Below, piece by piece: positions 1 to 64,000 of a stretch of DNA of 64,000 bases. This stretch comes from Nageia nagi. Lineage: Eukaryota; Plantae; Pinophyta. Made by a program: the position numbers and the translations under genes. A model generated the notes under the pieces. The model ran no database searches, was not told where the DNA came from, and saw only the letters and a program-made list of their open reading frames with translations. Where the stretch lies: the NCBI GenBank assembly GCA_050084985.1, contig JBITNC010000001.1:99820001-99884000 (forward strand). The letters run 5' to 3'. Numbering within the stretch: position 1 is the first letter of the stretch; each line of letters begins with the position of its first letter.

Positions 1-825
1 TCTTCATGCTCAATATCTGGTATAGTAAGCATAATGTCAATGCTACAGGTAGTGGTAGCACTAGGCTTGGTGATGCATTTGGTGTCAGGATTTTGAGAGA
101 TTGAAGGGTTCAGTATTGGATGCATTTTGGAGGATTCTAGGTGTGTTTTAACATGAACTAGGCCTAGAAACAGTCTTCTACACAACTAACCCGATTTGGG
201 AAGACCGACCTGGTGTTTGATCGGAGTATCTACCCGACTATCAGCGCTAGTGTTGCAGGCAACGTCAACACTAGGGCACAATGCGTGTTTCAAGGGAGTT
301 GTATTGTTTATTAGCCATTTTGTAGTCGTTTAAAGAGTTGGAAGCCATTAGCAACTGAAGGGGCATCAGTTTTGATCTATATACTACCTTGAGCACTTCA
401 TAGAAGGTTGTTGATTCATTGTAGATGAATTGATAGGATTTGAGAGTGGTTGTAAGGGTTTATGAATCCATGACTGATCATCTTGAAGCCATTAAAATTG
501 CAGACCTGATACAATTGGTTGAGGAGTTTAAAAGGCTTAGAAGTTTGGAGTTGACGTTGTTAAAGGCAATTGTAATTATGCCTTGTCTTTATAATCTATT
601 TCCATTCACTTAATTGATAAATACGAACTGGTTGAAGTGGATGTACTTCAATATTGAGGGTAACCACTACAAACACTTATGTCATCTTGTATGTGTGTTT
701 GCAATATCTTTTACTTTGTTTCATTTCCTTTCTACAGCAATATGCAATATATATAATGGATGATATAAGAAATTAATAAGCATAAGAAATCTATATTTGA
801 GGATCCTAGTAAGCCATAGGCTTCA
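1..825 (+). mobile_element. 3' part of an LTR (starts before the window), related to the solo LTRs at 29338 and 51767
   Basis: TATA-like CTATATAC near 378, shared AGTGGATGTACT motif near 637, ends ...GGCTTCA at 825. Confidence 0.5.
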
Positions 826-1678
826 AGTGATTACATATCAAATACGCCTAGCACTCTAGCACCACAAAGCCAAAATACACATTCCTTGTTCCCAGTCCTT
901 GGCAACCCTTGGGGTTCAATCAAATTGTTCAAGAATGTTTGCACATCAATTTTAACAACATCCCTATCATCTTCAAGATTATCATTTTCAAAATTATCTC
1001 CAGAATCATCTATGTAGGTTGCAACTATAGTTCGCCCTCCATTAGCACAAGTTGCCTGCCAACAAGCTTCCAATCCTCCATAATCTACATAAGCTCTATA
1101 TTTCTCCCCTTGTCAATTTGCAAAATCCTAATAGTTAAATCTCTATACTACATTTAGCTATTAATCTATTTTTATTCCATGGACATAGTAGTATCTTAAT
1201 ATACTATTCTCTTTTTTGTGTTCATAAATCAGTGCACTCAATTCTACATGAGTTTTTTTCTGCAAAAACGTTTTTCACCAAAACCCTAGGTTTCGTCGAT
1301 ATTTTTCTTAAATACAATGAACCTTAGACACCCTAAAACCTTTTCCCAAATTGTAGGTTTTTAGTGAAACCAATATCTTGGAAAAACCCTTATGAAAAAT
1401 CATCTAAAATCCAAAAAAAAACTACCTAATCCAAAGCCTTGTCAAAACCTTAGATTTGACCTTAGCGTATCATGGGTTTATGATTTCATATGAATCTAAT
1501 TGAACAATTTTTCAAAGCTAGTGTTATGGAAGAGAAATACTAATTTTTCTTACAACATAATCAAATTACTTAGAACAATCAAACACACAGAACAACTAGA
1601 ATAGTCAAAATGTTCAAAGTCCAACTCCACCCACTTCTAGGGTAAGTATAATCAAAAACAACAAATTTAAGAAAACTA

Positions 1679-2650
1679 TTGGATCTAGATAGGATTGAGA
1701 TAAAATCTATGACAATTGAGAATGATCCACATTGTTCTTACAAAAATCTCAACCAAACTCCTCTTTCCCTAGAAATACAAAATGCTTCTCTTCCTCAAGG
1801 TTACAAACCTCCAACATTTGAAATGTTTAATGTAAAAGGATTTCCAAAGCAACATCTATTATTATTTCAAGAATGCAATGTGAAATTTGGAAATGATGAC
1901 AAACAAATGGCTAGATTCTTCCCTAGGAGTTTAAAAGGTGTAACATTTGATTGGTTTTACAAGCTTATTCATAGATCTCTCCATAGTTTTGAAAAACTAG
2001 ATGATGCATTTATCAATTAGTACAAAAAGAAAATCAAGAAAAAACCTACATTAGCATATCTATATGCAATTCAATAAGGTTGTACTAAGAAAGTTGAGAA
2101 ACTCAAAATTATATTCCTAGATTCAATAAATTATGGCAAAGCATCCATACTCCTATAGAAGAATTAGATGTCAATGAGATCCTTGTTAATTCGTTAATAA
2201 AAAATCTTTGTTAATTCATTAATAAAAAATCTAAGGCCTTATGTATGCGATAATATCAATTCGCCTTTTTGTAGTTTGACTCAAATGGTGCTCACCAAAG
2301 AAAAGTTCTTACTAAGGTAAGAATAATCAAATATTGAAACCCTAGTGGTGGTTACAATGTGAAAAAGCTCTATCCTGTAAAGAATAGTGATACCAATATA
2401 GTCAATGCAATTGAAAGTAATGATCACATTCGACAAACAAGATCTCAAACTCAAAGGTGGATAATCTTTTTCCCTCTACCACCACAAAAAATACTTAATG
2501 ACCTATTACAATAACAGCTAATCAGATTAACTTCAGAATACAACAAAATTAGTTTTGTATCGGGAAAAATCATATTGTGGTACCACCAAACTAAAAATCA
2601 TACTACAAACCAATGTCTCAAACTTAGAAATGAAATGCAGCATTGATCAA
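1679..2650 (+). pseudogene. Retrotransposon gag remnant
   Basis: LPQGYKPPTFEMF...PKQHL...ARFFPRSLKGVTFDWFYKL, typical of the retrotransposon Gag domain, followed by stops and frameshifts. Confidence 0.8.
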
Positions 2651-2820
2651 TAAAGGAAAAATGTTTGCCGAACTACAATAGCCAATAATCAAGTTAATAA
2701 TCAGAGTAAAAGTGTCAATAATATTGAAGAATTCATGGAATACAATTTACATGATTTGTGTGGTGCAAAATTTTTTTATCAAAAGTTATACACATGTTTG
2801 CCCCGGATTGCATCTAGTAT

Positions 2821-2972
2821 ACCAACATTCTTGAACCCAAAGCTCAAAGCGCCAATGTTCTAGGGCATTAGAGCCAGAAAGTCAGCAATCTACCAATATA
2901 CCAACATTCTAGAATCCAAAACTCAAAGCAACAATGTTCTAGGACATTAGAGCTAGAATGTCAACAATCTAT
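2821..2972 (+). repeat. ~79-bp tandem duplication inside the old gypsy element
   Basis: ACCAACATTCT..AA.CCAAA.CTCAAAGC..CAATGTTCTAGG.CATTAGAGC occurs twice (2821, ~2900). Confidence 0.75.
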
Positions 2973-3378
2973 AAGTCCTATCTTGGAATGTCTAGATCAA
3001 AGCCAGGTGTAATGTACCTTTCTAAAACATGCACAACTTCTCAACACAATTTTGCATTCATTCACAAATTAGGGCACAATAATGAATGTTCATTCACCAT
3101 CCAATAATGCTCTCAAGATTGAAATATTATAACTGTAACCAGATCTGATATATAGCAGTGAAGAAGCTCATACAACATGCCAAACCAACCAAACTAGGAC
3201 ACAATTGCAGATCTGTAACATAACAGTAATGTGCATCCAAAACACTCTAATTTGCATACATTCCCATGCACAACGAATGATAACAGTACAACAATAGTAG
3301 AAGAACATTCATTCACATTCGATGAGTAATATGAGAGCCAAATATCATGAATAATAACCAAGAATAAGTATAGAAACA

Positions 3379-4308
3379 CAGGGATGCATCCCTCCCCCTG
3401 AAGAACGTGTTTCCCCATCCCCCGAAACATGGGTACGTCGAAGGGAGGTTTCCCCGTCGTACCCTTTTTGGGGGAAACGGTCAGGCTGTCTTAGAAACAT
3501 TTCCAAGCCTTAGGGAGCCGTCCGATCAACCATCCCGTTTTGCTTTATAATATCAAAATTATAATTTTAAGCAAGAGTACAAAGCATCTCCAACTGCACG
3601 ATGGGACGTAGATCAAGAAGATCCAAGCTAGAATGATGAGGATGAGGATTAGGAGGAGTTTCTTGGACTTTTGGTGGACGCTCTTCAGTTGGATGATGTT
3701 GAAAAGGATAGCTTCTCAAATAGATCAACAAAGGATGGGCCATTGGACTTAAGAGTCATTACACTTAGAGTAATAGTTTTACTTTAGTTTTCATTTTGAC
3801 TTCACATATGACATTATGATCATTTTGACTTCACATATGAGTGATATGATATTAATTATTACTATTATGTACTTGATTCAACTTAATGACATTATATAAT
3901 TATGGGTCATTGATTATGCTATTAGCCTATTTCTCATTCATATTTGAATATTAATATTTTAGTAACTTAGTTTCACTTTCAAATTTCAGTATTCAAATTT
4001 CAAGTTTCAGTATTTTGAGTTCTCAGTGACAATTTTGTATTTTTATTTTTATTTTTACTATTTGATATTTAATTTCATATTTGATTCAAATTGAATGTTT
4101 CATGAATGAATTCAATTATTGATTGAATCAATGAATTGATAATATGAATGTAGAATCAGACAATATCTTTATTTCTAAAAACTTTGAAACTTTTGGGAAT
4201 TTAATAGTTATATACTTACCGTTTCCAAGCCATCCCCTAAAATCAGGTCCTTGTACTCTACTATCCTCGGGTACATGTATCACCGTACCTAACCCATGTG
4301 TAACCTTG
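3379..4308. mobile_element. Non-autonomous hAT-like element, relative of 23101-24446
   Basis: Right end CATGTGTAACCTTG is the reverse complement of the CAAGGTTACACAT terminus at 23101. GC-rich subterminal regions around an AT-rich core. Left TIR degenerate and no TSD confirmed. Confidence 0.5.
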
Positions 4309-4309
4309 G

Positions 4310-4931
4310 GCTATAACAAGCCTATAACAAGTTCTAGGGCAAATCCCAAGACTCCAAAAATGCATAATAAAGACTCCTAATGGCTGGCACAACTCACCAA
4401 GTAGCAAGAATGGCTGGCACAAGTCTCTAGATAGCTCCCAAGATCAAGCGCTTGGGCTAGAAGGTCCTCCAACGTTAGCACAAGCTCTCCAAGTGTATGT
4501 AATTGCGAATGTGCCACTTCTAGGCTAGGGAGCAACCCTAGACCATAGAAGGAAGAGAAGGAAGCATCCCCAACTCCGAGATGATCCGAATCAAATGCCA
4601 AATTATGATGATCAACAAGTGGTGAATCTTTCCTCCTTTTATGGGTGCTTTTACCTTGAAATTACCAATAATTAAACTCTTGGCCGACTTAGAATAAAAT
4701 ATTTTTCCCTTAGCCGTCTCTCTTTTTCGGCCCGTGATATTAGAATCTTAGTTTCCTGGGTGAACTTCAATTTGCAATATATCCTTCGTTGCTTGATGAA
4801 ACCATACCGTGTAACCTATCAAAACAAATGGTAGAAGATTCTCCATCCATTCCAAAAGACAAATCAATGATCCAAGACTTATGACAAAAGTTATGCCTTC
4901 AACAAGGTTTCTCAAAATTTGGGACATTACA
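4310..4931 (-). mobile_element. LTR fragment, minus orientation
   Basis: Minus strand begins TGTAATGTCCC at 4931, like the other LTR starts here. TATA-like CCCATAAAAGGAGG at ~4632-4645. Other end unresolved. Confidence 0.45.
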
Positions 4932-7769
4932 ACAGGACACCTAGATTCAATCGCAGATTATAATTTCAACCAATTTCATACCATAGTACATACTACATTC
5001 CCAAGAGTAAGAGCAACTTAGCAAAGTTAGATCAGGAGGATCAACAAGCATTTGTAGATGAAGACAGCAATGATGATAGCCAGGATATATTCCAAATCCC
5101 ATGATTTTGATCCATACTTCAATGATACTGCACTTAACAAACTATATAACCAATTTTCTCAATTGTTCAATGGTGAAAGCAAAACAAGTACAACATATCC
5201 TAGTTCTCTTGATTCATCCAAAATGGAAATTTTTGATCTTTATAATGAAACTTACAATACTATAACAATTGTCTTTGGCAAAAAGTTTGTTCAATTGTGT
5301 GTTCTAATATTCTCAAGACACGCTCGCTAGGCATGCAATATCACAACTATCACATATGACCAAAAAATGTGTTCATCTCTATGGACAATAGTGCAATTCC
5401 TATGCTATACATACCACCTACTATGAATGGTAAGTATCATCCACTATTGCAACACACAAGGTATGTTTTTAAAAAATTTCTTTCATCTTTCACATTATCA
5501 ATCTACATAGTTTTCACTTGCATTTTCATTGTTAGAATAGTTGCATATTTGCATTTATCAAACACAACTTATATGTATTCCTAACATCTTACTTCATACA
5601 TATCTTGTTCAGCATTGAATAGTTCTTTGGTTATCTCAATAATCACTTGATTTCTCTCTTATGCATGTGTATCTTTATCCCTTGAACTTTCCATCTTTGA
5701 TTTCCCGTTTTGCTTGTTTTCATGAGAGTTCTCCATCTATTTGATTTTCATTGTTTTGCTTCTACTTTTGGCCGGCCAACTTTTCTCTTCGCCTTTGTAA
5801 TTTGCATTGATCTAATTATTCGTTTTGGTGAAACCAAAGTTTATTTCACAATCAAAGCAATTATCTTCAAAATTGAACAAGAACTCATTCAACTCACACT
5901 AACCCTTTTAACAAAGAACTTTTGGATGTGTGGATGAATTTTGCAGAAAATGAAAATAACATGTAAAAACTATTTGTTGATGGTTCCAAGTGCACCCATG
6001 GGACAGGAACAAGAATAGTACTCATTTCTCAAAATAATGGGGCAATCCCCACATCATACAAGTTGTCAACCATAGACATTAAGGAGATTCCAAGACCAAT
6101 GAACATCATGCACCTCAAAAGGTACTATGCTTAAACATTTATTTCCAATGCACTTTTTTGTAGTTTTTGCTCTTTCATGATAGATTAGACTGGTTTTTCA
6201 CATTTCTTCTCCATCTCAAAAAGTTGTTTTCCCATGCCCACACTTTTGGACATGTGCAATAGAAACACCCGCACTCTACGTTACACTATCCATAATGCCT
6301 GCACTTTAGGGACAACAATCCTAAAACACCAACATTCTAGACCTAAAGGCTTTTTCTATCAAAGATCAATTGCATTTCTGATCTTCTGAAATATCAATTT
6401 ATGAATTATAATTGCCTGAAATATCTTCTGAAATTATCATTTCCACAATTATCATTTCTTCAATTATCAATTCTAGAACTATTATTTCTACAATTATCAT
6501 TATGAAATAACTTCTGTAACTATCATCCCCAATGACTTCTATAATTATCAATTCTTGAACTAACATGTCTTCAATGTTCTGGAATGTTTTCATATCCATT
6601 ATAGGATCATCCCCAATAGAATAATCTTCAAAATTATCATTTTCAGAATCATCTCTAAATTTGCTACAACTAAGGTTTCACTCCAAAAACACAAGTTGTC
6701 CGTCAACAAACTTCCAATCCTCCATCATCCAAATAAGTTCTCTATCTCCTCTTGGCAACTGGCAAAATCCTAATTGCTAGATCTTTATATTCTATTTTCA
6801 TTCTACAGACATAATAAATGTATTTATTTTAATACATTGTTGTCTTTTTGTGTTTGTCCATCTTTATAAGATTACAAATTTATGCATGGGTTTGCAGATA
6901 TCAAAAATGCAATTCACGACAATACCAATGGTTAATGTGTTTGGATTTTTGAACATTATTTTGGGTTGATGCCTAAATATTCCATTTTTTCTTGCTGCCT
7001 TGGTTGACCAATTGAATCATTGTGGTGTTTCAGCACCCAACAAGGTTCAAAACCCAGCAGCAACTTACACAAATGATGTTGGCACTTTGTGATGACATCA
7101 TAGATGATGCTAAGGTATAATGGTGACAACTTATAAACCCTGTAATCCCTCATTGAATGAACAAAAAAAAAAAACTAGAGGTTGATGAACAAACAGCCAC
7201 CATTCTGAAGATACACATACCCTCGCAATTATATCCACAGCAGGCACACATTTGACATCCTAGAATAAGGGCAACATACACCCAAATATGGCAAAGATAC
7301 ATATCGTGTCTGCTGTATGGTCCTCCCACAGCACAGTTATATGGCTATGCACCCTACATGGAAAAAGCATTGTCAATTATGAAGAAGCAGAAGCATTGCT
7401 TAAAGGAAATTAAACCATGATCTAAAGAACTTTTGGGTGGTCTTATAGGTAAATGACCCTGCTACAACAGATGAACACAAAGATGCAGGCACCAACAGAC
7501 CAAATTACAAGTTGCACCTCTAAATCCAAAGCAAAATTATACATGCAATCCTCTAACAAGAACATTCGTGATTCCTTTTAAATGTCTACAGAAATGGATA
7601 TCTCGTATCATATAAAAGATGCTAGAAATGCCCTATATCTCAAAGGTCAGCTAGTAGAGAAAACTACCTCCCACGCTACTGACTAGAAACATTGAACTTA
7701 ACTATTAGAAGAACCAGGGAGTCCAGGAAGAGTCAGGGCCGATCAACTCAAACTGGGCGCCTCCAAGGG

Positions 7770-8436
7770 CTGGCACATGATTCAAAAAGATAAAATCTTG
7801 TCTTTTGAAATCATGCGACTAGGCCTAGAGGCCGTCCAAACCGGAAGAGAGGCTCGAAGACGGAATTTGGGTACTTGCAAACCCAACACATGCCTCCAGG
7901 AGACAAAATCTTGTCTTTTATGGGCATGCGCCAAGCACAAGAAGTAGGCTGGAGCGAAATGGAGCATGAAAAATCTAAGGCTAGTGCATGGTTTTGAAAG
8001 ACAACATCTTGTCTTTTTGAACCACGCAACTTGGCAAGGAGGACAAATTCAGCAAGTTCAGGAGTCGGGAAGTGAACTATGCGCCAAGCCTGGAAGGGCT
8101 TCCAATTCGAGCAAAAGTGAAAAATTTGACAAGTCACAGACTTAGAAACCCCAAGATCAGTTCAAGTACATCGAGGGGGGCTGGCACATGATCTCAAAAG
8201 ACAAGTTCTTGACTTTTTGAGGCATGCGCCAAGCCCAGGAAACCTCCAAGATCCGAAAAAGACAAAAATTTGGCAAAGGCATGAACACTTGAGCACCAAA
8301 TCACAAAAATTAGGCCATCTAGAGGTTGGAGCATGATCCAATCTTGCCTTTTTGAACCATGTGACCAAGCTGGCTGGGTAGGCCAGGCTAGCGCATGCCT
8401 CAAAAAGTCACAAACTTGACTTTTGAAATCATGCGC
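7770..8436. repeat. Array of ~6 imperfect ~40-45-bp palindromes (CATG-n-CAAAAAGACAA-n-TTGTCTTTTTG-n-CATGCG)
   Basis: Units near 7776, 7888, 7986, 8187, 8332 (partial) and 8394. Confidence 0.8.
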
Positions 8437-9660
8437 TCAAATTTTATCATTCATGCATCCTAGGGCTTGCGCAAGCACTTGGGAGACAAGCTGCTCCAAC
8501 GTGGGTGTGTTCTCTACCTGGAAACCCACGCACAATCCTTGAGAGGGTAATTCAGCTCCGGACTTCGCTAGGGACCTCGAGCGGTTGAAACAAGATTGCG
8601 TCATCTCCATTCGTGAGAGACAACAACCCCTTCCCCAAAGGGCCAAATTCTCGAGGAATGGTTTTGCAACCATCAGAGACACAAATTGGCAAAATGTTGA
8701 CCCTATGCAGATGAGGGAGAGCATTCGTGGCCTTCCTGTTGGTATGTTTTTCTTTCCTCGCTCAAAACATGCACAAGACTTGGAGGAAACAACATTACTT
8801 GTTCTCGCCTGAAAGGACTAGTTACCCCAAGCACTCACATGGAATATGGTCTTGATGGCTCAGGAGTCAGAGATGCATGTTGTTAACCGTATACAAGGGA
8901 AACTTGGATCACGATTCCTTTCCTTAATAAGGAAAGATTGCAAATATGAATGAAAGCAAAGAAAGATCACAAATGCAAGGAAAGAACACGGGGATAAATG
9001 CAAGGGAATGCGAGGAAAGGAAAGGATCTATGAGGACGTCACCAAGGATACAATGTCTCGGCAGGTCATCCTCAGATTCATTAAGGTCGATACACTCACT
9101 ATCAAGCCAGGCAGCAAATAGCAAATACACTTAAATCACTACCAAACGAGAGCAGGAAGCTGTAAGGTCTTTATGGAAGACTCAATGGAAAGAGTAAGGA
9201 TGGGGTGAGAGCACAAGTGTAGTAACCTAACCGAATGATATAAAGACAAGTTGTAAGCCTCAGAATATATCCACTTATGTGCAAACTATGCAAAGAAGGA
9301 TCAAACTCTTTCACAAAATAATCAATATGCAGTTCATAGAAAGAACCATTCAGATATGCATAATCCCACAAATGATGTTCCTCACAGTATAACTTTATGA
9401 TTTTATTCCTCTAAACAAAAACACATTCATATTGATTTTCAATAACAGAACATACATAGAACCCCTTATGCAGCAATCTTCTATGCAATGGAATGTGAAT
9501 CTTATGACATGCAAAGGCTCAAAATGATTGTACAAATGAACTCAATAGCCTCAATCTCAAGATGCAAGAACTCCTATATATGATGCTTTCATTATGTGCA
9601 AAGTTCCATGCAAAAATAGTACAAGATCATATCAAAAATTCCTCAAGCAAAATCCCATAT

Positions 9661-9705
9661 GTAAAATCCCTTTTCTAAATGGCCCAAATGAGGTATAAAT
9701 AGGCC
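9661..9705 (-). promoter_or_regulatory. Candidate main LTR promoter motif of element A, conserved in element B (~19898-19942)
   Basis: A (minus) CCTATTTATACCTCATTTGGGCCATTTAGAAAAGGGATTTTAC versus B (plus) CTATGTTTTAGCCCATTTGGGCTCATTTGTAAGGGGATTAGAC. Both lie a few hundred bp after the ORF end. Confidence 0.5.
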
Positions 9706-10107
9706 ATTAGAAGTGATGCCCTAAAGGCATCAAATCTGACATGGCATGCACACACAAAACACATACCGATACAAAATTAGATATCATCACGCAAGACTAT
9801 GTAAGTGGCATCTAAAGTTGACAAAATATAGATGCCACAGCTGCAATGCATCTACTCTACATCTATTCTATCCAACAGAATATCAGATATGCAATAAATA
9901 GACTGAAAAGGTCTGACATCAAAACCGGCAAGAGCAAAACCTCATCCTTGCACTGGTCAGAGTCATGAATGAATCTGACAAATATGATCTGGCAGGAGCA
10001 AAACCTCATCCCTACGCCAATCAAATCAAAGTAAAGTCTAACAAGCAACCTGTATGCATTAAACATAAAAAAAGGTATCACAGAGGAAGCCTGCGAGTGA
10101 ATCAGAT

Positions 10108-13100
10108 CTAGGCCATATCTGATTTGGTACAAGTGGAGTTCCACTCCTCGCTGGTGAGACCATAGGATTTGATGGTCTCCCCTAAGAACACCACGTTCTT
10201 CTGCATGCCCCTAGAGATCATACCAATAATACTACCATTCTGCCAAGAGTAATCCTCGATCTTCTTGATAGTGGCCTGCATCTGGTACCTGCAAATGACC
10301 ATCCGCCTCTCATGCACGATAGGAAGTCCTGCCTTCAACAAATTTAGATCCTCGACCTCAAGATGCTCCTGGATCAGATTTTGGGCCTCTACCAATACTG
10401 CTTCCTTCTTTCAAACATTATTATCCTCCCTTGGAATTTGAGCGGATAAAGATATTCGCTCATTTGCTCCTCCACCTCCTTTCGCAAGGGGATCTTTACT
10501 TTGAGGACAACATTGCACTTCTCAAGTGTGTGGTTCAACCAATCATGGTGATAGGTGAACTCATGGCTGTAGACCAATTTCTCGGGGTTATCGACGAAAG
10601 TGTGCTGCAGGTGGGAGGCATTGGGTAGGTAACTATCCAACTAGCCGAGGTGAGTAGTAATCTGAGCTTTGAGATCCCTGATCTCAACGCCCTCGGCTAG
10701 GAGCTTGTAAATGCGTGAAGACAATCTCTCGATGATCTCCACCATCTCATTCTTGAACTGCTCCTTCATGAGTTCCCACCCCTCATGGAAGGAAGTTTGT
10801 TTTTGCAAATGTAAGGGAGTGGTGCTGATTTTCTGGAACTCCTTTATAATTTTCCAACTGGCTGTGAGCTCCTTCTTTAATTTCTTCACTTCCTTTTTAG
10901 CTTCATAGCCTTCCTATTCCATGACTGCAACCTTCTAGGTAACAATGTGTTTCCTGGCCGTTAACCCCAGCTTGATTGGCATCTTGAAAGTTTCGATAAG
11001 ATAGTCCTCGGCCCTTTGAGGATGTTTCTCCTTGGAGTAGCAATGGCTGATAGAGATCTCCTTTCGAGAGGTGGAGATAAAAGTGTCCACCCTTCGAATT
11101 TTCTCCCCATCCGAAAGTTCTTCTTCCTCGTCCTCAGACCGCAAGTCCTGGTCTATATCTTCATCGTGAGCCGTACTCATGTTGAGGGCTCTAAGGCATG
11201 CATCTAGATCAAGATCTGGATGTTCGATCGCTAGTCGAGGGGGGAACCTTTGAACCAGCAACCTACCTTTATCAACTTTCTTGGCCTCCTTTGCTAGGGT
11301 AGTTGAAACTACTGCCATCTCCTTGTCCTGATGCTCTTCCTGCCTCCTCTTCTTCTTCTGTTCTTCTGTCTCTCCTTCGTCCTCTTCATCTCCTCCACTA
11401 CCGCCTAGAGATATGCTATTACTTCAAAGCTGGGGAGATTTATCATGACTCCTCTTAGTAGAGGTCTTACGCAAGGGTGACCTTTTCCTGGGTTCGGAAG
11501 GAGAGGATTTGGAGGCAGCCACCTCTCTAGCGCACTTCTGGCCAAGTATATGGACTTCATCATCATAAGTGCCTACGTCCACTATCTCATCTTCCGGGAT
11601 GGTTTCTACTTCCGTCTCATCAGGTGCTGAAGCACAAATGGCTATGTCTTCTAGCTGAGGTGAATGGGCAGCATTGGCATCACCTCCCTCTTCTTCTTCT
11701 CCCTGGCTCTCTGACTCTTCTGCAGAGTCTTCAACCCTACGGTCAGGGTTTCCATCAACTTCTTCATCAAAATAAGAGGAAGAGGTCTCAAAGCTGCTAG
11801 AACTTTGCTGTAAAGGGGGAACTTTCCCTCTTTGTCCAGGAGAATGGATCGATCTGGAAGGAATCGCTTCCGTGGGGGATTCACTCCCACATGTTGTGTT
11901 TATCACATCGTCCAGCACATCTAAAGGGAGAGCACAATAACCAGCATCTTTAAGGTCAACTTCCAACACACTACGCTTGTTGGGCTGCAACAAGCAAGGG
12001 CTTCTCTTTTGGTGAGGACGTTGTGTAGGCAAGAGATTTGATCTTCAAAGTGGCCTCCTTAGATCGAGGTTTGATAGTTCAAGGCCTCTGAGGAGGCTTT
12101 TCTGCCTGAAGGGGAGCCTTCTTTTTACTCAAATGAGCTGTGATGCGCGCAATTTCCCCTTCGTCCTGCACATTCCTATACCTTTCTTCAACCCCCAAAG
12201 ACTTGTGAGGAAATTGAATGGCCTGATGAAAAGTAGTCTCATAGAAACAGGCAATCATCCCCTCGGGATCATATTTCCTAGCAGTAGCTTCCCTTAAGAA
12301 GTTATACTATTGTAGCTCCTCCCACATATGTGTTGCCTCCACCCAAGTCTGGCACACATATCCAAATATAGAAATAGGCAAGTTGATGGTGGCGTTTTTC
12401 TTCTTCTAGACCTTCTCCTTCAGGAACAAGAGCTGCCTGGGAAACTCCATGAGGACCAACCTGTCGCTGACATACCTGGGCAGGAGCATGGGCTGCTCCT
12501 TCGAGCCATAAACTCTAATGTAGGTGAAGTCAGCGTCATGCAGAAAAAGGTCTACATGCACGCGAATAGCCTAGATAGCAACATCAGAAACCCTCTTCAC
12601 CACGGACTCTCCTTTGATATCCTTGTAGATATCATATTCCCAGGCGTCAGTTTTTTCATAAAAATACTCAAATTTATTTTGGCACCACCATTTCTGGTAT
12701 GCCCTCCACACAAGGATGTTCTTCTCTCCCAAGTATCTCTCATCAGCCAGCTCCTTGGATCTGACGTTGTCGTGCAATAACAAGTACACCAAGTAAGAGT
12801 TCATGTAAAATCTCTTTCATGAGCCAAACAAAGACAACTGGTAGCGCAGGGCATCAATAATAACCCCTGCCCACCGAATGAACCTCCCAAACTGATTGCA
12901 GCCATAAATCTTGTGAACTCCCTCCAGTACTTGGCATCACTCTCTTGACCGGTTACTCTTGATAATAAGGTGATCAATTTTGCCACCACTGGTAGAAATT
13001 CTTCTTTTCGCGCAGTGATCAACCTATGCCTCTAAAGGTTCTGAAATTCCTCAAGCAACCAAGGTCTAATATAGTCTCCAGGCCGAGAAGTGCAGTCATG

Positions 13101-13586
13101 AAACTCCTCCGAGTGGACCAATGTATAGTCATCCCCATAAAATTTCCAGCCAAAAGTTGCTTCAATACCAGCAGGGGTGAAGTCCATGATTACATTGCCC
13201 TCTGTATCTCGTAGCACTCTCTTGCTGAAATCACACTTCTTTGCCACTTCACTACACAAGTCAGGAAAAGGTACTGCAAACGGTATCATGGCGGCATTGA
13301 ACAAGTGGCATGTGTGGATAAGTTCCCCAAATAGGTCCTCCTTGCTGAGAGAGGTTGTAGAGGCCAAGGTCATAATTGGGTCCAAGTCACCCCAATCAGT
13401 GTAACCAACAAATATATATTTCCCCTTAAATTTGGCCTCCGAGAGCTCTGGTCTACTCTTCGATTGAAACTTTATCAAACTCTCCCTCAAAAATCAAGTC
13501 ATCTGGTTTTTAGTCACATGCCTCTCGAACAACTGGCTCTGGGTCTTCCTAGCCTTCAAAGAAGGTACTTTGGTGCTTGAAGCCAT
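10108..13586 (-). pseudogene. Degenerate copy A of the large accessory ORF (~1,160 codons with stops and frameshifts)
   Basis: ATG at 13586 (MASSTKVP...). Consecutive ORF-track fragments from 13032-13490 down to 10108-10395. Motifs FAVPFPDL, RVLRDTEGNVIMDF, NSYLVYLL, TYIRVYG...PMLLPRYVSDRLVLME, YDPEG. Acidic/basic middle and coiled-coil-like C-terminus. Confidence 0.85.
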
Positions 13587-13736
13587 GGAGGACACTATCG
13601 TACTCTTTCCTCAACTCCAGATGTCTGACAAGTCCAGGAGCACAATTATGAATGAGTGCAGAAGCACAGCCAGGAAAGCGTGCAACTGGGCCTAGGGACA
13701 GTCAATTTTCTGAACAACACTCTTCACTCGAAAGTT

Positions 13737-15210
13737 GGTCGCATGTTTTTGAATGAGTGCCTCAAGCATGCATAAAAAATGATGCGACTAGGTTCAAGGG
13801 TGAATTTGAAATGCCTTAGCCAAAAGAGGCTAATTGGATGTACAACGTCCCTGAATCTCCCTTCTATCTTGGTCGCATGTTCCGGAGTGGGTGCTTGATC
13901 ATGCATGAAAAATGATGCGACCATGCCTTGAAATGAGTGCAAAGTCTTCTAATGTTCCTTCCTTGGTCGAATGTTTTGGGATGGATGCTAAAGCATGTAT
14001 GGAAAATGATGCGACCAAGAAGAGGGATGAAAATGAGGTATGAAACGTTCAACGAGAAGGTGATATTTATAAGTTTGCTCCTGGACCAAGTGTTAGTCTC
14101 TTACCAGCTTGCTAAAAAGGTCCAATAGATAGTTTACAAACAAGGTCGCATGCATGGTGGGAGGTGCAAAAGGACTAGATAGGAATGGTGCAACTAGAAA
14201 GTGGGACCAGGGGACTTAGCCAATTTTCCAACAAACTTGAGCTCTTATCTCCCTTGTCGCATCCTTCTGGATGATTGCTCAAAGCACATGCTTGAATCCT
14301 TGCGCCTAGTTCTTGGCATGCTTCCCAAGGTCTAAATCTTTGAACAAAACTTCGAAAAATGTGTAGGATGTTCTTGGTCGCACATCCAAGAAGGGGTGCT
14401 TTTTTTTTTCTCCCATCTCCCCACACTCTGGCCCTCCCCAATTTTGCAAACTGAAATGAAGGAGGGTGACTTCCCTTTTATAGCCTTCAAGGTGGGACAC
14501 GTGTCACCATGGGATAGGCGCAGGATGAGGTCCAGTGCATGGGCTTCCACTTGTCACTAACGTCCAACACTTAGCTTATTTCCTTCTATTTTCCCTGGTC
14601 GCATGGTTTTGGATGAGTGCACAAGGACTCATCTCCATCCTTGCAACAAGCCTTGAAGCTTCGAAATTTGGCTAAGTGTTCTCCAAGCTGGTCGCACCCT
14701 TTGAGAGGAGTGCAAAAGGACTTGATGAAATGCATGCGACAGCCTTTGAGACTTCAAAAATATGCTAAGTGTGAAATTCCTAGTCGCATGGTTCCTGAGG
14801 AGTGCAAAAGGACTCACTCCAATGCATGCGACATCTTCAAAAAATGATGCTAAGTCTGAAACATTGGTCGCATCCTTTGAGAGGAGTGCAAACGGACTCA
14901 ACTAAATGCATGCAACATCAGAGGGGGGCCAAAAAAAATGCTAAGTATGAGATGAAACTCAGCCTAGTCGCACCTTCTCCAGAGCGTGCAAAAGGACTCC
15001 CTCAAAAACATGCGACAAGCTGAAAACATGCCCTTTTCCTACATTTTTCGACAACATGATGACAAAAAAGATGCAAGATGGGTGAAATGCAAAAAGGAAG
15101 GTCCTCAGAAGCCCTTCAAGCTGAATGATGTAAACGACAAAGACAAGGCTGCATGGTTGCATGGTTGAAAGGAGGTGCAAAAGCACTCTATGGAAAACAT
15201 GCGACAAGAG
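13737..15210. repeat. Array of ~9-10 inverted-repeat units GGTCGCAT-N~35-40-ATGCGAC (period ~85-100 bp in 14597-15030)
   Basis: Units begin at 13737, 13871, 13965, 14597, 14690, 14782, 14866, 14966 and 15155. Shared core GAGTGCAAAAGGACTC in the right-hand units. Confidence 0.85.
14475..14484 (-). promoter_or_regulatory. Candidate TATA box upstream of ORF A (a second candidate lies at 14064-14073)
   Basis: Minus strand GGCTATAAAAGGG and CTTATAAATAT, both within the repeat zone upstream of the ATG at 13586. Confidence 0.45.
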
Positions 15211-15881
15211 AAAAGTACATGAGAAATGATACTACTGCTGCGAAAATGCAAACTAGACATGTTTCCAACATCCTCCGAAAGGTATACATCTTTTTAGATA
15301 GATTTCATGCAATCTTTTCTTCCTTTATGTTTCCTGAGGGTCCTTTAAATGCGAAAAATTTTGGGGTGGTGTTGTGTAGGCACAACACTTCCCACCACTG
15401 ACTTGAAGCAGTACATCGTCTTCTTCTCCAGACTCTCCACTTGCACATTCGTACCATTCACAGCTCCATTCTCTAAATTGTGCATGGAAGTCGGTCACCA
15501 TTGGCAAAAAGGGGAGAGAGTCCTTAAAGACATCAAAGGAGACATCATCATGGACTTCAATATAGCGAGGCCAGGTCGCTAACGGACTACCAAGAGACCC
15601 CTAGGGCAGTCGTCGCTATCAAGAGTTGGATGTTGGAAGAACACCACAGGCTGAAAGGAAATGTGCTCATCAATGCTCCTCACTCCAACTTCTACCCCAC
15701 GATCGAGTTGATGATCCTTATGTTGTCTAGAGTTCTCGAGAAGGAAGATGCTTCGAAGTTTAGGAAGGAGTTCTTTGGTTTCATTCTTGAGATTGCCAGA
15801 GGGAGGAGAATCAGATGGAGCAAGCTGTTGAGCAACACCATAGTTGAACAATTGTCATCCATAGGTACCACAAGCAAATTC

Positions 15882-17291
15882 TGTGATGTCCCATTTGAGC
15901 CAATGAATAATTTATCATGGGCTCTTTGTATTCTAGGTGTTGTTCATGTTCATGTTGTATATGTGTAACTTAAGAGGGAGCTTATGGTCTGTGGACCCCA
16001 CTGTAAGCCCAGAAATGGGACATCTCCCTTTGAGTAGTGATGTTGTGTGATGTGATGGGTAATCCTGGATTGTGGGAATCCCAATGTAGTGTTGTATGTG
16101 TGGGTAATCCCGGATTGTGGGAATCCCTCTAACATCCCCTTTCAGAAGGTACAGTTCGCCAGAGGTCTTGGAGAGTTGATATGATTGGTTCTTTGGATAG
16201 GGCATCTCGTGGGAAATGTTTTGACAGGCCACACGACATGGTTTTATCAAGAAACGAAGGAGTTATGGTCTCTTGAAGTTCGCCAACCAGACCAATCTTC
16301 CACTTCTTGGCCGCCCATGAAAATCTATGAACAGCTCTATATTGACCCCTTGGAATGTGGCGTCCCACTCCTTGGGAGATGAGTATGTTGTGTGGTGTAT
16401 TCAATGCATTTAGCAATAGTAATGGGACCGCTTTTTTAAGTTGTAGTGCATGATTTCCAAGGCATTGCATTTCTAGCCAATGGATCTTGTGATTACGAGC
16501 ATCCCTAGGCAACATTGGAATAGAGAGGCATGCGCATGATTCCTAGGTGAGATCTATGAGAGACTATATTGAGGATGGAGCTCCATGATGAGGTTAGCAA
16601 TTATTATACATCTTTCTATACCAGAACCTCTTGGGCATTCAAGTATTGGCGATGCTGAGCAATATTCCTAGATAGTGTCTAGAGGAGTGACAAGGTTGGG
16701 AGCATAGCATTCTACGACTTAGGTGGGTCACCTAGTCCATCCAATGGTATTCCGAGGGCGAGCTTCCACATTCATTGGTCGCCAGGGTTTGAGGAGACTC
16801 CGTCGCAAGAGAGGATTCGGATGTTGAGGGGGTGAGTCGTTCCCATTTCATGTTCGGTTGGCTGAGGGTTTGGAACCCTAGATCTATGATTGTAATCTCC
16901 ATTGTGCTTCATCATCATACCATAATAAAATACATATCATTGTGCCTCTCATTCTTGTGTTTTTCCATTGTGTGCATGCGTTGTGATATACTGGTGTTGG
17001 AAGCTTGTTCTGGCTTCATATTGTTGTGTGTTCCCATTGTTGGTAATTATATGTTGTACATTGTTACTGGAAGGCATTCATGGGGTTTGCAGAGTGTTGG
17101 GGAAGCCCTAGGGGCTGACGTCAGCATTGGCTGGATCTCATTTGGCATTGTGTATTGTCCGGGAGCTCTAGGAGGCCCAATTGGATGTGTTGAGGTGTAT
17201 GTGTACCCTAGAGGGCAATCGTTGGGTGTTTGAAAGTTATAGAAGCCCTAGCTTGAGTTGTATTTGCTGAGGGTGAATTTAGAACATTACA
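15882..17291 (+). mobile_element. Solo LTR (1,410 bp), chromovirus-type family
   Basis: TGTGATGTCCC...GAACATTACA with TSD AATTC (15877-15881, 17292-17296). Shares GCCA.TGGATCTTGT.ATT...GCATCCCTAGGC with the solo LTR at 32628. Confidence 0.92.
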
Positions 17292-20200
17292 AATTCTACC
17301 TCAATTCATACCTGGTGTATATGTTGCTACAGGGCAGATATAGAACTACAACGCAAGGGGAGACGGCTTGGATAGAGAAAGGGACCTATTCCATTTGGAA
17401 GTGCTACCCCAAATGGAAGCTAGAAAGGAGATGGGATAGTTTCACAATGAAGAACAATGGATAGGAGTATGAAATATATAGGGAGCTCAAGGGAGAGACC
17501 ACAGTTGCCAGGATCTCCAATTCAGCCCAAGATGCTTTGAAAAAGCATGGGGACTTCTTCCTCCATCACCAACACTATTCCTACATTCGTACACATGGGT
17601 TAGTCGTGCAACCATATCAGTTGCCAAGGTTCGTGAGTAACAGACTACTGTTGATGGAGATAATGAGGTAGTTGGCCTTTCTACATGAGCATGTGTGGCA
17701 AAAGAAATCTACCACATCTAATTTGCCGATTATTGTGGAAGAATATCAGTGTAAGTCCTGGACAGATGTGGATACCATGAGGGAAGAAATGGCCAAATTT
17801 AGTTTCAAGAAGATGCCTACAGCAGACCATTATGACCCTGACCACAGGATGCAATTGTTCTTCATGAAGGAGAGGAGGAAACATTACAAGCATAAATCGC
17901 TTGCAGACGAATGCTAATGATCAGCAACACCATGTGGAAGCCACTATCAATGAGAGACTCTCGCAGCATAAGGGAAGAAAACTTCAAGAGTCTACCTCCA
18001 AGATCACACAGTTCCCTCCAATTGTTGAGACACCAGCTGGACAATATGCATCTATGCGTGGTAAGAACCCAGTTGAGCAAGTTGTACAAGTACGGATCAC
18101 CATGGACGAGCATGACGCAAGAGAGCTCGAACGTGTGGCCACAGACAAGGTGGTTAGGTGTGTAAGAAACAAAAATCAGGATTCGTCTCCGCCATCCAAA
18201 CCACCTAGAGCCACAACAGCAAGGCCTTCACCCATTGTTCCACCATCTAGATCTTCATCTTCCAGTCACTTGTACAGACCGGTTGAGTCAAGAGGAAAGG
18301 GAGGTTGGAGAATCAAAAGACGAACAGGAAGTGAATGCAGCCTAGGATGACGAGATCCCAAATGCACAGCAACATGACTCCTTAAAGATATTGAAAGTGA
18401 TCCATAAAACAGCAGCATCAGAGTCGTCTACAGAGAAGGGTAAGGAGCCAATGTTGGAGACAATACAGAAGAGAGCTCGGTTGAAGAGAACTCCGCAGTC
18501 AAGAACTATAGAAGCTTCAGGTGAGCACGACAAAGAAGGAGAGAGACCCTCTAAGAGAGGAAAGAAGAATACCGTTACCATATAGGAGGCAGTTGTGGAG
18601 ACTTACCAACCATCACCCACAAATGAGTGGGGTGTCAATATGGTGGAATGTCTTGATGTGTTTAACATGAATGTCGGGGAAGAGTTTGAGGCGAAAGAGA
18701 AGAATGATCAGAATGGAGAGAGCTCCACTCGCCCAAGGAAGACCCAAACATCTGTGCATCTAGCTGATAATGCCATACATATCAAGACCATAATAGCTAA
18801 TAAGGAACCCACAACGTTTTGAAGACCTTAGATAGATCAACTAGATCATCAACACAGTTCCGATTGGTTTCGTTGGTCGGAAACATGCAATCATCTCCAA
18901 CACTAAGGCCATCATCAAGGTATGATGAAGGACAAAGAAATCAAAAGCCTCAAGAAAGAGTTAGCCACACAGAGGAAGTTGACTAGGGAATTAGAATCGG
19001 CTAAGGTGCCCACAGAGGATCTCCAAAAAATGAAACCACTCAAGGAGGGCATGATTGCAGTTAAGCAAAGGCATATAGATGAGGTCTTGGTAACAGTACA
19101 GTAGTTTACTAGGGCATTAGAGAGGGTAGCATTCGAGGAACAAAAGCTCAAAGACATCATGGTGGAGAGAGCCAATCTTCTCAGGATTTTAGATTCCAGA
19201 AGGCCCATGATCATGCAATTCGAGATGACATAGAATTGAAGGCCAAAGGATGTGAAGTTTTGTGAGGAGTATTGGTTTTATTTGGGAGTGGTTAATCAAA
19301 TAGCCACCTGATTCCAAGAAGTGCAGAAGGACATTCAGAAGCTCAACGATAAGGCAAACACTTGTCTTGAGCAAATGGAGTTCCAAGTCAGGTTCATTGA
19401 TGATGACACCACTATCCGAGATAGAGACATTGTAGTGGAAGAAGTGAGACACTTCCTGCACAGCCTGATCTTGACCAAGGCCATCAACACCTTTCAAACT
19501 GGCTATCACTTGGAGCACTTACTCAAAGCCCATGCTTGGAAAAAGGATATGCTGAAGATAGCGTTGTGTTGTGAGGAATGGACCAAAGCTGTAAAAGATG
19601 TTACATGGATTGGAGCTTACAGCCAAATTCTTAGATGATGACTTCAAGGGACGTGATGAGGCATTGGTCCCACCAACCGCTTAGTCACATTATTTGTTTT
19701 TATTATATTTAATAATTATTTTGAAGAAGCTTTGTTTTATTTGTTAATAAATTCCCAAGTTTGTGATGGATGAGGATTTGCTCCCACAAACTTGGATAAT
19801 GTCTTGTAATGCTAGGTGGCATATTTCTATTGGACCATACTTTATTTCTTAAAAATTGCAATTAGGGTTAGGGCAATGCTTAGGATTGCCAAGAAAACTA
19901 TGTTTTAGCCCATTTGGGCTCATTTGTAAGGGGATTAGACATTTTTTGCAAATTGGACTACTTACACAATACTTTCAAACTCGCAAGTTTCCCTATTTTG
20001 TAATTGTGATATAATTTCAAGAAATTGAAGTGAGTAATGTTTTCATTTGGAACTATGGATGTGAATGTGTGTTACATCTTTATGCTTTCTTGAATGTTTG
20101 GAACATTTTGTAAATCTTATAAAGGTGGACAAAACAATGCCTACAAATCTTTTTGAAACATTACAAGTAGTGTATGGTTGTGATGTTCCATAGTTTGCAC

Positions 20201-20817
20201 ATTGGACTAGTGTCTTTTGAGATGACTTGCATATGCCATTTAATCTAGGAACTTCATTCCGTGTGTGAGTTTTACCCACGTCATACCTTTCTTTCCATCG
20301 TCTTAGCGCCGAGCTCCCCTTGTTAGGATACTCGTGTTGTTGCCTTTCAAGTCGGATTAGGAATGTGTGAAACCTAGGCCAAACCTGTGCAAGTCTAGTC
20401 TTTGAAACCCACACTAGTCAGTGAGAATATTTCCCTAGAGCTGAACTCATATATCACCGTCTTCTCACAACCCTTTTTTATTCTTTTTTATTTCTTGTGC
20501 GCGGCTTTCACAACAAACCTTTTCTTTTCTTCTTTTTCTTGAGAAACAACCATTCCTTGATCGGGACCCTTCGAGTCCTTGGCTAACAAACATTATTTGA
20601 GTTGGTAACAACTTCAAACATCTCCACCATATCACTTGAGTGAACCCTTGCAGCCTTCACTTTCAAACTTTTGAGGTAAACAGTCCTCATAACGGGTAGG
20701 GGTTACACCCTACCTCTCAAGTGTTGGAGTCTTTCCACAGGCATTGTGATACCATTTGCCAATCAGCAAGTGTAGGAAAGAAAAAGCCCCCAACAGAACC
20801 CTAAGCAAATGCCTGTC

Positions 20818-20925
20818 GGAATCCCAGTTGGAGGCAAATTCCAAGCAAACATCCATTAGGATTCCAATTGGAGACAAATACCACGCTAACACCTACTGGG
20901 ATTCCAGTTGGAGGCAAATCCTAAG
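20818..20925 (+). repeat. ~40-bp tandem repeat, ~2.6 copies
   Basis: GGA.TCC(C)A.TTGGAG.CAAAT occurs three times. Confidence 0.65.
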
Positions 20926-21342
20926 AAAAATCCAATCAACTTCATCTAGAGAACACACTATATCACTAATGAAAAATATTAATTATGAAACCTATATGAG
21001 ACAAAGCACATTAAAAAAAATAGCATAACTAGAACTGAGGTAAAATAGTGTGAAAAACAAATGGCGATCCCATGCCTAAAACTATAGTTGTTTTACTCTG
21101 ATTAAAAAGAGAAAAAAAAAAAGTAAATTTTATCCATTAAAGTCTGTTGTTGCCTGAACTAGCATGTGCTGTTCAAAATGTTATCTGCTACATGACACCT
21201 TAACTATTGAAAACAATAGATTAAAACAGAAAACAGTTCTCTCAGAATAAACATTGAAGAAGGATAATGAGATAGAACAAGATATAGAAAATGATTTCAT
21301 CTAACATCAAATTACTATGTATGACATCGTATTTACCTTTAT

Positions 21343-22960
21343 TTGTTAAGAATCTACCCTACATTTCCTCTCACACATGGTAGGGGGCCTATAGAGTTTG
21401 GTGAATGCCCTCATTCATTTAGTGACAGCCAAGAGTTGGTGTTCAACCTCGATAAAACCAATTTTCTAGCCTTCAATGTCTCTAGGCCTATAGCCTTTCA
21501 AACTCAAATAGCTTATCAAGGCAAAATCATTGTGACCTCCACCCCTTACACCTATTTGGATGCAGTTTTCTCAGGACCTAGGTTTTCAATGAAATTCACA
21601 GGCACGCCTAAGATCTACAAGGGCTACATAGCAGTCTCCATCCTAGATAGACAGTGTGTTCAGCTTCATTTTCAAGACACTTCGTCCAAATTATAGTTGT
21701 TTGATACCTTGGTCACCTGCACAATTCTCTATGGTGTTGAGGTGTGATGTCCTAGCTTGAGGGCCTCAAATTGAACCACAGTAGAGAGGATTCATATCAG
21801 CACACTTTCTCTCCCTATTCGAAGCAAGAGGACTATTCCCCATCACATCTTACTAGCAAAGTTTGGTTGCCAACCCTTTTAGGTGTGGATTCTCGTAGTA
21901 TGGATTCTCTTCCTCTATTGTCTCTATGATTTCACTACCTCTAGCAAGGCGTACGCGCGGCTTACCCAGGGCCTTGCCTTCTATGGAGTTGGTTATCTAG
22001 GGTTGTCGTTGATGTTCGTTCGGAAAGGTCACTAACGCTCTCCAACGTTTTGGCCTCTCTTATGATCGACTATTTATTCTTCAAGGAAACCCGCATAGTA
22101 CTGCCAATGAGTCACTAGTGTCGATCTGTGACACAATATAGAAGGCCTACCTACTTGGGTTACTCCCTCTCACACCCATTATTCACAATGCTTTCTTTAG
22201 ATTAATCCTCTACCCAAAGTATATAATCTTCAATCTTTCTTTCAATTTGAGTGTGTTTCTCGGGTAGTTTAGGGTTTTCTTACATCAATTGTGGATCAAG
22301 ATAGACCACCACCTAGCTCACAAGCTTTGTGTCTGACACCAACATTCTCTAGAGACCAAGTTAGAAGACACTTCATCTTTAGATGATCGGTTTACTATGA
22401 GATTTGGGGAAAATATTGTTGCCTCTTTTGGGACTCCCATAATTCGATTCCGACCTCCTTTCGATACCCATATCAGAGATGTGTGGCACTCTTCCTCCAA
22501 GGTACTTTTCTTCTTAGGAAACATCTCCTATCTCACACGTAGCACCCAATAGAGGTTCGTCGAATTACATTATTCTTTCAAGCCTCCTCAGATGAGGGGA
22601 TATCTAAGACCCACAAGAGGACCCTCCACCTCCTACTTGAAGCACTAGGATATGCCCACAATCCATCGAGGGCTCGCTGAATCATGTCCCTTTTCACCAC
22701 CAATACGGTTGACAAGAGCATTGGACATGAAGTCCAAGAGGATTCCACCCCAACCGCATAGTTGAGCCCATCGTTGAGCTCTCTCTTCTCTATGCTCAAT
22801 GCAGCCTCCCCTTGACTGCTCACTACTATATTGTATTTTTTTCAGCTTTTTGCCCATTTCTAGGGTTTTCAACCCTTTTTTTTGTACATATTATTAGTTT
22901 GGTTGAGATGTAGGGTAGGCAATCTTGACCCTTGCTTGCTACTATATCATTCATGTACGC
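21343..22960 (+). mobile_element. 5'-truncated, decayed LINE (RT C-terminus and downstream region; RTEX/L2-like motifs)
   Basis: LVFNLDKT...YTYL(D)AVF...LFDTLVTCTILYGVEV*, then LG*FRVS/HQLWIKIDH at ~22260-22310 and RHFIFR at ~22370. Confidence 0.7.
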
Positions 22961-23100
22961 TCTAATCCCAAAAACCATTGGACATTAATATATTTTTTTT
23001 CTTTCTTTATTGACAACCTACTTAAGTTGCTTTAGCAAATCCTTATGCTTTCTAGTTGGCCTACAGTAATTGTCTCATTTTATAATAAATTATATCTAAT

Positions 23101-24446
23101 CAAGGTTACACATAATATTGGGGATGAGGATGGTTGAAATGGGGGATGTGTTAACAAGGTTACATGGAAACTTTAACTTATTAAGCCTAAAAGTGAATAT
23201 AAATTACAATTTTAAATTGAAATTCCCATTTGTTAAGCCTAAAAGTGAATATAGAATACAATTTTAAATTGAAATTCTCATTTGTTATACTAAAGTTTAA
23301 ACTTAAATACAAAAACAACTTATTAAGCCTGGAAGTGAATATCAAATACAATTTTAAATTGATATTCTCATTCATTATACTAAAGTCTAAACATAAAAGT
23401 AAACTTAAGTATTGATTCTTGAATAATGAAACATCAAAGTCAAACAAAAAACAATGAACAATAACATGAAGAACGAAATGACTAAAATCAAAGTTCAAAC
23501 TCTCAAATCAATATCATATAATCATCATAAGTCTCATGTCCTAAGAGTCAAATACATTGTGATATTGATTGTTGATATTTGATACTCAGTTTCATTGGGT
23601 CCACAACATAACAGTATAAGACTACAATCATATAACAGTTTACTGTTTTTTCTAACAAGAAACACTAAAAAAGACCTAGAAAAGTAAACATCAGACACTA
23701 AAGCTTTGTCAAATGATTGAAATCTGTAAAAGACACAAATTCACTCCAAAATAGTTGATATTGCACCAGCTGTTATACAAACTTTGGTTCCAGTCAAAGT
23801 GGTTCCCAAATTGTATGAGATTGCAAAGCACATGATTAAAATTTAACATTGGGCACTCTCATAAATGTACTAAAATACACACAAGTTTGTCATACCACAG
23901 TTTTCTTTTGTTGAAACTCCTTATTTTTTTATTCCTCCAAATTCACTGAAATTGTTATTAGCCTGAGGTTTGAAGAATTAATTATTATCATTAACAGTAT
24001 TAGAATGCACTTAATTGATTGTAGACAACTATTATATTTACGCAATGAAACTTATTTCAATAGTAGAATGCAATATATGAAGAGAGTCCTTGTTGATCTT
24101 TTGGGATTAAGAGAGCCCTTTTTCATGGTTTTTTATTTATTTTTTGGTTTTTAATTTCTCAACACCATGGGATCCATCGGGCCATACCCAGAACAATCAA
24201 GGGTTGCTAAAGGCGTCTCTTTCCTGTATCCAAGAACAGCTAGACATCTCCTTTCTGTCTCCCAAACAGCTATCATATCTGGGAACACTTTCTGGTTTTG
24301 GCCAACTGTATCCTAGAATTGCTAGGGCACCACCTCCTTGGGGTAAATGCTTAAGAAAACGTTCCCCATGAGTTTCCCCGTATTCGAGAGCTTCAGGGGT
24401 TACATACACCAATCCCAAGGGAAAACACAAATCCCATGTAACCTTG
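23101..24446. mobile_element. Non-autonomous hAT-type DNA transposon (1,346 bp)
   Basis: TIR CAAGGTTACA / TGTAACCTTG and perfect 8-bp TSD TATCTAAT (23093-23100, 24447-24454). No transposase. Confidence 0.9.
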
Positions 24447-25109
24447 TATCTAATCAAGTTGATTCATGTGGCATTGACCCATCCAATACACATATTGCCA
24501 AAAGTGTAAATTCATTATTCAATGAACTTGTATACTTCAAGTTCCCATGGTAATAAAAGAGGATTTTACCAATAGTATTGACTACATTTTTACAAATATT
24601 GACATTTTGAAATAGAATTGACTTTTAGGAACTTTGATTGTCATAAACACCATCTTGATACACATATATCAAGTTTGAGGCACAAAAACCTTCAGAAATC
24701 TTCTTTAGATACATTTATCTTGATGAACTAGCATTGTATTCATTAGAAGTTATTTGGAATGGAGATTTGTTTTTAGGATTTGACTAGAGGTAGTTTGTTG
24801 ATTTCAATGGACTTTTGAAAGTATGCCTACATCAACGTCTTAAAGCTCTTGGATTTGTATTGTTAACAATACACTATTGAATGTTAAACAATTGAGGTTG
24901 ATAAGGAATTGCATTTGCTACAAAAATATTGGATGAACAAGATTGCAAGATATGGTAGCAAAATAAAACAATTAGGTTCCATGTTTGATGATATGAGGGG
25001 TAAAAAAACCAAACGACCTACGCATGGTGGCAAGATTGAAACTAAACCTATTGTAATATCAATATAGGTGTATTTTGTGATTATGTGTGTGTACAAGTCC
25101 TATGAATGA

Positions 25110-26361
25110 TGGCATATTTAATTTATTTGCTACTTCAATCTCTTGGTCTAGACATCAAGAGACTCCCACCTACTAATCTGCCAACCAATGATACATACTT
25201 CAGTATTAATAAGAGATTCGAGATGAGATCTACGCAGCATACCTAAAGACTACCTAAATAGAACCAAAGGAGCTTGTCGCCAAACTTGTTCCTTTACTCT
25301 TGCTTTTACCTTAAAGTAGAGAATGGATTGATCACTACCCTAAAATACAACTTGATGCAAATGTCAAATAGCCTCACATTCCCTCTAGCCCAATTACGAG
25401 TTTGATCACACTAGCTACATATTGAGACAGATCATCACATTCACGAAGACTAGCGTATTTGTAGACTTTGCAGTCTCGAAGTGTAATCCGAGGAGCATTT
25501 CATTTTCGCTTGCCCCCATCTAGCATGAGAAACATGGTAGATACGATTGCTTATTCAAAGACATCCATACACTAAAATATTGGATAAATTACGAAGATCA
25601 CAGGTACATCACCTTTTAATCAAAGAAATACTCAATCTTAGGAAAGTCCTACTAAATAACAAATTTAAGAAGAGCACTGAAATTAGACTTATCCCTTCCT
25701 TCTTCCAACCCCAAGGAGTCTTTAATCAGATTTAACATAGAAAACCCTACAATGTGCAAGGAAAAAACACACAGGACAAATGGCAGCTTCAATCTTTATT
25801 ACTTTCAAACTTTCACCGTATACAAAGACAAGGGGTCAATGCCCTTTTATAAGAAAATAGGAAGATTTCAATTAAACCCCCTCTACATGTACACCACACT
25901 TAATAATAGTCGTGCGCTTAATAATAGCCATGTGCATAATAATAGTCACATGCTATCTAATAATAGCAACTAAAAATAGTATTGTAAGACTAGAAAAGAG
26001 TGAGTGGAGGAGGATTGTCAGGGGGTGCACCACCACATTGTTGCACCCATGTACCACCATGCAAAAGAACATCAAAGATCTAAATATTGACTTCACCTCC
26101 TAAAAATCAACTCCAACAAAAACTTAGGATGGCATCGAACACTCGTATCATTTGCTACTTCTCAGCCTTGAATGTTGGAAGCAATCATTAACTCGTAGAT
26201 TTCATAGATTTGGAGATTTTTCTAGTGCTAGTTGTGGGTTTCCTGTTTTGCATTGCTCATGTGTTTATTTACTCTACTTTCTTTGTAGTTGCGCTAGGCA
26301 CTCCCATTACCTTGTAAATGTCTTTTCCTACAATCCCATTTGACCATTTTGGTCACCAACA
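25110..26361 (-). mobile_element. Probable LTR (solo or fragment), minus orientation
   Basis: Plus strand ends ...GGTCACCAACA (TGTTGG start on minus). Minus-strand TATA CTTATAAAAGGGC at ~25842-25853. Left end and TSD not resolved. Confidence 0.45.
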
Positions 26362-27011
26362 AACATTGACATATTTCTATTTTTATGGTTGTGTGATGGA
26401 TATATAGACTTGATGCAATGCATTAGAGATGCCTTATTTCAATCAATGTCAATGGAGAGTTGCCCACAAGCCATGGTTTGATAATGGTCTTATCTAATAT
26501 CAGATCAATCGGGTTTTTGTAGTTAAAATTTTTGGAGTATATGGAAGATGAATAGCTCAAGGCTAATGTTTCTTAATTGCTTACAAGTATCAAGTGGATG
26601 ACCTTTATTACAATAAATGTTTAATGTAACATCTATACACATTCAATAATGTTAAATTATTTATTTCCAAAATTGTTAAAGAAATTAACTAAGATGATTT
26701 TGAGAAACAATAGAAGTTAAGAAACTTTCACTGAAGGTATACAATTCCAATGTTTTTTACTTAAATTTTCCATGATAATCTTATAAATGGACTTAAATAT
26801 ATTGAAAGGAGATATTTGTATGAAACGAAACTAAGCTTGAAATACTCATATTTTGCAGCTATGGCTTTTAACTTTTCAATTTAAATTCAGCTTGTAAAGC
26901 ATGCTCAAAGCATGTGGAGAACACACACTTCGCTTGTATTTAAATTCAAATAATTACTTATGACCTATTTTAGATAATAAAATATCCACATAAAGTTGGA
27001 ATGACAATTAC

Positions 27012-27122
27012 CTGTTGTTTGGTTAAGGGAAACGTAGCTATTTTTACAAGCACTGTGAGCATGATAATTGCAAAGCCGTATGCATATGGAACATGCAACG
27101 CTGTAAGTCCATCCTTCAAGAC
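27012..27122 (-). CDS. ALB3: ALB3 exon 2 (37 codons, includes first TM segment)
   Basis: Reverse strand reads ttttatag|GTC TTG AAG...AAA CAA CAG|gtaatt = VLKDGLTALHVPYAYGFAIIMLTVLVKIATFPLTKQQ. It continues exon 1 in phase 0. Too short for the ORF track. Confidence 0.95.
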
Positions 27123-27658
27123 CTATAAAATTAATAAAATAAGTGATTAGATCACAAAAGCTTCAACATCATTAATCAGCTTCTTGATGAGGCAACCTCA
27201 TTTGAAAATGGTCACTTTAAGAAAAATAATATAACTGGATACAACTAAGAAACCTATAAATAAGCATGACATCAATTGGTCTTTGTTCTTATGTGTTCTT
27301 ATTCCCTTAAGAATCCATGTTAACTTTTCTAAGATTCCCACTAACTTATTTGCTTTTCCTGAAAATATTGCTTGCAAAATAGTTTATACTAACATAAACC
27401 CATGCAATTCTCTCGATAAATGACTTTAATAACAATAATAAGGCATATTTGCCAAATGTTTGTCTCATGCAGAGGTGATACATGTACTTGGGTGTAGAAT
27501 GAAAGCTGTCATGTTAATGTCCAAAAATGACAAAACAAATACCAATGTCATTACCATGTTGAATATTTTACATCATTTAGTAGGTTAGTTTCTAAGGTTT
27601 TGATCCTAGTCCTATAGTTAGTACGATTTCGTATTAGTTAAAAATTAAAATTAATTTT

Positions 27659-27904
27659 TTTTCTGGTAGTCTATCCTCTCAGATTTATACCTTGGAATTA
27701 GATTTCATGTCTATGCGGTTCTCTTCCATCAAAGTCATTAGGGAGTCGCACCCGGCCACATCCACACCAACTGGAAACCATCAACTGGATTTAGCATATC
27801 AACATCATGTGAAAGGGGAGAGTTTTGAACCTGGGACCTCCTTTTTTCCACTTAAGAGTTTAAACACCCACTTAGCTCTCCAACTCCCCTCACATGATTT
27901 GATG
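27659..27904 (-). mobile_element. tRNA-derived SINE (~246 bp)
   Basis: Minus-strand A-box GAGCTAAGTGG (27878-27868) and B-box GGTTCAAAAC (27831-27822) at tRNA spacing. A-tail, and 14-bp TSD TTAAAATTAATTTT (27645-27658, 27905-27918). Absent from the sister LTR at 31240. Confidence 0.85.
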
Positions 27905-29337
27905 TTAAAATTAATTTTAGGTAGTTGATATGTGCAGAGAAGTTAAGGTATGTTAGAGATGATAGCTACATTACAAACCACTATGGCTTTCTTTGTACTA
28001 TTTAAATAAATGATATGGATACAATCATCATTGAACAGCATTTATCAATATTTGATATCAGTGCCAGCAACATCAATATTTGATATCAGTGCCAGCAACA
28101 TCAAAAATATACCATTTTCTCACTCTGAATATCTTTTAACCCATCAGCTTGTGCGTACTAGTATTCTAATTTTATCGATTCTTTATTTCCAGTTTCAAAG
28201 GTTCTTGAAAAGCATCTCCTGCTGGTGAGCCTCCATCTTGAAGAGCATGGGCAACAATCAGATCTCCACAGGCTGAGACAAGAATGGATTAAGTAGGCAA
28301 GTATGTAGTTAATGTTTTGGAGGTTGCTTTGTTCTAAAATATAATTTCATGTGTTGTTCATAATATAAAGTTCATGAAGCCGTTTCTTGAAGATTGCTTG
28401 CTCCAGCTCATGTTTGCTGCAGTGAAGCATGTCTTTATTCTTCCTGAATTTGTGTTCTCATGGTTGAAGTAAACTGTGCATGATTTGCTGCTATTTAAAG
28501 TGTCTGTATTTGACTGCTGCTGTAAATTTATTCAGGTGAGACTAACACCCAATCAAGCTGTTTCATTTTGTGCAGTGCTGGTTACAGTTATTTTCCGGTT
28601 TAGGCAGTAAAGATGTAAAAAATGCATTTGGTGAAAAAATGAAATGTTATGCTCAGTGGTTAGTTTCTTAATTCTGCCTAAGTGTTGACGGCTGATTGTC
28701 TACCAATACCCTGCAAATGTTTATGTAGGAGTTGATAAATGCTGATGCTAGTTTAGTCTTGTCCCGCATGCATTCTACCATTAGTGGATTTCTCCCTCTG
28801 AGGAACACGAGGATTTCTGAGACTTAGAAGTTGTTTTTGAGAGGATGTAAACCAGTGTTGTATTGCTGTTGAGCTTCTAATTCCCTCTGCTAGTGTGGAA
28901 GTTTCCTGTTTTTTCTCAGTAATCTTTGATTCTTCTCAACAAGAATGCGCCATCTGTATCATGCTAGGTGAACTTGACCTTGAAGTGAATGTTTAGTCGC
29001 CTGGCATATGCATGTTCTCTGTTTGCTTGCTGCTTCCTTACATCAAAGACTCCCACAAGCTAAGCAAAGGAAGCCTTCACATGGATGGGTAATGTGGCTG
29101 GAAGATAACAACTAAACAAAGGAAGAGAGAACTGAAAACTAGACATTTCTTCTGCATGACTCAACAGCACTGGTAGCAGAGTAGAATTGATTGATTTTAA
29201 ATTAGCAATGATGAGATGGGTATGTCAAAGAAATTAGATGTGTGTATCTCATACACATTTTGGGAGATATTTTCTTAAGAGGAAGTGGATGTTTAGTTTT
29301 TTAGTTATATATAAAGGAAGCATAAAGATGTGATCAA

Positions 29338-29843
29338 TGTTAGAATTTGTAATGTAATATTGTGTAATATTTCTTTTTAATGTAAATTCATGTAATGCTT
29401 AAAGTATCTTTAGATACCTTAAAGCATTAACATTAAGGGAATAAAAGTAGGAAAGGGATTAAAAATAGAAAAAAGATTAAATATAGAAAGGGAGTTAAAT
29501 ATAGACATATCTTTAACCTTACCCTTGGGTTAAAGGGAGGTTAAAAAGTGGGTTTCTTCTTATAAATAAAAGAGGTATCCCACCCTCTCATATTGTACAA
29601 TTTGGATGCAAGCTTTGCTATAGGTTTAGGGTTTGGAGAGAGAGGAGAGATTCTGTAAGAGAGCTCCTTGAGAATAAGAAAATCTTAGTTAGTGGATGTA
29701 CTCCCAAGGAGAGAGGAACCATTTTATATCTTGTGTTCATTGTGAGATTGGTTTGTGTTATTGTGCTATTGTGTTGATGTTGTGAGTGTCTTCTTGAGAT
29801 CTTGGTAGATTAGAAGTTAATTCAGAAAGGGTTAATTTCATCA
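29338..29843 (+). mobile_element. Solo LTR (506 bp)
   Basis: TGTTAGAATTTG...TTTCATCA with TSD ATCAA (29333-29337, 29844-29848). Contains TATAAATA. Homologous to 51767-52264. Confidence 0.9.
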
Positions 29844-31524
29844 ATCAAGAAGGTGCGTTTTGCAACCCTATGATCAAGGAGGAGATTTATTTGGCACCTG
29901 ATTCGTGAATTTTATCACTAAACAGTTTACAAGTCGTGTTTTTCCACATGGCAAGTTAAGATTCAGTTCACTCATATAAATTGAGATTTATGGGATGCAG
30001 CTAGTGTTGATACTGTAAAGCCACAAGACGTTGATATTGCTATTAAGTGGTCTGCCAAAGATTAAAAATCAACAGCAATGAATGGACTTGATTTATCAGA
30101 TGCCTACCTGAATAGCATTGATCTGTCCTAGAATTCAAAGGAGATATGAGATACTCCCAGTACATTGTTCGGATCACAATCATCTAGTACAAATATACTA
30201 TAAACATAAGCTCTTTGGCTTAAAGATGGAACAAGGCTCTAACATGGTTCAACATATCAATAAATTCAAGTCTATTTAAAATCAATTTGTAGATATAAAT
30301 GCAACAATCAATGATAATAATGCAAAAGCAATTTTATGAAATAATATGCCTTCTAGTTTTGCCAGTGCAGTGTCAAATAAGATCAATGCAAAACTAGAGG
30401 ATATGAGATTTTTGTTGATTGAGAAAGATAATCTTGTTAAAATAAGTTATATGATTATTGAAGAAATTGCCTTGCTTGTTAAGATGAAATTGAATCTCTC
30501 TCCATCAATGCAAATTCAAGAAACAGTTTTTTTATGTGTTGTACTGATACAACGTGGGCTCACCATGATGGATTTTCAACAAAGAGCCAAAGATTTACCA
30601 GATAGATCATTTGAAGGATATCAGTAAAGACAAAAGACAAAGTGGTTCGTGCAGAGATAATTGCAGAAGATAGCAATGAAGATGGAACAGAAAATGACGA
30701 TGAAAATATATCACCCACCAGTAAAAGTGGTAATGATTTTGTCATGACTGATTATTAATTTGAAAAGTAGTGATGTGATCAGAAACTGTTAACTTTGTTT
30801 TCAATTCCTGTAACTTGCAGTGGACTGTAGTATCTATCCCTGTTCACATATCGGCTTTTTTTTGGCCAATTGTAGATTGTATACCAATTCACTAGAGGAA
30901 TTTTTGTGGACAGTTGAGTATGTCCCTTTTAAGAAATCCATACTGTAGAGTGTGTTTCTGTCCATAGATAATATTGTATTGAACTGTTGAGTGTGTCCCT
31001 CTTCACTGATGATGATGATCTTGTTCAGTAGACTAAAAAGTGTATATACCAGTCTGCCAATATTTTTCAGGTTGTGTGTGTGTCCCAGTCGACATATGAT
31101 GTTTTCAAGTGAACTGTTGAATATTTCCAGGTTCATTGGTCATAAGAGTGTTGTTGTGTCCTTTGAAGTGTAATGAATGTCCTAGTCCATATGTTTGTCC
31201 AACGCCTGTTTTTAGCTTCTGATGTAATAAAGTGGGCAACGTTGGATATATTAGATCATTTAGCTGATTAATATAGATTTAGGTTCTAGACCTGTAGTTA
31301 GGACAATTTTGTATCAGTTAAATCTTAAAAATAATATTAAGAAGTTAACATGTGTAAGGAAGTTAGAATTTGTGAAGAGATGGTCAGCATATAACCGAAC
31401 CATGTCTACTGCTTCCTTTGTACTATTTAAACAAATGATATGAATACAATCATCACTGAACAGCCTTTGTCAATATACAAAACAGTATTTCTGAAGTCTG
31501 ACAATTGCATGTCCATGTCCATGT

Positions 31525-31526
<2 letters not shown>

Positions 31527-31558
<32 letters not shown>
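31527..31558. repeat. (AT)n microsatellite
   Basis: About 16 AT units, preceded by (ATGTCC)3. Confidence 0.95.
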
Positions 31559-31561
<3 letters not shown>

Positions 31562-32346
31562 CCTAGTCACTTAAAGGAAGGCAAGGGTATCAAGTAGACT
31601 ATAATTGTATTAAGTAAAAACCATCATATCTATTAATATCATAGCAATTGTTGTTTGTGAGCAATAACAACCTCAGGAATTGGACTGAAGTTGGTGCACA
31701 TTTGATCAGCAAATCAAAACAAGGGCAGCACAACATGTCTCCATCCCATATGATTCCATGAATATAAGACTAAAGTAGATGATCAAATGCAGTATTACAT
31801 GTAAATATTAAATATGCCATATTACATGCAAATATTGAACTAAGGGTAGCAGATTTGATGGGGATTAGGACGTGTGTGATGTTCCCTTTTAGAAGACATT
31901 CTTTTTAAGGGTAGTTTTGTCGTTAGGAATATTTATTTATTAGTTGCATGTGTACTTAGGCATCATTGTAACCTGGGATAGTAGACATATGCATCCCATG
32001 GACCAATTGTGAGCCCCAAAGTGGGATGTAGCCCTGGCTAGACTTTGGCTAAGGATGCAAACCCTTAGTCATACCAGCTTTGTAGCTCAGATCCGGGCGT
32101 TAAAGGCCCTAGCAAGGTGACATCAGCATTTGGAGAGTGTATGCCCTAGATTTGATCCATTGAGCCAAACGTCAACCCTCTTGGGCCTATTTGGTTGTAT
32201 CTTGATCCATCATTGATATAATTTGAGACGTTGGCATTATTCTCTCAATTTGGCTTGTGCATTGGATAATTTGTGGCATGATTTTATTTTTTTAGCTCAT
32301 TTCCTGAATTATTGTTTGATTCGTTATTAATTTGGAATCATCACAG

Positions 32347-32358
32347 TGGTATCAGAGC
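32347..32358 (+). promoter_or_regulatory. Primer binding site (tRNA-iMet)
   Basis: TGGTATCAGAGC 1 bp after the LTR end CATCACA. Confidence 0.9.
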
Positions 32359-32627
32359 TTGATCCTACCATCCTATGAAGATTGAAGGAAGCAAGACATT
32401 CAGATCAGCAATCAGTATGGAGAAGATTGAGGCTACAATACAGGTGATGCGGAAATACTCAAGGAGTAGGTCCATTAGGACGTTTTGCAAGGAGCATGTG
32501 ATTTGCAAGGGGAAAAGGGTTGTGCACCAAGCATTTCTGGTCAATCACCACAACGTCCGCCTCCACCACCATGGCCGCATGACACTTTGGATCAGATCTA
32601 CCAAAGGAATCCTAAAACATTCAAAAG

Positions 32628-33700
32628 TGTAATACCCTTTTTACAAATATTCTATTTATGTACGTATTTGTCAGGATAGAGTTCGCCACAGGTTGTCCAT
32701 ATCGTGGCCACCCATGGAAATCTAGAAACATCTCCATATTGACCGCTTGAGATGTGACGTCCCACTCCTTGAGATAGGAGTTAATTATTGATTATATTTA
32801 GGTGTGAGCTTAGAAATTAATAATAGATTTAGTATGTTTTATGGGGGCCACTTGTATGAATTGTAATACATGATTCCAAGGCAATTAATAATTGTAAATG
32901 CAATATTAGTCTCCAATAATGAGGCGTTGCATATCTAGCCATTGGATCTTGTAATTCTTGGCATCCCTAGGCTATCATTGGACTTGGGGGTTAGAGTGAT
33001 GACTTCTAAGTGAGATCCGGACAGAGCAAATGTATAAATAAACATTGGAGCCTTATTACTGGATATACATTGATTATTATTACTTCTACATAGTCCAGAG
33101 GACAACAAGTCTTAGCGGTGCTAAGCAACCTTTCCTAGGCGCAGCGTCTAGAGGGCATTCAAGCTGAGGGATCCTGTCTATCTACGGCACTGGTGTAGCA
33201 CCTTTGCCCATCTAATGGTATTTTGAGGTATTGCTTCTACCTTCGATGGTTATCCAGAATCTGAGGAGGGCCCCTTCAATGGGGAGGATTCTTATTATGA
33301 GGAGGCGTATTGTCCCATGGTTCCAAAGTATTTGCAGAGTGAGAGCAAACATTGTGTTGTGCCCTAGTTGGCTCCTAAGAGGCCAACATCAACCCTTCTG
33401 GGCTTGGTATTGTATTCATTGAGCATTGAGCATTATATATATTGCCAAGGGCATTGGATCTCATCATTTGTATTGTCTATGTCATTCTTGTGCAAGCGTT
33501 GGATTACTATAGTCGTGTATACTTGTATTGGCCAAACGTTGGCATTATTGTATAGTTAATGCTTGTCTTTGATGTCCTAGCTCCAACGTTGGCTTTGTAG
33601 TGTTGTTTATGCAATTTTTGAATGCCCTAGATCAGATGTTAGGTTTGGATTATTATAATGTGCTAATTTGTGCTTGAGATTGCATTTTTGGATCATCACA
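32628..33700 (+). mobile_element. Solo LTR (1,073 bp) in chromovirus gag
   Basis: TGTAATACCC...GGATCATCACA with TSD AAAAG (32623-32627, 33701-33705). Confidence 0.92.
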
Positions 33701-33705
33701 AAAAG

Positions 33706-34349
33706 AGAGGTCAGCTCTTAGGATAACTGAAAGATCTTAAGCCAGAAGACCCCGAAGCCACACAAAGCGCATGGAGAGATTAAGGGTTTGGACAAAATCC
33801 CTAAATTCAGCAAAGAAGGCAAGCCAACGGCTAGGGTTTGGATGCATAAATTGAGGACCTTCTTTGCCCTCAATCGAATAACAGAAGAGGACTCCGTCCA
33901 TATCGCCATCATGCATTTGGAAGGGGTAGCGCATGAATGGTGGCACCATGGAGAGGATACCTAGGATCATAGCTTCATTTCCATTTTTGACGAGTTCAGT
34001 CAACGAATCCTGGATCATTTTCATCTAAGGGATGAGGGAAAATACTTCATGGATCTGGTAGTTGTTAAGAAATGGGAGGAATTGATTCATACATCCTGGA
34101 GTTTCAGAAAAAATTGACATGGTCACCCACGTTTCCCAGAAGGAGTTGATGTCTTTATTTGTGAAGGGACTAACGGAGTCATTGAGGAGTCTCACCAAGG
34201 CTTTCTCATCATTTTCACTCAATGAGTCTATCCAAAGAGCATTGTTGTTGGAGGAGGCTTCTAGGCTTAAGACATTTGCACAAGGTGATGAGAAAGAACG
34301 CCATGCACCAAGCCAAAATAGAAAACACTACAACCAGATCGGGAGTAAG
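33706..34349 (+). pseudogene. Chromovirus gag remnant
   Basis: KIPKFSKEGKPTARVWMHKLRTFF...IAIMHLEGVAHEWW...LFVKGLTESLR. Confidence 0.8.
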
Positions 34350-35453
34350 TGTGATGTCCCCCTTGCATGATTATAATTAATTGTGGAATCCAACGGATTC
34401 CTCTTGTAATATATTTTATTATTGCATTGTACTTTCATGTTGTAACTTGGGATAGAAGAGTTAATGGGTCAATGGACCCCACTATGAGCCCCAAGTGGAA
34501 TGTCTCCCTCCCAAGCATAGAATACGTGTTTTATTATACTTGGAGATCCCGATCTTGATCCCAGGTCTGTTTTACACTTAAGTGGATGGATGAGCACTTG
34601 CATACATGCGCCAACCTTGGGGAGACTCCTAGACCCCCACGTTGGCCCATTACGACACCTAGACCCCAAGCATCGTTCCTAGACCCACGTTGGGCATGTG
34701 TGACCCCTAGGCACCCACATTGGGAATTCTGGGCCCCTAGGAGGCTAATGTTGGGATTAAGGAGTCGGGTGATGACTCCAAGGTGAGATCCAGATAGATT
34801 TGAGTGTATAAAAAGGCATTGGAGCCTCATTGTTGGATATACCTAATTATTATTATACTTCATATCGTCTAGAGGACAACAAGACTTAGCAGTACTAAGC
34901 AATCCCCTAGGTGCAGCATCTAGGAGGGTTATTAGGCTGCAGCATTGGTGTAGCACCCTTGCCCATCCGATGGTATTTCGACTTTGAGCTTCTGCCATTC
35001 AGTTGGCCGCTAGGATCAAAGGAGGGCTCCTTCGGTGGAGAGGATTCAGGTTCTGAGGGAGCAAGGTTGTCCCATGGTTCTACTTGTCCGTCCAGCATTG
35101 AGGATACACGACTTGCCCTAGTTGGCTCCCTGGAGGCCAATGTCCAACTCTAGGAGCTTGGTATTATATTGTTGTTCATTTCATATCTTCTATACAGTCG
35201 TTGGGCACTTGGATCTCATATTCGTGTTGTGCATACTTGTCTATTGGCATCGTTGGATTACTTTTGCATGTATGTGTATGTACAAGCTAGACGTTGGCAT
35301 TTGTATGTTAATTAAACTTGTATCTGGTGCCCTAACCCTAACGTTGGCATATTGAGGGTTTGTATGCTTGTAATTGCTCTTCTAGACCAGACATTGGGTG
35401 CATACTTGTGTTTTGGGTTTAATTGCACTTGAGTTGTGTTTTGGATCCTTATA
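34350..35453 (+). mobile_element. Solo LTR (1,104 bp) at the end of chromovirus gag
   Basis: TGTGATGTCCC start, mutated end GGATCCTTATA, TSD GTAAG (34345-34349, 35454-35458). Core homologous to 32628-33700. Confidence 0.85.
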
Positions 35454-35545
35454 GTAAGCGGGTAGAATAGCCAGATCCGAAGGGCACACTGTTGTAGTAG
35501 AAAAAGAGGGGTGAAAGGAAAATTTCTCTGAAAGGGAGAACAACT

Positions 35546-38450
35546 GTGGGAAGGATGGAAGTGCTTCCGCAATTAGTGTTTGCACACAAAATGGAGAAAA
35601 TCATTAGGAGAGGAGACATTGTTTGGGGAGCAACCTTTCTCATGAAAAAAGGCAAGCCAATGTCCATAAGCCAAGAAGAAACTACACCCAACGAAGAGAT
35701 CCAAGATATTCTAGAAAAACTCAAGGATGTCTTTGGGGATATGCTTGAAGGGCTACCACCAAAAAGGGGATTTGAGCACATCATCGAGTTGGAGCCAGGA
35801 TCGAAGCCAGTCATGTTCACTCCATACAGACACCCACGCATCTACAAAGATGAAATTGAGCAGACCATCAAGGAATTGCTTGTTATGGGCTTCATACAAC
35901 CTAGTTCCAGTCCTTTTGCTTCTTCAATTGTCATGGTGAAGAAGGATGGGACCATGAGGATGTGCATTGATTATAGGGTGCTCAATAAGAAGATAATCAA
36001 AACTAGGTATCCTATCCCACAGGTGAACGATCTCATTGATGAGCTCCATGGAGCTAAATACTTCTCTAAAATAGATCTAAATTCGGGTATCACCAGATCC
36101 GCATGAGGGAAGAAGACATCCATAAGATAGCTTTCAAATGTCACTTTGAGCATTTTGAATTCTTGGTTATGCCATTTGGATTAACCAACGCTCCAGCTAC
36201 TTTCCAGTCCATCATGAATCAAGTTTTCAGGGAGCAATTGAGGAAGTATGTGCTAGTGTTCTTTGATGACATCCTCATTTATAGCCAAACGTGGAAGGAA
36301 CACTTGAAACACTTGGATTCAATGTTGGGGATCTTGCAGCAGCAGAAGTTCTATGCCAAGAAGTCAAAGTGTGACTTCGGGGTGACTGAAGTTTTGTACT
36401 TAGAATACATTATCAGCCAGGAGGGAGTTCAATTGGATGAGCAGAAGATCCACACCATCTAGGAATGGCTAGTTCCCACCACACTCATGCACTTAAGGGG
36501 ATTTTTGGGCTTGTGCAACTACTATCAGAAATTCATCCGAAGTTTTTCACACTTAGCAACACCCTTGATGCAGCTGACCAAGAAGGATGCATTTGGTAGG
36601 AGCAATGAGGCTCAAAGAGAGTTTGAGGTGCTTAAAAGGGTAATATGCACATGTCCTTGTTTGGCAATTCCTGACTTCTCTTTCCCATTTACTATTGTAT
36701 GTGATGCGTCCAAGTATAGGGTAGGGTTGTACTCATGCAAAAGGGGAAGCCAATTGCCTTTGAAAGTAGAAAGCTCACCCCTACAGAACAAATTCTCAAT
36801 GTGTACAATAGGAAAATGTTGGCCATAGTGCATGCATTGGCAAGATTCAAGCAATATTTGGTATGTGAATAGTTTGTGGTCAAAATTGATCACAACAACT
36901 TGAAATATTTCCTTGAGCAATCAGATCTCAATGAAAAGCAGCAGAAATGGTAAGTAAATTTCAGTCTTAAGATTTTGAGATTGAATATATCAAGGGTAAG
37001 AAAAACATAGCGGTTGATGCACTCTCACGCAACCCTTCCTTCTACTCTCTTTCTAATATTACTGCTGATTGGAAAATGTTGATTATAGCTGAATGTGCCA
37101 AGGATACATTTGCTACTAACATCCTTGAAGGACACTTGAAGGATGACAAGTTTAGAGTAAGAGTAGGGCTGATCCTATACAAAAACAGGATTTATCTTGT
37201 GCCAGGATCGAAGATGAAGGAGAAGATCATAGCCGCCATTCATGATATGCCGATAGCAAGACACCCCAGCATAGTCAAAACATACAGGGTCGTGAGGGAG
37301 AGATTTGCATGGAAGGGACTCAATGAGGACATTTTTAGGCACATAAAGTAGCATGCTAAATGCCAGGAGAATAAAATAGAGAATGTACACCCTCCAAGAC
37401 TGTTGCAGCCATTGTCGATCCCTACACATAAATGGGAGAGCATCTCCATGGATTTTATTACAGGATTGCCCAAGATGCAACGAAAGGACTGCATCTTTGT
37501 TGTAGTGGATCGTTTGACAAAATATACTCACTTCTTTGCCATCACCATCACCTACATAGTCGTGCAAATGGTTGAATTGTTTTTCAAGGTGGTGTTTAGA
37601 TTGCATGGGTTGCCAAAACAAATTGTAAATGACAGGGACAACAAATTTATGAGCGTGTTTTGGCAAGAACTCTTCAGATTGAGTGGGACAAACTTGGCAC
37701 ACAGCATCGGTTATCATCCTTAGATAGATGGACATACAAAAATAGTGAACAAATGGTTGGAAGGCTACTTGAGATAGTATATTATAGGATAGCAACAAGC
37801 ATGGATCAAATGGCTACACCTAGGGCAGTATTGCTACAACACCACTCATCATCTTTCCATACAAATGACACCCTTCATGGCGTTGTATGGATATGAAAGC
37901 ACCAAAGGCCAAAGAGTTTTTGTAGAACAGTTAGGACATCATGAGAACACTCAAAGAAAACCTTCAGCTTAACCAGAACCGTTAGAAAAAGTTTGTTGAC
38001 CAAAACTGGATCGAACGCACATTCGAAGAAGGTGATATGGTGTATTTGAGGTTGCAACCCTATAAGCAATCCACTCTCAAGAGGAAGGGGGCAGAAAAAC
38101 TTCAACCAAGGTTTTTGGACCTTACAAAGTGTTGCGTAAGAAAGGGAAAGAGGCTTATGAGTTAGAGCTACCCCATGGTAGCAAGATACATAAAATCTTC
38201 CATGTGTCATGTTTAAAAAAGGCACTTGGATGGCACGTAAGTCCTTCATTAGACCTACCACCACTCGATGAAGAGGGAAGACTAACCTTGGTCCATGAGC
38301 GCATCTTGGATACTAGAGAGAAGAAGCTAAGATCTCGGATGGTTAAGGAGCACTTGGTAAAATAGAAGGACCTACCTAAAGAAGATGCCATGTGGGAAGG
38401 GTCAAAGATACTTACACATCCGGCTTTGCATTTTTTGGGGTCAAGCAATT
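35546..38450 (+). pseudogene. pol: pol pseudogene: RT, RNase H, integrase, chromodomain
   Basis: [86 protein letters not shown]...WE. Many stops and frameshifts. Protease not seen. Confidence 0.93.
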
Positions 38451-40892
38451 TGGGAAGGGAGGATTGTGATGTTCCCTTTTAGAAGTCGTTCCTTTTGAGG
38501 GTGGTTTTGTAGTTAGAAGTATTTATTTATTAGTTGCATGTGTACTTAGGAATCATTGTAACCTAGGATAGGAGACATATGGGTCCCATGGACCAATTGT
38601 GAGCCCCAAAGTGGGATGTCTCCCTCCTAGAGGTAGATTAGGAGCATTTAAGTGTAATGATACAGATCCCAAGGCACAACGTATGATTAGAAGGTGAGCG
38701 CATGATTGGTGTGATCCCGAGGTATGATTCGGACACCCAAGCATGACATCTCTTTGAGGGGTGTGTGGACGCCCAACCTTGAGGGATTCCTATGTATTTG
38801 GTTGGCGCAGTATTGAGGAGGCATCTTGAGTACATTTGACATCTTTTATCTTCGAAGTGGCAGCACCATTTCTTGGGCCTCTCGTTGGACAAAACCTAAC
38901 ATGGAGAAGAGTTTAGTGGGGTATAGCCCTCGCTAGACTTTGGCTAAGGACGCAAACCCTTAGTCATACCAACTTTGCAACTCAAATCCGAGGGTTGAAG
39001 GCCCTAGTAGTGTGACATCAGCATTTGGAGAGTGTATGCCCTAGATCTGGTCCATTGAGCCAGATGTCAACCCTCTTGGGCCTATTCGGTTGTATCTTGC
39101 TCCATCATTGATATAATTTGAGACATTGGCATTATTCTCTCAAACTGGCTAGTGCGTTGGATAATTTGTGGCATGATTTCATTGTTTTAGCTCATTTCCT
39201 GAATTATTGCTTGATTCATTATCAATTTGGAATAAAAATAATTTGAGAACATCACTAATGAAAACTCCAGAGTCAAACTGTTTTTCCCGGGACAATAGGT
39301 GATATATCACCTATCTCCAAGCCAACCTGTATGCAACGTAGGTGACTCAACAATTCCATAACACAAGGAAAACACAGTTTGCTATATCCAATGTCATTCC
39401 CCATAATTTTTTGAAATAACATGATAAATTAAAGACTTTGGGACATACACAACCCAGAGAATGTTGAATCAAACCTTAGAAAGAATATTTAGTCCCAACG
39501 TGGGATATCATAAAAACAACTTATGTGATACATAAGCTAGGACTCAAATTCAATGAATATTCATACGGCATCAGTGTGGGACCTTTATTCTCTTTCTGCC
39601 AAAGATTGTATAATTGCTAACACTGAGATGGTGAATAAAAAGTGCCAAGAGGTGAATTCAATGTTCCAATCTCTGATATGTGGTGGTTGCCCCCGACGAT
39701 TGTCCTCCATGCACGATGCGTTAAGGCTCTAGGTAAACTTTTCTCTGTACAATGTTATTTTTAGTCGCTATTTTATAGATAGTGCTTAGCTATTATGCAC
39801 TGTTATTGCACATGTAGAGCGGGATTAATTGGAATTTGTTTTTCTATTTTTCTTATAAAAAGAGGATGGGAAAATATTCAAAATATAATAATTTAATAAA
39901 ACTTTCATATTTCATATTTATTCGTGTATTTATTTTTATTTTTATTTTCAATGATATTTTTGATATTGCATAATAAGTAGAGATGTTTTAAATATTATAT
40001 GAAATTATAAGGATATTTTGGATATTTTCCTGGATGGCAGTCAATAGTTAAATCTGAATTATTTTTCTATTATTTTATTAAAATTAAACCTGTGGCTATA
40101 GCAGTGCGTGCAATGTGTATGTACAGGTTTAATTGCATTTTTTTTCTATTTTTTTTCTAAACAGAGGATAAATCTTTTGGTGAAAATTTGAAAGTAATAA
40201 ATGCTAAAGCTCAATTTGCCCAAACCAGGTGGACGGTGGTAGTTAAATGTATGATTTTTCCGAGTTATTTTTCTGCTATTTTGTTACGATTAAAAGCATG
40301 GCTGTATGCCGTGGGCAACAGAATTGTTTTTTCTATTTTTCTTATAAAAAGGATAGACCTTTTGGTGAAAATTTTGAAAGTAATAAATAGTCAATTTTTT
40401 TTAAGTTATTTTTCTGCTATTCTGTTACAGTGTTACTAATTTCTACCAGAAGGAAAAACTGCTGTTACAGAAATATAATATTCTATGTTGATATACTCTG
40501 GGTGCCCCATCTTCTTTAGTTGATATCAATAACACTTCATGTCTATTTTAGACCGTTCTAGTTTTTTGATACTCGGTATATCACTGCGGTCAAAAACTTC
40601 AGAACACTTTAATTCTAATTGCAAGATTCTTGGATGTTTGCGTGCAGCGAAATCTTCCCTTGAATCGCAGAACTATAATACAAATCTCGTGGCACAAAAT
40701 TGCAGTCATCTTCACTTCAGTTATTGCACCCTTCAAGCCCAGTTCCTATTTCCCCAACACCTGTTTTTGCATCTTTGTGCATCTCATTCAAATCCAGTTT
40801 CTTTGTTTCTACTGTGAAAGCCCACTCATATGTGATGCCTTAGTTTCTAAATGTCTTCATATAGAACAAGAAAATAGTAGAAATTCAAATAC

Positions 40893-41252
40893 CTTTAAGA
40901 ATCCTTCTAGTCCTTCTGCCACGAATCCGAACCAGCCTCCATTCTTCTGAACAGAAACCGTGGCATCTTCACCCACCGCGTCCGTCGTAGCCACGGCGGC
41001 ATCCGCTAGAGTGTAAAGGAGGTCCTCCGCTCTGCTCAGCACCGCTTGGACATGCTCCGCATAAGCATCCATATGGCCAAGATCGGGAATCTGATGCAGG
41101 CTCAAATTCACCCTTAATAACCTCATCTTCCGAGATGTAAATTGATGAGGACAAATTTCTCTTCTTCTTGAAGAGCTTGTAGATATAAAAGAAGAATGAA
41201 GACGGCATGGCCTGCATACAGGCAAGGATGCTGAAACGCTTGTAGTCGCCAT
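40893..41252 (-). CDS. ALB3: ALB3/PPF-1 chloroplast membrane insertase (YidC/Oxa1/Alb3 family), exon 1 (120 codons, includes transit peptide)
   Basis: ATG at 41252. Ser/Thr/Arg-rich N-terminus, then the ALB3 signature RAEDLLYTLADAAVA...QKNGGWFGFVAEGLEGFLK. Phase-0 donor AAG|GTATTT at 40893/40892. Confidence 0.93.
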
Positions 41253-41494
41253 TGTTTGCAGAGGAGGAGCTGCTGAGGAAGCAGGAGGGAGAGAGAAGAT
41301 ATCGTTCGGACCATTCAACTCAATATCTAAAGGAATTATCCGTTTACATGTGGGGTTAATGGTTTTGTTGAAACCACCTCATACGCTGGTCCGTTGTTGG
41401 TCAGGGTTCGAACACGGGACATTTACCAATAGAAACAAGTATCTTTAGTATTTTTCTGTGTTTTTTTTATGATGCTATATCATCGTATGAAGGT

Positions 41495-41982
41495 TCTTCT
41501 ATTGTTTTCATAGAGAAAGATGGTTCGTTCCAAATAAGGGTAAATTTGAGAGAAAATAAATTTACGTGAGAAATGGATTGTGATATACCTTGTAAACTAT
41601 TTTTGTCTTATTTTTATCTCTTTTATGATTCGTATTAGTATGTATGTATGGTTACGAGTTGGTTGTATTTTGTTTTTTTTTATTTTACATGATTTTTTGT
41701 TGTTTTTAATATATTAGTTTATATGTATATATATAAGGTATTATTTTTCAGTTTTGGTTGATCTTTATCTTCTATTGTTTTCATAGAGAAAGATGTTTCG
41801 TTGCAAATAAGGGTAAATTTGAGAGAAAATAAATTTACGTGAGAAATGGATTGTGATATACCTTTGTAAATTATTTTTGTCTTCATTTTTATCTCTTTTA
41901 TGATTTGTATTAGTATGTATGTATGGGTTATGAGTTGGTTGTATTTTGTTTTTCTTATTTTACATGATGTTTTTGTTGTTTT

Positions 41983-42015
<33 letters not shown>
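41495..42015. repeat. ~273-bp near-identical tandem duplication just upstream of ALB3, ending in (AT)n
   Basis: TCTTCTATTGTTTTCATAGAGAAAGATG... starts at 41495 and at 41768. Confidence 0.9.
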
Positions 42016-43370
42016 TTCAGTTTTGCATAGGTGTGCATGTATGTTGATCTTTATCTAGATGTTATATTTAAGCATGGTTTAAATTAAACGATTAAAGGTC
42101 TACGTTCATTCTTTTTAGGTATTTAATGATCTTATGCTCATGTACAATTGAAGATTACCCATTATACCTCTGATAATGATTGATCATTAATGAGAACCAT
42201 ATAAGAAGATAAGTCACATGCTAATAATGAAACCTAATAGATTCTACTATATTAAATCACTTTTGGTAACCATCTAAAGTGAGTTGGTAACGCTTAATTT
42301 TTCTCATTTTAAGTGATATCTTTATCACTTTTAATATCAACTTGAATATGCAAGGTATCACTTTTAGTTTTGCATATATGTGCATGCATGTTGATCTTCA
42401 TCCAAATGTTGTACTTGAGTGTGATCTAAATTAAACAATATTTTTTAGGAATTTAATGATCTCATGCTTATATACTTACAATTCAATGAAGACCACCCAT
42501 TATACTCATGATAATAGTTAAGCATTAGCGAGAATCAAATAAGAAGATAAGTCATCTACTAAGGATAAATCGTAATACATTATCCCAAATTGAATCACTT
42601 TCAACATCTACATCAACAAAAATAAGAGCCTTAGACACTTTTTATGCTTGTATTTTATTTTTCTTATTTTGTGTGATATTTTTGTCATTTTTAATATGTA
42701 CCATCTTAGATATGTGAGGTATCCCTTTAAGCTTTGCATATTAATCTTCATCCAAATGTTATACTTGAGCATGTTCCAAATTAAATGATCAAGGGTCTAC
42801 GTCCATTATTTTTAGGCATTTATTGATCTCATGCTTATGTACTTCCAATTCAATAAAGATTACCTACTATATCCATGACAATAGTTGAGCATTAATGAGA
42901 ATTAAATAAGAAGACAAATCACATACTAGCCATAAAACCTAATACATTATAGAAAATTGAATAACTTTTGGTATCCACCTAATAGTGAGTTGGTAGCACT
43001 TTATTTTTCTCATTTTAAGTGATATCTTTATCATTTTTAATATACCAACCCAAATATGCAAGGTATCCCTTTCAATTTTGCATAGATGTTTCATGCATGT
43101 TGATCTTTGTCTAGATGTTGAATTTGAGCATGCTCTAAATTAAATGATCAAGGGCCTATGCCAATTCTTTTTAGGAATATGATGATCTCATGCTTATGTA
43201 CTTACAATTCAATGAAGTCTACCCATTATACATGTGATAGCAGTTAAGCATTAGTGAGAATTGAAACTAAGAAAATACATCATCTATTAAGGATAAAAAC
43301 CTAATAAATTCTACCATATTGAATTACTTTGTGCATTTGTGTCAACAAAAATAAGAGCCTTGTGCACTTT
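42016..43370. repeat. Degenerate ~350-bp tandem repeat x4 with A/B alternation (~710-bp higher-order unit)
   Basis: TTTGCATA...GATCTT..TC.A.ATGTT at ~42021, 42368, 42733, 43077. Units 1 and 3 share AGTGAGTTGGTA. Units 2 and 4 share TCAACAAAAATAAGAGCCTT. Confidence 0.8.
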
Positions 43371-46300
43371 TATACCATCAAAAAACTATTTTACCATTTG
43401 TATCAAAGTGATTTGGAATCTCATACCTTTTAAGCCTTTAACACCAAACAAAAACTTTCAACTAAAAAATTTATACATCTAGGTTATAAAACTCAAGATG
43501 TTTTGTATTTTCCTACAATTCAAGATCCATAGTTTATCATTTGTCTCAAGGAAAATCATGACTTAAGTAATTTTCAATAACCAAACAAACAATTTTGACT
43601 ATTTGGATAAACTAAAACTCAAAGCCTTAGATATGTATTTTGCAAAATATGAAAGAATACTTATAAGGCATAGTAATTATTGGACAAAATACTTATTGTT
43701 ATGATGTGTTTCCTTACCTCTCCTCTCCTCAGGCCTCTTTCTCCCCTTCTCTCCCCAACAAACTCAAAAAAATGAAATTTTCCAAGTGCCCACCTAAGTT
43801 CCTTTTGTGTATTTTATTCTTTTTTAGTTGATATTGAGGGGCAATTTTAAACCATCTCCTTGTGGTTTATGGGGTTGGTTTAAAACCACCCCATGAAAAC
43901 TATCACCAAAACCTAGAATTAAGGAGATTAAAAATTGTCCCCTAAAAAATGCCTCAAATTGCCTGCTCCTAAAGCCCATTTTTGGTGTAGTGATGCCCAA
44001 TTATGGTTTTATTTTTAAGGGCTTCTTCTACCTTTATGATATTTTCTTTAAAATATGGTTACCCCAATAGGAAAGTTTATCTACATGAAATAAATCAAGT
44101 TTTATATCATTAACCCTCATAGGCATTTGTGTATTTAGATAAATCTCTCAAAGAATCTTAAAGAATTCATATACTTTTATGCAGGATACATCATTATTCA
44201 ATAACATATTATTTGCATCAACTTTCCAAATACACATTATAGATGTTAATCAATAACTCATAAAATCAAGGACTATTTATTGATAGAAGTGATTTTCAAA
44301 TAATCATGTAAAAATTCAAACAATATTCATAATTAAATGTAAATGAAGATTAATTATCCAAAGTATCCCCCTAATTACAATTTATCATGAGTGATGCACC
44401 TTCAAACGATCATAGCTTTTGATCCAATTGTCGGATCATCTTGAAATTTTAAGGAGGGCTAGATATGGGTTTTCATGATCCAGGTACCACCTCCTTTAGG
44501 AGGGATGCCCCGAAATGGAAAGTTTTTTTATCAGCCTAAATCCATCATTTAGTGCCTCAAAATTAGCTTTTAGTGTCAGTCTTCAAGATTTTCCAATAAG
44601 TAGACTTCAATTTCTTTTGTTGTAGAATTTGTTTAGGAGAATAAATTGGGAAATGACTTAGTCTATGTTGACTGGGCATGGACACCAAGTTTGGTTATAA
44701 TTTGAGGAACTTTTTATTTTTAGAAACTTTCCATCTTTAGAAAGTTTCTATTTTTAGTAATGTCCTAGTTTTTAGACTGTTCATTATTTTTTAGGGAGAG
44801 TCTCCTTATTTCTATATTAGCTATATAGAAGCAAACATTCCAAGAGTAAGACTCAAATATATTAATATTTTTTCTAACTCATAAGAAATTACTTTTGGAT
44901 TTAATTAACAATCCTTCAATAAATTTAACTCAATTACATTTTAATCTTTTTTTTATTCTATTCTTATATAATATTCTCACAAAATACTAGATACCACATT
45001 TAAGGATCAAAATTAATCTTTTTCATTTACAACATAATAACAATAATACTCAATTTTCTACCTATTAATCTTGTGTAAGAAAAGATTATATTATATTTAT
45101 ACTTTATATTCTACAAGTTTAACTTTAAACTAGCATTCAAAATATTATGAATTTACATAATAAACTTTTCTAAATTTAAGAACCTATTTTAAATTTAGAA
45201 AGTAATTAAACACTAAAGTTCATTTCATATTTCTATATTTTAAATCAATTTTATTTTAAATTTAGAAGCTATCAAAAGCACTATAATTTATTTTAGCCCT
45301 CTTGTAATCTTTTATACTTCATACCATAAATAATAACTATACTCAATAGTCTATACTCAATAGTCTACTATTTATTCTTGTATGAGAAAAGATTACCTAT
45401 TGAGTAAATATATTTATTTATATATAATTTACTTATCAAGTTTCATTTTGAACTTATTCATTTAAAAAATATTAACTCATATAATATTTCTTTTTAAATT
45501 TAAAAACTTTTTAAATTTAGAAAAGAAAATAAATCAAAGACTTTTCTTTTATTCTTTTTCTAATTCTATATAATATTCTTACCAATACTAGATATCTCAT
45601 CTCACAACTAAAAAATAATTTTTTAAATTTTAGTTCTGATTTTACAACAAAGGGGAAATCCAAAATTGGATTCAAGGCACAAGGTGGATTTCCCCAAAAC
45701 CACTCACTCCAAAATTCTTCAAAGCTTAAGAGGTAAGAGTAATAACTTAAAAAATAGGGTAGAAAGGAAAACCATGACTATCAAAATCACATAAATGCAA
45801 TCCATAAAGTACACATTTACAAGTAGAGGGTTTTTTCTACCTAAAAGGTGGTTTTCTATTCATGCATTTTGTAGGTATATCAAAAACACAGTTCAAGAAT
45901 ACACACTACAACAAAAAGCATGTTTAACATTAGAAAATATGTTAAAATGTGTACAAAAGTGATCTCTAGCACTATTGATGTTAACATGAGTTAACACGAG
46001 ATTTCATATTTTTCTTCTCCATTTCTTGATGTTAAATTTGACACCATTTTCTTTAATAATGCTAAACATGATGCAATTAGTGACATACTTTTCCTCAATT
46101 TCCTAATGTTAAGTATGACGCTAAATATGATGTTAATTTCAATTGAAAAACCACTTCAATTAATCTTAGGTTATCGGATGTATTTCCCAAGAAGATTGAG
46201 TAATTAAAGACAACATTTAAAATGCATATGTAATCAAATACATAACATCCATTACAATATAAATTAGAATATGGAGTGCTTCAATTTCTCTTTATTAATC

Positions 46301-48688
46301 ATTTAATTTTCATTATCATCTTCATTATAAATAGGATGTATAATATGATTTCCTCTAGGATCATAATTAATTAAAACTATATTTTCTCATCCAATACATC
46401 TAGACAAAAATATTTGACTACAATGTTATGGTAAAATATAAGGCTCTTTATCTTTAGGTAGATATTGTGTGGTGTCGATTGCACAATAATTACTAGGTAT
46501 ATCATGCAAGGTTATTTTTCTATTAAATCCTTCGAACCATTTACACTTAAATATTATACTAGAATGATTTATAATCTAATTGAATAATTTATTAAATTTT
46601 CCCAATATATTGTAATGTTCATTCTTTCCAATGTTTATCTCTTGTACTTACATGACTTGCTTGGTCAAAAACCAATCATCACTCCATAGTCAAATGTTAT
46701 TTTTTTTTATTTTTGAAGTGCTCACCATATGCCCACATTGAAAGAAAAGACAATGTCTCCACACATTTACATAAATTTATTATTAGTGTAATCATTATAT
46801 TTATATAAGTTGCAAATTTCTTATAAAAATATTTAAAATTAAATGCATATAAATAAAATAATAATTACCATTTTATTGCATCCAATAACTATATTTAATA
46901 CATATTCATCTATCTTTTCTCCTTTGTTTTATTTCTCTTCAATTTTTTGTTTCATCCATGATCTTGTTGGATAATATTTTGACCAATTTTCATCTCTTAG
47001 ATATGTAGGTAGAGATGTACCCCTTGGATTTTGATTGCGAAACAAGGCATATTTTCCTGTAAATGTATTTCTTTCACTATTATATAATTCAATTTACAAT
47101 TCACAACATTCCATATTCATCATGCTAAATTGGTTTATAAATTCATACATGTTACAATATGTAAATTCATGATGACATAATATATACTTGTTAGTAACCA
47201 TTGATTAAATTAAATCCAAAATGCATGTACATATTATATTCATAAATTACTAGTATATTAAAATTTGTAAGTACCTATAAGTGAATATGATGCCTCATTT
47301 ATTTTCAAAATCTTCCCTTCTAATTTGTCTGTCTTTCTCTGCATGCTACATATTTTGGGAAGACGCATCAATTTGGGAAACATACTTAATTGCATAAAAA
47401 AATATTATTGTACAATATATCCATCACCCATATATCATTCTAGTCATATTTTTTATCTGATAAATATTTTTAGTACTTTTAAAAATCTCTCCATAAAAAA
47501 TATGTTTCTAGCAGATATAACACTTGTTATCTCAATATCATTTATTAGGTGGATCAATAGGTGCACTAACCCCTAGAACTAGGCTAAATAAGGATCCCCA
47601 AAAATGATAAGGGTTATAGGGGAGGGAGAGGGATAACACCTATCCATCAACCTGTAAATCCATAAAAGTAACATATATTTATTTTTCAAATATACAGGTA
47701 ATTTTAGTAATTTCTCTATGCCATCTATTTATTTCAGCCACATGTATCTTCTTGGAAGTTAACCACCTATTTATGAAAATATAATTAATATCATTAATAA
47801 TAAACATATGTTATTTTTCATAAAGTAATCTATAACATGACATAAATTAGAATTAATGATAATCGACCAATTGTATATCTTAGATCATGAGGTAAACTCA
47901 CACATCTACAAATTATAAGTGGAAAAATATGTTGTAAATAAATATATATTAATATGAATATTTTGAATAAAATATATATATATATAAAAAGGATGTCTAT
48001 AGATATATAATATGAGAATACCTTTAAAAAGTTATGGTAATTATGAGATTTTAATCCTATCATTTTACCATCAACAATGAATGCTCTTCTTATAGATGAT
48101 GCATATTGAATTGGTGATCTAATGGTTTGAAGAACTTTGTGTACCATGTCCACTTTTTCTTTTTTGATAATCCATGTGAGAGCACTAGGTACTTTTATCG
48201 TTCCATCAAAAATTTGACTTACCCATAAGGTATGCTTTGTATTAGTTTCTTTTAAATTATGTCTCACATTAACATTATTTGATTATTTGCTTGTCGTATA
48301 CCCATACAAAGAAGATGCAACATTCTTTACAATGTGCTTAGGATCCAATAAATATGCCACTAACAAGTGCTCCAAGTATGGAAGTTTATAAAAGATTGAT
48401 AGTTTGTTCATGCCTAAAAATATGTATAAAATGAATCATTTAATAGGTAAAATATTAAAATAAAAATATTACAAACATGTGTATTTTCAAATAAATAAAC
48501 ATATTGATACATTTTATTAAATTTTACCTTTAGTTAAGTCATTTTCCCTAATAATAACCTTATTTGGCCCTTCAATAGTACCTTCATCAATGGCTCTATT
48601 CCACCATTTTTCTTCACTTTCCTGGTACTTTTTCCACTTTCCACCAATTCATAGGATATGCATAATAAGAAATAGGGTGGTGTCAACC

Positions 48689-50101
48689 CACCATAACATA
48701 AAGTGGATTTTATATTAGGACACACATTAGACCCTAAAAAATAATGTACTTGATGCTTCTTGCAACAAATTATGTCAAGATGGCATCAATTTCTTCTTTT
48801 TTTAAAATTTTTCAGTGTTTTTGACTCTATTTTTGATGTTATTGTTGATGTTATTTAAAGTCATAAATAGCATCAAAAATCATGAAAAAATAAAAAGAGG
48901 AGATGCAAATCATTGTACACAAATTGATTAAGAAACACCATCAACCATTAATAAAATCTCGATCAATAGTTGATGGTCCATGTTGTTAACTCCACCACTA
49001 TCACGATATTGATTTAAACCTATCTTAAAATCCTTGGCGATGGTCTTTGTTGCTCGTATTTTCATAATCATACAGTCTCATCACTTACCCATTAAAATGA
49101 TATAAATATTACTCTCCCACAACTGTTGAAGCATGCAATGCATATTTTGAAGCACATAATGTACATTTTGCTTTCTAGAAATAAGATACATACAAAAGTG
49201 GATTTCATGGAATGTAAATTACAAATTATAAATTTTGGAAAAAAAATTAGAATTAGTGTCATATGGTTGAAGCATGCAATGCATATTTTACATACTACAA
49301 ATACACACTACTCTCTACACTCTTCAACATGACTTCAACTCTTGAAGACCTGCGTCACCAATAATGTCCTTCTAAAGGGAAAGCTCCTTCATTCACTCAT
49401 CAATCACATCAAACTTAAATTTGACTCATCTATGAATAAACTTCTACAAATTATACTTATCCATATGTATGCAAACTACAGAAGTTTAGCAGATGCCTAT
49501 AAATTTTTCAACTATATGACAAAATGAGATATCTACTCATGGAATATGATAAATTCATGTTACCAAAGATATGGCTTTCCTGGATAGGCATTAACACTAT
49601 TCCACCAAATACAATTAAATAATAACACTAGTCTAATACGATTAATTCACCTTTCTCAATATCAATAAATTGGGAGATTCATAATAGGGTTTATACATAC
49701 ATAGAAGACTATTTAAAAGTGGATCTCATGGACTGCAAATCACAAATTATATTTTTTTTCCTAAAATTATAACTTTGAATGCTAATTCTTATGCCATATT
49801 ATATCAATTCCAATTCTATATGATGCCAATTCTAACTCCATATTATGCTAATTTTGATACAATTTAATGCTAATTCTAATGCAATTTGATGTCAATTCTA
49901 ACATAATTTATGATATCAAATGTCTCAAACTCTGATGCATGATGTCATTATGTTTGACACTATAGGTGACATAATATTTGATGTAATCTCTATCTTGTTG
50001 TTTAGTGACAAATATAGCATTAAGTCAAGGAGCTAATTTTTTTTTTAAAAAACTAGGTTTTGATGCCCACTTTAACATAAAATCTAATTTATTTTGTAGC
50101 G
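48689..50101. mobile_element. Nested non-autonomous CACTA (Pack-CACTA-like, 1,413 bp) carrying a PPR fragment
   Basis: Degenerate TIRs CACCATAACATAA (48689) and reverse-complement CGCTACAAAATAA (50101). 3-bp flanks ACC/ATC. TGATG-type subterminal repeats on both sides. Interrupts the transposase between FNGE and LTPP. Confidence 0.62.
49264..49725 (+). pseudogene. Captured fragment of a PLS-class pentatricopeptide repeat (PPR) gene
   Basis: Single frame with stops: LKHAMHIL...ST*LQLLKTC...KGKLLHSLI...LIHMYANYRSLADAYKFFNYMTK*DIYSWNMINSCYQRYGFPG*ALTLFHQIQ. Matches the PLS-PPR consensus LI.MY.KCG.L.DA..VF..M..RD..SWN.MI..Y...G...EAL.LF..M. Confidence 0.85.
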
Positions 50102-51766
50102 ATCTCACCATTAAACTACGATTTCATATCTCTAAAGCTATGATCAATTAGAAAATATTTTCTATGGTTAAGATATTCTCGATCTTCTTCAAGTGATTTG
50201 AATATCTTCTTGTGATATTTTCTGCACACCATGGACAAGCATGATAACCTTTTGTACGAAGGTCTGTAATAATTTTTATTATAAATACATTATTGTTTGG
50301 TAAAAGAAAATCAAATATTTACAATATATTAATTTTGTATGCATGTACATGTAATAAATTTTATTGATATATATACTTGAATAAAAAGTAAGCCATAAAT
50401 AGTCATGTGCAATCCAACATAATATGTTATATAATGTGAATGAACTTTGTTAGATTAGTGTACTTATATCAATCATCTAATTTTCATTCCATAAGACCAT
50501 CAATTTATCAATTAATGGTTCAAGGTAGACATCCATGTTTTTCACGTAGTGTTTTCTAGGGATTATAAAAGTTAATATCAAATGTTCTTTTTTTTAAGAC
50601 ATTCATGGAGGTATATTATAATTGATTACAACAATAGTGTAGACCCAAAAATGTGTGAAATATAAATAAATACATAAATAAATAAATGGTCTACAAAATA
50701 CAATGATAATACTCTATATCAGATTACAATAAGTACACATGAAATATATAAAACGTTATATAGAGTGGGGCCTATAACCAATATGTGTACAATCCTCAAA
50801 GTAGAATAATAATGAATCATCAAAGGATTATGATCGAACTTTAGATGAGCTTGAAATAAATATTTTCTAAAATGGTTCTATGAGTCGTTCCCCAAAATTT
50901 GGACCTCCTGATCTGAAGGGTGCATGTCATGGGTTGTGTGGAAGCGATATTCCACTAATGATGTAGGAATGATAGTTTTGTGTTGCATGCAAGAAAGATA
51001 TCAGAGCTCAGAGAGTATAATAAATTTATCAAGATAGGTGGCATCAAGAGACACCATTGGTTTTATGTTTGAAACAACCACCTAATAGAGAGATCCCATA
51101 GGGATGTCAACCTTCACCTCCTATATTTATAACCTACAAGGAAATAGAAAGGAGTGAGGCTGACACATAGCAATAATAATAACCTTTTCAATATTCAAGA
51201 TAATTTAAAATATAAATCATGGTATATGATATTACATTGGCCCTAGCACATGGAATTGCATTATAATAACCATTTTTATCTTGATTTATTTATTATTACT
51301 ATTTAATCATTTAATGAGTCTAAATATGATTTATTAAATAAATAATAAATCATTTTTAGGCATCTACATTTTGCCCCTCTTTGGATATGTAATGAAAAAC
51401 ATTGAAATTGCATAATCCAAAGAAGTCTAGAGAAGAGAAAAAGATTTTCAATAATAAAGTGGACTTCCTTGTTTTTATCGATATGTCAAGTATGGTATGT
51501 TGTTTTCCCCCTTTTGGTCTTGGTTTCCCCTAGCTTATGTTGTATTGGGTAAGCAAACCAAAAATAGGAGTCCCTCTATGAGGTGAGTGATCTATGCATA
51601 TCATACTCACCTAGGAAATACCTGTAGAACAAAATAACATATACTCGCATAGATCACATCCATGAAAATTATAAGCAATGTAAATAGCAAGGATGAAATT
51701 AATATAATATGCAATGTGTCACTATGGCTAATGTGACTCATAGTGTTGTAAACCATGATACATAGA

Positions 51767-52264
51767 TGTTAGAATTTGTAATGAAATATTGTGAATATCT
51801 AAACTCCTTGTAAATTCAATTAATCACTTAAGGGTATGTAGATACCTTAAGAGATTAATTGAATTCTTTAATATGTAGACTTTGACTTTACCAAAGTGGT
51901 TAGTTGGTAGGTTGAAGTTTGGTGATACATTTAATGTAACCCTAACCTTACCCTTGGGTTAAAGTAAGGTTAGGGAGGTGCTCTCAAGCTATAAATAGAG
52001 GGCCTCTCCTCTTGTAACATATCTAAGTCTTGGAGTAAGATTACTCTACTTGGTTGTGTAGGAGAGAGCAAGAGAATAGTTGTAAGAGAGACATAGATTG
52101 AGAATAAGAGAACTAGTTGTGGATGTACTCCCAAGGAGGGAGGAACCACATTATATTGGTGTCATATTGTGTGAATGATGTTCTTAGAATTATAGATGAT
52201 GAATGATTTAGCTTCCTAGTCTAAGGTCCTAGAGGATTTGTTTAAATCTAGTTCAAATCCTTCA
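51767..52264 (+). mobile_element. Solo LTR (498 bp)
   Basis: TGTTAGAATTTG...TCCTTCA with TSD ATAGA (51762-51766, 52265-52269). Contains CTATAAATAG. Same family as 29338. Confidence 0.9.
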
Positions 52265-52520
52265 ATAGACTATTGCAATAAACAATTCATAGTCTAAGAA
52301 GAACAAGTGCATGAGGTACTTTTTAATGCCCCAAACTTGAAATATCGATGATGTATAGACTACTGTGATGGATAACTCATAGTCTATAAAGAGCAAGTGC
52401 ATGAGGTCCTCTTTAATGCCCCAAACTTGTAATATCCATGATGTATAGACTACTATGATGGCTAACTCATATTCTATAAATACCAAGTTGATAAGAACTT
52501 TTAATGACTTAATCTTGGGA
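52265..52520. repeat. 90-bp tandem repeat (~2.7 copies) in the 3' region of the Ogre-like element
   Basis: GATGTATAGACTACT at ~52350 and ~52440. CAAGTGCATGAGGT...TTTAATGCCCCAAACTTG is repeated. Confidence 0.8.
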
Positions 52521-55500
52521 TATCCTGTAAAAATGAGAGATTTGCTTATCGAATGACCATGGCTTATAAATAATTATTAGTAGCATAATGAACGATAACA
52601 TTCAATTTTTGTCAATATACCAAATATTTAAACATTTAGTGACCTTGCATTTTAATATTTCAATTTGCATAAATTTTTGAAGTAAATCCACATCATTGAC
52701 AATGTGGTATGCCTAAAATTCAATGATCATGTATTCAACAATTTTGATCCTTATCTATAAAATATTTCATATACACGAAAAAATAATCGACATGAGTAGA
52801 TATGCAATAAAATTTCAATATGGCCTAATTACAAATAATTTATAGCAATTGCACATCATTGGTAGTGTGAGGTTTTTCATATCAAGTGCAAAAATTTGAA
52901 ATATATTCAATTTATGATCATGTATATCATTTTGCATCATATCATATTTGAACAACATTACCATTTGTCATAATAGTTTCATGATATAGCATGAATGAGC
53001 AATATTTGACTGTATATTCAATTTGTCCTTCCATCATGTGTAAAATCAAAAGAAGCATTATTTAGAACTTTTAAGAATATGCAATCATATTATATATTTG
53101 AAAGTACACACAACTATGTCTTTTCCATACTGCTGGCAGCGTTTAAATGGATGACTACATCTTCTAGATAAATAGCGCATCCAATTAACAATAAAATATG
53201 AATTTTCAATCATATAGCAGTGATAAATCATGAACAATTTCAAAAATGAAAAATTATTGTGCAATTTAAATGATATTGATCTTTAGCAATAAAAATTCAT
53301 CATTTTCAATAATTCAATAATCAAAGTGATCATTCAATAAAATATGTAGCAATAAAAATTAAAGTAGCTCATTTAGAATTGCTATAAATTTTAAAGAAAC
53401 CATGCCGTTGGAGGTATCCATTTAACATAAATAAATTTAAATAGTGCCAATAAACAATTGTTAATTAAATATGCACTCTAAAGTAGGCAAAGGGATGATT
53501 TTACCATATGAGAACATTCGAGCAGAGATCGAATGACCAATTTGAAGAAAAGCACACTACTGGTGGCATGAAAGCAATAAAATAATTTTTTGAAAAAGAG
53601 ATCATAGCCTAGTAAAATGATTTCAAATCTAATGCATACATGAAATAATATATCTAAGAAATAATGACACAACAAGAGAATGCTTTAGAGTTTATGTGGA
53701 AAAGGGGAGATATATATACAAATCATTTGAATTTTTTCATTTTATTTTATTTTTAGTTGTCATTATCTTATGCTTTGGTGATTTTGACCTGGCGATACCC
53801 TATGGACTTGGCAACTTTATTATGCTCCCATTCACCATGTAGACTTGCAAGAGGTGCCCCTAGTGTTGAGTTTCATTACCCTTGGGTTTTGTAGCATGAT
53901 GGGTTCTTAATCATGAGACTTTTGGTGCCATTTGATTCTTCTTTGGTTGACTTACCTACTATCTCCATCTAACGTACCAACCTTCCCCTGATAGGAATAC
54001 ACTTTGAAGGTTGGTACACATTTGCTAACCTAGCCACTCATTACTTCCAGTCATGATTGCCCTCCTTGGTTAGCCAAAGTGCCAACTACAGTTCGAGATC
54101 CAATAGGGAATCCCATAGGATCTAGTGTTTTACCATAGATATATGGTAGAGAGAGATGCACCTACAAGGGTGCAGGTTATACCAGCATGAAGGCTTACTT
54201 GGTAGGAGCCTTAGACACATGATGTGATAGTTAATGTTTGCATGGCATCAAGAGTAGTTTAGGGGTATGCCTCATGGTGTCATAGAGTCCATCCTATGAA
54301 TTTAGGGATGGATGAAGATGAGGAGGAGGAGATATTATGAGTGATGGGTATTCCAAGGATGACCCTTACTAGGTTAATAATCTAATGCATGACATTCCTA
54401 TGTAGAAGGGGGAGTGGCTCCAGGTTGGCCATGCAAGTTGAGGTTGTAGCACCAGGTAAAAATACTAACCACACACATAGTTTTGTTAAATTAATATATA
54501 TGACTAGTGAATTAAAAATGTGTACCTTATGTGTAGGAGAGATGGAGGCACGAATTATGGTCCTCTAAGCAAAAAATGAGAGGCTCAAGCCTCTTGAGGT
54601 ACAGGTGGTAACTTTGCAAGCCAACCTTACAACTCGAGATACACAGATTGCTACACTAGAGCAATTTGTGAAGATACTACAAGAGAGGATGGTGATGCCC
54701 CCACTAAATGAGTAATGGGCATCCATGCAGAGCCAAATGGATAAGATCAAGTAGAAGAAGCACAAGATAGCCACTCTTAGGATGAAGTATGATAGGGAAA
54801 TGGCCCTATTGATAGATTAAGGCATTACTGTTAGCGGTATATCAATGGAGTATCAGTATTAGGGGATAACGATAGAAACCAAAGAGTGAGGTAGAGGATA
54901 AGGGATACTACTAGTAGTGGGAGTAGTGCCCACCAGTAGCTAGGCTAGTTTTGGATCCACCCCATATTGTAACATTATGATTCTTTTATATATATATGAT
55001 CTTTTTGGCTCAATTTTAGTTGCATTATGGATGAATGTGAATGTGTTAATTTATATTTGCACAATGTGTTTGTATAAAATAATAAACAACAAAGTACAAG
55101 TTTCAATAATAAGCAATAAACCATTTAATGAAGAACCATGTATGCAATTTGTTAGTTTTAATGAATCCATAAAATGAACTCCAACAGATATCATTGTAAT
55201 GTCAGATATTAACCATGATCAATCACTAAAAATTCAAACATGATAATGAAATAAATAAGTAAACCTCTTAGCTAGATCCCAAGGTACCACAACGAATAAA
55301 CACCAATTTTTCTTTGTTAACCCTATTGAATCTATGTTTTTCATCATTTTAATGAGTCATGAATGAACTAAGCATCAATGAAATACTATTATTTTTTATT
55401 ATGTCTCGGGAAATACATGCCATTAGTGGCCAAAAAATAGAGGGAATGTTGCTATCAGCATGGGACTGAAGCACAACAATGATAAAATGAAGAAACAGTC

Positions 55501-55855
55501 AAAGAATAATTTTTAATGGCACCAAAAAAAGATAATAACACATTCATACAATGAGTAATAATTCATAATGGCTAGACAGATAACAACCCACCTAATGGAC
55601 ACTACAATTATATCTTTTATGATTTAAGATATAATTTTATATACCTAGGATGATTTCACAACTCAGACACACTTTGCATATGCAATAACAAAGAGAGGTA
55701 CCCTTGGTTTCACTTTTTGCATGCTATGGATGACATGATGGTAATGTTGTACATCATTAGTGGTGTCCATTTCCTTTACTTTTTCATTATTTGGTAACTA
55801 CCATTTTTGCATGAACATTTATTACCAAAATAATAATTCAAACAATCTGAAGTGC

Positions 55856-57486
55856 TTACCATGCCAATATATCCTCTCGATTGTAAAGGAGGTAGGGATT
55901 TGTGAATACATCAAGTTCTCCATTATCTTGATGTATGGGTCCATCATTTATGACAATATTATCATCCATTATGATTACCTCTTTATCAATGAAGTCTTGA
56001 ATAATATGCCTTAAAGTCTTGCAATTTCTTTTTAGATGTCTAGGTACCTTGTGATAATTGCAAAATTCCTCATATCTAAAATTCTTAGGCACACCATTGG
56101 GAAATTTAAGCTCAATAATAGGTGGAAGCTCAATAATGTCTTCTTTAATTAATACATTAAGAATATTATCAACAATATCAGTTAATGGTGTAACCTTTCT
56201 TTTAGGTTTTTTGTTAGATTTTTGCTTTTGGTCAAATTATTCACTTCAATTTTATTATTATTTTTAGGATTATTAACCTTATTTTCACACATTGGAACCT
56301 TGTTATCACACATAGCATACAAATTTTTAATACATGCCTCTTTTTTGAATAAAACATCCATTATTTCACCTAATGTGATATTGTGGTTAGAGATAGCAAA
56401 TAGTTTATATATAGGCAACAAAGCATTTGAAAAAGTATCTTTCAAATGTTGTTTAGGTATAGCAATATTATTAGTAGTTAATTTCCATACTTTCATGAAA
56501 TCAAATACAAATTGATTAGGTAGTTGCTTAATTTTTCTCAAATCCTTAAATTGAACTTTTCTAGCAATATTATATTTGAACTACTGTAAAAATTGATGAA
56601 TCAAATCCTCATATCTATCAATGCTCTTTTCAGGAAGGAGAAAGTACCTTTTTAATGCACCATCTTTCAAACTATGCAAAAATAATTTAGCAAGAAAATC
56701 TCTATCATGCATATATTCCATAGCTTCTTCCTGAAATTTTCTAACATGCATCTTAGGATCTTGCAGACCATCAAAATTTGTGAACTTAATACTCTTCTTC
56801 CCAGTAAGTACTTTGGATATGATTCTATTAGTTAAAGGTCTTTTTAAACAAAACAAGAAGTCATGTTCATCATTTCCAACCAATTCTTCTTCTAGCTTTT
56901 TTATTTTCTCCTCAGTTGAAGTATCTTTTAGGGGTGGTGGAGGGGTTTGAGGTGGAACATTTGCATTTCTAATTTTATTTTATTTAAACACAAAAAATGG
57001 ACCTATTCTATTCACCCTTTCATGTTTTATCTTATCAAGCAAGTTTACTAGGAATTCTATTTGCTTCTCATAAGGTTCTAAATGATAATTTACAATATCT
57101 TGAACTTCATGGAGGATCCTAGCTTTGATATTGTATTCTTATAATGACCAATCATGATGTTTCTTATAAGTATCATTAATAAGATTTGTAATTTGTTATT
57201 GAAATTTAGAATCAGAATCATCATCTTGGATAATATTCTTACCTTTAGCAAACTTACCTCTTTCGAATTGGTCAAGTTTGAGAATTAGGTCTTCATAATC
57301 TTTGTCATCATCATTATCATCCACACCACCATCCTCAACATTTTCCTCGCTTGAGGGTTTTATTATAGATTCATCCATTGTAGGAGGATCTTCCTATTCG
57401 ATCTCATTCATGTTGCTAGCAGCGTGTTCACAAATTTGAACACCATCAATTTCATCCTTTGTGGGTGTTGATTGAGATTGTGTAAT
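55856..57486 (-). pseudogene. gag remnant
   Basis: IKFTNFDGLQDPKMHVRKF...AKLFLHSLKDGALKRYF...YEDLIHQF, and knuckle-like FCNYHKVPRHLKRNCKTLRHIIQDFID. Confidence 0.82.
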
Positions 57487-57636
57487 ATGTGCGCCTGGAA
57501 CAATCTTAACCAAAGTAGTTCACGAACAGACTGTAGGACGCAGCCTGATCTCCGGAGAAGGCCGGTTCCTTATCCATTGGGCAGAGAAAAAGTAACAGGA
57601 AAGAGATAAAAAGAGTAGGGAGCGAGAGATTTAAGC

Positions 57637-57708
57637 AAAAGGATAGGGTAACAAGAAAGGAAGTAAAAGGATAGGGTAACAAGAAAGGAAGTAAAAGGAT
57701 AGGGTAAC
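57637..57708. repeat. 28-bp tandem repeat (~2.6 copies)
   Basis: AAAAGGATAGGGTAACAAGAAAGGAAGT repeated. Confidence 0.85.
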
Positions 57709-58249
57709 GAGAGAGAAAGCAAAGGGGTAGATCACTAGTTCAGCGCGGGCTTTCGCAGTGTGCGAAACCTTGGCCTGAATCTAGTGTCGCAGCCACAGAA
57801 CAAGTCCTCACTCTCTGAATAGCTCCCCAGCTTCTACTCTACCATGTAGCAGACACAGTTATACTAGCAACCCGCAACTATTACTCAGGAAACAAGCTAA
57901 GCTGCCACAATGTAACCAAATTAAGAATAACAATTACGAGTGCTAGACAAGAAAGGTCAAGATGGTTTCATAGTACCGGACTGAAGCTACAGGTCTTCGA
58001 GAACAAATGAAAAGGGCAATACTAGGCTTCCGACCCTAGTTTCTCTTTATTTTCATATATTTATACTGTGTTAATAACAGTTACAAAATTACAGAATAGA
58101 AACGTTTACAAAACGGCCGCAAGATTCTGGCCTTCTTGAACTGATATCACCTACATATGACACTTGGCCGGCTGTTACAAAATTGGGCAGATCGCCGACG
58201 ATTCGATTCCCTGATGATTGTACTCAGGCATCTTGCAGACTTACTCTCT

Positions 58250-58760
58250 TTCGGGATTTCTTAATTCTATGGCTCAGGCTCTTCAATCTTTCTTTGCGGG
58301 CCTATTTTCCTCCGAGACTCGGTTTCATTCACCAATATTAATCTTGTTTCTTTCCCCTTCGCCTGACGTCAGCCTTGAATCTCCGGACTTCTTCATTCAC
58401 TGGCTCCGGACACTAAATTACTCCTTGATGATGTCATCCATTCTGGGCTCCGGTTTGCTTTATGAATGCAAACTTCATATTTCCTTGTGACGTCACCTTT
58501 GAATCTCTGGAATTTCCCGCTCGCTGGTTCCGGATACTAAATTTCTCTTTGCTGATGTCATCTGTTCCGGGCTCCGGTTCTTATTCAAAATGTGAACGTC
58601 ATTTCGCCTGTGACGTCATTTTTCTACCCTCCGGAATATTTTCCTTTATGGCTCCGGATACTAAGTCGCTACCTGTCGACGTCATCTCCTCCGGACTCCG
58701 GTTCCATTCAAAATGTGAACGTTGTTTCCCCGTGACGTCATTATTTCATTTCTCCGGAAT
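58250..58760. repeat. ~123-bp tandem repeat (~4 copies) rich in TGACGTCA and TCCGG motifs
   Basis: TGACGTCA at 58364, 58488, 58611 and 58733. Variants TGATGTCA/CGACGTCA at 58429, 58553 and 58677. Confidence 0.88.
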
Positions 58761-59093
58761 GCTTTGTTTGCTGGAGAACTTATGCTGACTTTATCTTTTC
58801 CGGAACTTGGTTTTCACCCCAAAAAATAATCATCTTATCCTCCGCACGTCTCCACTTTATTCCGGAAAACTTTACTCTGACTCCGGGCTGCTTTATCTGC
58901 TCCGGAAAAAACTCCCGGAGATCTTCGAATGAATCCGTAGGGGCAGGTAGAGTACACCGTGGCTTTACTTCAAGGATTTATTATGGAGGAATCTACATTA
59001 TGGTGACTTCTGGGGGGAAAATTTCGCCTTTATCAAGGAGGAATTTAGAACCCAAACCTTTATTTCCATGAATAAAAAAAAATGGACTTGCCT

Positions 59094-62000
59094 TCAGTTC
59101 TGTAGACTCAGGATTTGCTGGACTTTACTCCAGTCTGCTGGGATCCCGGAAAAATCTTTTAGCCTCGCATGAGCTAAGGCTGTATGGTTCAACACTTCGT
59201 AAGATACATTGGCATGTTTCCTCAATAATTGCTGTATGCGAAGTCCGCCGTCAGCCAAAGAATCAAAGAATTTTACGAAATTGGTTTCGTCAAAGGAAAC
59301 CAGGAGCGTATCGACATCATCAGTACTTTGAATCCTATTCTGTAGACTATTCAAAAACTCAGCCTCCGAGACAAGCGAGCCGTTGCTTTTCCATAACTCT
59401 GGGATTCCGGACGCATTCAACCCTTGTATCTCTGATTTCAGATTTTCCATTTCTTGCGTCCGACGCAGGACATTACTCCGGATCTCCTGACAAACCCATT
59501 TACCCCTCCCTGGGTAATCAATCGCCGACATGAGCTCCACTCGGTCACCAATGTTATATGACTGCAATTTCTCATTCGAGAGGCTGTTTAGTCTTTTATT
59601 TGCCTGCTTAGCCTGTTCTGAAATGGGGTTCAGAATACTTTCACATCTTGTGACCTCAGCTTCGAGCCTTTTGAGTTCTGATAAACATGACTCCACATAG
59701 TCCCTTAGATGAATTAAGTCTTTGACTTCCTGCATCCTCAGCTCCCAAAATTTTTCTTTTGTATTTAACAGAAAAGATTTGTCTACTTTATTTGCATTCA
59801 GCTTTGCTTGGAGTTCCACCATGTTAGCGTTCAGACTGCTGATCTCCGCTACTCTGGCAGTTATTTCCGCATCTCTTTGAGCGATGATAGCATCCTTTTG
59901 GCTCAGCTTATCCGCTGTAGGAGCCATCGCTAAACTAGTCTTCAAAATTGATATATTATTCTCCGCAGCCTTCAGTTTTATTTTATTCGTGTCTAATTGC
60001 TGCTTCATGGCTTCATGGGCCTTTTGCAGCTTATGGTATTTGACCTCTAACTTGGTAAGTTCTGATATGTTGAGATCGACAGCTGTTTGTAGGAGCTCGT
60101 TCTTATCACTCCTAGATATGCTGCGGGTGTCAATCTTCACCCGGGTGTTCATGGATGACAGATCACTTAGCCCTTCTTGTGGATCCTGGACAATAGCCAT
60201 TTCCAGCACCTTATGCTTCGGATCCATGGATGTCCGGAACCTTACCGGATTTTCCGGAAGTGGAAGTTTTTTCGCTTGCTTCTGCATCCATGACTCCTGG
60301 CCTTGTTTCATCTGCTGATACTGCTGCATGATGCCATCCACGGATACCTGCTGCCCTGATATCATGATGAAGGGGGATCTGGCGCTCAACTCCTGAGATG
60401 AAGCGGCTACGATCTGTTGAGCTGGTGTCACGGGACTAGCTTGGCTGGCCCCTGGGTTACTGCTTCCGGAAAGATCCACTGCAGGAAGTGTTGAGATAGA
60501 GAGAGGAGCGGACGATGGAGGTGGGGAGGGTTGGGGTGATGAAGGTATTGTAATGATGCTTGCGAGGGGAGGAATTTGTAGAATGGGTGTAGGAAGAGGG
60601 GGGCTCTGCCGTTGGGTGGACGGTGGTGAAATGAGAGATGGTATGTGTGCAGCTGGAATAGCTGCTGGAATTGGGGGAAGGGTGATGGAAACAGAAATGG
60701 GAACAGTATGAGCCGGCAGAGCAGAAGAAAGAGAAAGAGGGGAAGAAGGAGTAGGAAGCGTACCTGAGGGCGTCGGGCTCCTCCTTCTCCTTTTAGGTGG
60801 TGGCGGTAGTGATGCCTTCTCCATCTGTGTTTTCCTTTTGGCCATGTAGACTCTTTCTGGCCTCTTAGTCGCCGTCTCCGTGGAAATCTCCCTGATTTCC
60901 TCCTCATGTTGCTTTTCCCGAGCTGGTGCTTGAGACATAGCATGCCCCTGCTCTTCACTGTCATCAGAATCTTCACCCGTAGGAACTTCTGTGGGATGTT
61001 CCAATTCCCACATCTCCTCAAATTTGTCGTCTAGATCAGATTCTAGAGGAGTGTTCCTATTCCCAGACTCAATCCTGTACTGGGTAAAGGCAGCTATTTT
61101 TTCTTCACTCCATCTCTGATCTCTTAGTGTTTTCAAAGCCTTTTTTGAGATGGAGTCGGTCTTTAGGTCAAAAACGGCTTTCCTGTTATAGAAATTCAGC
61201 CATGGCGGTAACAAGTCCTGGGTGATTACGGCGGTGGGCATCACCTTGTCTTCCTGCTCCGGATTTCGCCACTTAAGCAGCTCTGGTTTATTTTCGGCTC
61301 TAAAAGCCGGGGAATTGGGTTGGCTTCTCAGCTTCTTGCCAAAAATATCCTCTGGATCATATAGACAATATGAGCTCAATTCCTTCAATTTTAGTTTCAA
61401 TAATTTGCCCCTTAAATAGTCGCTTGCTCCCCGGCTTTGGAGCACCAGGTCATGCACTTTGTGGGGGAGAGCATAGACTCCTCTCTTTTTGGCGGCAGCT
61501 CCGTATTTGGAGTCAATATAATCCATCTGTCTGGCGTATTCCACACTGAAAATCCAATCAGTCACATGAACTGGTAGCAAAAACGGGGCCCCGGAAAACC
61601 CATACAGTCTTATGAAAGTCCCATTTTCCGCAAAAAACCAGTCCCCGACCTCTCCATGGGGCATGCGGAGGTATAGTTTGGAGGCTGTTGATAACCTCAG
61701 AACTGTGGGGGTTAATAGACCCATTGCTGGAACTAAAAATTTCTCCACAAAGGAGTAGTAATTTGCCGAAGACCTCACCTCCTCGGTCCACTTGTCCACT
61801 GGCTTCTGAGACCCATCTTCATTACTCTGGACCAGGGTTAGATTTTTGAAAACCTCGGCATTTTGATGAATCATCATCCAGACAATGTATGATGTATAAG
61901 CGAAATGAAATCCATCGCCAATCCTTGCTAGCTGTTCCGATATTCCATCCGAAAGGGCACTAGACCAGTCATACATTGCGGGAGAAACTGGGTGAGAAAT

Positions 62001-62576
62001 CCGATAAGCTATAACTAACCTTGAAGGTGAGACATATCTATCTGTTTCCTCCCCTGCTGCTATGGCTAGCATGGACAATAGTAATTGCAGATGTGCAGAA
62101 AAGTTTGAGAGTGGGAGTTCAGAACTGGGGAACTCTCTAAACTTTGCGGAACCGGCTGTATTTTTATTTAGCCAAGCAGTGATATTTGCTCTTAGGTTGG
62201 CGCTAGGTGTGATATACCAATCAATTTGCATGAGGGGAACCATAGGAGGGGGTGGACTGAAAGCCTCCGCTATTGCAACAGAATCCAAATTTAGGATAGT
62301 TCTACCTTGCAAGTCTCTGACTCTCCTAGTTGCAGGATCGAATGCCCCTCTTATGATTTCTACCAACTCGGGAGCAGGAAAGCATCTATGAGGGATGAAA
62401 TGCATGAGACCCGAACCCATTGGGGAATGAGCTATATGATTGAAGCTGAAGTTTGGGCACTTACCTTCCGCAGTGCCCTTGGGGTTCTTGTTCGGGGCTG
62501 TAATCTCCGTATCCCACAATAACTCCATGGAATCTGATACCTTCTTTGCCGTCTTCGCCACTGATCCTGAGCTCAT
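59094..62576 (-). CDS. Intact 1,160-aa retroelement accessory protein of unknown function (copy C)
   Basis: Uninterrupted ORF. First ATG is 62576 (the track start 62612 is TTG). Conserved N-terminal ~430-aa domain homologous to copies A and B, acidic tract, NLS-like PKRRRR, Pro/Ser-rich linker, long heptad-like C-terminus. No RT, RH, INT or PR motifs. Confidence 0.88.
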   Translation of the reverse strand: MSSGSVAKTAKKVSDSMELLWDTEITAPNKNPKGTAEGKCPNFSFNHIAHSPMGSGLMHFIPHRCFPAPELVEIIRGAFDPATRRVRDLQGRTILNLDSVAIAEAFSPPPPMVPLMQIDWYITPSANLRANITAWLNKNTAGSAKFREFPSSELPLSNFSAHLQLLLSMLAIAAGEETDRYVSPSRLVIAYRISHPVSPAMYDWSSALSDGISEQLARIGDGFHFAYTSYIVWMMIHQNAEVFKNLTLVQSNEDGSQKPVDKWTEEVRSSANYYSFVEKFLVPAMGLLTPTVLRLSTASKLYLRMPHGEVGDWFFAENGTFIRLYGFSGAPFLLPVHVTDWIFSVEYARQMDYIDSKYGAAAKKRGVYALPHKVHDLVLQSRGASDYLRGKLLKLKLKELSSYCLYDPEDIFGKKLRSQPNSPAFRAENKPELLKWRNPEQEDKVMPTAVITQDLLPPWLNFYNRKAVFDLKTDSISKKALKTLRDQRWSEEKIAAFTQYRIESGNRNTPLESDLDDKFEEMWELEHPTEVPTGEDSDDSEEQGHAMSQAPAREKQHEEEIREISTETATKRPERVYMAKRKTQMEKASLPPPPKRRRRSPTPSGTLPTPSSPLSLSSALPAHTVPISVSITLPPIPAAIPAAHIPSLISPPSTQRQSPPLPTPILQIPPLASIITIPSSPQPSPPPSSAPLSISTLPAVDLSGSSNPGASQASPVTPAQQIVAASSQELSARSPFIMISGQQVSVDGIMQQYQQMKQGQESWMQKQAKKLPLPENPVRFRTSMDPKHKVLEMAIVQDPQEGLSDLSSMNTRVKIDTRSISRSDKNELLQTAVDLNISELTKLEVKYHKLQKAHEAMKQQLDTNKIKLKAAENNISILKTSLAMAPTADKLSQKDAIIAQRDAEITARVAEISSLNANMVELQAKLNANKVDKSFLLNTKEKFWELRMQEVKDLIHLRDYVESCLSELKRLEAEVTRCESILNPISEQAKQANKRLNSLSNEKLQSYNIGDRVELMSAIDYPGRGKWVCQEIRSNVLRRTQEMENLKSEIQGLNASGIPELWKSNGSLVSEAEFLNSLQNRIQSTDDVDTLLVSFDETNFVKFFDSLADGGLRIQQLLRKHANVSYEVLNHTALAHARLKDFSGIPADWSKVQQILSLQN

Positions 62577-63112
62577 TCTTGTTCGCTTGGCACCTTGCGC
62601 TGTGCTTATCAACCTTCTTGGGCCACTGCTTATGCCTCAAACTCGGATTCTCTTGCTCTGTTTCACAGTTCCTGGCGATGCTCAGTAAGCGCTAACTTTG
62701 CAAATTGGTGAGCCAAAACTTTCTATGAATACTAGCATATAGGTGTCTTGGTAAGTAGTGCTCTGGGTCTTTTAACAGCTCACTTGAACGCATGATCTTT
62801 CGAAGCGAGGGAAATCAACTCATGACAGCCGCATTAATAACTGATTTGCCGTTTTACGATCTTTTCGGGAACCTTGGGATTTGATTGCATGTACCCTCTT
62901 GGAAACTTTTAATTCTGCCGGCGCAAAAAGGTTCCACTACTATTTACGTTACGCTAGTAGTAAATTACTGACAACAACCGCTCGAAATAAATGCAACATC
63001 ACACTATTTACAATATGTATACAAATCAAATTCCTTCTTCCCAATGGTCACTTTCCCGCGCTGGTGGGCTTCAGAAAAATTACTGTGTCCGCTGGTGTGG
63101 AATTCATCAAGT

Positions 63113-64000
63113 TCACGTTCCGGCTTTGTCATCCGCTACGCCAGGCGGAGGAATACCTCCACTCCTCAACAGATACTCTTGGTATTGAAAAATAGGGCAG
63201 GTTGTTTGTTCATGAGCATCATTACAAGCCAAACACAACCCATTAGCCGCCCCGGAAGTGGAAGCTTGGTCCACGTCCTCATTCAACACATGTTGAGCTT
63301 TCTCTACAGCAGGGTAGGGATATCTTCTGGCATTATTTTGTCTGGTCAACACGGTAATCTGGTTTGCCATATTTCTACACAAATTCTGGAGTTCCTGAAT
63401 TTCTGTAGATGATGCTACTCCTTGGTTCATATTAGGCTGATGTGGAGCTGGTAAGGCCAAGGGAGCTCTAGGAATTGGCAAATTTGACGACCAGGGTTGA
63501 ACAGGGACAGGAATATTAGCCAGAGGTGGGACTGAACTGATTACCGGAGGTCTCAAAATTTGCTGTTGTGTTGTGGTTATTGGGAAATAGGGCATTGGCA
63601 TACGGCTTGGTAATTTCCCAACTGCAATAAGGCATGATTCAGCATATACTGCTTGTCTATAGACCTCCGGGAAAGTATTCACTCCGGAATTTTGGATTTG
63701 CAGAGAGAGATCCGGAGGAAAGGCTCTCAGATAATACATCAAAGCTTGAAACTGCTGAGGCCTGACTGGCATGGGTACTCTCGTCCATGTTTTCTGGAAT
63801 CTAATGTTAAAATCCGGGATGTTCTCTTGTTCAAACCTTTTGATTGACGTGAACTGAGTGAGCAGAGAAAAGGGATCCCCTAGTTCATTAAACTCCAGGA
63901 TAAAGGGCTCTGCCAGTTGAGCCCAGGTACTGATGGATCCATTAGAAAGGCCCCTGTACCAATCCAGGACCTTTCCTTTGAAAGACTGAGCCAGTAATCT
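63113..64000 (-). CDS. gag: gag (5'-partial, open to the window edge)
   Basis: Frame is open from 64000: RLLAQSFKGKVLDWYRGLSNGSISTWAQLAEPFILEF...ENIPDFNIRFQKTW, with Cys/His knuckle CLACNDAHEQTTC. Confidence 0.88.
   Translation of the reverse strand, partial: RLLAQSFKGKVLDWYRGLSNGSISTWAQLAEPFILEFNELGDPFSLLTQFTSIKRFEQENIPDFNIRFQKTWTRVPMPVRPQQFQALMYYLRAFPPDLSLQIQNSGVNTFPEVYRQAVYAESCLIAVGKLPSRMPMPYFPITTTQQQILRPPVISSVPPLANIPVPVQPWSSNLPIPRAPLALPAPHQPNMNQGVASSTEIQELQNLCRNMANQITVLTRQNNARRYPYPAVEKAQHVLNEDVDQASTSGAANGLCLACNDAHEQTTCPIFQYQEYLLRSGGIPPPGVADDKAGT

Follow-up and report, generated by a model that had tools for sequence, protein, structure and literature searches.

A gymnosperm retrotransposon accessory protein family with a predicted VANC21/PMD-type fold and repeated motifs beside its genes

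What kind of protein is encoded three times over at a single conifer locus, and what would it do for the elements that carry it? The window analysed here, the whole stretch of 64,000 nucleotides of Nageia nagi contig JBITNC010000001.1 (positions 99,820,001 to 99,884,000), contains three diverged copies, A, B and C, for which an earlier note had proposed shared, ordered motifs. A motif scan, complemented by tblastn alignments and reading frames for the GDFF and DLF segments, recovered these motifs in order at the three loci, and pairwise comparison of the conserved segment gave 39% identity over 207 aa for A and B (E 2e-51), 21% over 204 aa for A and C (E 2e-11) and 21% over 184 aa for B and C (E 8e-8). 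When the 151 proteins retrieved by C alone were searched against the window by tblastn, 43 matched A too (best E 8e-18) and 20 matched B too (best E 1e-15). A, B and C are members of one family. ORF C (59094..62576, minus strand) is intact from its ATG at 62576 to its stop at 59094 and encodes 1,160 aa, as had been stated, while the same length given for ORF A (10108..13493, minus strand) shrinks to ~1,130 codons, decayed by stops and frameshifts. ORF B, on the plus strand, totals ~1,000 codons over three pieces: an N-terminal piece (8543..8736), similar by eye to the N-terminal ends of P0143 and P0148, a second piece (15393..15881), and a decayed third piece (17292..19638) holding the conserved subdomain, linker and tail.

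The three copies thus stand, but the side-by-side placement of A and B does not, because a 6,651-bp unit carrying ORF A (8737..15387, minus strand) interrupts ORF B near its start, which itself (8543-8736) lies behind a related array. The unit has TGTTG…CAACA ends and no terminal direct repeats, CTTCC is duplicated on its flanks (8732-8736 and 15388-15392), and contigs of runs X2, X6 and X9 join 8731/8737 to 15388/15394, omitting 6,656 bp. Along the minus strand of the unit, a TATA-like box (14482) sits within the motif array, which is followed by ORF A and a ~1.4 kb tail; the simplest reading of the unit, and probably the right one, is a solo LTR containing the gene. A further insertion in ORF B, 1,410 bp long with TG…CA ends and an AATTC duplication (15882..17291), is also omitted in X2, X6 and X9 contigs and is likely an unrelated solo LTR; it is similar to 32696-35059, and resembles the 5′ part of a decayed Ty3 element at 32020-39233 (plus strand), whose LTRs are 91% identical and which retains RT, RNase H, integrase and SH3 pieces. 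We rejected an arrangement of A and B as a divergent pair within a single element, as the contigs omit the A unit, and a B unit boundary at 7693-20588 (AACAT duplication) is not claimed, since 200 random window pairs yield such a pair in 10.5% of cases.

The kind of element that hosts the gene is clearest at C and at a relative in L018. A gag (63113..64000, minus strand; Retrotrans_gag E 7.7e-7, above the cut-off) ends 537 bp before ORF C on the same strand, with no pol between, and in L018 a relative 57% identical to C starts, in sense orientation, 380 bp behind the integrase. These two are the ORFs of at least 250 codons found outside the gag-pol of an LTR element, and they bear out the earlier proposal of a TE-encoded extra ORF in an Athila/Tat-type Ty3 element; the retrotransposon signs across the family loci are gag, integrase (L018), TG…CA ends and 5-bp duplications. 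Because the sense relative stands behind an integrase in L018 and the spacer is partly homologous between the two, element C is most likely a pol-less derivative retaining gag and the extra ORF. A location of ORF C inside its LTR was rejected: the spacer has neither PPT nor target duplication, and the ORF is internal in L018. Both element C junctions are tiled by contigs of other runs (X9 62753-63297, X1 62437-62775), and the 6,828 X2 contigs on 8.5 kb of element C therefore mark a multicopy family; many runs containing it are air metagenomes, which, with the named relatives below, suggests a gymnosperm host pollinated by wind, and X9 is, at a guess, RNA. The 3′ part of C's LTR (57466..58100, minus strand) carries a TATA-like box at 58065 and a …TCAACA end at 57466, beyond which other copies, in two runs (X1 and X9), run into TGGCACGCCCG, which we take to be a tRNA-Arg-type PBS. 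In REXdb, tRNA-Arg PBSs are reported as dominant in TatIII and Ogre (PMC6317226). Old, mutually related gag remnants lie at 55859-57465 (minus strand), directly abutted by the end of element C, and at 1652-2017 (plus strand). A Copia element at L018 2255-10012 (RVT_2, LTRs of ~2.2 kb, 89.6% identical) sits near the start of the C-type ORF; with it, insertions close to the ORF start are present in two of the four copies seen in context.

Protein C begins with a folded domain (residues 45-295; 61692..62444, minus strand) of predicted resemblance to the VANC21 DNA-binding domain. The most conserved subdomain follows at residues ~290-445 (61242..61709, minus strand; pLDDT mostly 82-96), beyond the VANC21 match, and reads GDW…IRxYG…P..LP…LE..RQ…YDP in the conservation table. 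The linker (residues 530-740; 60357..60989, minus strand) is acidic/basic, as previously described, at residues 531-600, and Pro/Ser-rich instead at 601-740 (44% P+S); a basic KRK…KRRRR stretch at residues 580-599 is a possible NLS and the sole basis for a putative nuclear location. The tail (residues 741-1160; 59097..60356, minus strand) is charged, Pro-poor and probably helical or coiled-coil, and has no significant Pfam match; its earlier description as coiled-coil-like is plausible by a weak test, the strict heptad filter passing two windows only, in the C tail, and zero in A or B.

A phmmer search against 1.84 billion representatives retrieved 147 proteins at E<=0.001, mostly fragments. 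Two of the ten relatives looked up are named, Cryptomeria japonica GLJ04972.1 and Taxus chinensis KAH9296670.1, both as 'hypothetical', and one 1,010-aa relative (P0104; 26% in the domain, without Pfam match) has the same domain-linker-helical-tail layout. Conservation, computed over 119 members with <45% identity to C, picks out F225, S229, W263, G311-D312-W313, R323-x-Y325-G326, P331, L334-P335, E346 (93%), R349-Q350 and Y406-D407-P408. The purifying selection proposed earlier is supported: over 96 codons, C and its L018 relative differ by a pS of 0.78 and a dN of 0.31, and 11 of 24 ORF C variants (best-supported 40 rows) are synonymous, compared with 22.5% of sites; the crude ratio is ~0.35. 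Elsewhere, the ESM Atlas gave no usable match for C residues 40-450 or P0148, a word-index search with full-length limits found no relatives, domain-length and profile searches found fragments only, and four queries against viral_contigs returned zero matches.

The predicted structure of the C domain matches the solved VANC21 domain (PDB 9LNK; aligned range 37-290), and the N-terminal domain is accordingly modelled as a VANC21/PMD-type fold. Foldseek against PDB and BFVD returned zero matches; a PDB sequence search with the family query A1 gave none either and is uninformative, since PMD and Transposase_32 proteins likewise went without a match. Pfam assigned zero families to C. In the matches listed for 145 members (25 of 45 weak families), PMD (PF10536) was absent from every member at E<=10, and Transposase_28/32, ATHILA and DUF1985 (PF09331) were absent too. 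Profile-profile comparison with PMD gave probabilities of 0.07-0.18% in 10 comparisons, with shallow PMD profiles (Neff 2-3) and equally low values for PMD vs Transposase_32, and HHalign against one Transposase_32 protein gave <=1.9%. The PMD likeness suggested earlier therefore survives at the level of predicted fold, via VANC21, and is not supported at that of sequence, and neither the Transposase_28/32-like domain nor the SMC-like coil proposed with it has a corresponding Pfam match. True PMDs score up to 213 bits with PF10536 in G001 (L001-L017), a bacterial genome bin with 16 PMD, 1 Transposase_32 and 3 Transposase_28 matches, whose plant DNA is likely contamination; A1 found no match there, nor was DUF1985 found.

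How the family relates to known systems depends on which is chosen for comparison. VANC21 belongs to VANDAL21, a Mu-like DNA transposon (DUF1985), and the VANC family is encoded by VANDAL/Mu-like DNA transposons, whereas the present family is encoded by LTR retrotransposons; VANC21 is from a dicot, the family from gymnosperms, with 9% identity, no DUF1985 match and an extra conserved subdomain of ~155 aa. VANC is reported to be dicot-specific, structurally homologous to MAIN and predicted to form coiled-coil oligomers (PMC13547354). The PMD-C proteins MAIN, MAIL1 and MAIL2 are host genes without detectable sequence similarity to the family; PMD-C is described as resembling VANC DUF1985 and as counteracting Polycomb silencing by way of short promoter motifs that are in part palindromic, while PMD-A is retrotransposon-encoded (Pelissier, bioRxiv 2024.09.27.615353). 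The PMD-A ORFs of Tat/Ogre and gymnosperm TatIII (PF10536) are, like those here, extra ORFs of non-chromovirus Ty3 elements with a domain and coiled-coil layout, and by eye the motif spacing is parallel (hairpin FDPATR/WRPET; YDW…I..QL/YNWGG…LY). The gymnosperm TatIII ORF with a PMD is antisense, behind aRH (Ustyantsev 2015, PMC4408406), whereas the family ORF is sense behind integrase (L018) or gag (C), or in a solo-LTR-like unit (A); in L018, the one relative available, the TatIII layout of an aRH after integrase and an antisense 3′ ORF was not seen. The same source says that lineage II is without extra ORFs, and REXdb reports a sense 3′ ORF in 26% of TatII, an antisense one in 18% of TatIII, and a CDD match in only 21.4% of extra-ORF proteins (Neumann 2019, PMC6317226). 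The Athila ORF (PF03078/PF20167 Transposase_32) and the Retand Transposase_28 ORF (PF04195) are likewise 3′ extra ORFs of the OTA superclade, reported as predicted nuclear, and tandem arrays lie close to the Retand ORF, as in the family (Vicient 2025, PMC11963269; PMC11728184; PMC6317226); these ORFs have Pfam domains, the family has no such match among those listed. The family, an accessory protein of gymnosperm retrotransposons that likely binds DNA, forms a new and so far unannotated branch within a known kind; its likeness to VANC/PMD lies in predicted fold and element anatomy, and it falls outside Pfam PMD, DUF1985 and Transposase_28/32 by their own tests. The predicted fold ties it to proteins already described, which makes it less novel; the VANC link and the motif arrays in turn add a specific mechanism absent from the earlier note.

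For VANCs, binding to short motifs within non-coding tandem repeats and demethylation of their own families have been reported (Hosaka 2017, PMC5735166), and short motifs in such repeats, candidate targets, are present at all three genes. Upstream of ORF A, a ~90-bp repeat array (13735..15206) flanks the TATA-like box on both sides; ATGCGAC occurs there (13500-15330) 14 times exactly and 21 times with one mismatch vs 0.09 expected, mostly as inverted pairs ~40 bp apart, and across the eight array units the ends of the motif rank with the better conserved alignment columns. The array upstream of ORF B (7760..8440) carries the related CATGCG(A/C)C, with five occurrences in 7700-8460. Downstream of ORF C, a 124-bp tandem array of 2.8 copies (58400..58747) contains TGACGTCA (four copies in the 3′ region vs 0.016 expected) and TCCGGA palindromes (11 vs 0.46), all such counts being inflated by tandem copies. 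CpG o/e is 1.13 around the C array (58360-58950), vs 0.54 in ORF C and 0.39 in the window, and in the arrays of A and B it reaches only 0.42-0.49. An ATGCG(A/C)C-type motif is common to A and B (39% identity), and C, at 21%, has a different one.

From the predicted VANC21/PMD-type fold we infer that the protein likely binds repeated motifs beside its own gene. Tentatively, then, the product of these conifer LTR-retrotransposon accessory genes would sustain transcription against host silencing, a reading that we hold at slightly under even confidence; the same holds for anti-silencing as the protein's most likely job. The protein would be imported into the nucleus via the basic linker, oligomerise via the helical tail and bind the short motifs, so that DNA methylation or Polycomb marks would be lost locally and the element family would stay transcribed despite silencing. 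Protein and motif would diverge in step: A and B share one motif type, and C has another. C is most likely a pol-less derivative with gag and the extra ORF, and A is carried by a solo-LTR-like unit that has a TATA box and motif array of its own. A more speculative and rather doubtful extension is that conifer LTR retrotransposons possess a sequence-specific, VANC-type anti-silencer older than, or independent of, dicot VANDALs, with gene, promoter and targets inside the LTR in some families, such that solo LTRs and pol-less copies supply it in trans.

It is possible, if on balance unlikely, that a protein of the same fold does another job, as an LTR-promoter transcription factor sparing silencing marks, an integration chromatin tether or a particle RNA-binding factor. 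Fold likeness alone proves no function, the A and B arrays are without CpG excess, and TGACGTCA is presumably a host bZIP-type site, so that the C array may serve host factors; moreover, a silencing function was the first to be described for MAIL1/MAIN, and it is presented as unproven that PMD binds DNA directly (bioRxiv 2024.09.27.615353; Ikeda 2017, PMC5418596). However, the one solved structure that matches is of an anti-silencing factor in complex with its motif, motif type follows protein divergence (A/B vs C), and C has kept the ORF although pol was lost, which speaks against a partner of integrase in cis. We consider it improbable that the domain has an unrelated, undescribed fold and that its likeness to VANC21 is one that helical folds show by chance. 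Least credible by far is an env-like membrane protein for cell-to-cell spread: the sense position directly behind pol in L018 is the place of env-like ORFs, but C has no transmembrane-grade segment (best 19-residue Kyte-Doolittle mean 1.43), an NLS-like basic stretch is present and the viral fold library (BFVD) gave no match.

What extra ORFs do for plant LTR retrotransposons is treated in the literature as an open question, and whether some are epigenetically active has been raised as another (PMC12844716; background also from PMC12859917 and PMC7264820). The TE-encoded sequence-specific anti-silencers in the literature surveyed all come from Mu-like DNA transposons; that literature holds no VANC-like ORF in gymnosperm retrotransposons and no ORF within a conifer LTR, and subscription papers, the REXdb files, Ustyantsev Fig. 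S4, Tanaka 2026 and Sasaki 2022 may already include such ORFs. A family invisible to Pfam here ties a gymnosperm retrotransposon ORF to the predicted VANC21 fold, with candidate target motifs named, and bears on whether PMD/VANC arose first in hosts or in retrotransposons, left open by Ikeda 2017 (PMC5418596). If the wider reading were true, it could help explain retrotransposon build-up in giant conifer genomes. One intact ORF (C) with its array makes the idea directly testable, and annotation based on gag-pol would overlook an ORF within a solo-LTR-like unit.

Two other features of the window lie apart from the family. At 41495-43371, in AT-rich DNA, a 273-bp duplication precedes an array of ~355-bp units. 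A 173-aa frame at 40860-41378 (minus strand), without Pfam match, may be a host-gene exon among the TEs, its middle presumably resembling the N-terminal part of plastid ALB3/YidC-type insertases.

Follow-up and report, generated by a model that had tools for sequence, protein, structure and literature searches.

Conifer genomes consist mostly of LTR retrotransposons. Among the non-autonomous forms of such elements, the TR-GAG type is defined by gag being the sole gene between the LTRs. Gymnosperm elements of the TatII group are marked by an aRH between protease and RT, and the sections of the reference survey that describe them report a sense 3′ extra ORF, without a listed CDD domain, in 26% of 27 TatII elements; no domain is assigned in those sections to the extra ORFs of conifer Tat elements (PMC6317226). 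The VANC proteins of another class of transposon are described as binding short motifs clustered in the tandem repeats of their own element and stripping methylation (PMC5735166). The first descriptions of host proteins with a PMD fold cast them as factors of silencing.

Results

The 64,000-nt stretch of DNA analysed here (the window) ends within an LTR retrotransposon, likely of conifer origin, that lacks pol and carries a second, intact gene. Its context was drawn from related contigs, namely metagenome pieces and two sister copies, L001 and L002, the 2 of 92 pattern matches that were confirmed in a metagenome scan for sisters. The features of the element are as follows.

57466..>64000, minus strand: pol-less LTR retrotransposon, with the 3′ part of gag, a spacer, the 1,160-aa ORF and the 3′ LTR
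63113..64000, minus strand: gag, 3′ part, open for 295 aa and running off the window; its 5′ part, the PBS and the 5′ LTR lie beyond
63040..63075, minus strand: deletion junction; blastn against L001 stops at 63075 and restarts at 63039
62577..63039, minus strand: spacer, homologous to L001 sequence past the integrase stop and holding most of a purine run at 63042-63031
59094..62576, minus strand: sense 3′ extra ORF, intact, 1,160 aa
61317..62429, minus strand: N-terminal domain of the ORF, aa 50-420
59001..59021, minus strand: tRNA-3′-end-like motif with a terminal CCA, 3 nt ahead of the TG of the LTR, at the place expected for a PPT
57466..58997, minus strand: 3′ LTR, 1,532 bp, TG...CA, its termini compared with L001 and L002
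58360..58760, minus strand: tandem array in the LTR (TRF: period 124, 2.8 copies at 58400-58747)

The initial annotation had described a young element with gag and an intact giant ORF on one strand, separated by 537 bp and with no pol between them. Both frames are indeed open (ORF, 62576-59094; gag, 64000 to 63113), the gap measures 536 nt (63112-62577), and sister pol pieces used as queries revealed no remnant of pol in 57.4-64 kb; their sole matches in the whole window fall in an unrelated element at 35.8-37.0 kb. The end of the element, previously put at 57488, had to be moved to 57466. This 3′ end of the LTR is well fixed by a contig that leaves the window at 57466 into PBS-like sequence, while the 5′ start of the LTR rests on a by-eye comparison of termini with L001 and L002.

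The gag frame matches PF03732 (Retrotrans_gag; Pfam HMM, E 7.7e-7), is 81% identical to L001 at the DNA level, and has a dN/dS of 0.12 against L001 and 0.10 against L002. A frameshift near 63125 cuts it short; in the sisters the gag frame continues towards protease, and the gag homolog P0152, 84-85% identical, extends about 108 aa beyond the stop of the window copy. In L001, gag is followed by protease, an aRH-like stretch, RT, RH and integrase, each of them interrupted by stops. The aRH-like stretch, located at the end of the PR frame and before RT, RH and INT, matches RVT_3 at E 0.004, which is below the curated cut-off. Alignment with the window spacer resumes right after the integrase stop of L001 (window 63071-62811 = L001 14984-15243). 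Because L001 aligns in gag and then again past integrase, about 4.5 kb comprising the remaining gag-pol (PR, aRH, RT, RH, INT) is missing from the window copy relative to L001. The segment 63071-63046 aligns weakly to both sides of the junction, a possible trace of microhomology. Autonomous copies presumably carry the ORF 3′ of pol, because they share the spacer; L001 itself ends about 440 nt past integrase. Positions 1-115 and 15327-15452 of L001 are exact inverted copies of internal sequence, probably assembly artefacts, and were excluded from use.

The junction is shared by other copies. In a survey covering 8 of 24 listed runs, from 7 samples, and the best 32 of 14,095 and best 27 of 417 contig pieces, the identical gag-ORF junction was bridged, among the matches listed, by at least three contigs: X7 (62919-63382, 8 differences), X10 (62753-63297, 13 differences and 1 gap; from the same sample as X7) and X14 (62794-63350, 6 differences). 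X12 (63010-63137, 9 differences) is a borderline crossing. Pieces of X2, X12 and X16 end their match at 63127 and are 14-20% different, again among the matches listed; the single visible loose end of these break-off pieces, read by eye, resembles the sister gag-pol onward. Because several contigs bridge the junction, the deletion marks a subfamily and not a single accident. Sisters carrying pol at this place, as the initial annotation had expected of a one-off deletion, do exist, but the unique junction also expected of one does not, and bridging in independent samples likewise speaks against an assembly error. The nearest contigs listed are only about 0-2% different, which makes this a young copy compared with its neighbours, and the proposed young, pol-less, non-autonomous lineage is borne out: it lacks pol, it is multi-copy with the same deletion, and a pol-bearing relative exists. 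In a second subfamily, about 85% alike, another sequence of 158 nt occupies part of the leader upstream of the ORF, at window 62587-62758 (X2, X3, X12).

A giant 3′ LTR beginning before the ORF had also been proposed, with a purine run as its PPT. This run, GGGAAGAAGGAA at 63042-63031, is the longest in the spacer, no classic PPT precedes 58997, and the 5′ LTR of the window copy lies outside the window. Nevertheless, the run aligns to L001 sequence just past the integrase stop, and no match to the ORF was found upstream of gag in either of the two sister 5′ LTRs (L001, L002). Because the LTR is 58997-57466 and the sister 5′ LTRs lack the ORF, the ORF is internal; the giant LTR, like the one-off deletion or assembly error, is largely refuted. 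Bases 1-2097 of L001 form the 3′ end of a different copy, with the ORF C-terminus (47% identity over aa 1003-1160) followed by the array and then the LTR.

The 400 nt before the LTR contain no purine run longer than 7 nt. The CCA-ending motif that stands at the PPT position recurs at the same place in L001 (about 653-673). Both it and the PBS we take to be of a putative tRNA-Arg type, and a U5 stretch at about 57580-57540 (minus strand) presumably resembles the D-arm and anticodon arm of a tRNA; a search of this stretch against Rfam returned nothing. In L001 (about 8985-9020) and L002 (about 9475-9510), about 10 nt separate the end of the 5′ LTR from a PBS-like site, more than the 0-5 nt that the survey describes as its PBS search window (PMC6317226). 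The L001 form of the CCA motif and a published PBS primer (PMC9245474) agree in their last 8 nt. On the basis of two copies and this partial primer match, the sense and position of the motif could suit tRNA priming of the plus strand. The portions of the Tat-evolution surveys PMC10508981 and PMC13468544 that bear on structure treat aRH position, and the terms PPT and PBS occur in neither text.

The LTR array holds four TGACGTCA sites, against one in the other 57 kb, and many TCCGGA palindromes, with 10 of the 19 TCCGGA sites of the element in 58200-58997, compared with 3 across the remaining window. Age-related CpG loss confounds both counts. Arrays related to it occur in all three sister LTRs seen. 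CpG o/e is lowest for the flank (55000-57465), at 0.13, followed by 0.39 for gag, 0.54 for the ORF, 0.86 for the spacer and 1.04 for the LTR U3/array, with 1.22 inside the array itself; in 4 of 4 LTRs the array retained CpG better than the rest of the LTR. The earlier impression that CpGs are abundant compared with the neighbours thus holds against the immediate flank, but gag does not exceed the old elements at 8-23 kb in this respect (0.21-0.52 per kb).

Three further features of the window were seen. The element sits in an older, CpG-poor, gag-like remnant at 55859-57460 (minus strand), recognised by eye and without a Pfam match. A separate Ty3/gypsy element occupies 31868-39214 (plus strand); it preserves remnants of RT, RH and integrase at 35.5-37.7 kb, and its LTR-like repeats are about 90% alike. 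An open, CpG-rich frame at 40860-41378 (minus strand) has no Pfam match and, we assume, resembles exon 1 of a host gene for a chloroplast membrane insertase (ALB3-like).

The 1,160-aa ORF matches no Pfam family by HMM. Its N-terminal domain is globular; further along come an acidic stretch at aa 501-550, the nuclear-localisation-like motif KRRRR at aa 595-599, a linker rich in Pro, Ser and Thr at about aa 600-740 and, in a crude scan, coiled-coil-like stretches at about aa 855-885 and 965-1000. These coiled-coil-like stretches, together with a sense position 3′ of integrase, are what one would expect of an env-like membrane protein moving particles between cells. Such a role is very improbable, however, because no segment of transmembrane strength was seen in the scan (best 19-residue Kyte-Doolittle mean, 1.43), the basic motif is of the nuclear kind, and no viral structure matched at E ≤0.001.

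For residues 1-500, a search of 1.84 billion representatives gave 150 homologs at E ≤0.001, the majority being fragments; a 1,010-aa homolog aligns over aa 58-629 (20% identity, E 1e-15). The three named homologs come from Cryptomeria japonica (one) and Taxus chinensis (two), and many samples with sequence of the ORF element are air metagenomes. Two decayed, distant homologs were found in the window, at 12888-12214 (minus strand; HMM E 3e-34) and 15438-17971 (plus strand; 9e-11 and 1e-22), with tandem arrays at 7768-8435 and 13964-15206; sister pol pieces had no match near either homolog, and pol-less carriers of the ORF may be common in this genome.

The ORF family is under constraint in its C-terminal part (pN 0.31 vs pS 0.92). 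Does the pol-less lineage itself need the ORF? The same anatomy would result if the ORF had been spared simply because the deletion struck pol alone; its service would then be to the autonomous family, or to nothing at all, and in copies as young as these it would merely not have decayed yet. The 26 best-supported differences from the window copy are near neutral (14 nonsynonymous, 12 synonymous), and, counting stops only, an unselected ORF would remain stop-free 29-37% of the time at about 1% divergence and 29-61% at 0.5-1%, against just 1-3% at 3.5%. Similarly, non-autonomous Retand clusters without RH and INT keep the TRP28 ORF (PMC11963269, Table 1). Against such a passenger, break-off contigs are 14-20% diverged while junction-type contigs are 1-7% diverged, among the matches listed, which points to an old split. 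Contigs that are 10-13% different, among those listed, also span 300-700 nt of the ORF gap-free, in pieces that do not themselves tell whether their copies lack pol. Because a neutral ORF is often stop-free at about 1% and the pol deletion spares a 3′ ORF by position, a benefit of the ORF to the pol-less copy is plausible but unproven; we consider the unselected passenger unlikely, if a serious contender.

The predicted fold of the N-terminal domain has VANC21/VANC6 (PDB 9lnk) as its top structural match: over aa 53-291 (window 62420-61704) it superposes on residues 325-631 of VANC21, at 8% identity. On this modelling, the domain probably belongs to the PMD/DUF1985 structural group. Pfam HMMs for DUF1985 and DUF287 matched neither the ORF, nor any of the 127 members of alignment A1, nor P0105, and the HMM for PF10536 (PMD-A) likewise had no match in the ORF, A1 or P0105; a PMD label was seen only as an automatic cluster name (0.87) on one ORF homolog. 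VANC proper was considered for the ORF and rejected on its carrier, an LTR retrotransposon and not a VANDAL Mutator-like DNA transposon. The ORF could also be selected and useful while the VANC match reflects a chance helical arrangement, or a fold reused for binding element RNA or cDNA or for guiding integration, which we judge improbable.

Discussion

We are highly confident of the anatomy of this element, its deletion relative to a pol-bearing sister, the common junction and the LTR limits. It is a multi-copy derivative, by internal loss of pol, of what is likely a TatII gymnosperm retrotransposon; a TR-GAG-like origin is not supported, the family having already possessed the ORF. Copies would very probably be mobilised in trans by pol from autonomous relatives, through the LTR and PBS that they have in common. 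The pol-less architecture alone is of an ordinary, known kind, because the Retand work (PMC11963269) already records Tat derivatives in which pol domains were lost while an extra ORF remained.

The whole is best explained, albeit tentatively, by a pol-less deletion derivative whose PMD/VANC-like nuclear DNA-binding protein acts on its own LTR array and keeps the family transcribed. The protein would be translated from a spliced or internally started RNA, oligomerise by its coiled coil, enter the nucleus, bind the clustered palindromes of the LTR array and locally counter silencing, a chain of steps that is possible though somewhat doubtful. Such anti-silencing would explain why a pol-less lineage keeps the ORF open. 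A broader proposal, which we regard as speculative and unlikely to hold in full, is that conifer Tat elements code for a sequence-specific anti-silencing protein of the VANC type, in co-evolution with the tandem array of their own LTR; that its value is high enough for pol-less subfamilies to retain and propagate it, offering anti-silencing in exchange for the enzymes of their autonomous partners; that the PMD/VANC fold is older than the angiosperms as a retrotransposon gene; and that the plus strand may be tRNA-primed.

If the ORF has a PMD/VANC fold, it bears on the origin of PMD in retrotransposons or in host genes, a question called fully open in the relevant part of PMC5418596, and on whether retrotransposons carry anti-silencing factors of their own, examples of which are confined to VANDAL DNA transposons in the parts of the literature examined. 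A direct test is feasible because the intact protein and its candidate target, the array, are both present on one element. Within the literature searched, what appears to be new is that an ORF widespread in gymnosperm retrotransposons is linked by structure to VANC/PMD, that it is paired with an array in the LTR, and that a tRNA-like site stands in place of the PPT.

Among known systems, TatII elements (non-chromovirus/OTA/Tat; PMC6317226; 'structure 2' in PMC10508981, as far as their structural sections go) resemble ours in the aRH between protease and RT of L001, the sense 3′ ORF and the likely gymnosperm host. The aRH is seen in L001 only, the window copy being tied to that sister by gag DNA identity and the shared LTR; unlike TatII, it lacks all of pol. 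TatII PBSs, in the sections available, mostly correspond to tRNA-Asp or Asn, with a 4/5-bp TSD, in contrast to the Arg type assumed here. TR-GAG elements have LTRs and gag without pol, whereas this element has a second intact 3.5-kb gene (1,160 aa) and an identified pol-bearing sister. The non-autonomous Retand clusters, as described in part in PMC11963269, are likewise multi-copy Tat derivatives that lost pol domains and kept gag and a 3′ ORF, and those with TRP28 also show tandem arrays and proposed DNA binding; however, they belong to angiosperms, their ORF is antisense with PF04195 while ours is sense, and they still have RT, the domain through which they were mined, whereas the window element is without all pol. 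VANC21 and VANC6 (PMC5735166, in the parts concerned) are accessory genes of transposons that have tandem arrays of short motifs in non-coding parts, and a coiled coil is predicted for VANC21 (PMC13547354), but they reside on DNA transposons described as dicot-specific, and array binding and demethylation are only putative for our ORF. Finally, although the PMD ORFs of Ogre are antisense, PMD-A is described from angiosperms only and the window ORF is without PF10536, the PMD-A of angiosperm Gypsy (Ogre) elements and of host MAIN/MAIL1, so far as these sources describe it (PMC5418596, PMC6317226), is likewise found in a retrotransposon 3′ ORF and, should the fold match hold, would share a structural group with ours.
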